Positions 1-64,000 of a stretch of DNA of 64,000 bases are shown here, in pieces. A program made the translations under genes and the position numbers. Origin of the DNA: a virus (taxonomy: Duplodnaviria; Caudoviricetes); IMG/VR virus record IMGVR_UViG_3300028569_001484, positions 1 to 64,000 of that record, one strand, 5' to 3'. The notes under the pieces are model-generated. The model ran no database searches. It was not told where the DNA came from and worked only from the letters and a program-made list of their open reading frames with translations. Within the stretch, counting starts at the first letter, position 1. Each line of letters starts with the position of its first letter.

Positions 1-312
1 AGACCCGAACCAATATTTGAATGTGATACCAATGGTAATTGTACGTGGGTAAATGAAAAATATTGTCAATTATTGAAACACGATGTGGAATATTTCTTGA
101 ATAATGGATGGAAAAACGGTGTACACGGAGAAGATTTAGAAATGGTGGAAAAAGAGTGGGAAAGAGCTATTAAAGATAAAAGAAGTAGCACCAGTATACA
201 CAGAATGATTGATAGAGAAGGAAATGTATATAACGTTAAAGTGGTTGCTACTAGAAATAATGGTTATGGGTACATAGGACACATTGAAGTATTAGACGAT
301 AAAAAAGATTAA
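1..312 (+). CDS. PAS-domain protein (5'-truncated by window edge)
   Basis: Frame 1 is open from base 1: RPEPIFECDTNGNCTWVNEKYCQLL...GWKNGVHGEDLEMVEKEWERAI...HRMIDREG, matching the PAS pattern (D-x-x-G...VN...W...VH-x-ED). Confidence 0.75.
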   Translation, partial: RPEPIFECDTNGNCTWVNEKYCQLLKHDVEYFLNNGWKNGVHGEDLEMVEKEWERAIKDKRSSTSIHRMIDREGNVYNVKVVATRNNGYGYIGHIEVLDDKKD

Positions 313-349
313 TAATTAGATACCCAACACTATTTATATGTATATTAAT

Positions 350-985
350 ATGAAGTCTTCTAAAGAATTAGTCAATAAACTCGTAAAAGAAACACTAGAA
401 CAAAAGTACACCAATGCTTCGGCTTCTTGGAGTGATTTAATCGACGAATTATCCAAAGAAATTAAGAAGCCAATCGAACTTGATGATGCTGGTAACTATA
501 ATGTATGTGACTGTGAACCACATCATATTAGTATTAGACCAATTGTACACGGTATTTGTGATGTACAAGCATTCAGAGATTATAGCGATAGAACCAAGAA
601 ACTTTTTATGAAGTTTGAAGATGTTAAGAAATTCGTAAAAGAATACTTGAAATCCGATGTTTCAAATTATGTAGACAGTGCTTTGGGTAAGGGTGTTGAA
701 AACAGCAAAGATAAACAAGGTGGTAAAAAAGCCGATAAACAATCTGAATCCGAAGAAAACGTAGTTGATCCAGAAAAAGGATTTAAGATTGTGAAGAATG
801 TCAAGGTTGAGAATATGAACGATCCAAAAGACGATCCTACTCAACCAATGCAAGCAGTTGGTAAGTTTGCTAAACAAGGCGATCATAAACCAAAGAAAGC
901 AGAATACGTCCCACCTACATTGCCAAAGAATCTTCAAAAATTAGTTATTAAATATACTAAGGCTGGTAAAGCTAAGAAGAAGTAA
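350..985 (+). CDS. hypothetical phage protein (start 338 or 350)
   Basis: Long ORF with TATTTAT motif upstream; no recognisable family. Confidence 0.7.
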   Translation: MKSSKELVNKLVKETLEQKYTNASASWSDLIDELSKEIKKPIELDDAGNYNVCDCEPHHISIRPIVHGICDVQAFRDYSDRTKKLFMKFEDVKKFVKEYLKSDVSNYVDSALGKGVENSKDKQGGKKADKQSESEENVVDPEKGFKIVKNVKVENMNDPKDDPTQPMQAVGKFAKQGDHKPKKAEYVPPTLPKNLQKLVIKYTKAGKAKKK

Positions 986-1014
986 TTGACAATTTCTAGA
1001 TTTTGATGTACTAT
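986..1014 (+). promoter_or_regulatory. sigma70-like early promoter
   Basis: TTGACA-17 nt-TACTAT. Confidence 0.7.
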
Positions 1015-1041
1015 AAAAGTATATCTAAAAAAAGGATACAT

Positions 1042-1356
1042 ATGAAAAAATTGATTACTATCGCAACATTGGGTGCAACTCTAGCTTCCCAAACATTTGC
1101 TGGCGATAGAGAATGGGCTACGGTTGGCAAAGTATTAACCGGAGTCGCCGTAATTAACGTTATCGACAGAATTGTAAATCCCCCAACACAAGTTGTATAT
1201 GTACATCCACAACCAGTGGTTTATGCACAGCCTGTAGTAGTACAACCTGCTCCTGTTGTATATTATCAACCTGCTCCTGTTGTATATTATCAACCAGCAG
1301 TAGTTGTACATGGATCTTGGGGTCGTCCAGTACACCATTATCATCACCATCATTGA
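1042..1356 (+). CDS. secreted/membrane proline-rich protein
   Basis: AAGGA Shine-Dalgarno before ATG 1042; signal peptide MKKLITIATLGATLASQTFA; GDREWATVGKVLTG motif; QPAPVVYY repeats; His-rich tail. Confidence 0.75.
   Translation: MKKLITIATLGATLASQTFAGDREWATVGKVLTGVAVINVIDRIVNPPTQVVYVHPQPVVYAQPVVVQPAPVVYYQPAPVVYYQPAVVVHGSWGRPVHHYHHHH
1243..1295 (+). repeat. 24-bp in-frame tandem repeat (x2.2)
   Basis: caacctgctcctgttgtatattat present twice exactly, encodes QPAPVVYY. Confidence 0.9.
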
Positions 1357-1378
1357 TAAAATCATTTTGAAATAACCC

Positions 1379-1404
1379 AAACCACCGTAACTGGTGGTTT
1401 TTTT
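1379..1404 (+). terminator. intrinsic terminator
   Basis: aaaccacc-gtaact-ggtggttt hairpin followed by T run. Confidence 0.8.
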
Positions 1405-1414
1405 ATTTTTCCGG

Positions 1415-1442
1415 TTGACTTCTTATATATCCGTGGTAAGAT
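1415..1442 (+). promoter_or_regulatory. sigma70-like early promoter
   Basis: TTGACT-16 nt-TAAGAT with TG extended -10. Confidence 0.65.
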
Positions 1443-1464
1443 GGTTTTACGGTAAGAAACACAT

Positions 1465-2436
1465 ATGAAAAATAAAAACTCACTAAATCTGGTTACTGGC
1501 AAGGACTTCAATATCAAGGCTTATCTTGACACTTGTGTAAATCTACGTCCATCTTCTTTGATTATGGATGATCTCAAGTGGAAGTATATGGTGCGTAGTG
1601 CTATTCGTGGCAAGAACATTCTGCTTCTTGGTCCAACTGGTTGTGGTAAGACTCTAGCAGCGCAAACTGTTGCTAAGGCTATTGGTCGTGAAGATAACTT
1701 CTTCTATTTTAATCTGGGTGCTACACAAGATGCTCGTAGTGCTTTGATTGGCAACACTCACTTTGATAAGAAGACTGGTACTCTATTCAAGGAGTCTAGC
1801 TTCATCAAGGCTATTCGTACTCCTAATGCCATCATTCTTCTTGATGAAATTTCACGCAGTCATCACGATGGTGTTAATATTCTAATGACTGTTCTTGATG
1901 ATCTACAGCGGTATCTTCGTTTGGATGAAAAGGATGATTGTGAAGTCGTTAAGGTTGCTGAAGGTGTTACCTTTATCGCTACCGCTAACGTAGGTAACGA
2001 ATATACCGCTACCCGTGTTATGGATCGTGCTCTACTTTCACGTTTTCCAGTCAAGATTGAAGTAACTCCCCTTGACAAGGATAGTGAGTTTAATCTACTA
2101 AAGAACCGTTTCGACATTTCAACTGAAAATCAACTTGATATGCTCAAGGCGATTTGTGAAATTGCTGAACATACCCGTAAGCAAGTTAAGCAAGATGATA
2201 GTAAGCTAACCAATTTTATTCCTACACGTAGTACAGTTGAAATTGCTGAACTTATTGTTGACGGATTTAATTTGCTTGAAATTGCGGAGTCAACCATTTA
2301 TACTAACTTCAGTGATGATGGAGGTGTAGATAGTGAACGTACTTATATTCGTCAGCTTGTACAGAAGTACATCAAGGTTGAATCTAAGGAAAAGCTATTT
2401 AATGATCCACTAAAGAGTGATCAGCCTCCTTTTTAA
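1465..2436 (+). CDS. MoxR/CbbQ/NorQ/CobS-type AAA+ ATPase
   Basis: Walker A GPTGCGKT, Walker B ILLDEISR, FIATAN sensor, MDRALLSRF arginine finger. Confidence 0.9.
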   Translation: MKNKNSLNLVTGKDFNIKAYLDTCVNLRPSSLIMDDLKWKYMVRSAIRGKNILLLGPTGCGKTLAAQTVAKAIGREDNFFYFNLGATQDARSALIGNTHFDKKTGTLFKESSFIKAIRTPNAIILLDEISRSHHDGVNILMTVLDDLQRYLRLDEKDDCEVVKVAEGVTFIATANVGNEYTATRVMDRALLSRFPVKIEVTPLDKDSEFNLLKNRFDISTENQLDMLKAICEIAEHTRKQVKQDDSKLTNFIPTRSTVEIAELIVDGFNLLEIAESTIYTNFSDDGGVDSERTYIRQLVQKYIKVESKEKLFNDPLKSDQPPF

Positions 2437-2461
2437 TAACTAAATAAACAAACAAACTATT

Positions 2462-4540
2462 ATGAGTAACTACAGTGATTTCTGGCTTAAAGACAACCAT
2501 TATGAATGGGATTGGGAAGATGAGCTAGATGCGGCTATTGAAGAAGAATCAGATACAGATGCTACAGTTGATGCTGAGGATCGTCTCAGTGATACTACTG
2601 CTAGGTTGATTCGTCTATCTTCAGCTCGTCGTGCTGTTGCTAACTATGTTAGTATTCTGACGAACCAGAATATTCCTGTAGTATTCAATGATAGTGCTGT
2701 AAATTGTACTGATGGTAAGCTAGTCTATATCAGTAGCGATATTACCAAGAAGGATAATTTTGATGTGGCTGTCGGACTAGCCTTACACGAAGGCAGCCAC
2801 ATCAAATATTCTGATTTTGAATTGTTTAAGACTGTATGGATGAATGTTCCCCGTGACATTTATAACTATACTGAAAAGCTAAGCATTTCAAAAGATGAAG
2901 TGGGTAAGACTTGTCAGACTATTCTAAACTATGTAGAAGATCGTTTTATCGATTATACTGTACATCGTAATGCTCCTGGCTATCGTGGATACTACGATGC
3001 TTTGTACGACGAATACTTTAATAACAAGGTAATTAGTGATGCTTTGGATAGCGATATGTATCGTACACTAAGCGTTGAGTCTTATATGTACCGTATTATC
3101 AATCTTACAAATCCTAATACCAATCTTAAGGCTTTGCCTGGTTTGTACGACATTGCCAAAGAATTGGATCTTACCAACATTAGTCGTTTGATTACTCCAA
3201 AGGATCGGTTGAATGTTGCTTATAAGATTGCAGAAATTGTATTTAAAAATATCAATGAACACAATCAAAAGCAAACTGGGCCTGGATTCGATCAAAATGA
3301 TAGTGGTGTATCTGACAATTCTAATGGAATGCCTGGTGATGGCGAATCTGGTAAATCAACTGATGATGTACTTGGTGGTACTGAGTCTACTGTAACAAGT
3401 GATAACGCGGCTGTAACAAGTGATGTTGGTACAGATGCAAATGTCAGTAAGACCAAACAGAACAAGATTGCTAAGAGTTTTGAGAAACAGAAAGACTTTC
3501 TTGCTGGTAAGATCAAAAAGAAGAAGGTTTCCAAACGTGAAAAGACGATGTTGGATGTTCTTGAAAAGAGTCAGATCGATCTTGTGCCTGTAGCTCAAGA
3601 GATGATGAAGGCTAGTGGATTTGTTGGAAGTGTAGAATGTATCTTGGTTAAGAATATGACCAAGGAACTTATTCTATCTGAAGAATTTCCAATGAGCATT
3701 GGTGCTAACAATGAAAGTAGCCGTACTGAACTACAAAAGAATGTGGATGCTGGTATTGTTTTGGGTACAAAGCTAGGTCGTCGTCTTCAAATTCGTAATG
3801 AAATTAATATTGATAAGTTTACCCGTCGTAATTTGGGTAAGATCGATAAGCGTTTGATGCACGAATTGGGATTTGAGACTGATACCAATATCTTTTACAG
3901 CACATTTACCAATAAATATAAGAAGGTAAACTTCCATATTAGTGTAGATGCTAGTGCTAGTATGCGTGGGCCAAAGTGGAATCGTACAATCAAGCTATGT
4001 GTAGCACTAGCAAAGGCTACATCTATGATTGATAATGTAGATCTTACTATTAGTTTTCGTACTACTATGAGTTACAATCCATATATTGTGGTTGCTTATA
4101 ATTCCAAGGTAGATAAGTTCTCAAAGATTAAGAATTTGTTTTCTTATTTAATTCCAGTGAATACCACTCCAGAAGGATTGTGTTTTGAAGCACTAATGAA
4201 GTTTCTGCCTAAGTCTGATACCAATACAAACAGTTATTTTGTTAATATTAGTGATGGTGAACCGTGTTTTTATTACAACAACACTTCGGCTGGCATTGCA
4301 TTTTCTTATCGGGACAAATCAGCTTGTGAACATACACGTACTCAAGTAAGAAAGATTAAGGAATCTGGTTATAATATTATTTCCTATTTCGTATCTGATT
4401 ATGATAATTTTGGTATTGAAGTGCTACGTCAGAACTTTAAGACAATGTATGGTAGTGATTCACATTTTATTAATGTAGAGAATCTCAATCAGATTGTTAA
4501 AACGGTCAATGATAAGATGATGGAAGCTATTGACATATAA
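2462..4540 (+). CDS. VWA-domain protein with N-terminal HExxH motif (CobT-like partner of the AAA+ ATPase)
   Basis: LHEGSH and NYVEDRFID motifs; MIDAS DASASM, TPEG and ISDGEP; adjacent to MoxR-type ATPase. Confidence 0.8.
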   Translation: MSNYSDFWLKDNHYEWDWEDELDAAIEEESDTDATVDAEDRLSDTTARLIRLSSARRAVANYVSILTNQNIPVVFNDSAVNCTDGKLVYISSDITKKDNFDVAVGLALHEGSHIKYSDFELFKTVWMNVPRDIYNYTEKLSISKDEVGKTCQTILNYVEDRFIDYTVHRNAPGYRGYYDALYDEYFNNKVISDALDSDMYRTLSVESYMYRIINLTNPNTNLKALPGLYDIAKELDLTNISRLITPKDRLNVAYKIAEIVFKNINEHNQKQTGPGFDQNDSGVSDNSNGMPGDGESGKSTDDVLGGTESTVTSDNAAVTSDVGTDANVSKTKQNKIAKSFEKQKDFLAGKIKKKKVSKREKTMLDVLEKSQIDLVPVAQEMMKASGFVGSVECILVKNMTKELILSEEFPMSIGANNESSRTELQKNVDAGIVLGTKLGRRLQIRNEINIDKFTRRNLGKIDKRLMHELGFETDTNIFYSTFTNKYKKVNFHISVDASASMRGPKWNRTIKLCVALAKATSMIDNVDLTISFRTTMSYNPYIVVAYNSKVDKFSKIKNLFSYLIPVNTTPEGLCFEALMKFLPKSDTNTNSYFVNISDGEPCFYYNNTSAGIAFSYRDKSACEHTRTQVRKIKESGYNIISYFVSDYDNFGIEVLRQNFKTMYGSDSHFINVENLNQIVKTVNDKMMEAIDI

Positions 4541-4557
4541 TATAAAGATGGTATAAT
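4530..4557 (+). promoter_or_regulatory. sigma70-like early promoter
   Basis: TTGACA-16 nt-TATAAT with TG extended -10. Confidence 0.7.
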
Positions 4558-4604
4558 ATATAAACAGAGAAATTTATCACAACATAAACAAGAAAGGATA
4601 AAAT

Positions 4605-4973
4605 ATGAAAAAGACAGATCGTGAGAATAAGACAAATCAAACAGTAACGTATCCAAGTTGTATTTTTACAATTAAGGAACTAAACGAACTTAATCCTGAT
4701 ATCGTAACTATTAGTTTACGTGACAAGGTTAAGAAAGCAATTAAACGAGGTGAACTAAATGTAATTGGGGTTTTACCTAATGGTAAAGGTCGTCCAACTT
4801 TGGTACACGTATTTGGCTCAATTACCAAGTCTATTATTGATGAGGCTAAGAGCAAGGGTGTACATCTCAATCGTGAATTGTTGGTTGAAATGGTTAATAT
4901 CAATTCATCTGCCAAGGAATCGGTTGTTGTGGTTGATGTTGACACAACAAAGACCAATTCGGTTAATGTTTAA
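4605..4973 (+). CDS. putative winged-helix DNA-binding protein
   Basis: AAGGA SD; FTIKELNELNP...LRDKVKKAI...GKGRPTLV resembles wHTH with GRP wing. Confidence 0.55.
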   Translation: MKKTDRENKTNQTVTYPSCIFTIKELNELNPDIVTISLRDKVKKAIKRGELNVIGVLPNGKGRPTLVHVFGSITKSIIDEAKSKGVHLNRELLVEMVNINSSAKESVVVVDVDTTKTNSVNV

Positions 4974-4996
4974 ACTAAAAATCATATAATTGAAGC

Positions 4997-5028
4997 ACCG
5001 TATATCTTTGATTTGATATACGGTTTTT
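4997..5028 (+). terminator. intrinsic terminator
   Basis: accgtatatc-8 nt-gatatacggt followed by TTTT. Confidence 0.75.
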
Positions 5029-5044
5029 CTATTTATACTATATT

Positions 5045-5275
5045 ATGGCAAAAAAAAGAGACAAAGTACTACTATATTTAGATCGCAAAGGAAAAAACTT
5101 TTTAGTATATGATGAAAAAGATTTACTAGATCTTAAATTGCCTGTAGAGTATATTGATAACGGTACCAATTTGTATTTGGATACACTAACAGAAAAATGG
5201 GAAATAAAAGAAGTTAAGTCATCTAAAAATGAATTGACATTAAAATTTAAATTGGTTTTAAGAAAAACAGAATAA
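5045..5275 (+). CDS. hypothetical protein
   Basis: ORF coupled to next gene; TATTTAT at 5030-5036. Confidence 0.6.
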   Translation: MAKKRDKVLLYLDRKGKNFLVYDEKDLLDLKLPVEYIDNGTNLYLDTLTEKWEIKEVKSSKNELTLKFKLVLRKTE

Positions 5276-5276
5276 T

Positions 5277-6461
5277 ATGGATGCGTTACAAGAATACTTT
5301 GGAGTGGAAGCATTTGATTTTGAGGGAAACAAACGAAAATTAATTGATAATCTTAATTTGTTAAAAGCTATGTCTGTAGAAGAACAGACCTTTTACAAAA
5401 AGTGGTTGGAAATACAAACTTGTGAAAGTTTATCCAGTAAGGCTAATACAATTAAAGCTAGAATTTGGATTCCCACTGACATCAATGATGAATCTTTATC
5501 TATTAAAGAAATAGAAAGTATAAATCCAACGTTAGTGTATGTTGAAACAAAACAACAAAATGAAGACTGGACGATTCTTCGTATTTTTGGTCATACAATG
5601 ACATTTGACCAAACTCCTGGTAGATTTATTAAATTTCTTGTAACCGATGGTAATGTTGATAGTCCAAAGTATATTGGTTGTATTAGTGTTTCCAGCGATG
5701 TAATTGCTATTACTGATCGTGACAATTATTTGGGGTGGACTGCAACTGATAAAATGGATAACAAACGATTGGCACATAGTGCAATTGGTAGTTGTATTAT
5801 GAGTACCCAACCAATTGGTTATAATTTTCTAGGTGGTAAATTAGTAGCTGCTATGATTACCACATCAACTGTACGTGATCTTTGGAAACAATTATACGAT
5901 CAAACTCTTGTGGGTATGACAACTACAAGTTTGTATGGTAGTTATAGTATGTATAATAGTTTAAAATGGTGGCACAAATGTGGTAGCAGTGCTGGTAAAA
6001 TTTCAATTAAACCAGATGATAGTATTTATGAAACTTGGCACAATTGGTTGAAAGACATTGATGTAACTGCTTATGATAAAGCACTCACTCAAAAAGAAGG
6101 AGTAAGTGGACCTGTAACTGGAGCCAAATCTCGTATTCTTGGTATGATATTTAGTAAATGTGGTATAAAACAATCCAATTATCAACACGGATATGAACGG
6201 GGTGTATATTATAGTTGTTTTTATGAAAATACCAAAGAGTTTTTACAAAGCAAAATAGGTGTTGATCAATTGAATATGAAAGACCTCTTTAAACGTGATA
6301 TGCAAGGGGTAATTGAGTGGTGGCGACCAAAGGCTGTAGATCGATATAAAAAGCTAAAGAGTGAATCAAATTTAAAGAATACAGTACATTTCTATAACCA
6401 GATGTTTGGGATGTCTTATCAAGAAGCTAAAGACGCATATTTCAAAGAAGTTGGTAGATAG
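5277..6461 (+). CDS. DUF4338 / DruA-like protein
   Basis: TPGRFIKFLV, RDNYLGW, GYNFLGGKLVA and TTTSLYG-x-x-SMYN motifs typical of DUF4338 proteins. Confidence 0.7.
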   Translation: MDALQEYFGVEAFDFEGNKRKLIDNLNLLKAMSVEEQTFYKKWLEIQTCESLSSKANTIKARIWIPTDINDESLSIKEIESINPTLVYVETKQQNEDWTILRIFGHTMTFDQTPGRFIKFLVTDGNVDSPKYIGCISVSSDVIAITDRDNYLGWTATDKMDNKRLAHSAIGSCIMSTQPIGYNFLGGKLVAAMITTSTVRDLWKQLYDQTLVGMTTTSLYGSYSMYNSLKWWHKCGSSAGKISIKPDDSIYETWHNWLKDIDVTAYDKALTQKEGVSGPVTGAKSRILGMIFSKCGIKQSNYQHGYERGVYYSCFYENTKEFLQSKIGVDQLNMKDLFKRDMQGVIEWWRPKAVDRYKKLKSESNLKNTVHFYNQMFGMSYQEAKDAYFKEVGR

Positions 6462-6519
6462 AATTATTATAATATAAATTACTTATTATACATACTATTT
6501 ATATTTATAAGAGTAATTT

Positions 6520-7527
6520 ATGGCAAATACCCCAATTAATGCAATGACCGCTACATTCGGGTCTGGTGATCAGACTGCGATAAAAATGAATGTAGCGGAT
6601 TCAGGACCGTCAGATAGTACCAGTAAACTTATTGATTTACAACTTGGGAGTGTCACAAAATTCAAAGTTCTCAAAAGAGGTGAAGTAATTGCTACAAATT
6701 TTACGGGTAGTTTTAGTGGTAGTACTTTTGTTAAAAATCAATCAAGTGTTGCTGGCACCAAATATATAATATTTTCTGATGGAAGTGGTCAAAGAACATT
6801 GGGATATGATACTTCATTAAATTACGATGCTTCTTCAAACACATTAAATACCAATGGTAGTGTTAATATTGGTGGCGATATAGATAGTACAAATGTCTCA
6901 CCACTTTTACTATCAAGTCCAACTACAATAGAGTTTGGCGGTGCTGCTACCACAATTCAAATAGGATCGCTAGCAGTTGGTAGTTATACACGATTTAATT
7001 CAAGACAAGTCAGAGGTAATTTTACAGGATCATTTACAGGCAGTTTTAGTGGTAGTAGAGCTAACTTTACTAAAATAAGTGGCAGTAATACTACTATATC
7101 AGGTAGAGTAATTGCCACATCATTTACAGGCAGTATCAGCGGTAGTAGAGCCAATTTCAACAAACTAAGTGGTAGCAATGGTAGGATATCTGGCAAACTT
7201 GTTGCCACATCATTTACTGGTAGTATTAGTGGTAGTAGAGCTAACTTTACTAAAATAAGTGGAAGTAGCGGAATTATAACTGGTAGATTTATTGCTACTT
7301 CATTTACTGGTAGTATTAGTGGTGGATATGCCGCATTTACAAATGTAACTGGTAGTGTTGGTAGAATTCAAGATAAGTTGGTTATAAATGGAACATTGGA
7401 ATTAAATAATTCTATTACAGGATCAAATTCTATGTTTATAAGTGGCGCTGGTAGTCCTATCGCTGGTTACATAGGAATTTTAATAGGCGGAACAAAATAT
7501 AAGCTGCCATTGTATCCTTGGACTTAA
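6520..7527 (+). CDS. putative virion fibre/structural protein with Gly/Ser/Thr repeats
   Basis: Repeated FTGSISGSRANF units; C-terminal YIGILIGGTKYKLPLY fibre-like end. Confidence 0.6.
   Translation: MANTPINAMTATFGSGDQTAIKMNVADSGPSDSTSKLIDLQLGSVTKFKVLKRGEVIATNFTGSFSGSTFVKNQSSVAGTKYIIFSDGSGQRTLGYDTSLNYDASSNTLNTNGSVNIGGDIDSTNVSPLLLSSPTTIEFGGAATTIQIGSLAVGSYTRFNSRQVRGNFTGSFTGSFSGSRANFTKISGSNTTISGRVIATSFTGSISGSRANFNKLSGSNGRISGKLVATSFTGSISGSRANFTKISGSSGIITGRFIATSFTGSISGGYAAFTNVTGSVGRIQDKLVINGTLELNNSITGSNSMFISGAGSPIAGYIGILIGGTKYKLPLYPWT
7030..7360 (+). repeat. 90-bp (30 aa) in-frame tandem repeat, about 3.5 copies
   Basis: tcatttac(a/t)gg recurs at 7030, 7120, 7210, 7300. Confidence 0.85.
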
Positions 7528-7530
7528 GGC

Positions 7531-7559
7531 TTGACTTATTATAAATTTGTTGGTAAGAT
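7531..7559 (+). promoter_or_regulatory. sigma70-like promoter, probably leaderless transcript
   Basis: TTGACT-17 nt-TAAGAT, ATG 7 nt downstream at 7567. Confidence 0.7.
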
Positions 7560-7566
7560 GATCACA

Positions 7567-8478
7567 ATGAAAAAATCATTGTGCTGTATTTCTCTTCAAC
7601 TTCAAGAAAAAGGATTCAAAGCTAATACTATGACCAAGACTAGATTCTTGGCATTGGAACGAAAAAATGCTTTATCTACCGTTTCACAACGTACCTTGAA
7701 CAATGTAAATGTTGCAGTAAATACCTTTTCTTTTTGTATAAGTAAAGGATGGAATTATCGAATTAGCAGTGATTTATTTCCATTGGCTACTTTACCCGAA
7801 GCAAATTTATCGTTTGATGTTCTTCCTGACAAAGACCGTATTTATGCTGAATTCAAGCGTGGTGCTGAAATTATTAAAAAGAACAATTTACGATGTAGTA
7901 CACATCCCGATCAATTTGTTGTGCCTGCAAGTGCTACAAAGACTGTTGTGGAAAAGTCTATTATTGAACTAAAAAACCATGCATCTATTATGGATTTATT
8001 TGGTTTGCCACAGTCATATGAAGCTCCTATTAATATTCATATGAATTGTTACAAGGGTAATACCAAAGACATTGCTAAACGTTTTATTGATGTGTACAAT
8101 AATTTTCCTGTAAATGTAAAGTCTCGATTGGTACTTGAATTAGAAGATAAACCCAATAGTTGGGGATTAATTAATCTTTATGACTTAATTTATCAAAAAA
8201 CAGGAATACCTATTACTTATGATTCACATCATTTTAGATTGAATAATCCTGAAAATATTTCTCCTGAAAAAGCTATTTTAATGTGTATGGAAACTTGGGG
8301 TAAATATAAACCATTATTTCACTACAGCAATGGCAAAACAGGGCCAACAGATAGATCACATTCAGATTATGTTTATACTTTACACAAAGAATTGTTTGAA
8401 AATGATGTTGATGTAGACTTTGAATTTAAAGCCAAAGATTATGCAATTGAAAAATTTACGGCCGATTACCCTTTTTAA
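7567..8478 (+). CDS. uvsE: UV-damage endonuclease (UvsE/UVDE family)
   Basis: YRISSDLFP, STHPDQF, INIH, LELED, YDSHH, HYS, HSDY and EFKAKD motifs. Confidence 0.9.
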   Translation: MKKSLCCISLQLQEKGFKANTMTKTRFLALERKNALSTVSQRTLNNVNVAVNTFSFCISKGWNYRISSDLFPLATLPEANLSFDVLPDKDRIYAEFKRGAEIIKKNNLRCSTHPDQFVVPASATKTVVEKSIIELKNHASIMDLFGLPQSYEAPINIHMNCYKGNTKDIAKRFIDVYNNFPVNVKSRLVLELEDKPNSWGLINLYDLIYQKTGIPITYDSHHFRLNNPENISPEKAILMCMETWGKYKPLFHYSNGKTGPTDRSHSDYVYTLHKELFENDVDVDFEFKAKDYAIEKFTADYPF

Positions 8479-9094
8479 GATTATCTGACATCCAAAGAGG
8501 TTGTAAATTTGTATAATGCATACATTTTTTCAATTCTTCTAAATTGTCGAGGTCATAATTTGAAACAGGAATTATATGATCTATATGCCATCCATAATAA
8601 CCATAATTATCCCAAGTCATACCCGTTTCAAATTTAGACTCTAAATATAATTTTAATTTTTCCCAAGAACATCCTATTAAATTTAATGTTGTTCTTATTT
8701 TGAATTTTCCATTTAATGCTAAATGTAATCTTCTTCTGACATTTTTTCTCATTCTGAATATTGGATTGTTTTTAAGTTGTAATTGTTCATATTTTTTATG
8801 AGTCTTTAATATTTTTTGTTTATTTGTTTGATAATATTCTTTTTTATTTTGTAAAATAGAATCTCTATTAGAATAATAATATTCACGATTATTTTTAATA
8901 TGATTAACATCATTTTTTCTTTTTTGCCATTTTTCTTTATTTTTTATTTTGATTTTATCTTCATTTAATTCACTCCATTTTTTATACAACAAACTTTTAC
9001 AACTTTTACATTTAGATCTGGGTTTATTTTTTTCAAACGGAAATTCTGATAGAAGTTTAGTAATTTTACAGTGTGTACATATTTTTTCATTCAT
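8456..9094 (-). mobile_element. free-standing HNH homing-type endonuclease, convergent and overlapping the uvsE 3' end
   Basis: N-terminal CxxC...CxxC, charged coil, GMTWDNYG-WHIDHIIP...HYTNLQPLW...NLKKGN. Confidence 0.85.
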
Positions 9095-9161
9095 ATATTA
9101 ATAAATATGATTCCATTTCAATTACAAGTCGTTTTTATTCAAACTTTGATTTAAAAAGTAG

Positions 9162-9190
9162 TTGACGTTTTGAAGATTGAATGGTAAGAT
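9162..9190 (+). promoter_or_regulatory. sigma70-like early promoter
   Basis: TTGACG-17 nt-TAAGAT with TG extension. Confidence 0.7.
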
Positions 9191-9255
9191 AAATTTAAGT
9201 TAGTGATGAAACTAACGAAACAAAAAACAAACAAAAAAAGAAAGTAATAAATAAT

Positions 9256-9459
9256 ATGTATACACGTACAAATGCTCGTAACAAGACTAACTTCGTAGGC
9301 CATAACTCCACCGGCGTTGAGATTTATCTCTCTACCCCAGTTGCGAAGGCCAAGAAGGCTTCACGTTTGACTCTACGTGCTGGTAAGACCCGCGTTGACC
9401 TCAATGGTCGTCAGATCAAGGCTCTACGTGATGTCTTGAACGCTGGTTACACTGCTTAA
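9256..9459 (+). CDS. small basic hypothetical protein
   Basis: Own promoter, A-rich leader, biased codons (CGT, AAG, GCT). Confidence 0.75.
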   Translation: MYTRTNARNKTNFVGHNSTGVEIYLSTPVAKAKKASRLTLRAGKTRVDLNGRQIKALRDVLNAGYTA

Positions 9460-9500
9460 TTGAAATAAATGTTAACTCATATGTGTACATAGTTATGCAT

Positions 9501-9752
9501 ATGAGTTACATATTCAATAATCAAACTATGATGTGGCTACTACTAATAATAGTAGCCATTTTTACTTTTGCAAACTTTTACTTGTTTATCAAGCTGCTTA
9601 GACAGTTTGACGATCATCAAATTCTAACGGTAGATGCATTGGAATTAATTAATGTTAAAAACAATAAAATATCAAAAGACATTGAAATTTTGCAAAAGCG
9701 TAGTAGAATATTAAATAATGAAAGCAAAGAAAACATCCGAAAACAAAGTTAA
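9501..9752 (+). CDS. small membrane-anchored coiled-coil protein
   Basis: Hydrophobic segment WLLLIIVAIFTFANFYLFI followed by coil; start uncertain. Confidence 0.6.
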   Translation: MSYIFNNQTMMWLLLIIVAIFTFANFYLFIKLLRQFDDHQILTVDALELINVKNNKISKDIEILQKRSRILNNESKENIRKQS

Positions 9753-10191
9753 AGTTCGTGGTTTATTTGATCATATAAATCATATTCGTGAGGTAAAGAA
9801 TAAAGATTATTATAAGTCTTTATCCGAGGAAGAAAAGAAATCATTTAACAAGTATATGATAATTAGATTTCTTAGTATGGATGTTGATATTATAGAAGAC
9901 GTATCATTTGTTTCTAAATATTTTCAAAATATACCAGATGAACAATTTTATCAAGTAATGATCGATTTGGTGCCAAAAGGAAGAAAGTTCTGTAAGTATA
10001 TTAAAAATAGTACCGAGGGTATCAATGAAACAATATTAGATTGTATTTGTAAGAAATATAAAATTGGAAAACGAGATGCTATAGATTACTATAACATATA
10101 TACGTCTAATGACACTAACTTAAAAGACTTGTGTGAACTAATACAAGGTTTTGGTTATAGTGAAAAAGAAGTAGAGAAGTTATTTAAATAA
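9718..10191 (+). CDS. clamp-loader small subunit (T4 gp62-like)
   Basis: LFDHIN...FNKYMIIRFLSM...VPKGRKFCKYIK pattern of gp62-like proteins; clamp and gp44-like genes in window. Confidence 0.65.
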   Translation: MKAKKTSENKVKVRGLFDHINHIREVKNKDYYKSLSEEEKKSFNKYMIIRFLSMDVDIIEDVSFVSKYFQNIPDEQFYQVMIDLVPKGRKFCKYIKNSTEGINETILDCICKKYKIGKRDAIDYYNIYTSNDTNLKDLCELIQGFGYSEKEVEKLFK

Positions 10192-10192
10192 T

Positions 10193-10834
10193 ATGAAAAT
10201 TATAGGTGTATCTGGTTTTGCTCGTAGTGGCAAAGATTTGTTTGCTAAAGTTGCTCAAAACATTTTGGAAAAACGCGGACTGAAAGTTGAAAAGTACGCA
10301 TTAGCATATGAGTTAAAAAACGATCTAAAAGACCTTATCAAAACTAAGGTGGGAATTGATGTTTTTACAGAAAACACCGAAGAAAAGAATATTATTAGAC
10401 CATTGTTAGTTGCTTATGGCGATGTAATGAGAAAGGTATCAGAAGGTAAATATTGGACGGGTAAGATTGAACAAAAGATCAAACAGTCTAATGCTGATGT
10501 AATTTTTATTACAGATATCAGATATGATGTATATCCCGAGGATGAGTGTACTTGGTTACAAAATAAACAAGACGGTAAATTAGTACACGTTACGAAATTT
10601 AAACAAGAACCAATGCCTTCAGGCAGAAGATTCAGTAATAATAAAATTGTTAAGATTTATAATTCTGCACCAAACGATCACGAAATGTTAAATGATCCAA
10701 AGGTAAAGGCTAAAGCTGATTGTGCTTTTGAATGGGAAGATTACAGTGATAAGTTATACGGATGTTCTTTAGGGGAACATCCGTATATCACAGAGAAAGT
10801 TATTGAATCGTTAAAACTTATTAACGTAATTTGA
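10193..10834 (+). CDS. deoxynucleoside monophosphate kinase (T4 gp1-like)
   Basis: IIGVSGFARSGKD P-loop, RPLLVAYG, ITDIRY...E. Confidence 0.8.
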   Translation: MKIIGVSGFARSGKDLFAKVAQNILEKRGLKVEKYALAYELKNDLKDLIKTKVGIDVFTENTEEKNIIRPLLVAYGDVMRKVSEGKYWTGKIEQKIKQSNADVIFITDIRYDVYPEDECTWLQNKQDGKLVHVTKFKQEPMPSGRRFSNNKIVKIYNSAPNDHEMLNDPKVKAKADCAFEWEDYSDKLYGCSLGEHPYITEKVIESLKLINVI

Positions 10835-11102
10835 GTTTGGTAATCAAGTTGTGACCATTATGATAGAAGATAATTTCTTCATCGGTGGTTTTTGTACGAA
10901 AATAATCAATTAAAGACGGCGCAACTGAACTAACTAAGTTTATATAAATTTTGTTACATTCGTCGTGTTTTATTGATTTTCTCTGTTTTTGACACGAACA
11001 AATCTTATCAAACGTTTGCACACAGTTTGTTAATATAGCAAATGCGCCAATGTTATCTTTGGATACAAAATTATTGAATGCTACGTAACTTCCTATAATC
11101 AT
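10821..11102 (-). CDS. hypothetical Cys-containing protein
   Basis: ORF at distal end of minus-strand operon. Confidence 0.6.
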   Translation of the reverse strand: MIIGSYVAFNNFVSKDNIGAFAILTNCVQTFDKICSCQKQRKSIKHDECNKIYINLVSSVAPSLIDYFRTKTTDEEIIFYHNGHNLITKLKLR

Positions 11103-11476
11103 AGTAATTTATTTATTAATAAATACAACAACAAACTACAAATGTAGTTAATAGGCATCATTATAATTGTATAATACAGAGGATAATTCAATGTATATAA
11201 CAATGTAACAATACTAAATAAAGATGTCCAGAAACATAAACAAATAACACAACTTAATAACTTAGTTATATAACTTGGGTATTCTGAATACAAGAAATTT
11301 GGATATGTACTCATTGGATCAACATTGCTTTTATACAGTTGATACTCGTCCAATTTAAATAATTTACGGGTATTTGTTAATTTAGCGATTGTTTGTACTA
11401 TATCGCTATTTAACCAAATAACCATAATAAATGTTACAGCGAATATAATTGGGAGGTTATAGTCTGTTAAGTTCAT
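11099..11476 (-). CDS. membrane protein with CxxCxxFW motif
   Basis: Hydrophobic segments; LLSCVICLCFW. Confidence 0.65.
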   Translation of the reverse strand: MNLTDYNLPIIFAVTFIMVIWLNSDIVQTIAKLTNTRKLFKLDEYQLYKSNVDPMSTYPNFLYSEYPSYITKLLSCVICLCFWTSLFSIVTLLYTLNYPLYYTIIMMPINYICSLLLYLLINKLL

Positions 11477-11640
11477 TTTATAAGATCGTAAATGTAATTG
11501 CCTAGAATTTGAAAAAATATGTTGTATGTAAATATAATTGATATTAATATGAATAATTCGAATCTATCCAATTTACCATTCTGATTAATATCAAAATATT
11601 TTAAAAATGTATTTTGCCAAATTTCTATTAATTTTTTCAT
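11473..11640 (-). CDS. 55-aa membrane protein with EF-hand-like loop (not in ORF track)
   Basis: MKKLIEIWQNTFLKYFDINQNGKLDRFELFILISIIFTYNIFFQILGNYIYDLIK; ATGA overlaps with both neighbours. Confidence 0.7.
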   Translation of the reverse strand: MKKLIEIWQNTFLKYFDINQNGKLDRFELFILISIIFTYNIFFQILGNYIYDLIK

Positions 11641-12839
11641 AACAATTTTTTATTGTACCACTCGTCTTTTATTTCTATTAATTGCTTACTATAATCGTTT
11701 AACTTATTAATAGTAAGTTTAAATATGTCGTATTCAAGTGTTCCTAATTGACCACTGTCTTCCAACATTAATTGAAGCATATTAAAGAATTCAAAACTAT
11801 CATTCGATAATTTAGTACCATCAAATTCGACAATAATATCATTTGTCTTTTGTTCCTCAAATCTCTTCAATTTTTTAGTTAGATTAAACTTGGTATTCTT
11901 TTGTTCAGCTTGAATATATCTTTCATATGGAACATCTGTGTAGATTGTGTCACACCAAGGTTCCAATAGTGCTAATCTGTATTCATCGCAGTTACGTACA
12001 ACAAAACCCACATCATAACGTTTAGGTACGATTGGCTTCATAGTATCATTGTGTTTAACAAAGTGTCCCCATTTACGAATGAAATTTCTGGCACTGCGAT
12101 TGTTTTGTTGTAGCCATTCGTCACTTTCTTTTCCAACAGTAGTTAATGTAGGATTGTATCTACTACCTCTACAAGTCATATGATACACACATCCTTCCCA
12201 CGTTTGAACAAATTTATATCCATTTGACAAGAATCTATTGAAGATATCACTGTCTTCCTTGCTTTGTGGTGCGTATAGATCGTCGTGACCCCCAATGGAT
12301 TGGAAATCCTTCTTATAAAGGGCCCATGGCGCAAAGATTCCTTCTGTGGTTTTATCTTTTCTTGTTAAACGTGTATCATTGAACCATTTCAATAAACCAG
12401 CTTCATTAAACTCTTCTGGCTCGGTACCAAAGGCTTGTACGATCTTTTCTGGTCCCGGTGGATGTAGAGGTGGTTCAATTCGGGTAAGACTAACAATAGT
12501 ACCTGGTTGAATATACTTTTCTACATATTTGTCGAAGTTGGGACAAGCATACATATCTGCGTGGTAGATCATTACCACATCATTGGTAGCAACTTCGTTT
12601 ATAAGACGGTCATATAAAATTGTATGACCCAATCTGGTCGGACCTTCGTTGCGGATAAATTTGAAGTGCGGATCTTTTTGTGATGTTTCTTTGCACCATT
12701 CCAATGTACCGTCATTACTGAAGTCGTCTGCAACACAGATTTCATGTTCTTTGTGACTTAAATTTTTACGAATAGCTTCGTAACTCCATTTAAGATATTT
12801 TAGGTTGTTTCTGCTTGGTTGAATAAAACTAATTTTCAT
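11637..12839 (-). CDS. glycosyltransferase family 2
   Basis: ISFIQPSRN, VADDFSNDGT, HADM, GGHD...EDSD motifs. Confidence 0.9.
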   Translation of the reverse strand: MKISFIQPSRNNLKYLKWSYEAIRKNLSHKEHEICVADDFSNDGTLEWCKETSQKDPHFKFIRNEGPTRLGHTILYDRLINEVATNDVVMIYHADMYACPNFDKYVEKYIQPGTIVSLTRIEPPLHPPGPEKIVQAFGTEPEEFNEAGLLKWFNDTRLTRKDKTTEGIFAPWALYKKDFQSIGGHDDLYAPQSKEDSDIFNRFLSNGYKFVQTWEGCVYHMTCRGSRYNPTLTTVGKESDEWLQQNNRSARNFIRKWGHFVKHNDTMKPIVPKRYDVGFVVRNCDEYRLALLEPWCDTIYTDVPYERYIQAEQKNTKFNLTKKLKRFEEQKTNDIIVEFDGTKLSNDSFEFFNMLQLMLEDSGQLGTLEYDIFKLTINKLNDYSKQLIEIKDEWYNKKLL

Positions 12840-12841
12840 AT

Positions 12842-13786
12842 TTAAAACTGTATTTTTACTTGCTCCATCAATTGACTATAATCGTGAATTCCTGTTTTCA
12901 CAACACTATTGTCTATTACAGGAATGACATTAGCATTTGATAGCTTACGAAAATAACTATTAGGACCAAAGTAATTAGGGCGTAATTCTTTTCCCTTGTG
13001 TATATAACTAATAACAGTGCCACCGAAAAGTGATGATAATATTGAGTTTCCGCCACAAACTGTAACAAATCTGCTACAATTTGCCATTATTTTTAATTGC
13101 GTTTCATTGTAACTATATTTTGATTCTTTGACCAAATCATCTATCAATATTACATTGTCAAAGTACTTACATAGTTCAAAATCTGTTATAACACCTATAC
13201 CATCCACATTAGCGGTAATATCGTGGTAACCTTGTTCCAATGAATTGTATTCATTTTGATCTATAGTAAATTCTTTTTCTTTATTAGTAGCTCTCTTGTA
13301 TATTACAGTATAACCCTTTTCTTTAAAATAATCGAATAGTTCATATAAACAAGGAATATTAAAATAACCCAGTGGAATTTCACCGTGTTCCATATTATAC
13401 TTGTTGGTGATAAACACCACGGGTTTATCAAATTTATATTCGTCATTTTTATAATATTCTTTGAATGGCGGACATACCCACTTACTATAATCCAATACAC
13501 CATTAACTTGCGTTTGTTCATCGGCGGACAAATGATGATATTCTTTACCTGTTATTGATAAAGAATTATGATGAATCCATTTATTTGGTACTTCTGCTAA
13601 AGCTAGATCATTATCTATTGTTCTAGATAAAAATTTTTCTTTGACATTATCACAAAAGAAATAGTATGGTTTCATACCCTTGCTAGTAACTACACCATCC
13701 AATTGATTGTTTTGATGTAACCAATATGCGAATGGTATTGCTAGAGCAAGTTCGATGCCAAATTCAGGATTTACTTTTAGTATCAT
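12842..13786 (-). CDS. putative GT-B glycosyltransferase
   Basis: EFGIEL N-terminus and FVTVCGGNSILSS C-terminal motif; operon context. Confidence 0.5.
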   Translation of the reverse strand: MILKVNPEFGIELALAIPFAYWLHQNNQLDGVVTSKGMKPYYFFCDNVKEKFLSRTIDNDLALAEVPNKWIHHNSLSITGKEYHHLSADEQTQVNGVLDYSKWVCPPFKEYYKNDEYKFDKPVVFITNKYNMEHGEIPLGYFNIPCLYELFDYFKEKGYTVIYKRATNKEKEFTIDQNEYNSLEQGYHDITANVDGIGVITDFELCKYFDNVILIDDLVKESKYSYNETQLKIMANCSRFVTVCGGNSILSSLFGGTVISYIHKGKELRPNYFGPNSYFRKLSNANVIPVIDNSVVKTGIHDYSQLMEQVKIQF

Positions 13787-13787
13787 A

Positions 13788-14864
13788 TTAAGTACACTTG
13801 TCGTCTAAACAAACACCTTCTTTAAGAATAGCGGCTGATGCTAATCGTTTGCTGTGTTTTTCCATTACGTATTCCGACAATGTTTCGTCTGACTTTTCTA
13901 ATCCCAATGCTTTTCTGTAACTAATAGAAATTGGTCTGCCGTGATCTTTTTCGGCTAATTTATTTTTAGCTGCTACTTGACACATTTTACACATTTCCCA
14001 CATTCCTGATTTTTTATTAATTTCAGCATTACCTTTTTCATTTACACCTGACCAATTTGTGAAATCGTCGGGTAAATCTTTACGATTATACTCATTTAAT
14101 TTAAACAATCTAGCAATAGCTGATCCATTTGAACAAGGCCAATATCCATCAAATGAATAGTTTACACCACATCTATTTGGGATATTACATTCTGGTATCA
14201 TTTCTTGACCTGAATCATATGGTGCTACTAAACTACAACGGTGTATTTCTCCCTTTTCATCCAATGGGGTGAAGTTAGTAACTGGAATTCCTCTGAAAAA
14301 ATTTACTTTTGATAGTAAGTCTGCTAGCGATACTTGATTGGGCATTTCAAATACCATTTTATCCAAATTAGGAATCAATTGATCTTTAGTAATTTGACTA
14401 TCATTTAGATATTGTGCAATTGATTTAAAAATTGGACTTATATGATCAACATACGATAACTTAATCTTATTAACTTTATCAAATGGAAAATACTTAATAA
14501 CACGATCCGGAGTATCCAACGTACCCGCCTTTAACATTTTGGGGTGTAAATTTGAAATAATAACAATATTTGGAACTGGATCTCCCCACAAATTATCACG
14601 TAGTCTATCTACTATATCTGCGATATTTGGATGCGTTAGTGGTTCTCCACCAATAATATGTATTCTTTCAATTTTACCTTGTCTTTTGCAATCGGCTATC
14701 AATTTGTCAACGTGGTCCATTGTCACGTTGGTATTTTCATAATAATTAAGACCAGCTGCATTATCTTTGTCAAATGGATCAGTTAATGCATTGAAATTAC
14801 TATGCCTATTGCAGCTAGGACAACTAAAATTACATTGCAGTGTTACGTCAAATTCAATATTCAT
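13788..14864 (-). CDS. radical SAM protein
   Basis: CNFSCPSC, IIGGEPLTHP, C-terminal Cys cluster. Confidence 0.85.
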   Translation of the reverse strand: MNIEFDVTLQCNFSCPSCNRHSNFNALTDPFDKDNAAGLNYYENTNVTMDHVDKLIADCKRQGKIERIHIIGGEPLTHPNIADIVDRLRDNLWGDPVPNIVIISNLHPKMLKAGTLDTPDRVIKYFPFDKVNKIKLSYVDHISPIFKSIAQYLNDSQITKDQLIPNLDKMVFEMPNQVSLADLLSKVNFFRGIPVTNFTPLDEKGEIHRCSLVAPYDSGQEMIPECNIPNRCGVNYSFDGYWPCSNGSAIARLFKLNEYNRKDLPDDFTNWSGVNEKGNAEINKKSGMWEMCKMCQVAAKNKLAEKDHGRPISISYRKALGLEKSDETLSEYVMEKHSKRLASAAILKEGVCLDDKCT

Positions 14865-15520
14865 AGGTGTGTGTTTATCATTTTGAGTATCTTAAAAGCC
14901 TCTGCATATTTACATTGACCTTGTATACCTCTAAATTTTGCTAGTATCTCTAAATTAGATTTTACATTTAATCCAACTTTTTCATATTTTGAAATCTGAC
15001 TTTTGTGACACATAGATGCTTCGATCTTTTTATCAAATGAATTATCGATATTTTCATAGTAATTGATATCCATTTGATTTTCTGTCATTCGGGAAATGGG
15101 AATTTGTTCATAACAAAATACATTCGGAACATATCGAGCAGCTGCCATTGTAGTCTTGAATGTTGAAATATGATCTTGATTTGCATCTCCAGCCCAATGT
15201 GTATAGATTGTATCCACTTTGTGCTTTTTAATCAAACTTTCAAGTTTACTCACTGAGTCAAAGCTAAAAGGTACGTGCAAATCTTTGAAAGGTAAAAACT
15301 CTACATTGTCACATTGTAATACTTTAGCCGCATTAATAGTTTCCAATCTATTTTCTTCGGCTGTTCTCAATAATATTCCATTAGTACCGTCTACAGATTC
15401 TGTATTGGTCATACACACGTATACTACATAATCGCCTTTTAATTTGTGGTTATATAGTGTACCTCCACAGCCAAATTCAATATCATCAGGATGCGCTCCT
15501 ATTGCCATTACACGTTTCAT
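14861..15520 (-). CDS. PIG-L/LmbE family deacetylase
   Basis: AHPDDIEFGCGGT, THW-x-GDANQDH, HKSQ. Confidence 0.9.
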   Translation of the reverse strand: MKRVMAIGAHPDDIEFGCGGTLYNHKLKGDYVVYVCMTNTESVDGTNGILLRTAEENRLETINAAKVLQCDNVEFLPFKDLHVPFSFDSVSKLESLIKKHKVDTIYTHWAGDANQDHISTFKTTMAAARYVPNVFCYEQIPISRMTENQMDINYYENIDNSFDKKIEASMCHKSQISKYEKVGLNVKSNLEILAKFRGIQGQCKYAEAFKILKMINTHL

Positions 15521-15521
15521 A

Positions 15522-16211
15522 TCAACTTAAAATTATATTTTTGCTATTTGTACCTTCATTGAACAATAAATCTATTATACACATATACTGTTTAAAGTCA
15601 CCATATAATTGTGTGTATTTAGGATGATTATAATGTTGCCATATCAATTCTATGTTATTATCCTTAAATTCTTGTTCATTAATGTATCTCATAGAACCGG
15701 GTCCAGTACCAGAAATGTATTTTGTAGCATTTAATTTTTTTAATAGATACATTATACGATCTCCACCAGAAACCTCATTGGGACATATTTCCGAACAAAA
15801 TACAACTTGCGTTTTAATATCCATTACATTTAAGAAATATTTAATTAAAGCACTGTTTAAATCTGACAATGTTTTATGATTGACTTTAAGAATTGATTCT
15901 AGATCGCCATAATAAACATTAAAGTATTTTGACTTTCTATAGAAGTTTTTAATCAAATTTAAATGGTTATCATTCCATCCGTTATGGTTGATTTCAATTT
16001 CATTAAAGTTTTTCAATTCACTTTTTCCATTTAATGGAACGGTTAACCATTTGGGTTCGCCGTCTGTCTTAATTAAATTTCTATGACCAAAGTGTTGTTT
16101 ACCTCGGGGAAATTGTACATTATCAAAAATAACAAAGATATCGCTTCTAGCTATTTTATCAAAAAACCCCATCCAAGGTAAGTAATTTGGCTGATGAATG
16201 CTTATAATCAT
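15522..16211 (-). CDS. WbqC family protein
   Basis: IHQPNYLPWMGFFDKI, YISGTG, IIDLLFNEG. Confidence 0.9.
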   Translation of the reverse strand: MIISIHQPNYLPWMGFFDKIARSDIFVIFDNVQFPRGKQHFGHRNLIKTDGEPKWLTVPLNGKSELKNFNEIEINHNGWNDNHLNLIKNFYRKSKYFNVYYGDLESILKVNHKTLSDLNSALIKYFLNVMDIKTQVVFCSEICPNEVSGGDRIMYLLKKLNATKYISGTGPGSMRYINEQEFKDNNIELIWQHYNHPKYTQLYGDFKQYMCIIDLLFNEGTNSKNIILS

Positions 16212-17350
16212 ACAATTTTATTGATTACATCCGCAACATAGTCAACTTGATCCATAGTCATTTCTACGTACATAGGGATGGACAAATGTCGAGATAACAA
16301 TCCATCCGCTGATTGATACGACTGATTTACAGTGTATGGTTCAAATACTTTTTGTTGGTGACAAGCTGGCCAATAAGCATTTGCTGTGGGTATGTTATAT
16401 TCTAAGAATAGTTTTTTACAAATTTCAGATCTTTCATTCAAAGTTGTAGATCTTGGTAATTCTATAATATAGTGCCACCAAGTATTGGTTATGTTATCTG
16501 GAACATCAATAAATTTAATCTTGGGATTTGTAATTTTTTCTTTGTATCTTTTTGCTATAATATTTCTTTTCTCAACAAATTCGTTAACTCGTTTCAACTG
16601 ACTGATACCAAGAGCCGCAACCATTTCTGTCATTTTATAGTTTGATGATATAAATTCACAACTTACACCAAAATCTACACCGTTTACTGGGCTTGGATTT
16701 CTAACAGCTCCGTGATTTCTTAATGTCTTACAAGTTTCTGCAAATTTTTCATCGTTGGTAGTAATTATTCCACCTTCACCTGTAGTTATAATCTTAGTAG
16801 CAAATAATGAAAAACATCCTGCGTATCCTAAGTTTCCAGCGTGAAGGTTATCAATAGTAGCTCCTACTGCGTGAGAAGCATCTTCAAACAATAGTAGACC
16901 GTGTTTGTCACATAGTTTTTTAATGTTATAATAGTCAGGAGTAATATATCCCGCCATATGAACCAACATTACACCGGCTACATCTTTGTCCAAACTTCTT
17001 TCGATTACATCCGCACTTAAACAATGAGTATTTTCATCAATATCTACGATCACTGGAATATTATTGGAACGAACAATTGCACTTACACTTGCTATAAATG
17101 TTTGAGTTGGAACAATAATCTTTTTGCCAACCAAACCAGATGCTCTAAGTGCCACTTCCAAACAAGTTCCGCCGGAACAAGTTGCAACTGCATATTTTGT
17201 TCCACAATACTTTGCGAACAAGTTTTCAAATTCGGACACATACTTTGACTGAACTAGGGACTCTGTATTTAGAATATCAGCAACTCTATCCAAGATTTCT
17301 TTGTGGTCTTCTTTGGGAATATAAGGCTTTGTTCTTGATAATTTATTCAT
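16208..17350 (-). CDS. DegT/DnrJ/EryC1/StrS sugar aminotransferase
   Basis: EDASHAVGA, FSLFATKIITTGEGG with PLP lysine. Confidence 0.9.
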   Translation of the reverse strand: MNKLSRTKPYIPKEDHKEILDRVADILNTESLVQSKYVSEFENLFAKYCGTKYAVATCSGGTCLEVALRASGLVGKKIIVPTQTFIASVSAIVRSNNIPVIVDIDENTHCLSADVIERSLDKDVAGVMLVHMAGYITPDYYNIKKLCDKHGLLLFEDASHAVGATIDNLHAGNLGYAGCFSLFATKIITTGEGGIITTNDEKFAETCKTLRNHGAVRNPSPVNGVDFGVSCEFISSNYKMTEMVAALGISQLKRVNEFVEKRNIIAKRYKEKITNPKIKFIDVPDNITNTWWHYIIELPRSTTLNERSEICKKLFLEYNIPTANAYWPACHQQKVFEPYTVNQSYQSADGLLSRHLSIPMYVEMTMDQVDYVADVINKIV

Positions 17351-18162
17351 AACGTATTTTTAATATAATCGAGAAATTCAGGTAGATTCTGTTTGGTACT
17401 ACTAAACTTTCTTCCTAATTTTAAAGGAGATAACAATAGATGTTCATCGATAAACGGAGAACTGGTACCATTTTCAATAACATTTGCTTTTTTATTTAAA
17501 AACATACTTATTTCTTCAATAAGAGTTTTGGCACTATAAACATCTTCGTTTACAATATTATAACTGTCTTTAGTATTATATTTGTTAGTAGTAGACATAT
17601 CCACCAATGTATTAACAATATCATTGACCCATATAAAACTCAATAATTTATTTCCAGATCCAGCAACTTCTACTGGTCTATTATTGATTATGTTTCTGAT
17701 ATAGTAACTTATTCTGGGTCTTGGACAATCGTGACCAACAATATATGGCGGTCTAATAATCATATAGTTAGTATCTATTTGTTTAACTATATTTTCACAA
17801 TCTGCCTTTTCCACGCCATAATCGCCAAAGCCAGACAAACCACCAATAGGCATATCTTCGTTATACGACAAACAATTTGCATCTTTATACGCAGCTGCGC
17901 TACTGATAAATATATATTTTTGGTTGGGTTTTAACCAATTTTTAAGATGTTGTGCTTGAGATGGTTTAAAAAGGCAGAAATCCAAAATAACATTATAATC
18001 ATTTTCAACTGTCAATGGTTCATTACGATCCCATTTGATTATTTTAACTTTATCAGGACCAGTTCCAGATCTGTTGAGAACACTCACACTTGCCAATTTG
18101 CTTAGCTCATATGCAACTTTTTTACCAACAAATCTATTTCCACCTATAACCAGTATTTTCAT
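17347..18162 (-). CDS. NAD-dependent epimerase/dehydratase
   Basis: ILVIGGNRFVG, FISS, YGVEK. Confidence 0.85.
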   Translation of the reverse strand: MKILVIGGNRFVGKKVAYELSKLASVSVLNRSGTGPDKVKIIKWDRNEPLTVENDYNVILDFCLFKPSQAQHLKNWLKPNQKYIFISSAAAYKDANCLSYNEDMPIGGLSGFGDYGVEKADCENIVKQIDTNYMIIRPPYIVGHDCPRPRISYYIRNIINNRPVEVAGSGNKLLSFIWVNDIVNTLVDMSTTNKYNTKDSYNIVNEDVYSAKTLIEEISMFLNKKANVIENGTSSPFIDEHLLLSPLKLGRKFSSTKQNLPEFLDYIKNTL

Positions 18163-19025
18163 TAGATGAGTTGTTTGATTTCTTCAATGGTATACTGTTC
18201 AACTTCGTGACTGTACGGTCCATTTTCAAGAATTTTTTCGTGTTTATTTTCGCCAGCTTGTAATCCAATAACCTTTACATTTGGTCGGATTCCAACTGGT
18301 GCATACTTTTGGATAAGTGCTTCCAATAGATTTCCTATACTCATTCCTTTCATAGTAGGAACATAAGGAGTAGAATTTGTACAATTTTCCAAACAGTTAT
18401 AAATCAAATCAATTGCTTGATCGACTGTCCAAAAGAATCTAGTAGCTTCTGGTTCAGTAACAATTAGATCTTTGCCTTCGGCGATTAAATCTCTCCACTT
18501 ACACAAAACTGATCCTGTAGAGTATAGTACATTGCCGTAACGAACTATACGATAATCGGTGCCTGGATTAAGTTCTTCAAATTGTTTAAACAACCTTTCC
18601 ATCAATAGTTTAGAAGCGCCATATACACCAGCTACTTGAGCAGCTTTATCAGTGCTAATGCCGATTACAAATTCTAATTTATGGTTAAGAGATTCTTCCA
18701 AAATATACAACGATCCTAGTGTATTGGATTTGATACATTCACGTACTTGTTTTTCTGCAATGCCAATGTGTTTTGAAGCTGCTAAATGAAATACACCATT
18801 AACACCTTTCATAGCTTGACGTACCTCAAATGGGTCTGAAACATCACCTGTTAAGATCTCAATAGAAGGAAAAGATTGTTTTAGATCAATCAATTTACCT
18901 TCGTCTCTAGATAAAACACGAACTTTTGCGCCATCTTCTAATAGTCTTTTTACGAGTGGCTTGCCTAAAAATCCACTGCCGCCTGTGACTAAAAACAATT
19001 TATTTTTAAAAATATATTTATTCAT
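18162..19025 (-). CDS. UDP-GlcNAc 4,6-dehydratase-like (PseB/CapD family)
   Basis: TGGSGFLG, SRDEGK, HLAASKH, STDKA, YGASK, RYGNVLYSTGSV. Confidence 0.85.
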   Translation of the reverse strand: MNKYIFKNKLFLVTGGSGFLGKPLVKRLLEDGAKVRVLSRDEGKLIDLKQSFPSIEILTGDVSDPFEVRQAMKGVNGVFHLAASKHIGIAEKQVRECIKSNTLGSLYILEESLNHKLEFVIGISTDKAAQVAGVYGASKLLMERLFKQFEELNPGTDYRIVRYGNVLYSTGSVLCKWRDLIAEGKDLIVTEPEATRFFWTVDQAIDLIYNCLENCTNSTPYVPTMKGMSIGNLLEALIQKYAPVGIRPNVKVIGLQAGENKHEKILENGPYSHEVEQYTIEEIKQLI

Positions 19026-19599
19026 AATTTTGCTACTAAAATTTCTCCTTTTGTTGGTAAATTTTCTTCATTTATATCTAGACTTAGACTGTATATTCTT
19101 TTTTGAGTATTAATTTTGAAATTGGGATTAATCTCTGTTAAAACACTTGATATATCTTCTTTGGAAAGATTTTTTGCCCATCTTTCAAACGAATGATAAT
19201 CATCTATCATTATGATGATGTTTTTATTATGATGATGTTTTTATTATGACAATATTTTTTAATTATTCTCAGTTCTTTTAACAAAGGTGCATCTACATTT
19301 GCGTCTGATGCTCCGTGTGCATCTAGCCAAAACGTAATGCCTTCTGTAATATTATATGTTTCAAAAAAGTTTTCGAGAAATTGAACTGAATCTACTTGGT
19401 GAATTTTAACTTTTGAATTGTTGCCAAATAATTTTTTACCCAAATTAATTGATCCTTGGTCAATATCACAGCTAAAAATTTGCTCGAATCCACAGTCTAA
19501 CGCAACTTGTATTCCGTGTCCTTGCCACAACCCTGTTTCAACAAACACTTTGTTTTTATAGTTGTTTAAGACAATCGGATATAATGTGTTGTACTTCAT
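19022..19599 (-). pseudogene. SAM methyltransferase-like gene frameshifted by a 17-bp tandem duplication
   Basis: FVETG...FWLDAH...PLLKEL in one ORF and IDD in the next; removing one 17-bp unit at 19209-19248 restores ...HNKNIIIMIDD (186 aa). Confidence 0.8.
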
Positions 19600-19640
19600 A
19601 GTTTATTATAACTACTGTGCAATTCACTATGAAATTTTTT

Positions 19641-20198
19641 TTAATTGTTGGATTTTATAACTCCTGTTTTTTCATCATTGTCCAAAATAAAAGCTGGTCT
19701 ACCCACTTTTTCAGATACCTTTTTGATCAATTCCATTTCAGCTTGTCTGTTTAAATCGTGAAATACCATATGAGCGTTGGTATTAAATAAATTTAAATGC
19801 GTATAAAATCCGCCTCTACCATAGTTTCCATTTGGTCCATCTACAATGATTAGATCGTATTTGGGTACCAATTTTAATACACTAGATAGTTTATCTGGAT
19901 CATACCAAGCAACTTGTTTTTCATAAAATGGAAGACACGATATATCTTGTGGCGTTTTAAAATCACTATCATTATATTGTTTCAATGGCACGTGGTATGC
20001 ATTGGGATGATTTAACCAATTCATATTATGTTCAATTGAGTATACGTTATACCAATTTAATAACAATTTAGTAGTAACTCCACATCCAAATTCTAAAATG
20101 GAAGATCCTTCTGGTAATAAAAATCTTATTAAATCTACTGCTTGTTCTCCAATCGATCCCTTGATTAACGTTGGATATTTTTGACTAATTGACACCAT
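19641..20198 (-). CDS. putative SAM-dependent methyltransferase
   Basis: ILEFGCG, SIEH, YDLIIVDGP, VFHDLNR; likely start MVSISQ. Confidence 0.7.
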   Translation of the reverse strand: MVSISQKYPTLIKGSIGEQAVDLIRFLLPEGSSILEFGCGVTTKLLLNWYNVYSIEHNMNWLNHPNAYHVPLKQYNDSDFKTPQDISCLPFYEKQVAWYDPDKLSSVLKLVPKYDLIIVDGPNGNYGRGGFYTHLNLFNTNAHMVFHDLNRQAEMELIKKVSEKVGRPAFILDNDEKTGVIKSNN

Positions 20199-20937
20199 AT
20201 AGTTTGTTAAATGTTTTTTCCATCCAATACATTGTTTTGGAATTGTCGCCGTTGTTTGGTATAGCATTAAAATGAAATATATAACCCATATCTAAGTATG
20301 GCATATTCTCATTTAGAGCTTCTCTACGATGTAAATCTTGCATATTATATTCATATGGCAAGAATTTCATATCGACATTTTCCATCTGACACATAAAATT
20401 TAGTACTGGTTGATCTGTGCCTGTGAAAAAAGTTTCTTGCATTTTTACTAAACTGTCTTTGTTTGCAAAATAAAAGTCTTTGACTTTATTAAAAAACTCT
20501 TTGTGGTTTTTATTTAAAATTAATACTCCAGAATTGTAGTATTTTGTTACATCAAAGTTATAATCGTTGAATATGTACTTTTTGTAATTTTCCACACTTC
20601 TAAACAACCAGTCGTAAGACCCTATATTATTGACTACGCAAAATTTATCTTCTGCTATATCAAAGAAATTTGGAGAGTTTGGATGAACAATTGTATCCGC
20701 ATCTACAATTAGAATTTTATCTACGTCGATGTTTGATTGTTCCAATAAATCAAAAATAAATACTTTGTGCCAATTTGGACGTAAGTCATCATAAGGAAGA
20801 ATGGGTTCTTCCAATACAACCAATTTAGCGTTGTGTTTATCGCAATACCGTTTCCAAGATTCAATTCCAAATTTGTAAGGAACTGTTCTACCTGGTTTTC
20901 TATCAGTTGCAATATTGATAATATAAACTACGTTCAT
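20185..20937 (-). CDS. glycosyltransferase (GT8-like)
   Basis: VDADT, YYNSGVLIL, DQPVLN, IFHF. Confidence 0.8.
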   Translation of the reverse strand: MNVVYIINIATDRKPGRTVPYKFGIESWKRYCDKHNAKLVVLEEPILPYDDLRPNWHKVFIFDLLEQSNIDVDKILIVDADTIVHPNSPNFFDIAEDKFCVVNNIGSYDWLFRSVENYKKYIFNDYNFDVTKYYNSGVLILNKNHKEFFNKVKDFYFANKDSLVKMQETFFTGTDQPVLNFMCQMENVDMKFLPYEYNMQDLHRREALNENMPYLDMGYIFHFNAIPNNGDNSKTMYWMEKTFNKLYGVN

Positions 20938-21692
20938 TTGTAAAATTGTTTTGTCTGATTCCAGATTTGATTAATTAACCCATTACGTTCTTCGATACTA
21001 CATCCTGTAAAATGCCATATATGGGAATACTTGATGAAAAAAGGAGTGTTATTTTCATTTAATTGCCAATTATGTTGTAACCAATCATTTTTGATTAGAC
21101 GCATAGTGTTAAATCTAAAATCTAGATATTTCTTATTTACATTTAATTTGTTAAGCATCAGGTTTAAAACAGTTTGATCTCTTCCTGTATTTGGTACACT
21201 CCAATTGTCTAAAGACTGTTTGTTATTTTTGTAAAACTTTAAAACTTCCTCAAACACATATCTGTGATTCTTTGTGAAGAATAAAACACCACTGTTAATA
21301 TATTGACACAATGATATTGGAACGTTCAATTCATTGAATGAGTGTCTGTAAGCGGTGATGCTGTTTGTTATCCAGTTAATAGATTCATTATCTATCACGC
21401 CGCAAAATTCATCTGTGTATTGGTCGAAGAAGTTTGGAGCTGACCAGTTAGGCATTGTATCAAAATCCATCATACCAATCTTTTCATAACCATCTACATA
21501 ATCAAATACGCAGTGTTTGTTCCATTTTGGATGTGGGATATTATCTGTCAATTTATCTACAAATATAAAGTCGATATTATATTTGCGACAGTATGATTCC
21601 CAAGCTTGTTTGGTTACATTATAATAGTCACTGTGATTAAACTTGGATTTACCATCGTCGATAGCAAATATAATAATACAATTTTTATTCAT
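20934..21692 (-). CDS. glycosyltransferase (GT8-like), tandem paralog
   Basis: MDFDT, YINSGVLF, DQTVLN, IWHF. Confidence 0.8.
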   Translation of the reverse strand: MNKNCIIIFAIDDGKSKFNHSDYYNVTKQAWESYCRKYNIDFIFVDKLTDNIPHPKWNKHCVFDYVDGYEKIGMMDFDTMPNWSAPNFFDQYTDEFCGVIDNESINWITNSITAYRHSFNELNVPISLCQYINSGVLFFTKNHRYVFEEVLKFYKNNKQSLDNWSVPNTGRDQTVLNLMLNKLNVNKKYLDFRFNTMRLIKNDWLQHNWQLNENNTPFFIKYSHIWHFTGCSIEERNGLINQIWNQTKQFYK

Positions 21693-22488
21693 TCAATTTC
21701 AACATTTTCTCATTGCTTTCAATTGCTGATTTTAGTATAGACAGATCCATACCAACTTTGTCTCCCAATTTTGCAAGAGCTTTAGTATCTTTTGGAAAAC
21801 ATTTTCCGCCAAATCCACGTTCGCCTGTGAATACAGCTGTATGAGATTTTGTTGTACGAGGGTCCAATAACCACAAGTCTCTAACTTCGTAATAATTTGT
21901 ACCGAGTTTTTCACATAGATCGTACATTTCATTACAAAAAGCAACTTTCAATGCTAAATGAGTATTTACCATATACTTTGCCAATTCCGCGTTTATTGGA
22001 TCGGTGACTCTATAGGTTTTGCTTGGACCCGTAATCGGCGTATAAATTTCAATGATTTTATAACAAAGTTCTTTTTTACCACCAAAAATAAAGAAAGGTG
22101 TTTGTTTAACATCATTTGTGAAAGATTCAGGAGTCCAGTGTTTGGATTCACCTGCAAATTCAGGACTAAATACAATATTCTTTTTAAATTTCTCAATTAA
22201 TCTATCAGTGGTACCAACTTCAACGGTTGATTTTAAAAGAATCAGAGGAGTTTGAATCCAACTTATACTTTCTTCAACGATAGTGGTATTGCAACTACCA
22301 TCCTCATTTTCTGGGGTAGGAACGCAAACTACTGCTAAATCGCAGTTATTAATGTCATCTTTGGTATTTGATAATTCATACGCAGGATCATATATAAAAA
22401 CATCATAGTGGTTCTTAAAAAAATTGTAGAATGCTTTACCTACATATCCATTACCAACAATTCCAATCTTAGTTTTTAATTTTCTCAT
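21685..22488 (-). CDS. UDP-glucose/GDP-mannose dehydrogenase family (short, no C-terminal domain)
   Basis: GNGYVG, CVPTP, KSTV, SPEF, AELAKY-x-x-N, GFGGKCFPKD. Confidence 0.85.
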   Translation of the reverse strand: MRKLKTKIGIVGNGYVGKAFYNFFKNHYDVFIYDPAYELSNTKDDINNCDLAVVCVPTPENEDGSCNTTIVEESISWIQTPLILLKSTVEVGTTDRLIEKFKKNIVFSPEFAGESKHWTPESFTNDVKQTPFFIFGGKKELCYKIIEIYTPITGPSKTYRVTDPINAELAKYMVNTHLALKVAFCNEMYDLCEKLGTNYYEVRDLWLLDPRTTKSHTAVFTGERGFGGKCFPKDTKALAKLGDKVGMDLSILKSAIESNEKMLKLNE

Positions 22489-23425
22489 AAATTGTATTCC
22501 AATTACTCAACCATTTTTCTTCTGTATAATATATTTGATATAAATCCCTAGATGATGTTGAACAGTGATTATAAAAAGATTTATCGTCTCGTAATTTGAT
22601 TGATAATTCGTTTGCTTTTTCAACATCGCCTATATTAACGCTTAATTCAGGATGTAAGGTTTCCTGTGTATCTAATCCTTTATATCCAATGCAAGGTATA
22701 CCCAGATAAGCACAGTTGAGAGCGAATGTACCGGCGGCGTGTGTACGCATTAAGTGTATGCCCACATTAAAATTGGCCAGTGTTTTAATCCACTCATTCC
22801 ACATCATATATGGTAGATGATGTAAGCTTGGAAACTGTTCTTCGTTTTCTATTTTACGACCCATACTTGGAATAAAGATAGGTTTATTAAAGTTTTGTGC
22901 TACAAAATAACTATCTACGCCTCCATACCAACTACAAAAGTTACCGCCTATAATAGGCATACCATTATTTTCACGGGGTATATTTTTAACAACATCTTCT
23001 ATCATCAACGATTGAAGATTAAAAGTAGGTTTCTTGAATATGCCTTTGAAATATGAAATATCACTCTTGTTATGAGTTAATAGAAAGTCCATCGAACTTA
23101 GGAAATTAATATAATTAACTTGATTTGCATAATTATAATCTTGATAATACCAGGCTGGACCTTCTTGCATTACTGTTACTTTTTTACCAATAGATTTGAC
23201 CACATCTAACAATCGAACAGTATCAAAGTTTTCTAACTTTTTTGGCAATATTACTATAACCAAATTATGTCGTGGTATACCAATTGACGATTTACTTAAA
23301 ACGTAGTCTATTGGATAATGATTGGCATTAAGTGCAATTTGCCAACTAAATTCCGTTCTGCAATTTACAAAGTTTCGTGGTATTTTACCGATGTGTCCGT
23401 TTTGACTGATAAAACAAATATTCAT
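22469..23425 (-). CDS. putative GT-B glycosyltransferase
   Basis: AAGTFALNCAYLGIPCIG C-terminal GT-B motif. Confidence 0.6.
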   Translation of the reverse strand: MNICFISQNGHIGKIPRNFVNCRTEFSWQIALNANHYPIDYVLSKSSIGIPRHNLVIVILPKKLENFDTVRLLDVVKSIGKKVTVMQEGPAWYYQDYNYANQVNYINFLSSMDFLLTHNKSDISYFKGIFKKPTFNLQSLMIEDVVKNIPRENNGMPIIGGNFCSWYGGVDSYFVAQNFNKPIFIPSMGRKIENEEQFPSLHHLPYMMWNEWIKTLANFNVGIHLMRTHAAGTFALNCAYLGIPCIGYKGLDTQETLHPELSVNIGDVEKANELSIKLRDDKSFYNHCSTSSRDLYQIYYTEEKWLSNWNTIYEKIKN

Positions 23426-24408
23426 ATATTCTTCTTAAAGTCTTCGTATGTATAAAACTTGCCGGTATTATTAAAAAGTATATTTAGATTGTGTTGTGAC
23501 ATTTGCTTGAAAACTTGCCACCAATCTCCCTTTTCTTTTCCACAAAATCCTCTGGGGTTATTTTCATTTGCAATATACATACGTTTATTTGGATGTCTAC
23601 GAGCGTGAACTTTCAATACGTTTTTAAATACTATTTGTAAATAATTAGTTCCTAGTATTTTTTGTGCCATCATTGATAAACTTTCATCGTCATTATGGAT
23701 AAAGCAATTTGGTATATTAACACCACTTTTAATTAAATCTGAGGTTAGTACTAAACAAGAACCATCTATTTTTGGATAATTAATAGTTTGTACATCAATC
23801 TCTTTTATTTCTGAATTAATCAGATTCATTTGTTCAATAGACATACAAGATTTGGCCTGATTGATGTTATCAACGTCTTTATCATCGTATTTATGATTTA
23901 TAAACTTAGGATGTACAGTAACATCCCAACTATCATCCCATAGTTTTCTATCAGCGAAACTAGCTATAAACCTATATAGTCCTTGTTTTCTAACCACAGG
24001 TGTTAGTTGTTCCAAGGACATAATAGCCTCTTTTGGAAACAAACTATCAGTTTCTCCCCATATTAAATAATCTACTTTTTCGCAATATTTTGTATTAAAT
24101 TCTCTACGGTAATTTGTTTGGGTATAAAATTCATTATCATTATCTATGATTTTATAATGTAAATTAGGCAGTTGTTTTAGTTTAGACAGTTCAATTTCAA
24201 ATCTATCCGTAAGATCGTCTTTGGAGGTTTTTAAAGTATCTATTTGTTCAAAAAATTGCGATGTATTAAAAGAAAAATCTAAATAAATGTTTTCTTTGTT
24301 ATCTACAGTCGATAACAAATTTAATAAACCATCGACGTATGTTGATAACATTTCTATTTCATAAAACATTACGTGTACACCAATAGCATATTTATTTTGA
24401 ATTATCAT
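23422..24408 (-). CDS. putative GT-A glycosyltransferase
   Basis: WGETDS DxD-like site, HNDDES; operon context. Confidence 0.5.
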   Translation of the reverse strand: MIIQNKYAIGVHVMFYEIEMLSTYVDGLLNLLSTVDNKENIYLDFSFNTSQFFEQIDTLKTSKDDLTDRFEIELSKLKQLPNLHYKIIDNDNEFYTQTNYRREFNTKYCEKVDYLIWGETDSLFPKEAIMSLEQLTPVVRKQGLYRFIASFADRKLWDDSWDVTVHPKFINHKYDDKDVDNINQAKSCMSIEQMNLINSEIKEIDVQTINYPKIDGSCLVLTSDLIKSGVNIPNCFIHNDDESLSMMAQKILGTNYLQIVFKNVLKVHARRHPNKRMYIANENNPRGFCGKEKGDWWQVFKQMSQHNLNILFNNTGKFYTYEDFKKNI

Positions 24409-24409
24409 A

Positions 24410-25027
24410 TTATTTTTTTCGTAAAACGATCAGTGATCCTGGCCACCCTTCGTCAATACATTCTTCTATTACGTTATAATAGTCTAGTACGGTTTTATAT
24501 CTGGTTCGTTCCTTAAAGTCGTGTATATATACAATACCATCTTCTGTTAGATAGTCAAGTGCTTTATAAGCGCAAAAAACTCTTGCTCTTCCATCTACTA
24601 ATACTTTATTAAATTTTTTATTGTATTGTGATATACCATTAATATAATTTACGTAACAATGCCAGTCATCCCCCCCACGTGTTTGAGAATAATATATTCC
24701 ATCTTGAACACTGACATTATTAGATAATTTTAATAAGTTCTGAGCTTCTTTATCCAAATGTTCATCTAATATTATTTGGTGGTTTGAAATATGATCATAG
24801 TTTACATTTTTAATGTTTCTATCACTCAATTTACTTTTTACTTGATTATACCATTTTAAATCGTGTTCTACCGAATGATATGTATTTACATATTTGCAAA
24901 AGTTATAAGTGCTTCCACCGGATCCCCATTCAAATACTGAGTCTGAAGGATTCAAATATTTAATAAAGCAATCTACTTGAGTTGCACTCATCATTATTTC
25001 TGGATGTTGATTTTTAAATAAACTCAT
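24410..25027 (-). CDS. putative SAM-dependent methyltransferase
   Basis: FEWGSGGST, SVEHD, VLVDGRAR, YIHD. Confidence 0.75.
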   Translation of the reverse strand: MSLFKNQHPEIMMSATQVDCFIKYLNPSDSVFEWGSGGSTYNFCKYVNTYHSVEHDLKWYNQVKSKLSDRNIKNVNYDHISNHQIILDEHLDKEAQNLLKLSNNVSVQDGIYYSQTRGGDDWHCYVNYINGISQYNKKFNKVLVDGRARVFCAYKALDYLTEDGIVYIHDFKERTRYKTVLDYYNVIEECIDEGWPGSLIVLRKK

Positions 25028-25028
25028 A

Positions 25029-26039
25029 TTAATTAATAATATTTTTAACTACGTGTTGTGCAATATATTCTGGATTTGCCATTTCATCAAATGTTTTTCT
25101 CTGATTTGAAATCATATAATCTGATAAATCTGCGTAATTAGTTAAATTAGATTCAATGATTTGATGTATATCTGAAAAATCATTATTGCAGTGAAAACAC
25201 GATGTATCTTTGTTGTAAATATAAGGTCCGGTTTTAATAGTTGGTATAGATGGCTTTATTATAACCGTGCCAGTTAATAGACATTCTACTTCTCTTATGT
25301 TAACTTCGCCATATCCAAATGGCGATATACAAAATTTACTATCTTCTAATACTTTAAAATATTCTTCTTTACTCAATTTCCCAGTTTTTTCAGTAGTAAT
25401 TACGTTGCATTTGAGCTTATTTACTTCTTCAAACAACTTTAATCTGGATTGATTGTAATATCCATCGGTACGAACTCCGTGTTCTGAATTTTCTTTTGAT
25501 AATCCTATTAATACTGATACGTCATACTTTTTGTCTTTTTTAATAGGATTCCAATTGAAACCAACACCGTATGTATTTAACCAATTCGTTCCACTACTTA
25601 CCAATTTATCATTAAGCAACAACAAATCTTCTTGGTTTAGTTTGTAACCGTTTTCATCATTGCCCCAAAACCATCTGCCGTTTGGGTATGGATTTAAGTA
25701 ATTTTCTTTGTTTTTATGAATTACATTCTTTGCCAATTTTAACCCTGGGCATTCTTTAAATACTTCCCAAACTCCAATTAATGTGGATGAATCTTGACCA
25801 TCAAATAAAACATAAGGCTTATCAAGATTACTAACAAAATTAATGCCATTCTCGACGGATTTGGATAAAGGAAGTTTTTTATCTATAATTGATGCTTGAC
25901 CGACGAAGTATATATCAGCTTTACTTGCATCCTCAACAAATTCTACACCATACTCACGAAACGCATTAGACGAATAGAGATATGGTCGAAATGTTGTTTC
26001 GTTACGATGTTTGTCTAGTTCTAATATTTTAATTTTCAT
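25029..26039 (-). CDS. putative glycosyltransferase (GT-B/exostosin-like C-terminus)
   Basis: SKFCISPFGYGE...RE-x-E. Confidence 0.65.
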   Translation of the reverse strand: MKIKILELDKHRNETTFRPYLYSSNAFREYGVEFVEDASKADIYFVGQASIIDKKLPLSKSVENGINFVSNLDKPYVLFDGQDSSTLIGVWEVFKECPGLKLAKNVIHKNKENYLNPYPNGRWFWGNDENGYKLNQEDLLLLNDKLVSSGTNWLNTYGVGFNWNPIKKDKKYDVSVLIGLSKENSEHGVRTDGYYNQSRLKLFEEVNKLKCNVITTEKTGKLSKEEYFKVLEDSKFCISPFGYGEVNIREVECLLTGTVIIKPSIPTIKTGPYIYNKDTSCFHCNNDFSDIHQIIESNLTNYADLSDYMISNQRKTFDEMANPEYIAQHVVKNIIN

Positions 26040-26722
26040 TTCTTTTCAATTAGTACTTGCCATCCTTTACTCAACAAATTAATTTTGTTTTCGTAACATT
26101 TTAGAAAGGACTCAATTCCAAATCTGCAATTTCCCCATCCATAATCATCAAATAATATTCTTCCGCCTGGTTTTAACAAATCAAAACATAATGCAGATTC
26201 ATACATCACGTGATCTGGTTCGTGACAGCCGTCTAAGTATATAAAATCAAATATATTTTCGTATGCATCATTTGCGACAAATTTAGAGTTCAATTTGTTT
26301 CCCAACATCTTTTTAAAAAATAACTTTGAATCAATTTCATAAAATTCACATTTATTTTGTTCGACGTATGGTTCTAGATTTTTATCAACATATAGTGTTA
26401 ATTCATCTCCAAAATCAAACGGTAGATCTCCTTTTTTATAAGATCTTTGATTTAAAATATCTATTGTTATAATCTTTGAAGATTGGTTTGTTAATATATT
26501 TTCCAATAACCAAACAGATGATCTGCCGTGACCTGTTCCAACTTCCAAAAACAAAAGATCTGGCGCATTTTCAAATTTACTTAAATATGTTGACCAATTT
26601 TGAATGTTTAAGGTAAAATCATCTTTTGGAGAGAAAAAATGAGGTGGATATGTGTAAACATCGGATTTTGTAAAATCGCCATACTTTTGTCTTAATTCTC
26701 TGTTATTCATTTTTGTATGCAT
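26036..26722 (-). CDS. class I SAM methyltransferase (Methyltransf_24-like)
   Basis: LEVGTGHGRS, FDFIYLDGCH, LKPGG...FDDY. Confidence 0.85.
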   Translation of the reverse strand: MHTKMNNRELRQKYGDFTKSDVYTYPPHFFSPKDDFTLNIQNWSTYLSKFENAPDLLFLEVGTGHGRSSVWLLENILTNQSSKIITIDILNQRSYKKGDLPFDFGDELTLYVDKNLEPYVEQNKCEFYEIDSKLFFKKMLGNKLNSKFVANDAYENIFDFIYLDGCHEPDHVMYESALCFDLLKPGGRILFDDYGWGNCRFGIESFLKCYENKINLLSKGWQVLIEKK

Positions 26723-27273
26723 ATATAACCTTCGTAATCGTATAATGGTCTGGTAAATTTCTCATTCGGTCCATATCCAATTGGTTTTACTATTTCAATA
26801 TAATCATTTTTTATTAAATCATCCATAGCCTGTTTCAATTCTGGAAATACGCCAATATCATCATATATGAAGTATTTTTTCAATTCATTTGTTGATCTGA
26901 ATTTTAATGATCGAATAGTATCATCTATAACCGCAAAATACGTGTGTTGAGCGTCTATAAAAAATACATCACCATAATCTAATGGCAAAGGTGTGTTATA
27001 CACATCTTGTGCGTAGTATCTTACGTTGGGTCGATCTTTGTTAAATTCTTTCGCCATTTCTACGTTATCGTAATTAAATCCAACCACTTCTTTAAACAGA
27101 TAACTTAATATGCGTGTAGAATGACCTCTATTACTACCTATTTCCAAACAAACACTTTGTTTGAATTCAGGCTTGTTGAAAAACTCAAACACATCACGTT
27201 TAAATTTATGACTTGTAGTAGTGCTATGTTCAAATTTATCTGGTATATTTTTTAAAAGTTCGTCGATAGTCAT
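26707..27273 (-). CDS. class I SAM methyltransferase
   Basis: LEIGSNRGHST, FFIDAQH, IYDD. Confidence 0.75.
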   Translation of the reverse strand: MTIDELLKNIPDKFEHSTTTSHKFKRDVFEFFNKPEFKQSVCLEIGSNRGHSTRILSYLFKEVVGFNYDNVEMAKEFNKDRPNVRYYAQDVYNTPLPLDYGDVFFIDAQHTYFAVIDDTIRSLKFRSTNELKKYFIYDDIGVFPELKQAMDDLIKNDYIEIVKPIGYGPNEKFTRPLYDYEGYICIQK

Positions 27274-27274
27274 A

Positions 27275-27538
27275 TTATTTCACAGCATAACCTTTGTTTT
27301 CATTAAGGCTAAAGTTTTTGTTGTACTTCATATTTGTTTCTCTTTGTTTTTCAATTGTTTTGTTATGAATCAAAGCAATGTCTTTTTGAGGAGGTATAAA
27401 GGCATAAGACTTATATCCCTCAACCTTTTCGTGTAATCTACGTTCGTATCTAATATGAGGAAGATTTTTATAAAGACGGGATTGGTAATCCGGTGCATTA
27501 ATCAAAGGTGGATTGTATTTAATTTTAACGATGGCCAT
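27275..27538 (-). CDS. GT2 glycosyltransferase, C-terminal fragment of split gene
   Basis: PDYQSRLYKN...LHEKVEG is the C-terminal half of the GT2 at 28371-28886. Confidence 0.75.
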   Translation of the reverse strand: MAIVKIKYNPPLINAPDYQSRLYKNLPHIRYERRLHEKVEGYKSYAFIPPQKDIALIHNKTIEKQRETNMKYNKNFSLNENKGYAVK

Positions 27539-28325
27539 AATATTTTTCTAATAAAAATTCTTTTGTGATCGAACTTTTTGTATTTTTTTTACTATTCTGA
27601 TTCGAAGGAATAAATTCAAGATTGTTAATAGAACCTATTATTTCCGGATTTATACCATCAGTAAACCCTTGTTTAATACTAAACTTGTGATCCAAACTAT
27701 ACGAACCGGATATTTCTATTCGAGCACGTTTATTGTAATTTTCTAATTTTGTTAAATCATTTTGATTTGTATAATACCATACCAATTGTTTATATTGTTC
27801 CCATTCTGATTTTTGAGACAACGGAGTGAAGTATCCAAGATCTTCCATAGTTTGTCTCCATTGGTCAACACATCTATTTTCCGAAACAGACTTCGTAATT
27901 TTGTCTCTGTATTCTTCGTTTTTCCAAAACAATTCACTATGTTTTCCTATGATTCGTTTAGTATTTTCATCGTGCTTAAATCCGGTGTGATTTTTTGCAT
28001 TATTGTTTATAATTTGACTTGTATGTTTTGTTAATCCTTTGTTCCAAGGTGGATTATTTTTTCTATACTCTATCATTCTTTTAGAATGTAATTCTCCTGT
28101 TTTTTTCAAAGAATCATTATTTTCTTTTGTCAAACCTAAATTCCAACATCCACATTTTGAACATTTTCGGTTTTCTCTGAGACAACATCTAGCTGATGTG
28201 ACATTTTTATGAAAAACATCGTTTAAACATTGTGGACATTTTCTAATCCAAATAGATTTTCCATCATTATTTTTAATTTCTCGTATTGAAGAATAATCAA
28301 ATTTGGTCGTGCCTATGGGTCTCAT
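27525..28325 (-). mobile_element. HNH homing-type endonuclease with NUMOD-like repeats, inserted inside a GT2 gene
   Basis: WIRKCPQC zinc ribbon, PWNKGLTK, LDHKFSI...NLEFIP...NSKK. Confidence 0.8.
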
Positions 28326-28370
28326 ATTATTATATAATCGGGATTGATATGGAATGTATATTAATATATA

Positions 28371-28886
28371 TTAATTAATTTTATATTCTTCTAATATTAA
28401 TCCTTTATTTTTTAAGAATTTATATTCGTCGGACGTATCATCAATTAATTTTTCGTGTATTAAATCTTTAAATGTATTACAATTCCAACCCCACATATTA
28501 ATATCTTGATCGGTTACCCCTGTAAAGTAATTTAATCTTGGTAACCACAATGCTTCATTGTTTACGTTAGATTGTAACAATACATCTATATTTTCAAGAA
28601 GAACATCGGTTGGTAATTCATCCGCGTCGATTTGAAATATCCATTCACCTTTACATAAACCTATACCATAATTTTTATGAGCACCATAATCATTCTGTAA
28701 TTTCTTTTGTTGAAAATTAATGGATGATTTATACTTCTCAATTATAGAAATTGTAGTTGGGTTATCAGAGTAATCATCTAATAAAACAACTTCGTGGTTA
28801 TCTTTTTTAAAACTAATTAATTTAGACAACAATGTATCCAAACAATCAGTTTCATTATGTGTTGTGACTAGATATGATAAAAACAT
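28371..28886 (-). CDS. GT2 glycosyltransferase, N-terminal fragment of split gene
   Basis: LSYLVTTHNE, LDDYS, KNYG, WIFQIDADE, LPRLN. Confidence 0.8.
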   Translation of the reverse strand: MFLSYLVTTHNETDCLDTLLSKLISFKKDNHEVVLLDDYSDNPTTISIIEKYKSSINFQQKKLQNDYGAHKNYGIGLCKGEWIFQIDADELPTDVLLENIDVLLQSNVNNEALWLPRLNYFTGVTDQDINMWGWNCNTFKDLIHEKLIDDTSDEYKFLKNKGLILEEYKIN

Positions 28887-28887
28887 A

Positions 28888-30231
28888 TTATAACATCTTT
28901 AGTTTTGGCAGAACAATCTTTTGTTCTTCTTTGTTTTCTGTTGGATTAAGTGATTTTAATTTGGGTAGTACAAATGAATTCTCCGTAGCAAACTTTGGTA
29001 CATACTTATCAAGTATACCCCATAACTTTTGATCCATTGCTTGTAAACTGAATTTTTCTTCGTTTTCTTTACGAAGTGATTCAGCTGGTTTAGTAAACTT
29101 ATCACTCTTACGAGCAAAATACAATTGTTTAAACTTATCTTCTGCTAAAGAATAAGAAACTTTAAACCACTTACTTTCTTTTAGAATCCATTGGTTAACA
29201 GACTTAGGATCTACATCTACTAGTGTACCTGGCAATAAATTAGCATATTTCTCATTTAGATAATCCAATTGACCACTCCAATTTGGAGCTAGTAGTGGTT
29301 TTCCACTTAATGTAGATAGTAACATTGGATGACCAAATCCTTCACCGTGAGTAAATGATACGTGCGCTAAAATCTTTTCGTGATTCAACAATGCGTTCAT
29401 TTCCACATCGCTTAGTTCACCGTGCAATAGATATACGTTTGGACAATTGTCCCCAAATGTACTTCTAATTTTTTTGATCTTGTCCAACATATCAAAACGA
29501 TCAACTGTGCTATATCCACTGCCGCTTGTTTTTACAATTAAACAAGGTCTGTCATTTGGATTGTTATTCTTGAACGCTGTACAGAATGTTTTGATTAGAT
29601 TGCCAATGTCTTTGCGATCATTGTATAATCCACCGTGGGTCCACTGACCAACAAATAGAAATGCATTTTTTTCTGGAATCTTACTGAGAGACTCATCAAC
29701 TGTTTCTAATGATTGATCTGTTTTTTTATAAACATTAGTATCTACACCCCAGAAACAAACTTCGATTGGTTTATTTATTTGAATTGGTTCTTTTTGACCA
29801 TTTTCGTGTTGCTTAACCATCTTGGTATCCACAAATACCTTTTTAACGTGTTCTGACAGACCAATTGTAAGATCCATTCTATTGATACCTTCGATCCAAC
29901 TTCCAGGTGAAATTGTTGTTTCAATACCAGCTGTCATACCAATATTGTACTTTCCAACTTGTTGGAATTCTTCGGGGATGGTCAATTGAATAAATAATTC
30001 TGGTTGCTTATTCAAGTTTCCTTGTAGAATACAATTAGCTACCAACTTATCTTCTGGATCTGTTAGATCTTCCAAGAATCGTTTGCTTGGACACGCTCCC
30101 CATCTAGTGGGTGCGATTTTAACATCGTATTTGTTCTGACGAATTAAGCTCTTGGCTACTGTTGTAGCCCAATCGCCATATCCACTTCGATTAAATACTG
30201 GACCTGAAATTAAACATAATGGTTTGCTCAT
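28888..30231 (-). CDS. glycosyltransferase family 4-like
   Basis: RSGYG, FLFVGQW, RKDIG, THGEGFGHP. Confidence 0.85.
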   Translation of the reverse strand: MSKPLCLISGPVFNRSGYGDWATTVAKSLIRQNKYDVKIAPTRWGACPSKRFLEDLTDPEDKLVANCILQGNLNKQPELFIQLTIPEEFQQVGKYNIGMTAGIETTISPGSWIEGINRMDLTIGLSEHVKKVFVDTKMVKQHENGQKEPIQINKPIEVCFWGVDTNVYKKTDQSLETVDESLSKIPEKNAFLFVGQWTHGGLYNDRKDIGNLIKTFCTAFKNNNPNDRPCLIVKTSGSGYSTVDRFDMLDKIKKIRSTFGDNCPNVYLLHGELSDVEMNALLNHEKILAHVSFTHGEGFGHPMLLSTLSGKPLLAPNWSGQLDYLNEKYANLLPGTLVDVDPKSVNQWILKESKWFKVSYSLAEDKFKQLYFARKSDKFTKPAESLRKENEEKFSLQAMDQKLWGILDKYVPKFATENSFVLPKLKSLNPTENKEEQKIVLPKLKML

Positions 30232-30232
30232 A

Positions 30233-30925
30233 TTATTTTTGATTAAATTGATTGTTGTCTCTTTCTGCGATTAACTGACTATATTTTTTCGGTGTTTCCG
30301 ATTTATTTAAATTTGCATATAATGCTTCAATTGTATTGGGACGACTTGACTCAGATACTACGTTATCTTTTTTTTTAACATCGGTACTACCAAATCCTCC
30401 CTCACCTCTATCTGTAGAATCTAATTCGTCTACCAGAATAAATTCTACATTTTCAACTTTGGTTACTTTGAGTTGACAAACCTTATCACCTTTGTTGTAG
30501 AGTTTACTGTAATTTACAGTTCCTTCTAATAGATTATCGGTTCTAATTTTATAGTCTTCTGGTTGCCATTGATATTTAAAACGAAGTAATACTTCTCCAC
30601 GATAATCTGCATCGATCAATCCAATACAATTAGCCAATACTAAATTGTATTTACTAACGCTACTACGAGGAAATGCTAGAATGTCATAGTCTAAATCGGT
30701 ATGACCAAAATTACTAAACACTTTTTCTTTTTGTACAGCTAGTTTAAGATTGGTCTTATACTGAATATAATCTACTCGTTTGTATGCACCGTTATCATAT
30801 GTTTCCCCAATTATCTCTGGGCCACTTGTAACAATTACATCAAAACCAGTAGCTCTATCAGTACCTTTCTTTGGTAGATTACTTGTTTCTTTATAATCTT
30901 CGTTCTTTAATACTTGAATCTTCAT
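30233..30925 (-). CDS. dut: trimeric dUTPase
   Basis: ATGFD, PRSS, GLIDADYRGE, RGEGGFGST motifs. Confidence 0.9.
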   Translation of the reverse strand: MKIQVLKNEDYKETSNLPKKGTDRATGFDVIVTSGPEIIGETYDNGAYKRVDYIQYKTNLKLAVQKEKVFSNFGHTDLDYDILAFPRSSVSKYNLVLANCIGLIDADYRGEVLLRFKYQWQPEDYKIRTDNLLEGTVNYSKLYNKGDKVCQLKVTKVENVEFILVDELDSTDRGEGGFGSTDVKKKDNVVSESSRPNTIEALYANLNKSETPKKYSQLIAERDNNQFNQK

Positions 30926-31893
30926 AGAGCCGATACTTCTTGTTTGATCTTATCAATATTAATTTTATGCAAATCTATACCCATCTTTCCATTGGGTTGA
31001 CTCTTAATATCATAACCATACTCAGTGAAAATATCAAACTTTTTAGTTGGTTTAAAATTTTCAATAGTGAAATCCATTGCTTTGATGAATTGATCGCACA
31101 TATTCTTTGCATTAATACCACCTTCATTCATTGCCCACAATCTACCTTCCAATCCACATTCTTCACGCTTTTCGGAACCGGCTAGATACCAATACATAAT
31201 TGCATCTGCAATGTCTGAATAATTTGTTAAATCATCCATAATATATGGGGTAGGTGGACTACCTTGCATATTTTGTACTTTGGGCCATACTGGTTTAGCC
31301 CATTTGCCGTGATTTGTATATTTTCCAGATGCATTTGTACCAAATTCCAAATTAAATTCAATTGCATTACCATTATCATCTACGATGCCTAGTTGATCTT
31401 GTAGACCACCTGTTACAGTAGCTATGACAGGTGTACCACACATAATAGCTTCTGCAACACTCAAACCAAATCCTTCATTAGAACTTACATTTGACAACAC
31501 ATCGGCTAAGTTATAAAAAGCACACATTTCGTCTGGTGACCAACGAGATTCGTTTAATACGACCTTGTATTCTGGACAAATCGACGCAATTGTTGCAACC
31601 AAATCTGTACCAGCTTCACATACTTTATCAGTATGCATTACCAATGCACATTTACTAGCTTCTTCTTTTGTCAAAGAATCACAAAATGTTCTAAATGCTA
31701 GAATAAGATTGGCGGGGTGTTTACGATGTGCATTTCGGCTATTAAATGCTACAATGAAATTATAATCGCCGTCACCCAACAATTCTTTTTTAATTTTTTG
31801 AACAGCTGGATTATTCTTTTCCAATACTCTAAATTCATTGCTGTTAATACCGTGTGGCACCAAATGCAATAGATGTTTTCCGTTTACTGGCAT
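30922..31893 (-). CDS. GT4 glycosyltransferase, C-terminal part
   Basis: VPHGI, RNAHRK, EGFGLSVAEAIMCGTPVIA; AAGGAG SD upstream. Confidence 0.85.
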   Translation of the reverse strand: MPVNGKHLLHLVPHGINSNEFRVLEKNNPAVQKIKKELLGDGDYNFIVAFNSRNAHRKHPANLILAFRTFCDSLTKEEASKCALVMHTDKVCEAGTDLVATIASICPEYKVVLNESRWSPDEMCAFYNLADVLSNVSSNEGFGLSVAEAIMCGTPVIATVTGGLQDQLGIVDDNGNAIEFNLEFGTNASGKYTNHGKWAKPVWPKVQNMQGSPPTPYIMDDLTNYSDIADAIMYWYLAGSEKREECGLEGRLWAMNEGGINAKNMCDQFIKAMDFTIENFKPTKKFDIFTEYGYDIKSQPNGKMGIDLHKINIDKIKQEVSAL

Positions 31894-31894
31894 A

Positions 31895-32449
31895 TTATAG
31901 GTTCTCCTTCTTTATAATGTTTCCGTTGTTGTCAAAGTCTCCAAAGATACTGGTACAATTTTCTGGTCCTAATATTTGTTCGATGATATTATGGGTTTGT
32001 TTGCTTATTGAAAATAAAGAGTCACAACTTTGATAAAACGGTTTATTCCACATAGGATACGGCAAATCATCCCATATTGTTAAATAAGTTAAAGGAATTT
32101 TAGAACGAATCTGATTTTCAATATTGTACAACCATCCCCAGAAACGTGGATCTGTAAAGTGCATAATTGCATCTGGTTTTTCTAGAGACATGATTTGAAA
32201 TAGAATTTCTTCATCACCATAACCATCTACAGGATATAATCTGAGATAGTTATCATTTCGTCCATTGAGTTTATCAACAGCTTCTTTCATATCAACGATT
32301 TTACCTTGTTCAGGGTGTTTAATGGCACCAGCTATTTGCACCCAATCGTAATGCTGTACGGTGCCTAAGACAAGTTCCCGTGACATTGTTGCGATACCAC
32401 TATGCATTCTTAGATCGTCGCTCAATAATAATATTTTTTTCTTCTTCAT
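31895..32449 (-). CDS. GT4 glycosyltransferase, N-terminal part
   Basis: KILLLSDD...SGIA, EKPDAI, TDPRFW, IWDDLP, ISKQT. Confidence 0.75.
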   Translation of the reverse strand: MKKKKILLLSDDLRMHSGIATMSRELVLGTVQHYDWVQIAGAIKHPEQGKIVDMKEAVDKLNGRNDNYLRLYPVDGYGDEEILFQIMSLEKPDAIMHFTDPRFWGWLYNIENQIRSKIPLTYLTIWDDLPYPMWNKPFYQSCDSLFSISKQTHNIIEQILGPENCTSIFGDFDNNGNIIKKENL

Positions 32450-32664
32450 TTAGATTCCTTTGTAGATAGTTGAAATGGTTGATTATAACTTAATTTTTGA
32501 CAAACGCTTTCGCTTATTTCTGTTTGAAAATTCGAATCGGTCAAATATCTTTCCAAACACTTATTTACAAAGTCTTGAAATGATATTCTACCACGAATAT
32601 TAAGCTCTTTAAATTGATTATATAACTCTTGATTGAGTTTTACTGTAGTAACAACTTGGTCCAT
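32446..32664 (-). CDS. ribbon-helix-helix (Arc/CopG-like) DNA-binding protein
   Basis: TTVKL beta strand followed by two helices (ELYNQFKEL, SFQDFVNKCLERYL). Confidence 0.65.
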   Translation of the reverse strand: MDQVVTTVKLNQELYNQFKELNIRGRISFQDFVNKCLERYLTDSNFQTEISESVCQKLSYNQPFQLSTKESK

Positions 32665-32698
32665 AACATATGTGTATATGTATATATGTACATATGTT
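32665..32698. promoter_or_regulatory. inverted repeat directly upstream of RHH gene (candidate operator)
   Basis: aacatatgt-16 nt-acatatgtt abutting ATG at 32664. Confidence 0.5.
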
Positions 32699-32707
32699 CA
32701 AAATTAA

Positions 32708-33598
32708 TTATAATTTGGTAGCTTTACCATCACACAGTTTTTTGTAATGGGTACAATACTTACAGTGTTTCTTACCGTTGCCAGGAACTTTAATATATTG
32801 ATTGGTTTCGTTGTAGTTTCCTTCTGGGGTAAATCCATAATCCAAAAACTCAACAAATGATTTAATCGATTCTTTGATAATAGTTGGGCCAGTAGAGGGT
32901 TTAAATACTTGAATTCTGCTTTGTGGAAAGCTTACATTTTCATAAAGTTTACGTTTTACGATAAAAAACTCCACTTCGATATTATTGAGTGGTACGTTAA
33001 ACATTTTACTGTATACAGATTTGTATAGATGTAACTGTGCAAGTTTGCTTACATCTTCTTTCATATAACTGTTCCAACCACTACTAGATGTCTTGAAGTC
33101 AATAATACGATAATATTCTTTATCTTTTTCTTTTAAAACAATGTCAATAAATCCTACAAACTCCACGTTATTTTTAATGGGTATTTCTAGTGGAATTTCG
33201 ATACCAACCAATTCATAGTCTTTGGTAGAGAAGTATTTGAGTCTATTAGCAGATTTACAGAATGTATCTATAATATCATTACCATCAAAAATGAAGTCGG
33301 TAAATTCTTCTTCTTTTACATCTTTTACCTTTTTGATTTGCTCATTAAACTTATCTAAGAATAACTTCTTTACATCCAACGAGTCTGCAATACCTACCCC
33401 TTCCTTATATAAGGATGTAAGATATGTTTGAAATGCATGATGAATGGCAGTTCCAAACGTGGTATTAATATTATCATCCTTAACCCGAAGATTCTTAACA
33501 TAATCTAAATGCCATTTATTTGGACATTTTAGGTAGGTAGCGTACTGACTAAAGCTAACTCTCTTCTTTTTTATTTCTTTATTATTAATTTCTTCCAT
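32708..33598 (-). CDS. PD-(D/E)XK exonuclease (RecB/Cas4-like)
   Basis: SFSQ...CP, FGTAIH, GFIDIV, IIDFKTS, QLHLY, CKYC...C. Confidence 0.85.
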   Translation of the reverse strand: MEEINNKEIKKKRVSFSQYATYLKCPNKWHLDYVKNLRVKDDNINTTFGTAIHHAFQTYLTSLYKEGVGIADSLDVKKLFLDKFNEQIKKVKDVKEEEFTDFIFDGNDIIDTFCKSANRLKYFSTKDYELVGIEIPLEIPIKNNVEFVGFIDIVLKEKDKEYYRIIDFKTSSSGWNSYMKEDVSKLAQLHLYKSVYSKMFNVPLNNIEVEFFIVKRKLYENVSFPQSRIQVFKPSTGPTIIKESIKSFVEFLDYGFTPEGNYNETNQYIKVPGNGKKHCKYCTHYKKLCDGKATKL

Positions 33599-33604
33599 TA
33601 GATT

Positions 33605-33633
33605 ATTTTATATCAAATTTATTTAGTAGTCAA
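33605..33633 (-). promoter_or_regulatory. sigma70-like promoter, probably leaderless transcript
   Basis: TTGACT-17 nt-TAAAAT-AATCTA-ATG. Confidence 0.7.
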
Positions 33634-33656
33634 TCTATAAAAACTATATATTGTAT

Positions 33657-34388
33657 ATGAAGAAATTTATAACTATTCTGTTGACAGCACTTAATCTATA
33701 CGCAAACGATCTTTATCTATATGATAAGAATAATGACGTAGAATTAACCGAGGTAATTAATAATAAATTAAACGTATTACCCACTATTATTGGTAAAACA
33801 TACACTCTTACCAACAGTCTTAATATAAACACAACCAACTCTAGTGTATCATATATAGTACCATATCGTATTGCATTGTTGCAGAAAGAAAATACTTCTA
33901 CATACTTCAATCAAACAAGTACTGAATATGTAAATGACTTTAAATTGCCAGAAGTGGTTAAAGTAAAAGACGCAATGTTTAACTTTACTGTTAATGGAGA
34001 ACTATATTGTGTTAGTGAAAGTACCAATCTAAATACATTACTTACTACGTTATGTAGTGTAACATTTGGTCAATCCACATTCTTTATTAAATCCAATGAA
34101 AAGTTTACTCACGTATATGTAATGAGTGGTAATGTAACCGTATTGGATAATAAGTCTAAGAAGAAGAAAGAATTAAAATCAGGCGACTATTTGGTAGTTA
34201 CCCCACAGATTGTTATGAGTGCTAGAGAAGCTAGTGTTACTAAGTTGGGTAATAGTTTTAGTGTTAAGGAAGTAGAGGATGAAGAAAAAGAAGTACACTC
34301 TAAAGAATCGACTACATTAAAATCTAAGTTGGATAATACTTTATTTGTAAACTACGGACAAAATATTTTTGGTTTTAAATTAAAATGA
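33657..34388 (+). CDS. secreted protein, possible FecR-like beta domain
   Basis: Signal peptide MKKFITILLTALNLYA; THVYVMSGNVTV...LKSGD motif. Confidence 0.55.
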   Translation: MKKFITILLTALNLYANDLYLYDKNNDVELTEVINNKLNVLPTIIGKTYTLTNSLNINTTNSSVSYIVPYRIALLQKENTSTYFNQTSTEYVNDFKLPEVVKVKDAMFNFTVNGELYCVSESTNLNTLLTTLCSVTFGQSTFFIKSNEKFTHVYVMSGNVTVLDNKSKKKKELKSGDYLVVTPQIVMSAREASVTKLGNSFSVKEVEDEEKEVHSKESTTLKSKLDNTLFVNYGQNIFGFKLK

Positions 34389-34612
34389 AATTAGATCATC
34401 TAGAGTCTCTCACAGAAGACGAATTAGCAATGTTATGGTTCTGTATTAATAAAATTAATCCGCCTGTATTAAGTGGCGAAGAACTTGAACCGTGTTTATT
34501 TGTTTCAATTAAACATAAACGGTTGATGGATAGAATATTACAATGTGCGCAACACGTAAAAGAAGAACATCACGCAGTTTTCACTGGACTTGTTGCTAAA
34601 TTGAAGGTATAG
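34385..34612 (+). CDS. hypothetical protein
   Basis: ATGA-coupled ORF. Confidence 0.6.
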   Translation: MKLDHLESLTEDELAMLWFCINKINPPVLSGEELEPCLFVSIKHKRLMDRILQCAQHVKEEHHAVFTGLVAKLKV

Positions 34613-34659
34613 TAGAAATTTCCAACGTTTTTTCCAACGATTTACTATTTATTAATGTT

Positions 34660-34815
34660 ATGGGTAGAAAGAAATTAAATAGAACACCAGATGAAATACG
34701 AGAACAAAATAGAAAACGATACGAACGATTCTACAGAAAAAATTGTAACAGAATCAGAAAAGAAAAACTTGAACGATATCACAACAAAGTGGACAAGACA
34801 TTGCCCGAAATGTAA
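34660..34815 (+). CDS. MGRKK-family small basic protein, copy A (not in ORF track)
   Basis: MGRKKLNRTPDEIREQNRKRYERFYRKNCNRIRKEKLERYHNKVDKTLPEM; TATTTAT at 34646; three homologues in window. Confidence 0.75.
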   Translation: MGRKKLNRTPDEIREQNRKRYERFYRKNCNRIRKEKLERYHNKVDKTLPEM

Positions 34816-35594
34816 TAAGGAAATAATCTATAAAGATAAATATAACTGTTCTTATGCATCGTTAAAAAATACAAATTGTATGTCATGCAATGCTACAGGC
34901 AAAAAACACAGCGTGGAAACTATTGAAAAAATTAAAAATAAAAATATAAATAAAAAAGTATCTTTTGAAACCAGAGAAAAATTGTCAAAAATAAATACTG
35001 GAAAAAAATTATCGAATAACACTAGATTAAAAATAAAATCATCTTTAATAGGCAATAAAAGAATGCTTGGAAAACACCATACTACTAATACCAAACAAAA
35101 AATTTCTACGTCATTAAAAGGAAAAATGTGTGGGATTAAGAATCCGAGATATGGCAAAGTTGGAACAAATAAAGGAAAAAAGTTTTCTTTAGAAACCAGA
35201 CGGAAAATATCACAATCTCGTATGGGTAAAAAAGCATCGGAAGAAACAAAGAGAAAAATTCAGAGAATTGTTCTTAAAAAGAAAGTTAAAATCCGGAAGC
35301 ATATTTTTTCCAGCATATAATGAAACCGCATGTTTGTATTTTGATTGGTTGAATAAATGGATGGGTTGGAAAGGTCGGTTTGCAACGAACGGTGGCGAAT
35401 TTCAAATAGGCAATTATTTCGTTGATTATTACGAACCGGAATTAAATATTGTTATTGAATATGATGAAAAACATCATTTTAAAGGGGGGGAACTAAAAGA
35501 AAAAGATGTTTTAAGAATGGAATACATTAAAAAAACTTTACATTGCAGGTTTTTCAGATATACTGAGAGTAACAATGTAATCTTAGAGTACTAA
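34691..35594 (+). mobile_element. NUMOD3-repeat / PD-(D/E)XK (Vsr/DUF559-like) homing-type endonuclease with a 1-nt frameshift near 35254-35258
   Basis: CPKC zinc ribbon, HSVETIEKI-type repeats, NGGE...VDYY...IEYDEKHH; paralog at 57681-58619 is uninterrupted. Confidence 0.8.
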
Positions 35595-35597
35595 ATC

Positions 35598-38255
35598 ATG
35601 TATCAAAATATTTATATTTCACAAAAAGAAAAATTAGCCTATATTTGGGATGATAAAAAAGGTTTGGTAAAAATACCACTCCATAAAGGAGTATACGCAT
35701 ATAGAAAATCGACTAATGGTATATATAAAAGTATATACGGTGATAAATTAGAGAAAATTTATAAATTCAATCCAAAAGACCCCAGTTTATTTGAAAGCGA
35801 TGTTAAACTAGAAACTAGGTTTTTAATAGATTTGTACGAGGACAGTGACGAACCTTCTGAAGGACATCGTGTTGTGTATCTTGACATTGAAGTTAGTACC
35901 GAAGGTGGCTTTCCAAACGTAGAAGAAGCTGATAAAGAAATTACAGCTATTGCTATTTATGATAGTTGTACATCTAAATATACAGCTTTCATTTTGGATA
36001 AAGAACATAAGCTACAGGACTTCGTTAAAGAAAATGTAGAAGTACGTAGTTTTACAGATGAAGATAGTCTATTGATGCACTTTCTTACCAAATGGGAAGA
36101 AATTCAACCTACTATTAGTACTGGTTGGAACAGTGATAACTTCGACATGCCGTATCTATTCCGTCGTATGAAAAATATCGTTGGTCCAAACAATGCAAAA
36201 CGTTTGAGTCCAATTCAAGTTGCTTATATCAATGACTGGAATAAGAAAGTTATTGTAGCTGGGGTAACTCATTTGGATTATATGACTCTTTACAAGAAGC
36301 TTAATATTAAACAAGAAGCTAGTTATGCTCTTGGTGCTATTGGTAAAAAGATCGTGGGTATGGAAAAGATTGCCTATAAAGGTAGTTTGGATGATTTGTA
36401 CAAAGCTGATATCAACAAGTATATTGAATATAACTTGAACGACGTACAAATCATTGTAGCACTAGAAAAGAAGTTACAGTTTATTGAATTGGCAAGGGCT
36501 ATTTGTCACAAGGGTCACGTTCCATATGAATGGTATGAAATGAGTTCTCGTTTCATTGAAGGTGCTATTCTTATGTATCTACGTCGTAAAGGACAAGTCG
36601 CTAAAAATAAATCATTGGATGGCCGTGATGAATATGAAACTCAAATGGAAGATAATGAACAAGGTTTTGAGGGTGCTTATGTTAAAGCTCCTACTCCCGG
36701 TCGTTATGATTGGGTCTTTGACTTGGACCTTACATCAATGTATCCGAATATCATCATCAGTCTTAACTTATCGCCTGAAACTAAAGTAGCAGTAATTAAT
36801 AAGATTGAATATGATGATTCTTATGTAGAAGATCGCACCAAAGAAATTCGTGAGGATTATGAGAATCTAGGTGATAGTGCTCAGAAGAAGACTCCATTTG
36901 CTCAATATCTTGAACAACGGTTGTACGCATTTAATGCTAGATTGTTTGCTCAAGACAAGATTGGCAAGTATCACGTTGGATCTACAGTTTATACCAATGA
37001 TGAATTTAAACAGTTAATTACACAAACTAATTTGAGTGTTGCTAGTAATGGAGTAATGTGTAAACAAGACAAGACTGGGGTTATTCCGGAAATTCTAGTA
37101 AAGTGGTTCGATGAACGTAAGGATCTTCGTAAACTTGCTAAAAAGCATGCAGATTTAAAAGAATGGGAAAAATATGAATTTTATGATGGTCGTCAAAAAG
37201 TACAAAAAGTATTACTTAATTCAATCTACGGTGTATTGGGTCTACCGATCTTTAGATTTTATGACAAGGATAATGCGAGCGCTGTTACCATAACTGGTCA
37301 AGATATTATCAAATCTACTGGTAAGGCTATTAATGAATGTTTCAAACGTTCACTGAATGAGAAAGAAGGAGATTGGGTTATCTATACAGATACAGATAGT
37401 TGTTTTGCTAGTGCATTACCTATCATCAAAAAGAATATGCCTGATATCGATCTAAACGATGAAAAGGCAATGACTGAGGCTATTTTGAAAGTAACTGGTG
37501 ATGTACAATCATTTGTTAATAAGTTTTATGATGTAATGGCAAAACGTTACTTCAATATTGAGAAACATCGATTTGACGCAAAACAAGAAGTTATTGCCAA
37601 GACCAGTTTCTGGTTGGCTAAGAAACGTTATGCTCAGTTTATTATCAACAAAGCCGGTATTGAGTGTGATGAAATGGAAGTAAAGGGTATTGACGTAGTT
37701 CGTACATCATTTCCAATTAGGTTTCGTAAGTTTATGCAAAAGTTCTTGGATGATATGTTACGTAAACTCCCAAAAGAGCAAATTGATGCTAGTATTCTTG
37801 AATTTAAGGATAAGATGTCTACTTATCCAGTTATTGAGATTGCAAAGAATACTAGTGTAAAGTTTAAGAGTCAAAATGGAGATAATGATTATAATCCAAA
37901 GACCAGACATCCATTTCAGTTTATGGATGGTACTCCAGCACAAGCTAAAGCAGCTTTGGCTTATAATGATTTGTTGAAGACTTGGAAGTTAGACAAAGAT
38001 GTACCTGAGATTTTCCACGGTCAAAAGATCAAGTGGGTATATCTAAAACAAAATCAATATGGCGTTGAAGGTATTGCTATGAAAGCTGATGGTACTGATC
38101 CTGATCGTATTATGGAGTTCATTGAACAATATGTAGACAGAAATGCTATGTATGAGCAAGAACTTAAAGGCAAGTTGTTAGACTTTTATAATGTGTTGAA
38201 TTGGAGTTATCCAAATGAGACAGATGTTAAATTGGAAGAGTTTTTTAGTTTTTAA
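35598..38255 (+). CDS. polB: family B DNA polymerase
   Basis: Exo LDIE, GWNSDNFD, YNLND; DLTSMYP, KVLLNSIYG, YTDTDS, KKRY. Confidence 0.97.
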   Translation: MYQNIYISQKEKLAYIWDDKKGLVKIPLHKGVYAYRKSTNGIYKSIYGDKLEKIYKFNPKDPSLFESDVKLETRFLIDLYEDSDEPSEGHRVVYLDIEVSTEGGFPNVEEADKEITAIAIYDSCTSKYTAFILDKEHKLQDFVKENVEVRSFTDEDSLLMHFLTKWEEIQPTISTGWNSDNFDMPYLFRRMKNIVGPNNAKRLSPIQVAYINDWNKKVIVAGVTHLDYMTLYKKLNIKQEASYALGAIGKKIVGMEKIAYKGSLDDLYKADINKYIEYNLNDVQIIVALEKKLQFIELARAICHKGHVPYEWYEMSSRFIEGAILMYLRRKGQVAKNKSLDGRDEYETQMEDNEQGFEGAYVKAPTPGRYDWVFDLDLTSMYPNIIISLNLSPETKVAVINKIEYDDSYVEDRTKEIREDYENLGDSAQKKTPFAQYLEQRLYAFNARLFAQDKIGKYHVGSTVYTNDEFKQLITQTNLSVASNGVMCKQDKTGVIPEILVKWFDERKDLRKLAKKHADLKEWEKYEFYDGRQKVQKVLLNSIYGVLGLPIFRFYDKDNASAVTITGQDIIKSTGKAINECFKRSLNEKEGDWVIYTDTDSCFASALPIIKKNMPDIDLNDEKAMTEAILKVTGDVQSFVNKFYDVMAKRYFNIEKHRFDAKQEVIAKTSFWLAKKRYAQFIINKAGIECDEMEVKGIDVVRTSFPIRFRKFMQKFLDDMLRKLPKEQIDASILEFKDKMSTYPVIEIAKNTSVKFKSQNGDNDYNPKTRHPFQFMDGTPAQAKAALAYNDLLKTWKLDKDVPEIFHGQKIKWVYLKQNQYGVEGIAMKADGTDPDRIMEFIEQYVDRNAMYEQELKGKLLDFYNVLNWSYPNETDVKLEEFFSF

Positions 38256-38261
38256 AAAGTT

Positions 38262-38669
38262 ATGAAAAAATATAGTGAGTTATTGACTATTCCTGAAGAG
38301 GGATCGTCGTTAGAGTTGAAAACTAGTTATGATACAGTTATTGCTCGTAAATATGAACGTGTGGTAATTGGTCAACGGGGTCCATATGTAGAATTTACAC
38401 CCAATCAAATGATGTGTGATAAACTGTTTATTCCTAAAAATCAATTATATAGACTAAGTGACCCAAAGGTTTACTATATTGAGTTTAGAACCAATGATAG
38501 TAGCAATGTGAAAGTATATTATCAAATGAGAACAGTCGCATATGCAGATTATAAAATTGGTTATTTTTATGTATCACCAAGTGATTTATACAGTGGGGGT
38601 ATAAAGTGTCTTTCTGAAAAGAATCACATCAATGAAAACGTGGGATTATTTTTTGAATTCAACAATTGA
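38262..38669 (+). CDS. hypothetical phage protein
   Basis: RVVIGQRGPYVEF...VAYADYK ORF between polymerase and clamp. Confidence 0.7.
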   Translation: MKKYSELLTIPEEGSSLELKTSYDTVIARKYERVVIGQRGPYVEFTPNQMMCDKLFIPKNQLYRLSDPKVYYIEFRTNDSSNVKVYYQMRTVAYADYKIGYFYVSPSDLYSGGIKCLSEKNHINENVGLFFEFNN

Positions 38670-38694
38670 CAAACAAATCGACATCGGTTAACAT
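38666..38694 (+). promoter_or_regulatory. sigma70-like promoter, near-leaderless
   Basis: TTGACA-17 nt-TAACAT, ATG 8 nt downstream. Confidence 0.65.
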
Positions 38695-38702
38695 TATAGA
38701 GT

Positions 38703-39440
38703 ATGAAGAAACAAGTATTAACTACATTTATCGACAAATATTCACTCAACGGTACCATTGAAAGTGTTAAATGGATCGTTGACAACAGCAACAAACAAAT
38801 CAAAACAGCATCAATTAGTGATGATAAAAACGTTATCAGTTATGTTGTGATTAAAGATGACGCGGGGTTGACTGATTCTGAGATTGGTATCAATGATACT
38901 ACCAAGCTAAAGAAGTTGTTGAATGTTCTAACAGAGGACGTTAACATCTCATATAACAAGCGTGAAGAGAAGATTGTTTCACTATCATTGAATAGTGAAG
39001 GTACTGATGTACAGTACGTTACTGCTGATTTGACTGTGATTCCAAAGGTTCCAGATCTCAAAAAGTTGCCTCCGTTCAATTTAGAGATTCCTCTTACGAA
39101 GGACTTTGTTACTACATTCGTTAAAGCTAAGAGTGCTTTGAGTGATGTTGATACAATGACTTTTATCAAAGATAAAAAGGATAAGATCAAGTTAACTATT
39201 GGATATAGCAGTGTTAATAGCAATCGTATTAATATCGATATCAAGCCAACAGAAGGTAAAGATACTCTTGGTAAGACTATTCACTTTAGTGCTAAGTATC
39301 TAAAAGAGATTTTGACTAGCAATAGTGATTGTGAAAATGCAGTATTGAAGATCAGTGATGCTGGTATTGCTCACGTTGAGTTTAATAACGATCTATTCAA
39401 TAGTTCTTATTATCTAATTGACATCAAGAGCGTAGATTAA
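38703..39440 (+). CDS. DNA polymerase sliding clamp (gp45/PCNA-like)
   Basis: 245 aa, position between polB and clamp loader, FSAKYLKEIL...LKISDAG...YYL clamp-like C-terminus. Confidence 0.7.
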   Translation: MKKQVLTTFIDKYSLNGTIESVKWIVDNSNKQIKTASISDDKNVISYVVIKDDAGLTDSEIGINDTTKLKKLLNVLTEDVNISYNKREEKIVSLSLNSEGTDVQYVTADLTVIPKVPDLKKLPPFNLEIPLTKDFVTTFVKAKSALSDVDTMTFIKDKKDKIKLTIGYSSVNSNRINIDIKPTEGKDTLGKTIHFSAKYLKEILTSNSDCENAVLKISDAGIAHVEFNNDLFNSSYYLIDIKSVD

Positions 39441-39464
39441 TAAAGTAATATAAACGATATGTGT

Positions 39465-39494
39465 ACCGTTAATTTAATTATTAACGGTTTTTTT
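39465..39494 (+). terminator. intrinsic terminator
   Basis: accgttaat-ttaatt-attaacggt followed by T run. Confidence 0.7.
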
Positions 39495-39559
39495 AATATT
39501 AATTTAAATGTTTGGATTTTTTTGTTTGGAGTTTTATATATATAAATAGAAAGATTTAT

Positions 39560-39721
39560 ATGGGGAGAAAGAAAAAATATGAAACGAAACAACAACTTAT
39601 CAATGCAAAAAAAGAATGGCGTAAAAAACACTATTATAAAAAACAAAAATATTATCAAGAGCAAAGAATGCTTAGATATTGGGCGGATAAAAATTTGGAC
39701 AAAAATTTGTCCTCAATGTAA
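39560..39721 (+). CDS. MGRKK-family small basic protein, copy B
   Basis: MGRKKKYETKQQLINAKKEWRKKHYYKKQKYYQEQRMLRYWADKNLDKNLSSM. Confidence 0.75.
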   Translation: MGRKKKYETKQQLINAKKEWRKKHYYKKQKYYQEQRMLRYWADKNLDKNLSSM

Positions 39722-40268
39722 AAATATAATTAATTTTATAAATTATAAATCATATAAATTTTCTATTAAAAATAATAGTAGATGTAAAATTTGCACTAGT
39801 AACGATCTAAACAGGTGTAAAAAAATATCAAACGCTGTAACTAAGAGACAATTAGGTTCAAAATTAAGTGAAAAAACAAAAGAAAAATTATCTTTAAAAT
39901 TTCTCGGTAAAAATAATCCTATGTATGGTAAAGATGGTGGGATGTTTGGTAAAAAACATTCAAACATTAGTAAAGAAAAACAATCATTGGCTAGAAAATC
40001 TTATTGGGATAAAAAGAGGATTTTGCCTAGAAATAAATTTCAAGAATATAGAGATTCCGTTGATTGTTTGACCAGAAAACAACCGATTCATTTGTTGGAA
40101 AATTCTAACAAACGAGGAAAAGCTGGAATAGAAGGCGCCTTTCATTTAGATCATATAATATCTGTTTGGTACGGTTATCATCACAATATACCGGCTGAAG
40201 AAATTGCTAATATTAAAAATTTGAGGTTTATTTCTTGGTTAGAAAATCAAAAAAAGTGGTGTAATTAA
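39579..40268 (+). mobile_element. HNH homing-type endonuclease with NUMOD3 motifs
   Basis: WTKICPQC, NNPMYGK, MFGKKHS, FHLDHIIS...NLRFISWLENQKK. Confidence 0.8.
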
Positions 40269-40278
40269 AAATATTTTC

Positions 40279-40307
40279 TTGACTGTGGATCTTAGTTGAG
40301 GTATCAT
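40279..40307 (+). promoter_or_regulatory. sigma70-like promoter, probably leaderless transcript
   Basis: TTGACT-17 nt-TATCAT-AATCTA-ATG(40314). Confidence 0.7.
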
Positions 40308-40313
40308 AATCTA

Positions 40314-41273
40314 ATGAATGAATTTATAGATTTTCAAATTAAACCGTCTGAAAAAACACAATCTTTATGGGTGGAAAAATATCGTCCTGACGTATTGGAC
40401 GGCTATGTTTGTGACGATCATTTGAAAAATATCTTGAAGGATTTTATTTTCAAAAAAGATGTTCCTCATTTGTTGCTTCATGGAAATGCTGGTACTGGCA
40501 AGACAACTCTTGCCAAGATTATAACCAAGAATATTCCATGTGATGTAATGTACGTAAATGCTTCGGACAATACTGGTGTAGATTTTGTTCGTGACAAGAT
40601 TAGACCATTTGCTTCTTCAATGGGGTTTTATGATCTTAAGATTGTTATCTTGGACGAATCTGATTATATGTCAACTGCTTCACAAGCATCACTACGTAAT
40701 CTTATGGAAACTTATAGTAAGTCTACTCGATTTATTCTTACTTGTAATTATGTAGAAAAAATTATTTCTCCGTTAATTAGTCGTTGTCAATCGTTTCAAA
40801 TTGAACCGCCTGCCAAGAAAGATGTAGCTCTTTATTCCAAGAATATACTTGACAAGGAAACTATCAAGTATGAATTGTCCGAGTTAAAGACCGTTGTAGA
40901 TAGTTTTTATCCGGATATTCGTAAAATTGTTAACTTCCTCCAACAGAGTTCTACAAATGGAACTTTGAAGTTGGGTAAAATACAGAGTGCTAGCTTTGAT
41001 TTGAAGAACAAGTTAATTGACTTATTAAAGTCTGCTAAGACAAATGGCAAGTCATTTAATGAAATTCGTCAATTGATTAATGATGCGGGTACACGTAATT
41101 TTGAAGAACTTTATACAGAACTATATTCTAGAATTGACGAATATGCAGTTGGTAAAGAAACATTAATTATTATAGAAATCGCAGAATATGTATATCAGAG
41201 TAGTATGGTTGTAGACAAAGAAATTACATTTATGGCTTGTGTTGCTAAGATTATTAAATCAATAAATAAATAA
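40314..41273 (+). CDS. clamp-loader ATPase (RFC small subunit / T4 gp44-like)
   Basis: WVEKYRP, GNAGTGKTT, NASD, ILDESD, FILTCN, SRC. Confidence 0.92.
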   Translation: MNEFIDFQIKPSEKTQSLWVEKYRPDVLDGYVCDDHLKNILKDFIFKKDVPHLLLHGNAGTGKTTLAKIITKNIPCDVMYVNASDNTGVDFVRDKIRPFASSMGFYDLKIVILDESDYMSTASQASLRNLMETYSKSTRFILTCNYVEKIISPLISRCQSFQIEPPAKKDVALYSKNILDKETIKYELSELKTVVDSFYPDIRKIVNFLQQSSTNGTLKLGKIQSASFDLKNKLIDLLKSAKTNGKSFNEIRQLINDAGTRNFEELYTELYSRIDEYAVGKETLIIIEIAEYVYQSSMVVDKEITFMACVAKIIKSINK

Positions 41274-41274
41274 T

Positions 41275-42570
41275 ATGTCATCTTTAAATGAAAATGCGGA
41301 TAGAGACCTTTATAATGTTATATATGATATCAAATCCGAATGGTTTGATATTGTGTATATATTACACAGTGATAAACGTTCTTCTTTGGAAATTACCACT
41401 AAAACAAAGTCGTTAACATTTCCTATGTTTACGGGCGGTCAACGTAGTATTTCTTTTAAAGTAGATAAAGAAGATATAGTTGACAGTACATTTAAATTTA
41501 AGATCAAGAAAGTAAATAACATTGATGTGGATATTAAATCCATAATAAATCGAGAAAATTTTTATGATTTTCTCGGACTCAAACAACATATGGATAATTC
41601 ATCCATTGAATATTTTAAACAAACAAAAAAAACAATAGAATCTAATAGACTTACTATTCAATGGTTTGTAACTTGGAAATGCAATATGGCTTGCAACTAT
41701 TGTTGGCAAGAATCAGCTAGTGATATTTACAGAACACTAGGTAACAAAACATTAAAAACGGCAAGGGATTGGGCAGATGCAATCAATAAATTAAATCCAG
41801 CTCATTTATATTTAACAGGTGGAGAGCCAACTTTATATAAAGAGTTGCCTGATTTAATTGGAATGTTAAATGATGATATCACGATTGATATGACTTCAAA
41901 TTTTGGTAAAACATTCGATTTAGAAAAATGGAAAAATATAGACGCTAGCAAATGGAATATTATATTTTTTAGTTTGCATCCTACGCAATGGGAAAATCCA
42001 AATGATTTCTTTGATAAACTAGAAAAGTTTTTTGAAATATTTGATGCTCGAAAAGTGGGCATTGAGATGGTATTACATCCTGACAATACTAAGTTGGTAG
42101 ATCCTAATAAAATAATTGAGTTTTCTAAAAAACATAATCTCGCTGATCCGCATTTAGATGCATTCGTAGATTCAAATATTAAAAATATTAATTTCTCAAA
42201 AGATATAAGTTCGTTGACAGATGATTTGTATCCTAACTATTCTACAGATTATAAGTTTATAGAAAGGACTACCGACAAATCAAGACAACCTATTTTTTGT
42301 CCGGCTGGGTGGAAAAAAATTAATGTTGATTTTGAAGGAAATATCTTTACGTGTATGAGTGCTATTGATCGATCAAAGTTATTTCATCAATCTGCAATGC
42401 CCCATTATACACCAATTGCAAATATTTTTGATAAAGACTTTGAATTGAAGAAGGAACCGGTAATTTGTTGGGAATCATTCAGATGTTCGGCTTGTGATTA
42501 TCAAATGTTGCAACACGCTTGGAGACCTTTCAAGAATAACTTTGACTTTCAACTACCAATTGTCGAATGA
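41275..42570 (+). CDS. radical SAM/SPASM protein
   Basis: CNMACNYC, TGGEPTL, CPAG...G-x-IFTC, C-terminal Cys cluster. Confidence 0.85.
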   Translation: MSSLNENADRDLYNVIYDIKSEWFDIVYILHSDKRSSLEITTKTKSLTFPMFTGGQRSISFKVDKEDIVDSTFKFKIKKVNNIDVDIKSIINRENFYDFLGLKQHMDNSSIEYFKQTKKTIESNRLTIQWFVTWKCNMACNYCWQESASDIYRTLGNKTLKTARDWADAINKLNPAHLYLTGGEPTLYKELPDLIGMLNDDITIDMTSNFGKTFDLEKWKNIDASKWNIIFFSLHPTQWENPNDFFDKLEKFFEIFDARKVGIEMVLHPDNTKLVDPNKIIEFSKKHNLADPHLDAFVDSNIKNINFSKDISSLTDDLYPNYSTDYKFIERTTDKSRQPIFCPAGWKKINVDFEGNIFTCMSAIDRSKLFHQSAMPHYTPIANIFDKDFELKKEPVICWESFRCSACDYQMLQHAWRPFKNNFDFQLPIVE

Positions 42571-43397
42571 TTAATTATCACACATACTATTTAAATGAGA
42601 ATAAAAAATCCATTGAAAAATGGGATTTTGATGGTAATAATCCAACTCATTTGATTGGAGATTATAATCACAATTTAATAGCAAATGAATTATTAAAAAA
42701 TTTATCTACAATCGCGTCTAACAAAGATGTAATTGATATTGGATGTCGAGATGGATTTTATTCATTTTTGTTTGAGAAAATATCAAAAACAGTCACTAGT
42801 CTAGATATGGACAATAGAGAAACCAGACAATATGTACATAGTTTTTTAAATTCTAAGTCTAAATTTATTCATAGTAATATTTACGATATTATTAATTGGG
42901 ACAATAATATAAAATATGATATTGTATTTATTGCCGATTTATTAGTTCACTTAGAAAATCCAATAGGAGCACTTAAGTTATTACATACTATTTGCAAAGA
43001 AAAAATAATTATTATTTCTGATTTTTTTGATGATACATCATATGATACAGATGTTGTTAGAAAAAGCATTCACTTCAACGAGGATTTAGTGGGAAATGGT
43101 ACTATATCAGTGGGTCATATGTTTTTTCCATGGGTATTTTCGCTTAAATCTTTATTTTCATTGTTGAAAATTACAGGATTTAGCGATATTAAAATAATTA
43201 ACACGTATGACATTCAGAGTATTAATATTAAAAGTATAAATAATCCATCCGATACTTTTATAAGAAAGTTTGTGATGATAGAAGCCTCTCCAAATGTAAA
43301 TACGAATGAAAATGATCTTACATACAACTATAAAGACTCTAATGTTTATAAAATTAATCCACATTTTAGTTCTTTATATCCATCATTTAAAGTTTAA
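42567..43397 (+). CDS. class I SAM methyltransferase
   Basis: VIDIGCRDGFYS, YDIVF...LLVHLENPI. Confidence 0.85.
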   Translation: MINYHTYYLNENKKSIEKWDFDGNNPTHLIGDYNHNLIANELLKNLSTIASNKDVIDIGCRDGFYSFLFEKISKTVTSLDMDNRETRQYVHSFLNSKSKFIHSNIYDIINWDNNIKYDIVFIADLLVHLENPIGALKLLHTICKEKIIIISDFFDDTSYDTDVVRKSIHFNEDLVGNGTISVGHMFFPWVFSLKSLFSLLKITGFSDIKIINTYDIQSINIKSINNPSDTFIRKFVMIEASPNVNTNENDLTYNYKDSNVYKINPHFSSLYPSFKV

Positions 43398-43405
43398 ATC
43401 ATTTT

Positions 43406-44416
43406 ATGTCAAATATGAATGGTGTAAATAAAAAAACAGCAGTTGTACTAGGTGCGGGTGGATTTATAGGCGGACACTTGGTTAAACGATTAAAAGAGGA
43501 GGGGTACTGGGTTCGTGGTGTTGACATTAAAAATAATGAATATCACAACTATGCCGATGAATTTATATTTGGGGATTTAACAAATCCATCCATTGTTGAA
43601 TCTGTTATTTTACAAAATGTAGACGAAGTATACCAATTAGCCGCCGATATGGGTGGAGCATTGTATATATTTACTGGGCAAAATGATGCTAACGTAATGA
43701 GGAATTCAGCATTAATTAATCTTAACGTTGTAAACGAATGTGTAAAAAAGAATGTTAAACGAGTTTTTTATTCATCTAGTGCATGTATATACCCTGAATA
43801 TAATCAAATGGATCCAAACAATCCTAAATGTTCAGAAAGCGATGCTTATCCAGCTGGTCCAGACAGTGAATATGGATGGGAAAAGTTGTTTAGTGAAAGA
43901 TTATATTTAGCTTATAATAGAAATTATAAGCTAGATGTTAGAATTGCTAGATTTCACAATATATTCGGTCCATATGGAACGTATAAGGGTGGTAAGGAAA
44001 AAGCGCCTGCTGCTATGTGTAGAAAGGCAATTGAGTCGGTCGATGGAGGGGAATTGGAAGTTTGGGGGGACGGATTGCAAACTCGTTCTTTTTTATATAT
44101 AGATGATTGTATAGAATCTGTTTTGAGATTTATGAGACAAGATTCATTTTTAGGGCCTGTTAATATAGGATCTGAAGAAATGGTTTCTATTAATCAATTA
44201 ACACAAATGGCAATTGATTTGACTGGTAAAAATATATTTATTAAAAATATCTATGGTGATGAGTTTAATAAAAAATATGGATTTAAGTGTCCGACAGGCG
44301 TTAGAGGTCGTAATTCGGATAATAAATTATATTTTGAAAAAATGGGATGGTTGCCGTCTCAATCTCTTAAAGATGGAATTAAAAAAACATTTAATTGGAT
44401 AACACAAGTTATTTAA
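43406..44416 (+). CDS. GDP-mannose 3,5-epimerase-like NAD-dependent epimerase
   Basis: GAGGFIG, LAADMGG, SSACIYPE, YGWEK, RFHNIFGP, GVRGRNSDN. Confidence 0.88.
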   Translation: MSNMNGVNKKTAVVLGAGGFIGGHLVKRLKEEGYWVRGVDIKNNEYHNYADEFIFGDLTNPSIVESVILQNVDEVYQLAADMGGALYIFTGQNDANVMRNSALINLNVVNECVKKNVKRVFYSSSACIYPEYNQMDPNNPKCSESDAYPAGPDSEYGWEKLFSERLYLAYNRNYKLDVRIARFHNIFGPYGTYKGGKEKAPAAMCRKAIESVDGGELEVWGDGLQTRSFLYIDDCIESVLRFMRQDSFLGPVNIGSEEMVSINQLTQMAIDLTGKNIFIKNIYGDEFNKKYGFKCPTGVRGRNSDNKLYFEKMGWLPSQSLKDGIKKTFNWITQVI

Positions 44417-44431
44417 TATAATTATATAAAA

Positions 44432-45202
44432 ATGAGCGATGTAAAAAAAATATTAATTGGTATACCTGTTAAGAACTGCGGCGCATGGTTAGAAACCACT
44501 GTTCGACAGATAATTAATCTTAATTATCATAAAGAAAGCATATCAATTGTTTTTATAGAAAACGATAGTGAAGATTATTCTCATAATGTGATAGAATATT
44601 GTGTAGATAAGTTATTAAAAAAGTATGCGTACAGATCTGTATCTTACGAAAGAAAAGAACTAGGATTTCATTTACCGCACGAATCTAGACATGATTTCAG
44701 ACATACAACCGGTCGTATGAACAGTTTAAAAGTTATACGTAATTACATTGTTGATACATATTTAAAAGACAATGATTATTTATGGTGGGTAGATGCAGAT
44801 TATCAATACATTCCGCCAAACTTTTTAATTGATGCTGTCAATTTTGATAAAGACATAATTATGCCTAGAGTTGAAGTAGACGGCATTAATTATGATGGGA
44901 TGACGCATGCTGATATAGATGGATTAGGAGTTCCAATTGATGAAGTCGCTAAAAAATTTGATTGTGATTTCTATCCAATGAACTTGGTTGAATGTGCGGC
45001 GTTGATATCTCGTAAAGTATTTGATTATGGACTACGATATGATAGTGGAATTTTAAAAGGAAATGATGGCACTGAACATTTCTATCAAGAAGGTACTCAT
45101 TTTTCTCATAGAGCTAAATTATCTGGATTTACATTATATGGTTCATTAAAACATATTATAATTCATCAATCGATAAATGGAATGATACCATTTGAGGGAT
45201 AA
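44432..45202 (+). CDS. GT-A glycosyltransferase (GT2/Anp1-like)
   Basis: IGIPVKN, IENDSED, RN...LWWVDAD. Confidence 0.75.
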   Translation: MSDVKKILIGIPVKNCGAWLETTVRQIINLNYHKESISIVFIENDSEDYSHNVIEYCVDKLLKKYAYRSVSYERKELGFHLPHESRHDFRHTTGRMNSLKVIRNYIVDTYLKDNDYLWWVDADYQYIPPNFLIDAVNFDKDIIMPRVEVDGINYDGMTHADIDGLGVPIDEVAKKFDCDFYPMNLVECAALISRKVFDYGLRYDSGILKGNDGTEHFYQEGTHFSHRAKLSGFTLYGSLKHIIIHQSINGMIPFEG

Positions 45203-45209
45203 CAATTTT

Positions 45210-45829
45210 ATGCATATAGATTTAAAAAAAATTGAGACAAGAGTATTGACAATACCTAGTAATGAAAATAAATTACTTCATTTAAAATCTGTATTAGGGG
45301 TGAATTAAATATAAATATATACTACGGTCTTACATTACCAAGACCACTTGGATGTGATCTGTCTTTAATTAAATTGTGGAATGTTATCAAACCGCCGATT
45401 TTGATATTAGAAGATGATTGTTGTCCCACTGAATTTTTTAAAACAGAACTTAATGTGCCGGATGACGCCGATGTTGTACATATAGGTACATCTGGTTGGG
45501 GTGTAACAAATGGAAACTCAGAATGGCATAATTTCGAATTAACTAAATATAATGATGATTATTATAAAATAAACGGAATGACTAGTGCTCATGGCATGTT
45601 ATTTTTGACAGAAAGATATTTGAAAGCTTTACTAGGTATAGGGGAAAAATATCCTATATTATGTGATTTAGGAGGTGTTGGAATTGATTATTTTACATGT
45701 CAAGAACAACATAAATATAATGTGTATGGAGTAGCCAAACCATTAGTATATCAAAATGATCCTTGTACAGAGGGAATGACTAAATATCCATTGGAAGACG
45801 TATATAAATCAAAATATGGTAACTTGTAA
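45210..45829 (+). pseudogene. GT25-like glycosyltransferase with 1-nt frameshift (G4 run 45297-45300)
   Basis: ATG 45210 frame stops after VLGVN; one extra base joins it to PLGC...LILEDD...AHG frame (206 aa). Confidence 0.7.
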
Positions 45830-46592
45830 ACTTAAAGGCGGTTTAGGAAATCAATTATTTCAGATCGCAACGGTATGTAATTTAGCGATGGAAAATAATG
45901 ATTCTTATGTGTTTAATTTTGAAGATTGTTATACTCCGATGCAAGGATTCCAATCTTCAAAATATAAAGAGACCATATATAACAATTTCCACGAAATAAA
46001 TAATCTTGTTGGAAATAATTTTTATGTAGAACCAACATTTGAATATAAACAAATACCATATTCAAACAATATTATTTTGGATGGTTATTTTCAAAGTGAA
46101 AAATATTTTTATAATAATAAAGATAACATTGTCAAGTTATTTGATCTAAATTATAAATCAGATGAAATTTGCAAATTTTTAGAACAGATACCCAAACCTG
46201 TAACATCCGTACATATTAGACGAGGAGACTATTTACCATTTACTCACATAGTAAATGCGTTGAATGAGAAATATTATTTAGAAACAATTCAAATGATTAA
46301 TGATAAAACCCAGTCATTTTTAATGTTTTCAGATGATATTACATGGGTTAAAGAAAAGTATAAACTGAAAAATGTGTATTTCTCAGAATTTAATGATGAA
46401 TTGTGTGATTTAATATTGATGAGCAAGTGTGATAATAATATAATAGCAAATAGTACATTTAGTTGGTGGGGTGCTTATCTAAATAAAAATAAAAATAAAA
46501 ATAAAACCGTGCTGTCTCCTAAAATATGGTTTAATCCATCATCTGGTATTAATGATAAAGATATCATTCCCAATTCGTGGATAAAAATATGA
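45816..46592 (+). CDS. alpha-1,2-fucosyltransferase (GT11)
   Basis: GGLGNQLFQ, GYFQSEKYF, HIRRGDY, FSDD, NSTFSWWGA. Confidence 0.92.
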   Translation: MVTCKLKGGLGNQLFQIATVCNLAMENNDSYVFNFEDCYTPMQGFQSSKYKETIYNNFHEINNLVGNNFYVEPTFEYKQIPYSNNIILDGYFQSEKYFYNNKDNIVKLFDLNYKSDEICKFLEQIPKPVTSVHIRRGDYLPFTHIVNALNEKYYLETIQMINDKTQSFLMFSDDITWVKEKYKLKNVYFSEFNDELCDLILMSKCDNNIIANSTFSWWGAYLNKNKNKNKTVLSPKIWFNPSSGINDKDIIPNSWIKI

Positions 46593-46596
46593 TTGT

Positions 46597-47277
46597 TTAA
46601 TTATTAGTTATGATAAAAGATTTTCCAAATGTAGCATACGTTTGATATTCAATATATCCCCATTTATTTTGGTTATCAAAATAATCATAGAATGCTTTTT
46701 GTTCCCCTTTGTTTTTGTTTCCTTTAAAATTAAACCAATCGTCAAATAGTAATAAAGTACCTTCTTGTAATAAAGGAGTTATGCCTTGTAAAACAGTTTT
46801 GGTTGATGAATACAAATCACAGTCTATATGAATTAAAGCAGCTTTTTTATATATTGAAGGTATTGTTGCGATTGTAGTTGAATGGAATTCTCCGATTTCA
46901 ATATTTGGTCTGGGTAAATTATATGTTTCAAATAATTTATAAACTACAGTTTCACTTACTTTTTCACCAATTTTACACACTGGATGAAATGAATGATTAA
47001 TATTAAATATTTTTTTTGTCCATCTAGGATGATCATCATTATCAGATAAACCTTCAAATGAATCAAATCCAATTATTTGTCTATTAAAATTTACTTTGTG
47101 TATACTTTCCTTGCTTTTTTGATGAAAGTATGATAACAAGGCTAAACTTCGGCCTGTATATACACCGAACTCTAATATATCTCCTTCAATCAATTCATAA
47201 TCTATAAATCGAATTGCTGTTTTGAAAAAGGAAGATCTTACGTCGAAATCTATTAAAACATTAATGTCGCTTTCCAT
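46597..47277 (-). CDS. TylF/MycF family O-methyltransferase
   Basis: GDILEFGVY-x-G-x-S, GFDSFEGL, IHIDCDLYSS, FDDW. Confidence 0.88.
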   Translation of the reverse strand: MESDINVLIDFDVRSSFFKTAIRFIDYELIEGDILEFGVYTGRSLALLSYFHQKSKESIHKVNFNRQIIGFDSFEGLSDNDDHPRWTKKIFNINHSFHPVCKIGEKVSETVVYKLFETYNLPRPNIEIGEFHSTTIATIPSIYKKAALIHIDCDLYSSTKTVLQGITPLLQEGTLLLFDDWFNFKGNKNKGEQKAFYDYFDNQNKWGYIEYQTYATFGKSFIITNN

Positions 47278-47287
47278 ATATATAACT

Positions 47288-47868
47288 ATGAATGATTGGT
47301 TTAAAGACGATGGCGATAACACTTTGAGAATAAATTATAATTTAAATGAAACAAGTCTTGTTGTAGATCTAGGTGGATACGAAGGAACATTTTCACAAAA
47401 AATATATGATAAGTATAATTGTAATATTATATGTTTTGAACCATGTAGTCATTTTTTTGAAAAAATAAAAATGAGATTCCATGGAATCGATAAAATAAAA
47501 ATTTATAATTTAGGGGTTGGAAATTTAACAGAAACTAAAGTTTTGTATTGTTGTGAAGATGCTACAAGTTTTTATTGCAAAGTTGGAAACCATTCCGAAT
47601 CTTCTAATATAATATCGTTTGATAGTTTTGTATCAGATATACATTGTATAGATTTATTGAAAATAAATATAGAAGGTAGTGAATACGAACTATTAGAACA
47701 TATACTTGAAAAAATCTGCAAAATAAAATACGTAATATACAAGTTCAGTTTCATAACTGGGTAGAAAATTGCGAAGATCGTAGAAAAAACATACAAGATG
47801 TACTTAGAAAAACACACCAGTTAACATATAATTATGATTTTGTTTGGGAAAATTGGGAACGGTTATAA
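47288..47868 (+). pseudogene. FkbM family methyltransferase with 1-nt frameshift (A6 run 47709-47714)
   Basis: VDLGGYEG, FEP, LLKINIEGSEYE; one extra A continues into IQVQFH...FVWENW to stop at 47868 (193 aa). Confidence 0.8.
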
Positions 47869-47908
47869 ATATGGGGTTTAAAACCATAATTTATATATTT
47901 ATAAGTAT

Positions 47909-48442
47909 ATGACAAAGTTAAAAGAACTGGGCGACCTCGGAGATAGAATGATGCAAGGTTTACCTTTTGCTCAAGGAGGAGCTGTTTCTGGTGCTTCTGA
48001 TGTGTCAACTTTTGCAAGTCCCGACGTATCTCAAGACCCAAATCATTTCGGTACACTAACAGATAAAAGTAATATTACAGCCGGTGCTAAAGATTCAATG
48101 GAAAAAATATCACCATTTGGTCCATATACTGGTCAAAATCCAAGAGATTATGTGGGCGATGTTGAAAAAATCAAATACAAAGTAACTCCAGATGAAGTTA
48201 TTATGGGTATTGATTATGAAATGAAAAAATTAGTATTGAAAGACAAACAAGTGGCTAAACAAAATGTTGTAAATAATCTAAAGAAAGATCCTCAATACTA
48301 CAGTAAACTTCATATGTTGGATATAACAGATGAACCAGAAAAGATAGATGAAACAGATTATCGTACTCCACAAGAAAAAGCTATAGCTGAAATAATGAGA
48401 AATTTACACGAAGCAAAAAAACAACGTAGAAACTGGAACTAA
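47909..48442 (+). CDS. putative virion protein with DUF5661-like motif
   Basis: MGIDYEM...NLKKDPQYYSKL; TATTTAT upstream. Confidence 0.6.
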   Translation: MTKLKELGDLGDRMMQGLPFAQGGAVSGASDVSTFASPDVSQDPNHFGTLTDKSNITAGAKDSMEKISPFGPYTGQNPRDYVGDVEKIKYKVTPDEVIMGIDYEMKKLVLKDKQVAKQNVVNNLKKDPQYYSKLHMLDITDEPEKIDETDYRTPQEKAIAEIMRNLHEAKKQRRNWN

Positions 48443-48443
48443 T

Positions 48444-48644
48444 ATGGCTAACTTTGCTAAAGATAAACCCACATACCGTAAGGCCGATCCACTTCACAAA
48501 GGTTGGCACTATATTGGCGACGGCAGATTTCACGATCCAAGTGTTGGTAGCGATCCAATGAGAGGTCGTAGATGGATGATTGATCCAGGAGCTGGTAGTG
48601 GTAAAAGCTTTTCAAAATTTCAACAAGGACTAAAGAATGATTAA
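48444..48644 (+). CDS. hypothetical protein
   Basis: Tightly coupled ORF. Confidence 0.6.
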   Translation: MANFAKDKPTYRKADPLHKGWHYIGDGRFHDPSVGSDPMRGRRWMIDPGAGSGKSFSKFQQGLKND

Positions 48645-49893
48645 TAATTTAGATAAATTGCCAGGTGGTATAGGTGACAATACTCCTACAAACGAAGTAG
48701 ATCCTATACAACTCTCTATCGGAATTCAGATAGAAATGGAACATACAAACGATATTAAAATTGCGCAATCTATTGCTATGGATCATTTAACTGAAGATCC
48801 TAAATATTATAGCAAATTAGTTGCTACGGGATTAGCAAAAGAATTTAAACCCTCCACCGGCTCTGGATTAGGCGATACAAATCAAAGTATTAATGATAAA
48901 TCTAGAATTGGTGTTGACGGACTAAAGAAAGGAAATATGCACGGAAAAATTGGAAATACTCCAGATGGACAAGTTGATGGTAGACGCAGTGATCCAGTTG
49001 TAAATAAGACTATTGATGTGGAACTTGAAGAACAAGTCTTTAGTAGTTTAGAAGAAGCTATGTTAGACGAAAAGAAAAGAAGAAAGAAAGGCAAAGGTAA
49101 AAGAAAACCAAAGCCAACCAATCCTGCTTTATGGGCTAGAGCCAAATCCGCAGCAAGATCTAAATTTGACATTTATCCCAGCGCTTATGCTAATGGTTGG
49201 GCCGCTAAATGGTATAAGAGTAAAGGCGGCGGATGGCGAATGAGTGAGAATTATCCAGCCCAAGCTATGGAAAGTCCATTTCCATCAGATTCAACAATGA
49301 CTGGATCTGGTACAAATGGCAGTGGATATGATTTTGTCGGATATGCAGAAAGCAAACAAACTATGAATAAACAACAACTAAAAGAAGCTATTAAACGAAT
49401 GATTCGTGAAATAGAACAAGACGACGTAAGTGTAGATGCTGAAAAAGAAGCAGTAACTATTACTCTTGATCGTGAACTTGCTCAAAAACTACACGATTTA
49501 TTAATGACACAATTAACTCCTGCGGGAGAAGATGCAGAACAAACTCCAGCTGGACCAGAAGATGCAAATGCCGTAGTACCCGCTGAAGATGATGTGGAAG
49601 CTAAAGCTGATAATATGAGCAGCGATCAATTGCCAATTAAGGCTGGTGGCGAAAGTGGTGAATCTGTTGATGATGTTACATCTGACGAATCCGATTCAAT
49701 GGATGAAGCTAAAAAACAATGGATACAAAAAGCGATTAGCAAACCAGGCGCTTTGAAGAAAGCTTTACGCGTTCCAGCTGGAGAAAAGATTCCAGCTAAA
49801 AAATTAGCTGCAGCTGCAAAAAAAGGTGGAAAAATGGGTCAAAGAGCAAGATTGGCTAAAACACTTCGTAAGTTAAAAGAAAGTCTAGAATAA
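48637..49893 (+). CDS. modular putative internal head protein
   Basis: DUF5661-like GIQIEMEH...DHLTEDPKYYSKL, PSAYANGW...YKSKGGGWR module, WIQKAI...ARLAKTL module, separated by LxE/MxE sites. Confidence 0.65.
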   Translation: MINNLDKLPGGIGDNTPTNEVDPIQLSIGIQIEMEHTNDIKIAQSIAMDHLTEDPKYYSKLVATGLAKEFKPSTGSGLGDTNQSINDKSRIGVDGLKKGNMHGKIGNTPDGQVDGRRSDPVVNKTIDVELEEQVFSSLEEAMLDEKKRRKKGKGKRKPKPTNPALWARAKSAARSKFDIYPSAYANGWAAKWYKSKGGGWRMSENYPAQAMESPFPSDSTMTGSGTNGSGYDFVGYAESKQTMNKQQLKEAIKRMIREIEQDDVSVDAEKEAVTITLDRELAQKLHDLLMTQLTPAGEDAEQTPAGPEDANAVVPAEDDVEAKADNMSSDQLPIKAGGESGESVDDVTSDESDSMDEAKKQWIQKAISKPGALKKALRVPAGEKIPAKKLAAAAKKGGKMGQRARLAKTLRKLKESLE

Positions 49894-49910
49894 TATTCAA
49901 ATTAAGATCT

Positions 49911-51452
49911 ATGAACGAAACAGACAATTCAGCGCTAGCAAATTATAAAGCATTTCAAAAGTATAAAGATTATGCTTTAAAAATGATTTCAAAACTTGAA
50001 AAAATAAAAGCAATTGGAAAAGGTAAAACAACTGCTGGCGACATTGTTACGCAAAGTTCTGTTGGGTCTGTTATTGTTGGTTTGGGTGATAGATTTCCAG
50101 AATTGACAACCAAATTAAAAGGTTTGTTGAAGCATTCGTTCAATCATAGTGATTTAGTTAAGTTACATCAAACAGGTAAAATAGATCTTAATAATTGGGA
50201 AGATCGATCTTTAAATGAAATTATGTCTGAAATAAATCGTATTAAACATCAAGTTAATAATTTAAAGTCGGAAAACGCAGAAATGGCTCAAAGTGATGTT
50301 ACTAAAATTATTGATTATAGTGAAAAACTACAATCGATGTTTAACACTGACGATAACTTAGAAGATTGGGTAAAAGCCAAGTTGAATCACGCTTGCGATT
50401 ATGTAGCTACAGTGAGAGATTATTTAAAATTCTACCGTGATGAAAAGGAAGCTGGTACTTCTGACGATCAGATAGACGAAAAATGGACTAATAAGTATAA
50501 AAAGAGTATCGATTGTAGTAACGCAAAAGGTTTTAGTCAGAAAGCACACTGTAAAGCTAGAAGACTGAGACAGATGGGTAAAAAGACAAAAAGTAAGCCA
50601 GTAAGAGAAATATATGAAGCGGTTGTACGTCATATGTTAAAAGAATTCAATAGCAGTATGGCTATGGGTGCTTTGAAACAACTTAACAGTGATGCTAAAG
50701 AATTAGAAACAATGTTACAACCAAACTCTGAGTTGGAGGATTGGGTAAAAGCTAAGTTAAACTTAGCCGGTGAATATTTGGATGATGTTTATCATCATCT
50801 AGACCATTTTGGTCCACAAGGCAGAAAGTTTGATGAAGTGAAAATTGCACATAATCTTGAAGAGGGTTGGAAAGACTGGGTTGCTGCAGGAGCAATTGGA
50901 TTGGGCGCAATGTCTGGAAATGTTGATGCGGCTAAAATAAAACCTGCAGATCAAGTCGCTATAACACAAAGTGTGCAAAAATCCGTTGGATCTTTTATAG
51001 ACTATATTAAGAAAGTAGAAAATCAAGGTAAAGTCGGATACAATGCTGAAAAGAAACTTTGGTTTCCACACAAAAGTTTCGAGGGTGGAAGTGATACCAT
51101 TGGATACGGTCATAAAATACAAAAAGGAGAAGACTTTAGTAAAGGTATAACAGATTCTCAAGCTGAATCTCTGTTAAAGACCGATTTGGCAAAAGCAAAA
51201 CAACAAGTTTATAAAGAACTTGGCAGTGTTAAATTAACTCCTCAACAAGAAGAAATGTTTGTTGACTTTGTATTCAATATGGGTACATTGAAGAAATTTC
51301 CTAAGTTTACTGAATTTGCATTAAAAAATGACTTGGAAGGTATGAAGAGTCAATATAAGAGATATGCTGGGGGTAAAGAATTAAAAGGTAGAAACTCAGA
51401 GTTCTTAAAGAGATTTTTAGCTGAGTACTTTGGTTTTACAACTTATTTCTAA
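49911..51452 (+). CDS. modular virion protein with C-terminal phage lysozyme (GH24-like) domain
   Basis: Two LEDWVKAKLN repeats; IKKVE...DTIGYGHKI...AESLLKTDL...FVFNMG. Confidence 0.7.
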   Translation: MNETDNSALANYKAFQKYKDYALKMISKLEKIKAIGKGKTTAGDIVTQSSVGSVIVGLGDRFPELTTKLKGLLKHSFNHSDLVKLHQTGKIDLNNWEDRSLNEIMSEINRIKHQVNNLKSENAEMAQSDVTKIIDYSEKLQSMFNTDDNLEDWVKAKLNHACDYVATVRDYLKFYRDEKEAGTSDDQIDEKWTNKYKKSIDCSNAKGFSQKAHCKARRLRQMGKKTKSKPVREIYEAVVRHMLKEFNSSMAMGALKQLNSDAKELETMLQPNSELEDWVKAKLNLAGEYLDDVYHHLDHFGPQGRKFDEVKIAHNLEEGWKDWVAAGAIGLGAMSGNVDAAKIKPADQVAITQSVQKSVGSFIDYIKKVENQGKVGYNAEKKLWFPHKSFEGGSDTIGYGHKIQKGEDFSKGITDSQAESLLKTDLAKAKQQVYKELGSVKLTPQQEEMFVDFVFNMGTLKKFPKFTEFALKNDLEGMKSQYKRYAGGKELKGRNSEFLKRFLAEYFGFTTYF

Positions 51453-51455
51453 GTT

Positions 51456-51791
51456 ATGAATGAATGGCCAACGCTGCCTATGGGCAACTTACAAGCTATG
51501 ATGGTAATGCGTCAACAGAGTGCGCCTGTATCATCTATTAGCAGCTTTGATCCATATCAAGCTATGTTGAGACGTAAACAATCAAATGTGTCAGATGATA
51601 ATGGTTATATTAATGCCGAAGTAGAACAGTATGATTCTAAAGATATAGAAGCATTGGAAGAGTTTTGTCAACAATATGGTATAATGGGATTTAACTTTGG
51701 TAAAATGAATCCTAAGTCAGCATTACGAATGTTGAAGAATAAAATGGGAATCGTAGAAAAAGTAAATAATAAAAAAATGTTACTTGACTAG
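51456..51791 (+). CDS. hypothetical protein
   Basis: Coupled ORF. Confidence 0.65.
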   Translation: MNEWPTLPMGNLQAMMVMRQQSAPVSSISSFDPYQAMLRRKQSNVSDDNGYINAEVEQYDSKDIEALEEFCQQYGIMGFNFGKMNPKSALRMLKNKMGIVEKVNNKKMLLD

Positions 51792-51812
51792 TTTAAGATA
51801 GTTATTTTTGTT

Positions 51813-53201
51813 ATGGTAAAGTTAATTAATGCTAAAAACTCCCCTCTTAATCTTAAAGTTTTGGTTGATTCTGATATTGATAATGTACCAGCATTATTTT
51901 TGTGGGAGGATTATATTACAAAAATACCACAACACAGTGAAGTTATAAAACTACACGCTAATTCTGGATATTATTCGGGATTAAATAAAGGTATAGATTT
52001 TTTCAAAAATGACATCATATTCAAAATAATAAGACTTGATACATACGAAGTAATATTCAAACATATTTTTAGAAATTTAAATTTTATCAATGGAAAAAAT
52101 GTTCTTTATATTTCCCAAAATAATTACAGTGGATATAGCTATTCTGCTAGAAATTATATATTTCAATTATTACAAAACGATTTTAAAGTTCATTGGATAA
52201 ATAATTTATTTGGAACTTCTACATATAAACCTTGTAATAACGAGGAGTTACAGGTTTTTAATTGTGAAGCCAAATACGATCCCACTGTGATTTATGATTC
52301 AGTAATTATACATCACGTTCCAGATGGTTGGAATAATGCCAGAAAATATTTCAAAAACGCAAAGAAAATTTACGGATTAACAACGTGGGAAACTACACAC
52401 TTGCATTCTGAATGGACAGATTTTATTAACCTAAGCATCGTTAATGAAGTAATTGTGCCATCACATTTTAATAAGAAAACATTTATAGACAGTGGAGTAT
52501 ATAAAAATATTAATGTTTGGTATCACGATGTGTTTAGCTTTGTTAATAATAAAGATTTAAATGTGTCTTATGTTTTAAATAAGTTTTATTTATATCAAGA
52601 TAATAAGTACATACAATCAAATGATCTTGTTAAAACGATATTAGATAATAATACGGTTTATTATAATATCAGTCAATATAACGAACGCAAAAATTTAGAT
52701 CAAGTTATATCAACATTTTGTAAAAAGTTTACAAGCGACGACAATGTATGCTTGTTTATCAAAACATATTTTAAAGAATTCACAGTATCACAAACAGAAA
52801 TGTTGAAGTATAAATTCGCAGAACTTCTCAATACGTATGAGAATATCCCCCCAATTATATTTTGTTTTGAAAATTTAAATGACGATGAAATAAACTTAAT
52901 TCACGAATTTGGAGATGTTTATTTTACTTTAAATAGAGGTGAAGGTTTTGGTTTATGTACATATACCGCTAAAAAGATTGGTAACAAAATTATATGCGGT
53001 AAATTTGGTGCAGAAAAAGAATTTTTGTCTATTACCGATTCATTAATAAATTACACATTAGAATCTCCATTTAATATGGAGGTGTATCATAATTGGTATA
53101 ATGATGATAGACAAAAATGGGCAACGTATAATGACAAAGACGTTTTGGGTGTTTTACGATACTATCCAAAAACCATCAAACAAAAATATAACTACAAATG
53201 A
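51813..53201 (+). CDS. glycosyltransferase family 4-like
   Basis: SGYS, TTWET, VPSHFN, ERKN, RGEGFGL. Confidence 0.8.
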   Translation: MVKLINAKNSPLNLKVLVDSDIDNVPALFLWEDYITKIPQHSEVIKLHANSGYYSGLNKGIDFFKNDIIFKIIRLDTYEVIFKHIFRNLNFINGKNVLYISQNNYSGYSYSARNYIFQLLQNDFKVHWINNLFGTSTYKPCNNEELQVFNCEAKYDPTVIYDSVIIHHVPDGWNNARKYFKNAKKIYGLTTWETTHLHSEWTDFINLSIVNEVIVPSHFNKKTFIDSGVYKNINVWYHDVFSFVNNKDLNVSYVLNKFYLYQDNKYIQSNDLVKTILDNNTVYYNISQYNERKNLDQVISTFCKKFTSDDNVCLFIKTYFKEFTVSQTEMLKYKFAELLNTYENIPPIIFCFENLNDDEINLIHEFGDVYFTLNRGEGFGLCTYTAKKIGNKIICGKFGAEKEFLSITDSLINYTLESPFNMEVYHNWYNDDRQKWATYNDKDVLGVLRYYPKTIKQKYNYK

Positions 53202-53229
53202 AAAAACCCCCTTTCGGGGGTTTTGTTTT
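53201..53229. terminator. bidirectional intrinsic terminator
   Basis: A6-ccccc-tttc-ggggg-T4 between convergent genes. Confidence 0.85.
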
Positions 53230-53488
53230 AAAGACTGAACTTTTGTTTTCTCAATTCGGATGGTAACAGATCATCCAATGGCTCTAAACAATTTACGCAG
53301 TATGGAATATTAATTGGCACCAATGCATCTTTATCGGTACCTGCTAATATTTTACTTACCTTTCTAAACATAACTCCATTTTGAAAAACCGCACCTTGAC
53401 ATTCGGTGCATTGCACGGACTGTGTATCTTTCAATCCAAAGTTAACATTTGGAGCTTGTCCCATTCCATCAATTTTATTGTTAAACAT
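53228..53488 (-). CDS. small zinc-ribbon protein
   Basis: CTEC...CVNC. Confidence 0.7.
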   Translation of the reverse strand: MFNNKIDGMGQAPNVNFGLKDTQSVQCTECQGAVFQNGVMFRKVSKILAGTDKDALVPINIPYCVNCLEPLDDLLPSELRKQKFSL

Positions 53489-53491
53489 AAA

Positions 53492-54997
53492 TTAATTTAT
53501 TCCTTTTCTTTTTTTGTAATCTTTTAAAGCTTCTTCAATTGCAGATTCAGCTAAAACGCTGCAGTGAATTTTTTGTGGCATATTTGCTTTCCAATTTTCA
53601 GCACCTCCAAGTGCATCTAATACTTCATCGTTTGAAAAATTTTTTAATTCTTCAACAGTTCTTCCTTTAATTAAACTCATAGCCATATCAGCCGCAGAAA
53701 TCGCTGTACCACATCCAAATATTTTCGCCTTAGCATCTAACACTTTGTGTGTATCCGGATCTATTTTCAATGTTATACGAAGAACGTCGCCACAGTTTTT
53801 AACAACGATTCCTTCTTCTATATTTTTTGTTATACGAGATAACACTACATAATTGTTGTTTTCTTCAACTTGTAAGGTATAAGTTTCAATTTCTCCAATA
53901 TACTCTCGTTTTATTATATTGTGATTATAACCTTTACATTCTTCAAAAAAGCCAGTCCATGTTGGGAATCTTGTTGATAAATTTTGCGGAATTTTATTTT
54001 GTTTAGCGTTATTTCGCCAAATATCAGTTGTTAACTTTCCATGTTTTTTATATAAAGTATTTCCAATTTTAAATAGATCTTCATCTGAATACCCCAACCA
54101 TTTAGGGTTTTTTTCTTTTGGTTTGGACGCAAAGTTTTGTTTCCATTCATCTGACATTTTGTGATAACAGTTATTCTTACCACTTTGTCTTTGAGATATT
54201 AATTTTCTTTGTTCTTCAGTGGTTAGTTTTTTGAATCTTTTATCAATATCATAATATCCAATTATATACATTAAATGATCTGTATATATTCCAAAATAAT
54301 TTGCCAACTCACTTTTATCATCAAATTTATCTATATTTTCTAATAAAACATCTTTTTTAATGCATACATCAAATGTCTTTGGTTTATCCCAATTTGGATT
54401 AGTTAATTTAGTATGTTCTGACTTTAATAATCCACGAAAATTACTTATACGATTATTTCTTTTATTTTCATCTATATGATGTATATCATAACCATCTGTA
54501 TTATGATTTGGATTATGAAATTTATAAATTTCAATATGTTCTTTTCTATGTTTAGATTTTCTAATTTCCCAATATCCATTTTTAATTATTTTTCGTTTAA
54601 ACGGATAAATTGAGTCATCTATTGTTAATACTTTATTTTCAACATATTGTTTTTTTGGCCGAGTTAAAAACTTATGATCATCAGTACATATTACTTCACC
54701 CCCATCATTTAAAGTCAATTTATATACTTTTTTAACACCAGAAACAACTCCAATAGCATTTTTTATTTCAAATAAGTTTGTTTTTATATTAAAACTCCAA
54801 ACAGGCGTTATTTTATTTACTAAATTTTTGATAGGAGTATGCAAGTTACCATCTGCTGTAGATATTAAAGTGTCTCCTGAAAAACAAGCTGCGGCTCCTA
54901 CCTCAGCAATTGCGTCTGGATTTTCAATATCTCCAACATTTTGGGGATTAATAAATCTATCCATTATCTTTTCATTATACAATTGGTTATCACTCAT
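53492..54997 (-). CDS. iscU: IscU/NifU Fe-S cluster scaffold protein interrupted by an intein
   Basis: Y-x-EK...F-x-NPQNVG...EVGAAA | CGD...FGCGTAISA...KIHCSVLAE; spliced length 137 aa. Confidence 0.9.
   Translation of the reverse strand: MSDNQLYNEKIMDRFINPQNVGDIENPDAIAEVGAAACFSGDTLISTADGNLHTPIKNLVNKITPVWSFNIKTNLFEIKNAIGVVSGVKKVYKLTLNDGGEVICTDDHKFLTRPKKQYVENKVLTIDDSIYPFKRKIIKNGYWEIRKSKHRKEHIEIYKFHNPNHNTDGYDIHHIDENKRNNRISNFRGLLKSEHTKLTNPNWDKPKTFDVCIKKDVLLENIDKFDDKSELANYFGIYTDHLMYIIGYYDIDKRFKKLTTEEQRKLISQRQSGKNNCYHKMSDEWKQNFASKPKEKNPKWLGYSDEDLFKIGNTLYKKHGKLTTDIWRNNAKQNKIPQNLSTRFPTWTGFFEECKGYNHNIIKREYIGEIETYTLQVEENNNYVVLSRITKNIEEGIVVKNCGDVLRITLKIDPDTHKVLDAKAKIFGCGTAISAADMAMSLIKGRTVEELKNFSNDEVLDALGGAENWKANMPQKIHCSVLAESAIEEALKDYKKRKGIN
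53795..54886 (-). mobile_element. intein (364 aa) with HNH endonuclease
   Basis: Starts CFSGDTLI, block B CTDDHKF, HHIDENKRNNRISN, ends TYTLQVEENNNY...VVKN before Cys. Confidence 0.9.
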
Positions 54998-55006
54998 ATA
55001 CTATAA

Positions 55007-56122
55007 TTATAGTCCGATTTGTTTAAGGTCGTTTTTTACCATCTTATCCACCAGTTGTTCAAATGAAGTTTTAGGTTCCCACTTTAATTCATTTCTAGCT
55101 TTGGTACTATCACCCAATAATAAGTCTACTTCGGCTGGTCTGTAAAACTTAGGATTGATTTTTACCAAAACAGAACACCTTGGTTCATATTTAATAGCAT
55201 CTTTTGTCGTAATACTAAACTCAGCGGATTCAGCTTGTCCGTGCCATTCACCTTCAATATCAGCCGCTTTAAATGAATACCATACAAATTCTGCAATCGT
55301 ATGTGTTTCATTGCTAGATAGTACATATTCATTTGGAGATTCTTGGTTTAACATTTTCCAGATGCCATCAACAAAGTCTTCTGCGTCACTCCAATCTCTT
55401 CTAGCTTTAACGTTGCCTAATTCAATTGTGTCAAATGATTTACCTTCAAGAATTGATTTTTTGATTCTAGCCACCCCCTTGGTGATTTTACGTGTAACAA
55501 ACTCTTCACCTCTTCTAGTACCTTCGTGATTGAATAACAACCCTTGTACAGCATACAAGTTATAACTTTCTCTATATACTTTAACTAATTGTCTAGCTGC
55601 AGATTTACTAGCACCATATGGACTACGAGGTTTAGCGGGATGATTTTCGTCTTGTGGGGAGTAAACCACATTTCCATATTCTTCAGACGAACCCGCATTA
55701 TAAAATCTACAAGTTGATTTGTGTTGACGAATAGCTTCTAAAATATGAATTATCCCAGTAGTATTACATTCCCAAGTTTGAGCTGGAAAGTCCCAGCTAG
55801 AACCAACGAACGTCTGCGCTGCCAAATTAATAAAGTACTCTGGTTTTAGTTTTTCTACTATTTTGGATATACTATGTGCATCACTCAAATCAAAGTTAAC
55901 TAATTTAAATCTGGGGTTGTTTTCTAAGTGTCTAATGTTTTCGTGATTTTTGATACTTAGTCTTCTAGCACCCCCCACGATGAAATAGTCTGTGTTTTTC
56001 AACAGATAATCTACCATAAAGCTGCCATCTTGACCAGTCACACCTGTAACAAATGCAACTTTTTTGTTTTCCATAAACGGAACAACATCATTAATATTAT
56101 ATATTTCCATAAGATATTTCAT
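55007..56122 (-). CDS. gmd: GDP-mannose 4,6-dehydratase
   Basis: TGVTGQDGS, NLAAQ, PRSPYGASK, FNHE, FVTRKIT, RDW, RPAEVDLLLGD. Confidence 0.95.
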   Translation of the reverse strand: MKYLMEIYNINDVVPFMENKKVAFVTGVTGQDGSFMVDYLLKNTDYFIVGGARRLSIKNHENIRHLENNPRFKLVNFDLSDAHSISKIVEKLKPEYFINLAAQTFVGSSWDFPAQTWECNTTGIIHILEAIRQHKSTCRFYNAGSSEEYGNVVYSPQDENHPAKPRSPYGASKSAARQLVKVYRESYNLYAVQGLLFNHEGTRRGEEFVTRKITKGVARIKKSILEGKSFDTIELGNVKARRDWSDAEDFVDGIWKMLNQESPNEYVLSSNETHTIAEFVWYSFKAADIEGEWHGQAESAEFSITTKDAIKYEPRCSVLVKINPKFYRPAEVDLLLGDSTKARNELKWEPKTSFEQLVDKMVKNDLKQIGL

Positions 56123-56592
56123 TCAAAACCTGATTCTTCGTCTTCGTCCTCTTCATCTAAATAGTCTTCATCTTTGCTGTTATTAATATTATATTTTTCT
56201 TTAAAATCCGCAACGTCGTCATTTGTGATACCACAAAGAAAAAATACAGCTTGTATATACAATATTATTTCTTCCTTTGTAAATTTATTCTTTTTGAAAT
56301 ATTCACTAATCTCATTTGATGCCGATGCTATTTTCTTTTGAACTGCTGGAGAAATTTTGATTTTAGGTGGCGCACCTTCTAATATTATTCCTGGTATATC
56401 ATCAATTATTGAATCATCTATGTGATTATTTATAATATGTTTATACACTTCATCTTCAATTTTATTTTCGGGTACACCATTTTTCAACAACTTCTTTTTT
56501 ATATTCTTTACTTTTGTGGGACTTACTTTTTTACATATATTGAATGATGATAGTATGCCATTTTGAGATAATAGATGATTTATATTATTCAT
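56119..56592 (-). CDS. hypothetical protein
   Basis: Coupled ORF with acidic tail. Confidence 0.65.
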   Translation of the reverse strand: MNNINHLLSQNGILSSFNICKKVSPTKVKNIKKKLLKNGVPENKIEDEVYKHIINNHIDDSIIDDIPGIILEGAPPKIKISPAVQKKIASASNEISEYFKKNKFTKEEIILYIQAVFFLCGITNDDVADFKEKYNINNSKDEDYLDEEDEDEESGFE

Positions 56593-56612
56593 TGTAATAT
56601 TATGTATGGTTG

Positions 56613-57356
56613 TTAAAATCTCTGACGCAAAATCTTTTTACTATCTTGTAGTATATCAGGATCAAATATTTTTGGTCCTTTGCTGATATAACCTTTGCCG
56701 CTCGTAAATGTACAATTATAACAAAGCAGTCTCATATTTTCTATTTTATGATTCTTGTTGTTACCGTCTTCAAAATTTAACAATAATGGCAACTTACCAT
56801 CAAGTATACGTCTTTCTCTAAATTCACACTGCTCACATTCTGCTTTTTTGATGCCTGATCTAATTAACTTATCTTTTAGTCTATGCACTGGAAACTCAGG
56901 ATGTTTACCATCCAATATATCATTAATAGGATATTTTCCTCTATATGGATTAATTGGCCCACGTGGACGAGAAGTTTTTACAATAGGCCATCCTTTAGTT
57001 TTGTGTACGCCGTATTTTTTAGCATACATTTTAAACGTAGGATAACTTACTCCCAAAAACTTTGCTGCTTTTCTAGCTGAGACAGTTCGTTCGATTGCTT
57101 CTAATATTTCAGATTCGGTAATTGGTTTTCTTTTTTTACCATCTGTTGGACGCTTTGGATAAAGCTGATCTGCATATTGGTTTTCTAAGTGGGGAATAGT
57201 AATGCCTTTTCCCTGCAATATTCTTATTTGTTCAATTTCAAGTTTTACATCTTCTCCAATTTCACTCAATGACAATAATTTCTCAACTTTAATTTTAAGG
57301 TCTTCAAGTTCTTTTAACTTTCGAGTTATTTCTTCGTTATCAAATATATTGTTCAT
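56613..57356 (-). CDS. HTH plus degenerate HNH-like protein
   Basis: ARKAAKFLGVSYPTF HTH; CEQC...LLLNFEDGNNKNHKIENMRLLCYNC. Confidence 0.7.
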   Translation of the reverse strand: MNNIFDNEEITRKLKELEDLKIKVEKLLSLSEIGEDVKLEIEQIRILQGKGITIPHLENQYADQLYPKRPTDGKKRKPITESEILEAIERTVSARKAAKFLGVSYPTFKMYAKKYGVHKTKGWPIVKTSRPRGPINPYRGKYPINDILDGKHPEFPVHRLKDKLIRSGIKKAECEQCEFRERRILDGKLPLLLNFEDGNNKNHKIENMRLLCYNCTFTSGKGYISKGPKIFDPDILQDSKKILRQRF

Positions 57357-57691
57357 TAGTATTTAGATGATGATATTGGTTCTTTAGCTAAATCTATTTC
57401 AGTGCTATCGTAAAATACTCTACGTAAAGTTTCTGCTCTAAATGGAAATGATGCGTTCAAAAGTACTTTGTATGTATTTACTATTTTTTCTTTGCTATTT
57501 TTCCTTTTTAATGATTTAACAACCATTATAGGATTAACTAAAAAGTCATCGTCTTCTTTTAAAGTTTTAATTTTATCTTCAATGCATCGTGTACAAGCTT
57601 CTATATGAGGATCATCAAATATAGTCTCGTCAATTGATATCGTCATAGACCAGTTTGCGGATTTAACCAAGTAGTTATTTTTATTTAACAT
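57356..57691 (-). CDS. hypothetical protein
   Basis: Coupled ORF. Confidence 0.65.
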   Translation of the reverse strand: MLNKNNYLVKSANWSMTISIDETIFDDPHIEACTRCIEDKIKTLKEDDDFLVNPIMVVKSLKRKNSKEKIVNTYKVLLNASFPFRAETLRRVFYDSTEIDLAKEPISSSKY

Positions 57692-58619
57692 AGTTCATAT
57701 CTCCATCGTTAAGTAAATCCAAGTTAATTTTAATTAGTTGATTACTATTTTCATTATATCTATAGAATTTACATTTTAAATGATTAATAATTTCAACCAT
57801 TCTTTTATAATCTTTTTGTTTCAAATTACCATTAATATCATAATGATGTGGTTCATCATACTCTATAACTATGTTTTTTTCTACATCATAAGCATCTAAA
57901 AAATAACACAATATTCGTTTTTCACCGCCATTTAATGCGTGTTGTAAATTCCAATTATTTTTCTCATTCAATTTATCAAAATAACTACATGCATATGAAT
58001 TAAAGTTAGGACATATTTTGCCAAATTTTTCAATTCTTTTTAATATACTTTCTTTGGCTTTAATAGACAATTTTCTTCTAGTTTCGTCAGATGTTGTCCT
58101 TTTATTTTTTAATTGAGATTCAGATATTTTTTTTCTCACATCTAATCTTTTTGCAGGATTTAATCCTCCAATTTTACCTAAAGACATTTTTAGTTTAGTT
58201 TCAGTAGTTAACTTTTTACCTTTATGTGAATTACTTATTTTTTCTTTTGTTTTATTATTTAATGTTCTACCAATCATCCATTTTCCGGTACCGTTTTTTT
58301 TATGAATAATACTCAATTTAATTTTTTGTTCATCTGTCATTGGAGACAAAATTCTTCCTTTTAATACACAATTTTTACAAAGAACACTTTTTTTAGTAGC
58401 TCGTTTTAACAATTTTAGAGATTTATATGATTGCGTATTATTACACTTAGGACACGACTTTTGATGTATGTTTTTGTTTCCAATATCTGTCCATTCGTTT
58501 TTTATTACATTTTTCTTTGTTTCGTTGATAGTATCGTTTGGAACGGATATTAGATTGTTCTCTAACTTCGTCTTCTGTTCTATTAAGTTTTTTTCTTCCC
58601 ATAAATTGTCTTGGTTCAT
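57681..58619 (-). mobile_element. NUMOD3-repeat / PD-(D/E)XK (Vsr/DUF559-like) homing-type endonuclease
   Basis: CPKC, TKEKISNSHKGKK repeats, QHALNGGE...LDAYD...IEYDEPHH. Confidence 0.8.
58447..58602 (-). CDS. MGRKK-family small basic protein, copy C (not in ORF track)
   Basis: MGRKKLNRTEDEVREQSNIRSKRYYQRNKEKCNKKRMDRYWKQKHTSKVVS. Confidence 0.75.
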   Translation of the reverse strand: MGRKKLNRTEDEVREQSNIRSKRYYQRNKEKCNKKRMDRYWKQKHTSKVVS

Positions 58620-58625
58620 ATACTC

Positions 58626-58648
58626 ATATATATATATATATATATATA
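58626..58648. repeat. (AT)11 dinucleotide microsatellite
   Basis: Uninterrupted AT alternation upstream of MGRKK copy C. Confidence 0.9.
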
Positions 58649-58673
58649 GTGAAAACATAAATAGTGAAAGAAT

Positions 58674-61313
58674 TTATTTATTAATAATTGACCGATTTAA
58701 ATCTCCATCATTCAACAAATCTAAATTTGTAAGTTTTTGGTTTACAGTGTTACACACTCTTTCTTCAATGGTACCCGAAACAAAAACGATTTTTTGTATA
58801 GATTTGCTCTTGGCGCCATCTCGCCAAACTCTTCCCATTGACTGTCTCATATTAACAGCTGAATATGACGGACTTATTAAAGATATTCTAGGATGTTTTC
58901 CGGTTATATCGTGGAGCGAAATTCCGGCACCTCCTGCTGCAATATTAATTAATATAACTCTTTGTTTATCAGATTGAAAATCGTCAATGTTTTTTTGCCG
59001 TTCTTTGTCTTTCACAATACCGTTTACTATACATTTAGTATTTAATCTTTCTGCTAAAGCGTTAATACTTTCTGTAAAGTTTAAAAATACAGCGACACTC
59101 ATATTGTTTTCTAAACTTTCTTCTATCATTTCTATGAATAATGGTATTTTTACCATTTCTATAGACTGACGCATTCTCAATATTGCTGTTAGTTCAGTGC
59201 TCTTTTTATCTTTCTTGAGAAGTTTTTCAATCTTCAACAACTCAAGTTGCATTTCTTCATAAGCTGAATTGATTTTATCTTGGTCTTCTTTATCCATTTC
59301 ATAACATTCAGCGATAATTTGACTTTCTGGGAAGTTAGGAATGGAATCACGATTGAGACGAACGCCTCTGTTAACAAATATGTCATTGCTTAGTTTCTTT
59401 AAAGCATCTACATTACCACGAAACTCTAATCCAAATCTACCTTTTACAACACCGTGTGCATATGCCCATTCATAATACTGTTTGTTGTTCTTGAACAGTT
59501 GAATACATTGTCCTACTGTGCGTAGTTCAAGTGGATTGGTAGCCATAGTAGCACTACAAAACAACATCTTGTAACCTTGTTTGAGTGCTGCCATACACAT
59601 TTCACTATTTTTGGTCTTGGCATTCTTTAACTTTTGTGCTTCGTCCCAAACGATTAAAGTATTTTTGGGAACTTTCCAGACGAATTCTTTACGGTGGGTA
59701 TCTCTACGTTTTACATATGATGCAAACATATTGTCTGTTTTGCCAGTACGTAAAGATTCATAGTTAGTAATACCTACACATTTACCCCACATCTTAAAGT
59801 GATTTTTAATAACCCGTTTCCAACTTTCTTTAACCGCTTTAGGACATACAATCATAATGTCCATATTCAATTCTCTAGCTACAGCTGTAGCAGTATATGT
59901 TTTGCCTGTATTATGAGTAACTGTAAAATCACCAAGAAGAAATCTACCGTCGCCATCAAGTGAAAATCCATAAAAATCGTCATTTGACATAGATTCGACC
60001 GTGAATCCGACAACCAATACATCTTTCTTTTGATTTCTTATGTTTGATTTTTTTCTTTGGATACGTGTTGGAATTGATTCACAATTTCCGCTTATTGAAA
60101 CGTTATAATAATCTCCCACAACGCCATTGTTTGTACATTTCTTTTTGACACATTTAATATATGCGGCAAAACCTAAAGATCGTGATATAAACGCAACGTC
60201 GTTTGCAAGTTGATATGATTTACTAGTAAAATCAAAACCTCCGTTTCTATAATAACCATCAGAATCCAATAAACCAGCAAGTATTTCTAATCTTTGATTT
60301 TTGTTACAAATTTTATATTCTGTAGGAATAAATCTATCTTCACATTTGATTGGTAATAATCCTACATCTCGTAAATATTTAAATAATGTAGGTGCATTTG
60401 TTATTCGTTTTGTTATTGTTTCATTGGTGTTTCCCAATAACCAATTATTTTTATGAGATTCATCAATAATTGATTGCCAACAGATATCATCTATTGATGT
60501 GAACGTAATGATAGATTTCTGTGATAAACCACCGTCGCCTAACAATAACCCCATAAAATATGGAGAAAATGGATGATTCTTGGTCGCCCAATTATCAACT
60601 GCTACACGAAATAATTTCATATGTCGCTTCACTGACAATGGTAATTTTAGATAATCTGATACTTTGATGTCATAGATCTCATTGGAGTTATACCCACCAA
60701 TTGATTTTTTAGTAGAATGTAATTTGGTTATTTTGACTGTCAAAATGTGATTAATATTGACAGTGAAGGAATCTCCTTTTGTGGGAATAATTTTCACCAT
60801 CTGTTCATTTCCAGAACACAATGATGTTACTTTTTGAGGTCCATTCCACCCCATTATCACATCATTTACCACAATATTTTCTACCAATTTTATGGTACCG
60901 TCAAACATCAATATAGTCTGTCCTTTTGCATGACATCCAACGTCACTTCCATCTACAGCCGCCCCCCACTTTTTAATAGAAGATACTATCTTACTTACCG
61001 CTCCAACTTGCCAAGGACGCAATCCATCTGGAGTTTTGACTTCGTATAATGGAAGCGTTTCATCTACCTTTTGTTTGGGTTTTTTTGGATCTTTGAATAA
61101 TGTTGGATTATCATTGGTCTGTGTAAGAACCCAGTCTTGTTCTCTTTTAACGACTCCGTACCCTTTGCTTTTCAACATCAATTTGTTTACCTTCCAATAA
61201 GCAAAGAACTGATTGAGGTAAGATGGGGTAATTACCCATTCACGTTGAAACGTTACGTCTCCGTTTTTTTCTACTTGAACTGGATCTGACCACTTGATAT
61301 CCAAGTTAATCAT
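58674..61313 (-). CDS. SNF2-like superfamily 2 helicase interrupted by an intein
   Basis: LRPWQ, DVG|TGKT Walker A, WDEAQ, SAT, AGGAGISL, QSMGRVWRDG. Confidence 0.88.
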   Translation of the reverse strand: MINLDIKWSDPVQVEKNGDVTFQREWVITPSYLNQFFAYWKVNKLMLKSKGYGVVKREQDWVLTQTNDNPTLFKDPKKPKQKVDETLPLYEVKTPDGLRPWQVGAVSKIVSSIKKWGAAVDGSDVGCHAKGQTILMFDGTIKLVENIVVNDVIMGWNGPQKVTSLCSGNEQMVKIIPTKGDSFTVNINHILTVKITKLHSTKKSIGGYNSNEIYDIKVSDYLKLPLSVKRHMKLFRVAVDNWATKNHPFSPYFMGLLLGDGGLSQKSIITFTSIDDICWQSIIDESHKNNWLLGNTNETITKRITNAPTLFKYLRDVGLLPIKCEDRFIPTEYKICNKNQRLEILAGLLDSDGYYRNGGFDFTSKSYQLANDVAFISRSLGFAAYIKCVKKKCTNNGVVGDYYNVSISGNCESIPTRIQRKKSNIRNQKKDVLVVGFTVESMSNDDFYGFSLDGDGRFLLGDFTVTHNTGKTYTATAVARELNMDIMIVCPKAVKESWKRVIKNHFKMWGKCVGITNYESLRTGKTDNMFASYVKRRDTHRKEFVWKVPKNTLIVWDEAQKLKNAKTKNSEMCMAALKQGYKMLFCSATMATNPLELRTVGQCIQLFKNNKQYYEWAYAHGVVKGRFGLEFRGNVDALKKLSNDIFVNRGVRLNRDSIPNFPESQIIAECYEMDKEDQDKINSAYEEMQLELLKIEKLLKKDKKSTELTAILRMRQSIEMVKIPLFIEMIEESLENNMSVAVFLNFTESINALAERLNTKCIVNGIVKDKERQKNIDDFQSDKQRVILINIAAGGAGISLHDITGKHPRISLISPSYSAVNMRQSMGRVWRDGAKSKSIQKIVFVSGTIEERVCNTVNQKLTNLDLLNDGDLNRSIINK
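59910..60935 (-). mobile_element. LAGLIDADG intein (342 aa) in helicase Walker A
   Basis: Starts CHAKGQ, GLLLGDG and LAGLLDSDG motifs, ends FTVTHN before Thr. Confidence 0.92.
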
Positions 61314-61316
61314 AAA

Positions 61317-61616
61317 TCAATCACCCATTTCACTACGGTACTTGTTATTTCTAGCCAATTCGTGAATGTTGGTACGCACCAGTCTACCATCTTTCTTTAA
61401 TGCGCCAACTTCAAAAGAATCACTCATCAAATTGGTAAAATTTATACCCTGTGGGTCATCATAACCATGTCCAAGTTCAGACATATCAAACATAAAGTCT
61501 TTACGACGTTTACCATTTTTCTTGATGCATAAATTTTCTAGGTAATTAACCACCTCATTTAGATCGTTAAATGTTACGACCTTATTTATTGTTGTGTCTT
61601 TGATATAGTAACTCAT
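61317..61616 (-). CDS. hypothetical protein
   Basis: ORF with upstream TTGAAA-17 nt-TAAACT (61628-61656). Confidence 0.7.
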   Translation of the reverse strand: MSYYIKDTTINKVVTFNDLNEVVNYLENLCIKKNGKRRKDFMFDMSELGHGYDDPQGINFTNLMSDSFEVGALKKDGRLVRTNIHELARNNKYRSEMGD

Positions 61617-61676
61617 ATATTTCTTATAGTTTACTATATAACTATCTAACTTTCAATACTATTTAATATTATAATC

Positions 61677-62264
61677 TTAGTTAGAAGATATAGGTACAGG
61701 TGAGTAAATATTACGTTCTGTTTGACTGCGTATAGTTTCAAAATAATTAATCAAATTGTTGATTGTATGATCCGCAATGTCTTCAAACCAATCATTAGGT
61801 TTAAATTCTGTTGTACTTATTCCACCGTGTACTGGTTTTAAATTACCATTTTGAAATTCACCACGTAAAAAATTAATTAGATCTTTTTTAAGATTTTGTT
61901 TTTGTGAAATTACAAATATTTCACTTAATTCTTCTTTGTAACTTACTCTTACAGGAGATTGTCCTTTGCCACCACTACCTTTTTCTCCTCTACCAGCTGA
62001 TCTTTGTGCAGACTTCTTTCTCTTTACCCAATTAGCAATTGCTTTTTTACCGCCACTAGATCTTAGTCTAGCCGCATATTTTTTGCCTAAACAGGCACTG
62101 TAACTACTTCCTTGTTTAGCATCACCACATTTACCCGCTTTTTTGCCTGTACTATCATATCGATCCCAACCACCCCCACTGCTACTGCCCACTGGTCCTT
62201 TACCAAACCACGCACGTAATCCACCTTTATAGGCTTCTAATAAGAATTTGTCGTATTGATTCAC
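61677..62264 (-). CDS. putative internal head protein (basic Gly-rich module)
   Basis: LLE then GLRAWF...W...CG...CL...KRKK; likely GTG start after TATTTAT. Confidence 0.6.
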   Translation of the reverse strand: MNQYDKFLLEAYKGGLRAWFGKGPVGSSSGGGWDRYDSTGKKAGKCGDAKQGSSYSACLGKKYAARLRSSGGKKAIANWVKRKKSAQRSAGRGEKGSGGKGQSPVRVSYKEELSEIFVISQKQNLKKDLINFLRGEFQNGNLKPVHGGISTTEFKPNDWFEDIADHTINNLINYFETIRSQTERNIYSPVPISSN

Positions 62265-62275
62265 AACAATAAATA

Positions 62276-62452
62276 TCAATTAGATTCGTTATTTTTATTA
62301 AAAATGTTGCCTAAGTTTGTGAAGAATTTTTCTATTTTAGATTTATTGACCTTTTTCTTTTTGGTTTCGGATAGGTAAAATTTGATTTCCGCTTCATCCA
62401 AAACCACTTCGTTTCCATTGATATTGACGGTGATGCTTTTGTTCTTTTTCAT
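62276..62452 (-). CDS. 58-aa hypothetical protein (not in ORF track)
   Basis: MKKNKSITVNINGNEVVLDEAEIKFYLSETKKKKVNKSKIEKFFTNLGNIFNKNNESN fills the gap. Confidence 0.55.
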   Translation of the reverse strand: MKKNKSITVNINGNEVVLDEAEIKFYLSETKKKKVNKSKIEKFFTNLGNIFNKNNESN

Positions 62453-62460
62453 ACAGGCGC

Positions 62461-62495
62461 AAAAAAAATATATAATCGGTTAAGATTATATATTT
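62461..62495 (-). terminator. putative terminator hairpin
   Basis: aaatatataatc-ggttaa-gattatatattt with adjacent A run. Confidence 0.5.
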
Positions 62496-62523
62496 GTGTA
62501 TTTTAAAATTAGTTAATATTTGT

Positions 62524-63168
62524 TTAAACACCCATCAAAAAGTGTTCCCAATCTTTGTGTTTTGCTTCTTTAATCAAAGCTGACACTGGAATTGGTTGTG
62601 GAATACTAGGTTGTTTGATCAACTTCAAACCAGCTTCTGTATTCAACCTATTACCTTTTTTAGAATTGATATCCCGTGAACACAGTACCAGATTGGTCCA
62701 ACTGTCTTCTCCACCTTTACTGCGAGGTAGAATATGGTCTACAGTAGCTGAGTGACGATCAATCTTCTTGCCTGTGTACTGACAGATACCATTATCACGA
62801 TTATAAATCGCATCCTTGCTAGGTTTTCCTTTAAATGACTTCACAGGCATTTTGCTGAAATTAACAGCAATGATAACGGTTGGTACACGTACAGACATAT
62901 GAGCTGAATTGATTACCAAATCCCAGGGACGAATAGGTAGTTTCAACCATTCGGTCCAACTTACGGGATTCATATTCTTGGGAGCATAAAGATTTGGCTC
63001 TCCGTTCTCAAGCAGTTCGTAGTCAATGTCCAACGCCAAACTAGAAGGCTTACCATCAACTTCAGCACCACAAAGATCAATAATTGCATCTTTTACGGTT
63101 TTGAAACCAATTGGTTGCCAGTTCGAATTTAGGTTCAAACAGATCAATTTATTAGCTATTGTATTCAT
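62524..63168 (-). CDS. HNH endonuclease (McrA-like, host-type)
   Basis: LNLNSNWQPI, VPTVI, RDNGICQYTG, TVDHILPRSKGG...WTNLV...NSKKGN. Confidence 0.85.
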   Translation of the reverse strand: MNTIANKLICLNLNSNWQPIGFKTVKDAIIDLCGAEVDGKPSSLALDIDYELLENGEPNLYAPKNMNPVSWTEWLKLPIRPWDLVINSAHMSVRVPTVIIAVNFSKMPVKSFKGKPSKDAIYNRDNGICQYTGKKIDRHSATVDHILPRSKGGEDSWTNLVLCSRDINSKKGNRLNTEAGLKLIKQPSIPQPIPVSALIKEAKHKDWEHFLMGV

Positions 63169-63180
63169 AACTATACTATA

Positions 63181-63208
63181 ACTATACACCTCTTTTTATA
63201 AAAGTCAA
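63181..63208 (-). promoter_or_regulatory. sigma70-like promoter
   Basis: TTGACT-16 nt-TATAGT. Confidence 0.55.
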
Positions 63209-63499
63209 CACATTTTCTTCGGGTTCTAAACTTTCGTCAAGTCTATCAATTGCCATTTGTAAACTGCTAATTTCAAACCATTCATTTTTTTTACTTCTGG
63301 CAAAATGCTTCATTTGTTCGTGTATATCTTTTTCCGCACTATAACAGTCTGGGTGTTCTATATAATACTCTATTTTGTAATTTCTTAATGGACTGCTTGT
63401 TTGATATGTACGCAGTCTGGATTTAATGTCTTCAGTTACTCCTATTTTTATCCAACCTGGGAATGATTTGTTTGTTATTATATATATGTATCCTCGCAT
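63182..63499 (-). CDS. GIY-YIG / T5orf172 domain protein
   Basis: GYIYII...WIKIG...RLRTYQTSSP...EKDIH...EWF. Confidence 0.85.
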   Translation of the reverse strand: MRGYIYIITNKSFPGWIKIGVTEDIKSRLRTYQTSSPLRNYKIEYYIEHPDCYSAEKDIHEQMKHFARSKKNEWFEISSLQMAIDRLDESLEPEENVLTFIKRGV

Positions 63500-63516
63500 A
63501 TAAATATATATGTATA

Positions 63517-63549
63517 TTGTAATATTTTTGTAATATTTTTGTAATATTT
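63517..63549 (+). repeat. 11-bp tandem direct repeat x3
   Basis: ttgtaatattt three times, ending 6 nt before MGRKK copy D. Confidence 0.9.
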
Positions 63550-63555
63550 ATTTTT

Positions 63556-63717
63556 ATGGGGAGAAAAAAAATATATGAAAATGAAACCAATGTCGAAAAA
63601 CTTAAACGGTATAGACGGTATCGAATGCAATCTTATTGGAGAAACATCGACAAAGAAAGATTTAAAGCACGTGAGAGATATAAAAACATCAGTCGGAATT
63701 TACAAGATAATAAATAA
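63556..63717 (+). CDS. MGRKK-family small basic protein, copy D (not in ORF track)
   Basis: MGRKKIYENETNVEKLKRYRRYRMQSYWRNIDKERFKARERYKNISRNLQDNK. Confidence 0.7.
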   Translation: MGRKKIYENETNVEKLKRYRRYRMQSYWRNIDKERFKARERYKNISRNLQDNK

Positions 63718-64000
63718 GATTAATGGAAAATATTATGTGGGTAGTTCAAAAAACATTGATGGCAATTTTGGAAGATGGTATAAACATAAATATTATTTGA
63801 ATAAAAACAAACATCCTAATAGTCATTTACAAAATGCGTGGAATGCGTACGGTGAAAATAATTTTGAATGGACTATAGTAGATTTTTGTGAAGAATCTGA
63901 TTTACTGAAAATAGAACAAAAATATTTAGACGATGTTAAATTAAATAGAAATTTATGTTATAACAAAACATTTTTGGCCAGCAGAGTAGAGTGGACCGAT
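63575..64000 (+). mobile_element. GIY-YIG homing endonuclease (3'-truncated by window edge)
   Basis: GIYKIINKINGKYYVGSS...RWYKH...HPNSHLQNAWNAYGENNF...EQKYLD...CYN. Confidence 0.88.

What the first reader, a model, noticed from the sequence alone, without database searches (positions are those of the whole stretch)
34660..63717. Four homing endonucleases of three unrelated families each carry an overlapping MGRKK leader ORF in the same +1 frame relationship
Seen: homologous 51-53 aa Arg/Lys/Tyr-rich ORFs at 34660-34815(+), 39560-39721(+), 58447-58602(-) and 63556-63717(+). All begin MGRKK and share Tyr25 and Arg39-Tyr40 (shifted by two residues in copy D). Each overlaps the 5' end of a nuclease: two NUMOD3/PD-(D/E)XK, one HNH and one GIY-YIG. 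The nuclease is in the +1 frame in 4 of 4 cases. Conservation switches frame just after the (A/C)GA-TAT codons: upstream the 0 frame is conserved and the annotated nuclease N-termini look like shadows, while downstream the +1 frame gives WTRHCPKC, WTKICPQC, KSCPKC or GIYKI and the peptide tails are shadows. Inference: either a programmed +1 (or -2) frameshift makes abundant free peptide plus rare peptide-nuclease fusion, or the peptide is a separate controller whose translation throttles a toxic nuclease started at its own ATG (34691, 39579, 58619, 63575). Known homing-endonuclease controls (RBS-sequestering hairpins, I-TevI autorepression) differ from this, and I do not recognise this module from the literature. 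No shared slippery heptamer is visible beyond GATAT plus nearby A runs.
Basis: partly seen in the sequence, partly recalled or inferred. Interest (0 to 1): 0.9.

Follow-up and report, generated by a model that had tools for sequence, protein, structure and literature searches.

The report
Small overlapping gene heading homing endonucleases
Four phage homing-endonuclease genes each start with an overlapping gene for a conserved 50-residue basic protein and a matching pair of DNA repeats; this portable, undescribed module is common in uncultured water phages and more likely controls the nuclease than is fused to it by frameshifting.

Summary
All four MGRKK ORFs sit where stated, each with a nuclease ORF in the +1 frame. 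A profile of the four finds 139 clusters of mostly 44-60 aa proteins. Of 76 distinct loci (72 IMG/VR, 4 window), 73 have the nuclease in +1, one in +2 and two in frame. Contigs from three other studies show no indel across copy C.

Amino-acid constraint lies in frame 0 up to the RY codons and in +1 afterwards. A programmed frameshift is not needed. Every nuclease ORF has its own ATG. The +1 frame is kept free of stops from that ATG onward: 25 stops seen against 64-138 expected. Loci without an upstream ATG all carry an internal one (31 of 31, 18 expected). Six complete loci, plus one cut by its contig end, start the nuclease at the junction.

The module also carries two cassette-specific direct repeats and a TATTTAT box. 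It swaps between GIY-YIG, zinc-finger/NUMOD3 and other nucleases.

Best reading: a separately translated two-helix protein, probably a DNA-binding controller. An earlier scan note on the adjacent window of this genome saw the same module.

The parts
34620..34639 (+). Cassette A: two direct repeats TTCCAACG (34620-34627 and 34632-34639)
   Evidence: The 8-mer occurs only at these two places in the 64-kb window. Repeat of 9 with offset 12.
34646..34652 (+). Cassette A: TATTTAT box, 7 nt before the peptide ATG
   Evidence: box-to-first-ATG gap mostly 4-7 nt across loci.
34660..34815 (+). Cassette A: MGRKK protein ORF, 51 aa, frame 0
   Evidence: L068 is a close IMG/VR relative.
34691..35320 (+). 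Cassette A: nuclease ORF in +1 frame with its own ATG at +31; zinc-finger-like CxxC pairs and NUMOD3 repeats. The +1 frame is closed by TAA at nt 17-19 of the peptide ORF.
   Evidence: (NUMOD3 4e-15).
35268..35594 (+). Cassette A: catalytic C-terminal part of the nuclease in a further +1 frame (split gene)
   Evidence: 49% identity to residues 205-310 of the copy C nuclease, E 7e-28.
39510..39530 (+). Cassette B: two direct repeats GTTTGGA (39510 and 39524), followed by TATAAATA at 39541
   Evidence: A terminator-like hairpin lies just upstream at 39465-39488.
39560..39721 (+). Cassette B: MGRKK protein ORF, 53 aa (MGRKKKY subfamily)
   Evidence: P0004 is 82% identical.
39579..40268 (+). Cassette B: nuclease ORF in +1 frame, ATG at +19; NUMOD3. 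The HNH assignment is not confirmed.
58648..58669 (-). Cassette C: two direct repeats TTTCACT at a 15-nt offset (58669-58663 and 58654-58648), then a (TA)n run
58447..58602 (-). Cassette C: MGRKK protein ORF, 51 aa
   Evidence: The AF2 model has pLDDT 92.8: N-terminal arm 1-9, helices 10-27 and 29-50.
57681..58658 (-). Cassette C: nuclease ORF in +1 frame with ATGs upstream of the peptide ATG (58658 at -56, 58619 at -17); CxxC pairs, weak NUMOD3, C-terminal domain with weak PD-(D/E)XK-like fold matches
63518..63551 (+). Cassette D: three direct repeats TGTAATATTT (63518, 63529, 63540) and a TATTTAT box at 63545
   Evidence: The 10-mer occurs only at these three places in the window.
63556..63717 (+). 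Cassette D: MGRKK protein ORF, 53 aa
63575..64000 (+). Cassette D: GIY-YIG nuclease ORF in +1 frame, ATG at +19, cut by the window end
   Evidence: GIY-YIG 8.5e-8.

Best explanation
Each of the four genes carries a portable 5' module of free-standing homing endonucleases. The module has three parts: two (in D three) short direct repeats whose core is specific to the cassette; an AT-rich TATTTAT-type box; and, 4-7 nt further on, a dual-coding stretch.

Frame 0 of that stretch encodes a 45-60 aa basic protein with an extended MGRKKLNRT arm and a two-helix hairpin. Frame +1 encodes a sequence-unconstrained, stop-free run-in to the nuclease. The two proteins are started separately, from two ATGs that lie 17-40 nt apart or, in a minority, with the nuclease ATG at the end of the small ORF. 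No frameshift is needed.

Shown here: purifying selection on the small protein; selection for an open +1 frame and for a +1 ATG; the module swapping among unrelated nucleases; and the two repeats changing together.

Inferred: the small protein is a DNA-binding controller that recognises its own cassette's repeats and sets how much nuclease is made, much as C proteins control restriction endonucleases. Also inferred: the closely spaced or nested start codons make the two initiations compete, so that the nuclease stays scarce.
For: 1. Family and linkage. The profile search found 139 clusters at E <= 1e-3, nearly all 44-60 aa. There were 79 IMG/VR loci with MGRK[KR]LNR and 7 with MGRKKKY. Of 76 distinct loci, 73 have the nuclease in +1. 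Pfam on 59 +1 ORFs gave GIY-YIG in 29, NUMOD3 in 30 and Vsr in 3, plus others.

2. Frame 0 is the constrained frame. Codon position 2 is invariant and position 3 is free at L6, T9, R20, Y25 and Y40. Mean aa identity over nt 16-120 is 0.46 in frame 0, 0.27 in +1 and 0.29 in +2.

3. The +1 frame is kept open. There are 25 stops in codons 1-40 of 69 loci, 17 of them at nt 17-19. Expected numbers are 138 +/- 8 with background codon usage and 64 +/- 6.5 with the peptides' own usage; 0 of 1000 resamplings reach the observed value. Leu is CTT/CTC and GTA is absent.

4. The nuclease has its own start. The ATG is upstream in 40 loci, at +19 to +97 in 23, and at +121 in 6, where +1 is closed until nt 67-112. 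WD and L057 are cut by sequence ends. No long +1 ORF lacks an ATG. An internal ATG is present in 31 of 31 loci that lack an upstream one, against 18.0 +/- 2.4 under synonymous resampling (maximum 25 in 2000). In L054 the nuclease (DUF7487 + REase_MTES_1575) is in +2 with an ATG at the junction.

5. In-frame fusions are rare, and one is a singleton: P0051 has 1 member on 1 contig.

6. The module behaves as a unit. The first ATG after the box is in the nuclease frame in 36 loci and is the peptide ATG in 24, mostly at a gap of 4-7 nt. Box 1 and box 2 are 0.77 identical within a locus against 0.38 across loci, and 52 of 66 loci match at 5 or more of 7 positions. Core classes go with peptide residues 14-25 and are mixed over nuclease types. 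The four window cassettes differ in both core and peptide.

7. Structure. The AF2 model has pLDDT 92.8 and shows a basic arm plus a helical hairpin.

8. This is not an assembly error.
Against: No experiment or RNA data bears on translation. The one RNA run laid covers only 57615-57725.

DNA binding by the small protein is inferred from composition, the predicted fold and the co-varying repeats. The boxes and the peptide ORF lie within 100 bp of each other, so shared descent alone could produce their association.

A sigma-70 consensus scan does not flag the cassette upstream regions: 34 sites found against 29 expected. The promoter reading of the TATTTAT box therefore rests on position alone.

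The two conserved domains abut within 3-4 codons of RY. Natural in-frame fusions exist. In eight loci the +1 ORF continues with 15-residue Y-Y-x-x-N-K repeats, roughly in phase with Y25 and Y40. These three facts would also fit a fusion product.

Why a nuclease should carry a 45-70 residue unconstrained N-terminal extension is not explained.
Confidence: 0.55

Rival explanations
1. Programmed +1 ribosomal frameshift, or loss of one base by transcriptional slippage, joins the MGRKK domain to the nuclease. The result is abundant free peptide plus rare fusion protein, in the manner of IS-element OrfA/OrfAB.
For: Conservation switches from frame 0 to +1 within a few codons of RY. The out-of-frame +1 arrangement is kept in 73 of 76 loci, while in-frame forms are rare. 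The natural in-frame proteins L018 (351 aa), L074/L075 (junction in frame with the CxxC motif), P0051 and P0096 show that the fusion is a viable architecture. In eight loci the +1 ORF continues with Y-Y-x-x-N-K repeats of about 15 residues, roughly in phase with Y25 and Y40. AAA-A or AAA-G sites lie between RY and the nuclease motif in all four window copies (my reading).
Against: No locus needs a shift, because every long +1 ORF has its own ATG. That ATG is selected for. The +1 frame is stop-depleted over the whole overlap, not only at the junction; a junction shift would not require this. In six complete loci, plus one cut by its contig end, the +1 frame is closed upstream and an ATG sits at the junction. 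One locus uses +2. No shift site is conserved in position: codons 41-46 are variable. The A7 run in the R-K-K codons is missing in 15 of 69 loci by my reading of the listing, and in 17 loci a +1 stop follows it directly. AAA-R sites are expected everywhere in a Lys-rich gene at 30% GC.
Confidence: 0.2
2. The small protein acts on the nuclease protein itself, as an inhibitor (antitoxin-like) or a required subunit, rather than on DNA.
For: Tight genetic linkage and co-translation from one mRNA region. Rare in-frame fusions suggest the two can work in one complex.
Against: The same module heads nucleases with different Pfam families (GIY-YIG, NUMOD3, Vsr, Phage_endo_I, REase_MTES_1575, DUF4379), which offer no common surface. 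The small ORF stays intact next to decayed nuclease remnants in L046 and L047. Its composition (N-terminal GRKK arm, conserved R, K, Y and N) suits nucleic-acid binding. It co-varies with the upstream repeats, not with nuclease type.
Confidence: 0.1
3. The small protein is separately made but serves homing or phage competition in some other way. It might bind or mark DNA at the cassette border, protect the donor genome, or act on host or co-infecting phage functions. The repeats would then be something other than its operator.
For: Similar N-terminal motifs occur on long Agaricomycete proteins of unknown function, so the domain is not tied to nuclease control. The repeats lie at the 5' edge of the mobile unit.
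Against: Nothing specific supports it. The regular geometry (repeat - repeat - TATTTAT box - first ATG) looks like an expression signal.
Confidence: 0.12
4. Artefact: assembly indels split in-frame genes, or the small ORFs are chance ORFs in purine-rich DNA.
For: A-runs near the junctions could cause homopolymer errors. Purine-rich DNA has few stops.
Against: Contigs from three other studies list no indel across the peptide ORF and the junction of copy C. The same frame relation holds in 73 of 76 distinct loci from many samples. Frame 0 shows a coding substitution pattern and 139 homologous clusters.
Confidence: 0.02

Closest known systems
C (controller) proteins of type II restriction-modification systems, e.g. 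C.PvuII
   Same: A small regulator gene is co-transcribed with a nuclease gene and overlaps its start, and control delays or limits a dangerous nuclease (abstract of PMC2997769). Repeated C-boxes upstream of the regulator's own promoter and leaderless transcripts are recalled; I saw only the search listing and the start of the abstract of PMC2175313.
   Different: By recall, C proteins are helix-turn-helix proteins of about 80 aa. The overlap there is +/- 20 nt (PMC2997769 abstract); here it is 130-200 nt in most loci. Here the protein is a 50-aa arm plus helical hairpin with no Pfam or PHROG family. The partner is a homing endonuclease, and no methylase is involved. Binding to the repeats is not shown.
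I-TevI autorepression and RBS-sequestering hairpins of T4 homing endonuclease genes
   Same: Expression of a phage homing endonuclease is held down by a dedicated cis element at its own start.
   Different: In that case the nuclease's own DNA-binding domain or an RNA hairpin does the job. Here a separate conserved protein gene is overprinted on the nuclease 5' end.
IS1/IS3-type OrfA / OrfAB made by programmed -1 frameshift (recalled; general review PMC5009743 consulted by term search only)
   Same: A short upstream ORF for a DNA-binding part overlaps a catalytic ORF in another frame, in a mobile element with a harmful enzyme.
   Different: In IS elements the downstream frame is -1 and (recalled) has no start of its own, and a slippery heptamer is conserved. 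Here the frame is +1, the ORF has its own selected ATG, and no conserved shift site is seen.
NUMOD / IENR DNA-binding modules of homing endonucleases (NUMOD3 from Pfam; the rest recalled)
   Same: Short, basic, helical modules that are shuffled among GIY-YIG, HNH and other homing endonucleases. The MGRKK domain is in frame in a few natural proteins.
   Different: Those modules are parts of the nuclease polypeptide. This one is almost always a separate ORF in another frame, and it travels with upstream DNA repeats.

Membership tests
Programmed +1 ribosomal frameshift gene (prfB / antizyme type) | The downstream frame has no independent start; the product can only arise by the shift | tested here: not met
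   All 71 long or end-cut +1 ORFs have an ATG after their last upstream stop. 31 of 31 loci without an upstream ATG have an internal one, against 18.0 +/- 2.4 expected.
Programmed +1 ribosomal frameshift gene (prfB / antizyme type) | A conserved shift site (re-pairing P-site codon plus slow or stop A-site codon), often with a stimulator | tested here: not met
   Codons 41-46 are variable. Junction alignments of 26 GIY-class loci show no motif beyond what the two protein frames impose. The 0-frame stop lies inside the nuclease motif, so a shift at the stop would delete that motif.
Programmed +1 ribosomal frameshift gene (prfB / antizyme type) | A trans-frame protein is detected | not testable with these tools
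   No proteomic or ribosome-profiling data are available. The one RNA run laid covers only 57615-57725.
GIY-YIG homing endonuclease (copy D) | GIY-YIG catalytic domain | tested here: met
   Pfam PF01541, E 8.5e-8, 32.8 bits against a cut-off of 22.6. 29 of 59 relatives' +1 ORFs match it.
NUMOD3-bearing homing endonuclease (copies A, B, C) | NUMOD3 repeats | tested here: met
   A 55.7 bits and B 34.4 bits against a cut-off of 20.4. C scores 16.2 bits, below the cut-off. L001, 78% identical to C, scores 21.4 bits.
HNH endonuclease (copy B) | HNH / His-Me finger domain | tested here: inconclusive
No Pfam HNH match at E <= 1 on the whole protein or on its last 89 residues. No PDB sequence match. 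N motif supports it.
PD-(D/E)XK / Vsr-like nuclease (copies A, C) | Restriction-endonuclease-like fold with catalytic D ... E-x-K | tested here: inconclusive
   No Pfam or PDB sequence match for the C-terminal 139 aa of C. 3 of 59 relatives match Pfam Vsr. The AF2 model has pLDDT 88-95 over residues 161-250; the best Foldseek rows are at E 0.09-0.4 and are mostly PD-(D/E)XK nucleases, including Hjc and I-Bth0305I.
C-protein-type controller of a nuclease gene | Small regulator gene upstream of the nuclease gene and overlapping it, in one transcription unit | tested here: met
   ORF geometry in 4 of 4 window copies and 73 of 76 loci. A single transcription unit is inferred, not shown.
C-protein-type controller of a nuclease gene | Helix-turn-helix fold of the Xre/C family | tested here: not met
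   No Pfam family at E <= 1 except chance-level rows. The AF2 model is an arm plus two long helices.
C-protein-type controller of a nuclease gene | Binds repeated boxes in its own promoter and regulates transcription | not testable with these tools
   Repeats are present and change in concert: identity 0.77 within a locus against 0.38 across loci. They go with peptide residues 14-25. Binding is not tested.

The most novel reading that the evidence does not exclude
The module is a self-contained, orthogonal expression controller that moves between unrelated nucleases. A 50-residue arm-plus-hairpin protein reads a cassette-specific 6-7 bp core, present twice about 15 bp apart, through a few residues (about positions 16-24). 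Several cassettes can then coexist in one phage genome without cross-talk. The nested start codons on a nearly leaderless transcript fix the ratio of peptide to nuclease. If so, this would be a new minimal sequence-specific DNA-binding fold with a readable recognition code, and a new principle for how homing endonucleases are kept harmless.
Probability: 0.3. Interest if true: 0.85.

Novelty: new variant of a known kind. Interest (0 to 1): 0.75.

Why it matters
Free-standing homing endonucleases shape phage genomes, but how their expression is kept low is known for only a few T4 genes. This finding shows an abundant, unannotated protein family: 139 clusters at 50% identity, and 30 Atlas clusters, the three shown holding 75-119 members each. 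The family is almost always overprinted on the 5' end of such nucleases, together with its own repeat-bearing upstream DNA, and the whole unit swaps between nuclease families.

It offers a testable candidate for a general control device of selfish nucleases. It is also a clean natural example of long dual coding, in which one frame is selected only to stay open. It may provide a very small DNA-binding domain with variable specificity.

For annotation, gene callers will keep choosing one of the two ORFs and mis-starting the nuclease. Frameshift finders will report these loci as recoding sites, although every nuclease ORF has its own start.

Tried and rejected
Searches that found nothing:
- The window's own genome is not held.
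- blastn of 34300-40300 against cultured phages gave no match. tblastn of the copy C peptide gave none at E <= 1. tblastn of P0007 gave three chance-level Ralstonia phage rows at E 5. The module was therefore not found in the 50,697 deposited phage records by these searches; BLAST's low-complexity filter may hide it.
- The word-based search for longer proteins with the copy C peptide found no candidate.
- Alignment A2 (70 peptides) was too diverse for the search for related loci, so I used the smaller A3 and A5.
- Genome contigs gave two short MAG contigs only.
- Pfam and PHROGs have no family for the four peptides. One relative, P0003, hits phrog_17714 (unknown function) at 1.8e-4.

Structure comparisons:
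- Foldseek of the peptide model against PDB gave 0 rows. VIA-align wide gave only generic long-helix matches at Z <= 5.0. Nothing can be said about its fold family.
- Sequence searches for the catalytic domains of B and C and Foldseek on the C model gave no firm result.

Promoters and RNA:
- The sigma-70 scan of 34300-39800 found 34 sites against 29.2 expected, none at the cassette upstream regions.
- RNA run X19 covers only 57615-57725 and tells nothing about expression.

Readings considered and rejected:
- Transcriptional slippage or -1 slippage on the A7 run formed by the R-K-K codons. The run is absent in 15 of 69 loci (my reading). It is present equally where the +1 frame is closed right after it (17 loci).
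- A frameshift at the 0-frame stop codon, because it would remove the CxxC or GIY motif.

Weak or unused evidence:
- The pairwise substitution count by phase rests on only 6 pairs from two groups of three.
- Complex prediction was not used, because the report claims no protein-protein binding.
- Supplementary files of papers were not opened.

Full report
**What is in the window**

The four small ORFs exist as described: 34660-34815(+), 39560-39721(+), 58447-58602(-) and 63556-63717(+). They align with M1, G2, R3, K4, K5, Y25, R39 and Y40 invariant. Their shared start pattern occurs four times in 64 kb and nowhere else, against 0.25 expected. In all four, a long ORF in the +1 frame overlaps the small one.

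Pfam names NUMOD3 in A and B, and weakly in C. It names GIY-YIG in D. The HNH (B) and PD-(D/E)XK (A, C) assignments could not be confirmed by Pfam or by PDB sequence searches. A model of the C nuclease gives only weak fold rows, mostly to PD-(D/E)XK nucleases.

The phage is a distant T4-like virus. Its DNA polymerase is 41% identical to that of Microcystis phage Mel-JY01, the best hit. Its DNA is at about 30% GC. Its genes mostly lack Shine-Dalgarno sequences, by my reading of the 45-nt upstream regions printed.

**The small protein is a real and widespread family**

A profile of the four peptides, run against 1.84 billion representative proteins, found 139 clusters at E <= 1e-3. Nearly all are 44-60 aa and match from residue 1. 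Neither Pfam nor PHROGs has a family for the four window peptides. The ESM Atlas lists 30 unnamed clusters, and the taxa recorded for the rows shown are viral. No deposited phage genome matched, and only two MAG contigs did.

The stretch around copy C occurs in lake, river, sediment and marine metagenomes of 14 studies. Contigs from three studies other than the likely source cover the peptide ORF and the junction, and no indel is listed at 58440-58614. The frame offset is therefore not an assembly error.

**The frame relation is general**

Scanning IMG/VR with MGRK[KR]LNR gave 79 loci, and MGRKKKY gave 7 more. After removing duplicates by their first 200 nt and adding the four window copies, 76 distinct loci remain. 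They divide as follows:
- 69 have a long +1 ORF that begins with an ATG.
- 2 more, WD and L057, have the same ORF cut by the end of the sequence.
- 2, L046 and L047, keep a decayed +1 remnant.
- 1, L054, has its nuclease (DUF7487 + REase_MTES_1575) in +2.
- 2 are in frame: L018 (351 aa) and L074 (a 114-aa remnant).

Pfam on 59 of the +1 ORFs gave GIY-YIG in 29, NUMOD3 in 30 and Vsr in 3. It also gave HNH families, DUF4379, DUF559 and Phage_endo_I in one or two each.

**Which frame is under selection**

In the first 41 codons, the variation is that of a frame-0 coding sequence. Position 2 is invariant and position 3 is free at L6, T9, R20, Y25 and Y40. Mean pairwise aa identity over nt 16-120 is 0.46 in frame 0, 0.27 in +1 and 0.29 in the untranslated +2. 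After the GIY motif, the nuclease frame has 0.79 against 0.45-0.50 for the other two.

Six close pairs show substitutions moving from frame-0 third positions to +1 third positions around nt 91-150. The part of the nuclease ORF that overlaps the peptide has no amino-acid constraint.

**Why I do not favour a frameshift**

1. The +1 frame is kept open along the whole overlap, not only at the junction. There are 25 stops in codons 1-40 of 69 loci. Expected numbers are 138 +/- 8 with the flanking genes' codon usage and 64 +/- 6.5 with the peptides' own usage (0 of 1000 resamplings reach the observed value). The +2 frame has 284 stops, as expected. Leu is CTT/CTC rather than TTA/TTG, and GTA is never used. 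By my reading, Arg after M37 is CGA where AGA would make TGA in +1.

2. Seventeen of the 25 stops sit at nt 17-19. In those loci, an ATG follows in +1 at +31, +40 or +73.

3. Every long +1 ORF has an ATG: upstream of the peptide ATG in 40 loci, at +19 to +97 in 23, and at +121 in 6. All 31 loci without an upstream ATG have an internal one. Synonymous resampling gives 18.0 +/- 2.4, with a maximum of 25 in 2000.

4. In the +121 class, the +1 frame is closed until nt 67-112. The nuclease then starts at the junction itself, with M-K-I-S-G-I-Y in L057.

5. No shift motif is conserved in position. A shift at the 0-frame stop would delete the CxxC or GIY motif.

6. The in-frame protein P0051 is a singleton.

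**What still speaks for a fusion**

The two conserved domains abut within 3-4 codons. In-frame proteins exist, and their junctions look like the hypothetical shift product. In eight loci, the +1 ORF carries further Y-Y-x-x-N-K repeats of about 15 residues, roughly in phase with Y25 and Y40. I give this rival 0.2.

**The module includes upstream DNA**

Almost every locus has the same layout upstream of the first ATG: a 6-8 nt core, a T-rich spacer, the same core again (offset 15 nt in most loci, 11-14 in some), and then a TATTTAT-type box. With the offset fixed at 15, box 1 and box 2 are 0.77 identical within a locus against 0.38 between loci. In 52 of 66 loci they match at 5 or more of 7 positions.

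The core differs between cassettes: TTTCAC, TTGACG, ATGAC, CCAAC, CTAACG, CTAATG, TCTAC, GTCG and others. Each class goes with its own version of peptide residues 14-25. Each class is also found on several nuclease types.

The four window cassettes have four different cores. The A and D cores occur nowhere else in the window. Other metagenome contigs share only the first 50 nt of the copy C peptide ORF, about 58554-58604, and diverge on both sides. An earlier scan note on the neighbouring window describes a further copy that is near-identical to C up to the RY codons and then continues as a GIY-YIG gene. All of this marks the repeats plus the small ORF as one evolutionary unit that recombines with nuclease bodies at the RY junction.

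The first ATG after the box lies mostly 4-7 nt downstream. It is in the nuclease frame in 36 loci and is the peptide ATG in 24. This fits a very short or absent leader, with two competing starts. A sigma-70 scan does not call these regions promoters, so that part is inference. Cassette B is preceded by a terminator-like hairpin at 39465-39488, which suggests that it needs its own promoter.

**The small protein**

AlphaFold2, run with 70 sequences, gives a confident model (pLDDT 92.8). It has an extended basic arm (residues 1-9) and two helices (10-27 and 29-50) forming a hairpin. Fold searches are uninformative.

Weak but patterned matches to the N-termini of long hypothetical proteins of three Agaricomycete fungi suggest that the domain is older than this use.

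**Conclusion**

The finding is real, general and, by five literature searches, undescribed. The most likely mechanism is two separately initiated, overlapping genes in a portable control module, with the small protein as a DNA-binding controller. The closest analogue is the C-protein control of restriction endonucleases (abstract of PMC2997769). A programmed frameshift is possible but unnecessary. I saw that paper's abstract and outline only. PMC5009743 and bioRxiv 10.1101/2022.08.31.505936 were consulted by term search only and do not describe this module.

Noticed in passing
window 34691-35594 (+): The cassette A nuclease is split. Its catalytic C-terminal part (ORF 35268-35594) lies in a further +1 frame and is 49% identical to residues 205-310 of the copy C nuclease. 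The break lies near 35250-35290, beside short A runs. It may be a pseudogene, an assembly indel or a second recoding site; I did not resolve which.
   Followed up: partly
window 58674-61313 (-): An SNF2-type helicase gene carries an intein with Hint and LAGLIDADG homing-endonuclease domains. This is a further mobile element, next to cassette C.
   Followed up: partly
window 57681-57725 and 58674-58727 (-); L001 and L002 upstream regions: The copy C nuclease ends with a near-repeat of the helicase C-terminal tail (L-N-D-G-D motif). The upstream DNA of L001 and L002 encodes the same helicase tail, and the L074 remnant ends with a similar tail. The element seems to sit at the same site, the 3' end of the helicase gene, in several phages. 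This agrees with an earlier scan note.
   Followed up: partly
window 62524-63499 (-): An HNH endonuclease gene (62524-63189) and a T5orf172/MUG113 gene (63182-63499) lie next to cassette D, and neither has an MGRKK leader. The three D repeats fill the 56-nt gap between the divergent T5orf172 gene and cassette D.
   Followed up: partly
window 58627-58648 (-): A (TA)n microsatellite lies between the copy C repeats and the -17 ATG, inside the ORF that begins at the 58658 ATG. Read laying skipped this stretch, so length variation is unknown.
   Followed up: no
window, many gene starts (e.g. 338, 6520, 8456-9094 minus strand, 47909, 63499 minus strand): Most genes lack a Shine-Dalgarno sequence. 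Several non-nuclease genes also have a TATTTAT-type box 0-6 nt before their ATG. The box is therefore a general expression signal of this phage, not special to the cassettes.
   Followed up: no
P0077, P0101, P0105 (also P0129, P0131): Long hypothetical proteins of Agaricomycete fungi (Leucogyrophana, Coprinellus, Hypsizygus) begin with a similar M-G-R-P-K-L-Y ... R-Y-Y-x-x-N ... R-Y motif, at E 3e-5 to 2e-4. P0101 and P0131 carry it twice.
   Followed up: partly
L019, L026, L042, L044, L045, L055, L071, L079 (+1 ORFs): In this group of nucleases, a conserved C-terminal domain (G-S-A-V-K-D-L-G-C ... D-H-I motif) is preceded by arrays of roughly 15-residue Y-Y-x-x-N-K repeats. These weakly match the MGRKK profile, with domain E 0.004-0.02. 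At most three of the 59 ORFs scanned matched a Pfam HNH model, and the tally does not show whether any belongs to this group.
   Followed up: partly
L046, L047, L074/L075: These are decayed cassettes. The small ORF is intact while the nuclease is truncated to 32 and 26 residues after nt 121 (L046, L047), or reduced to an in-frame mini-remnant (L074).
   Followed up: partly
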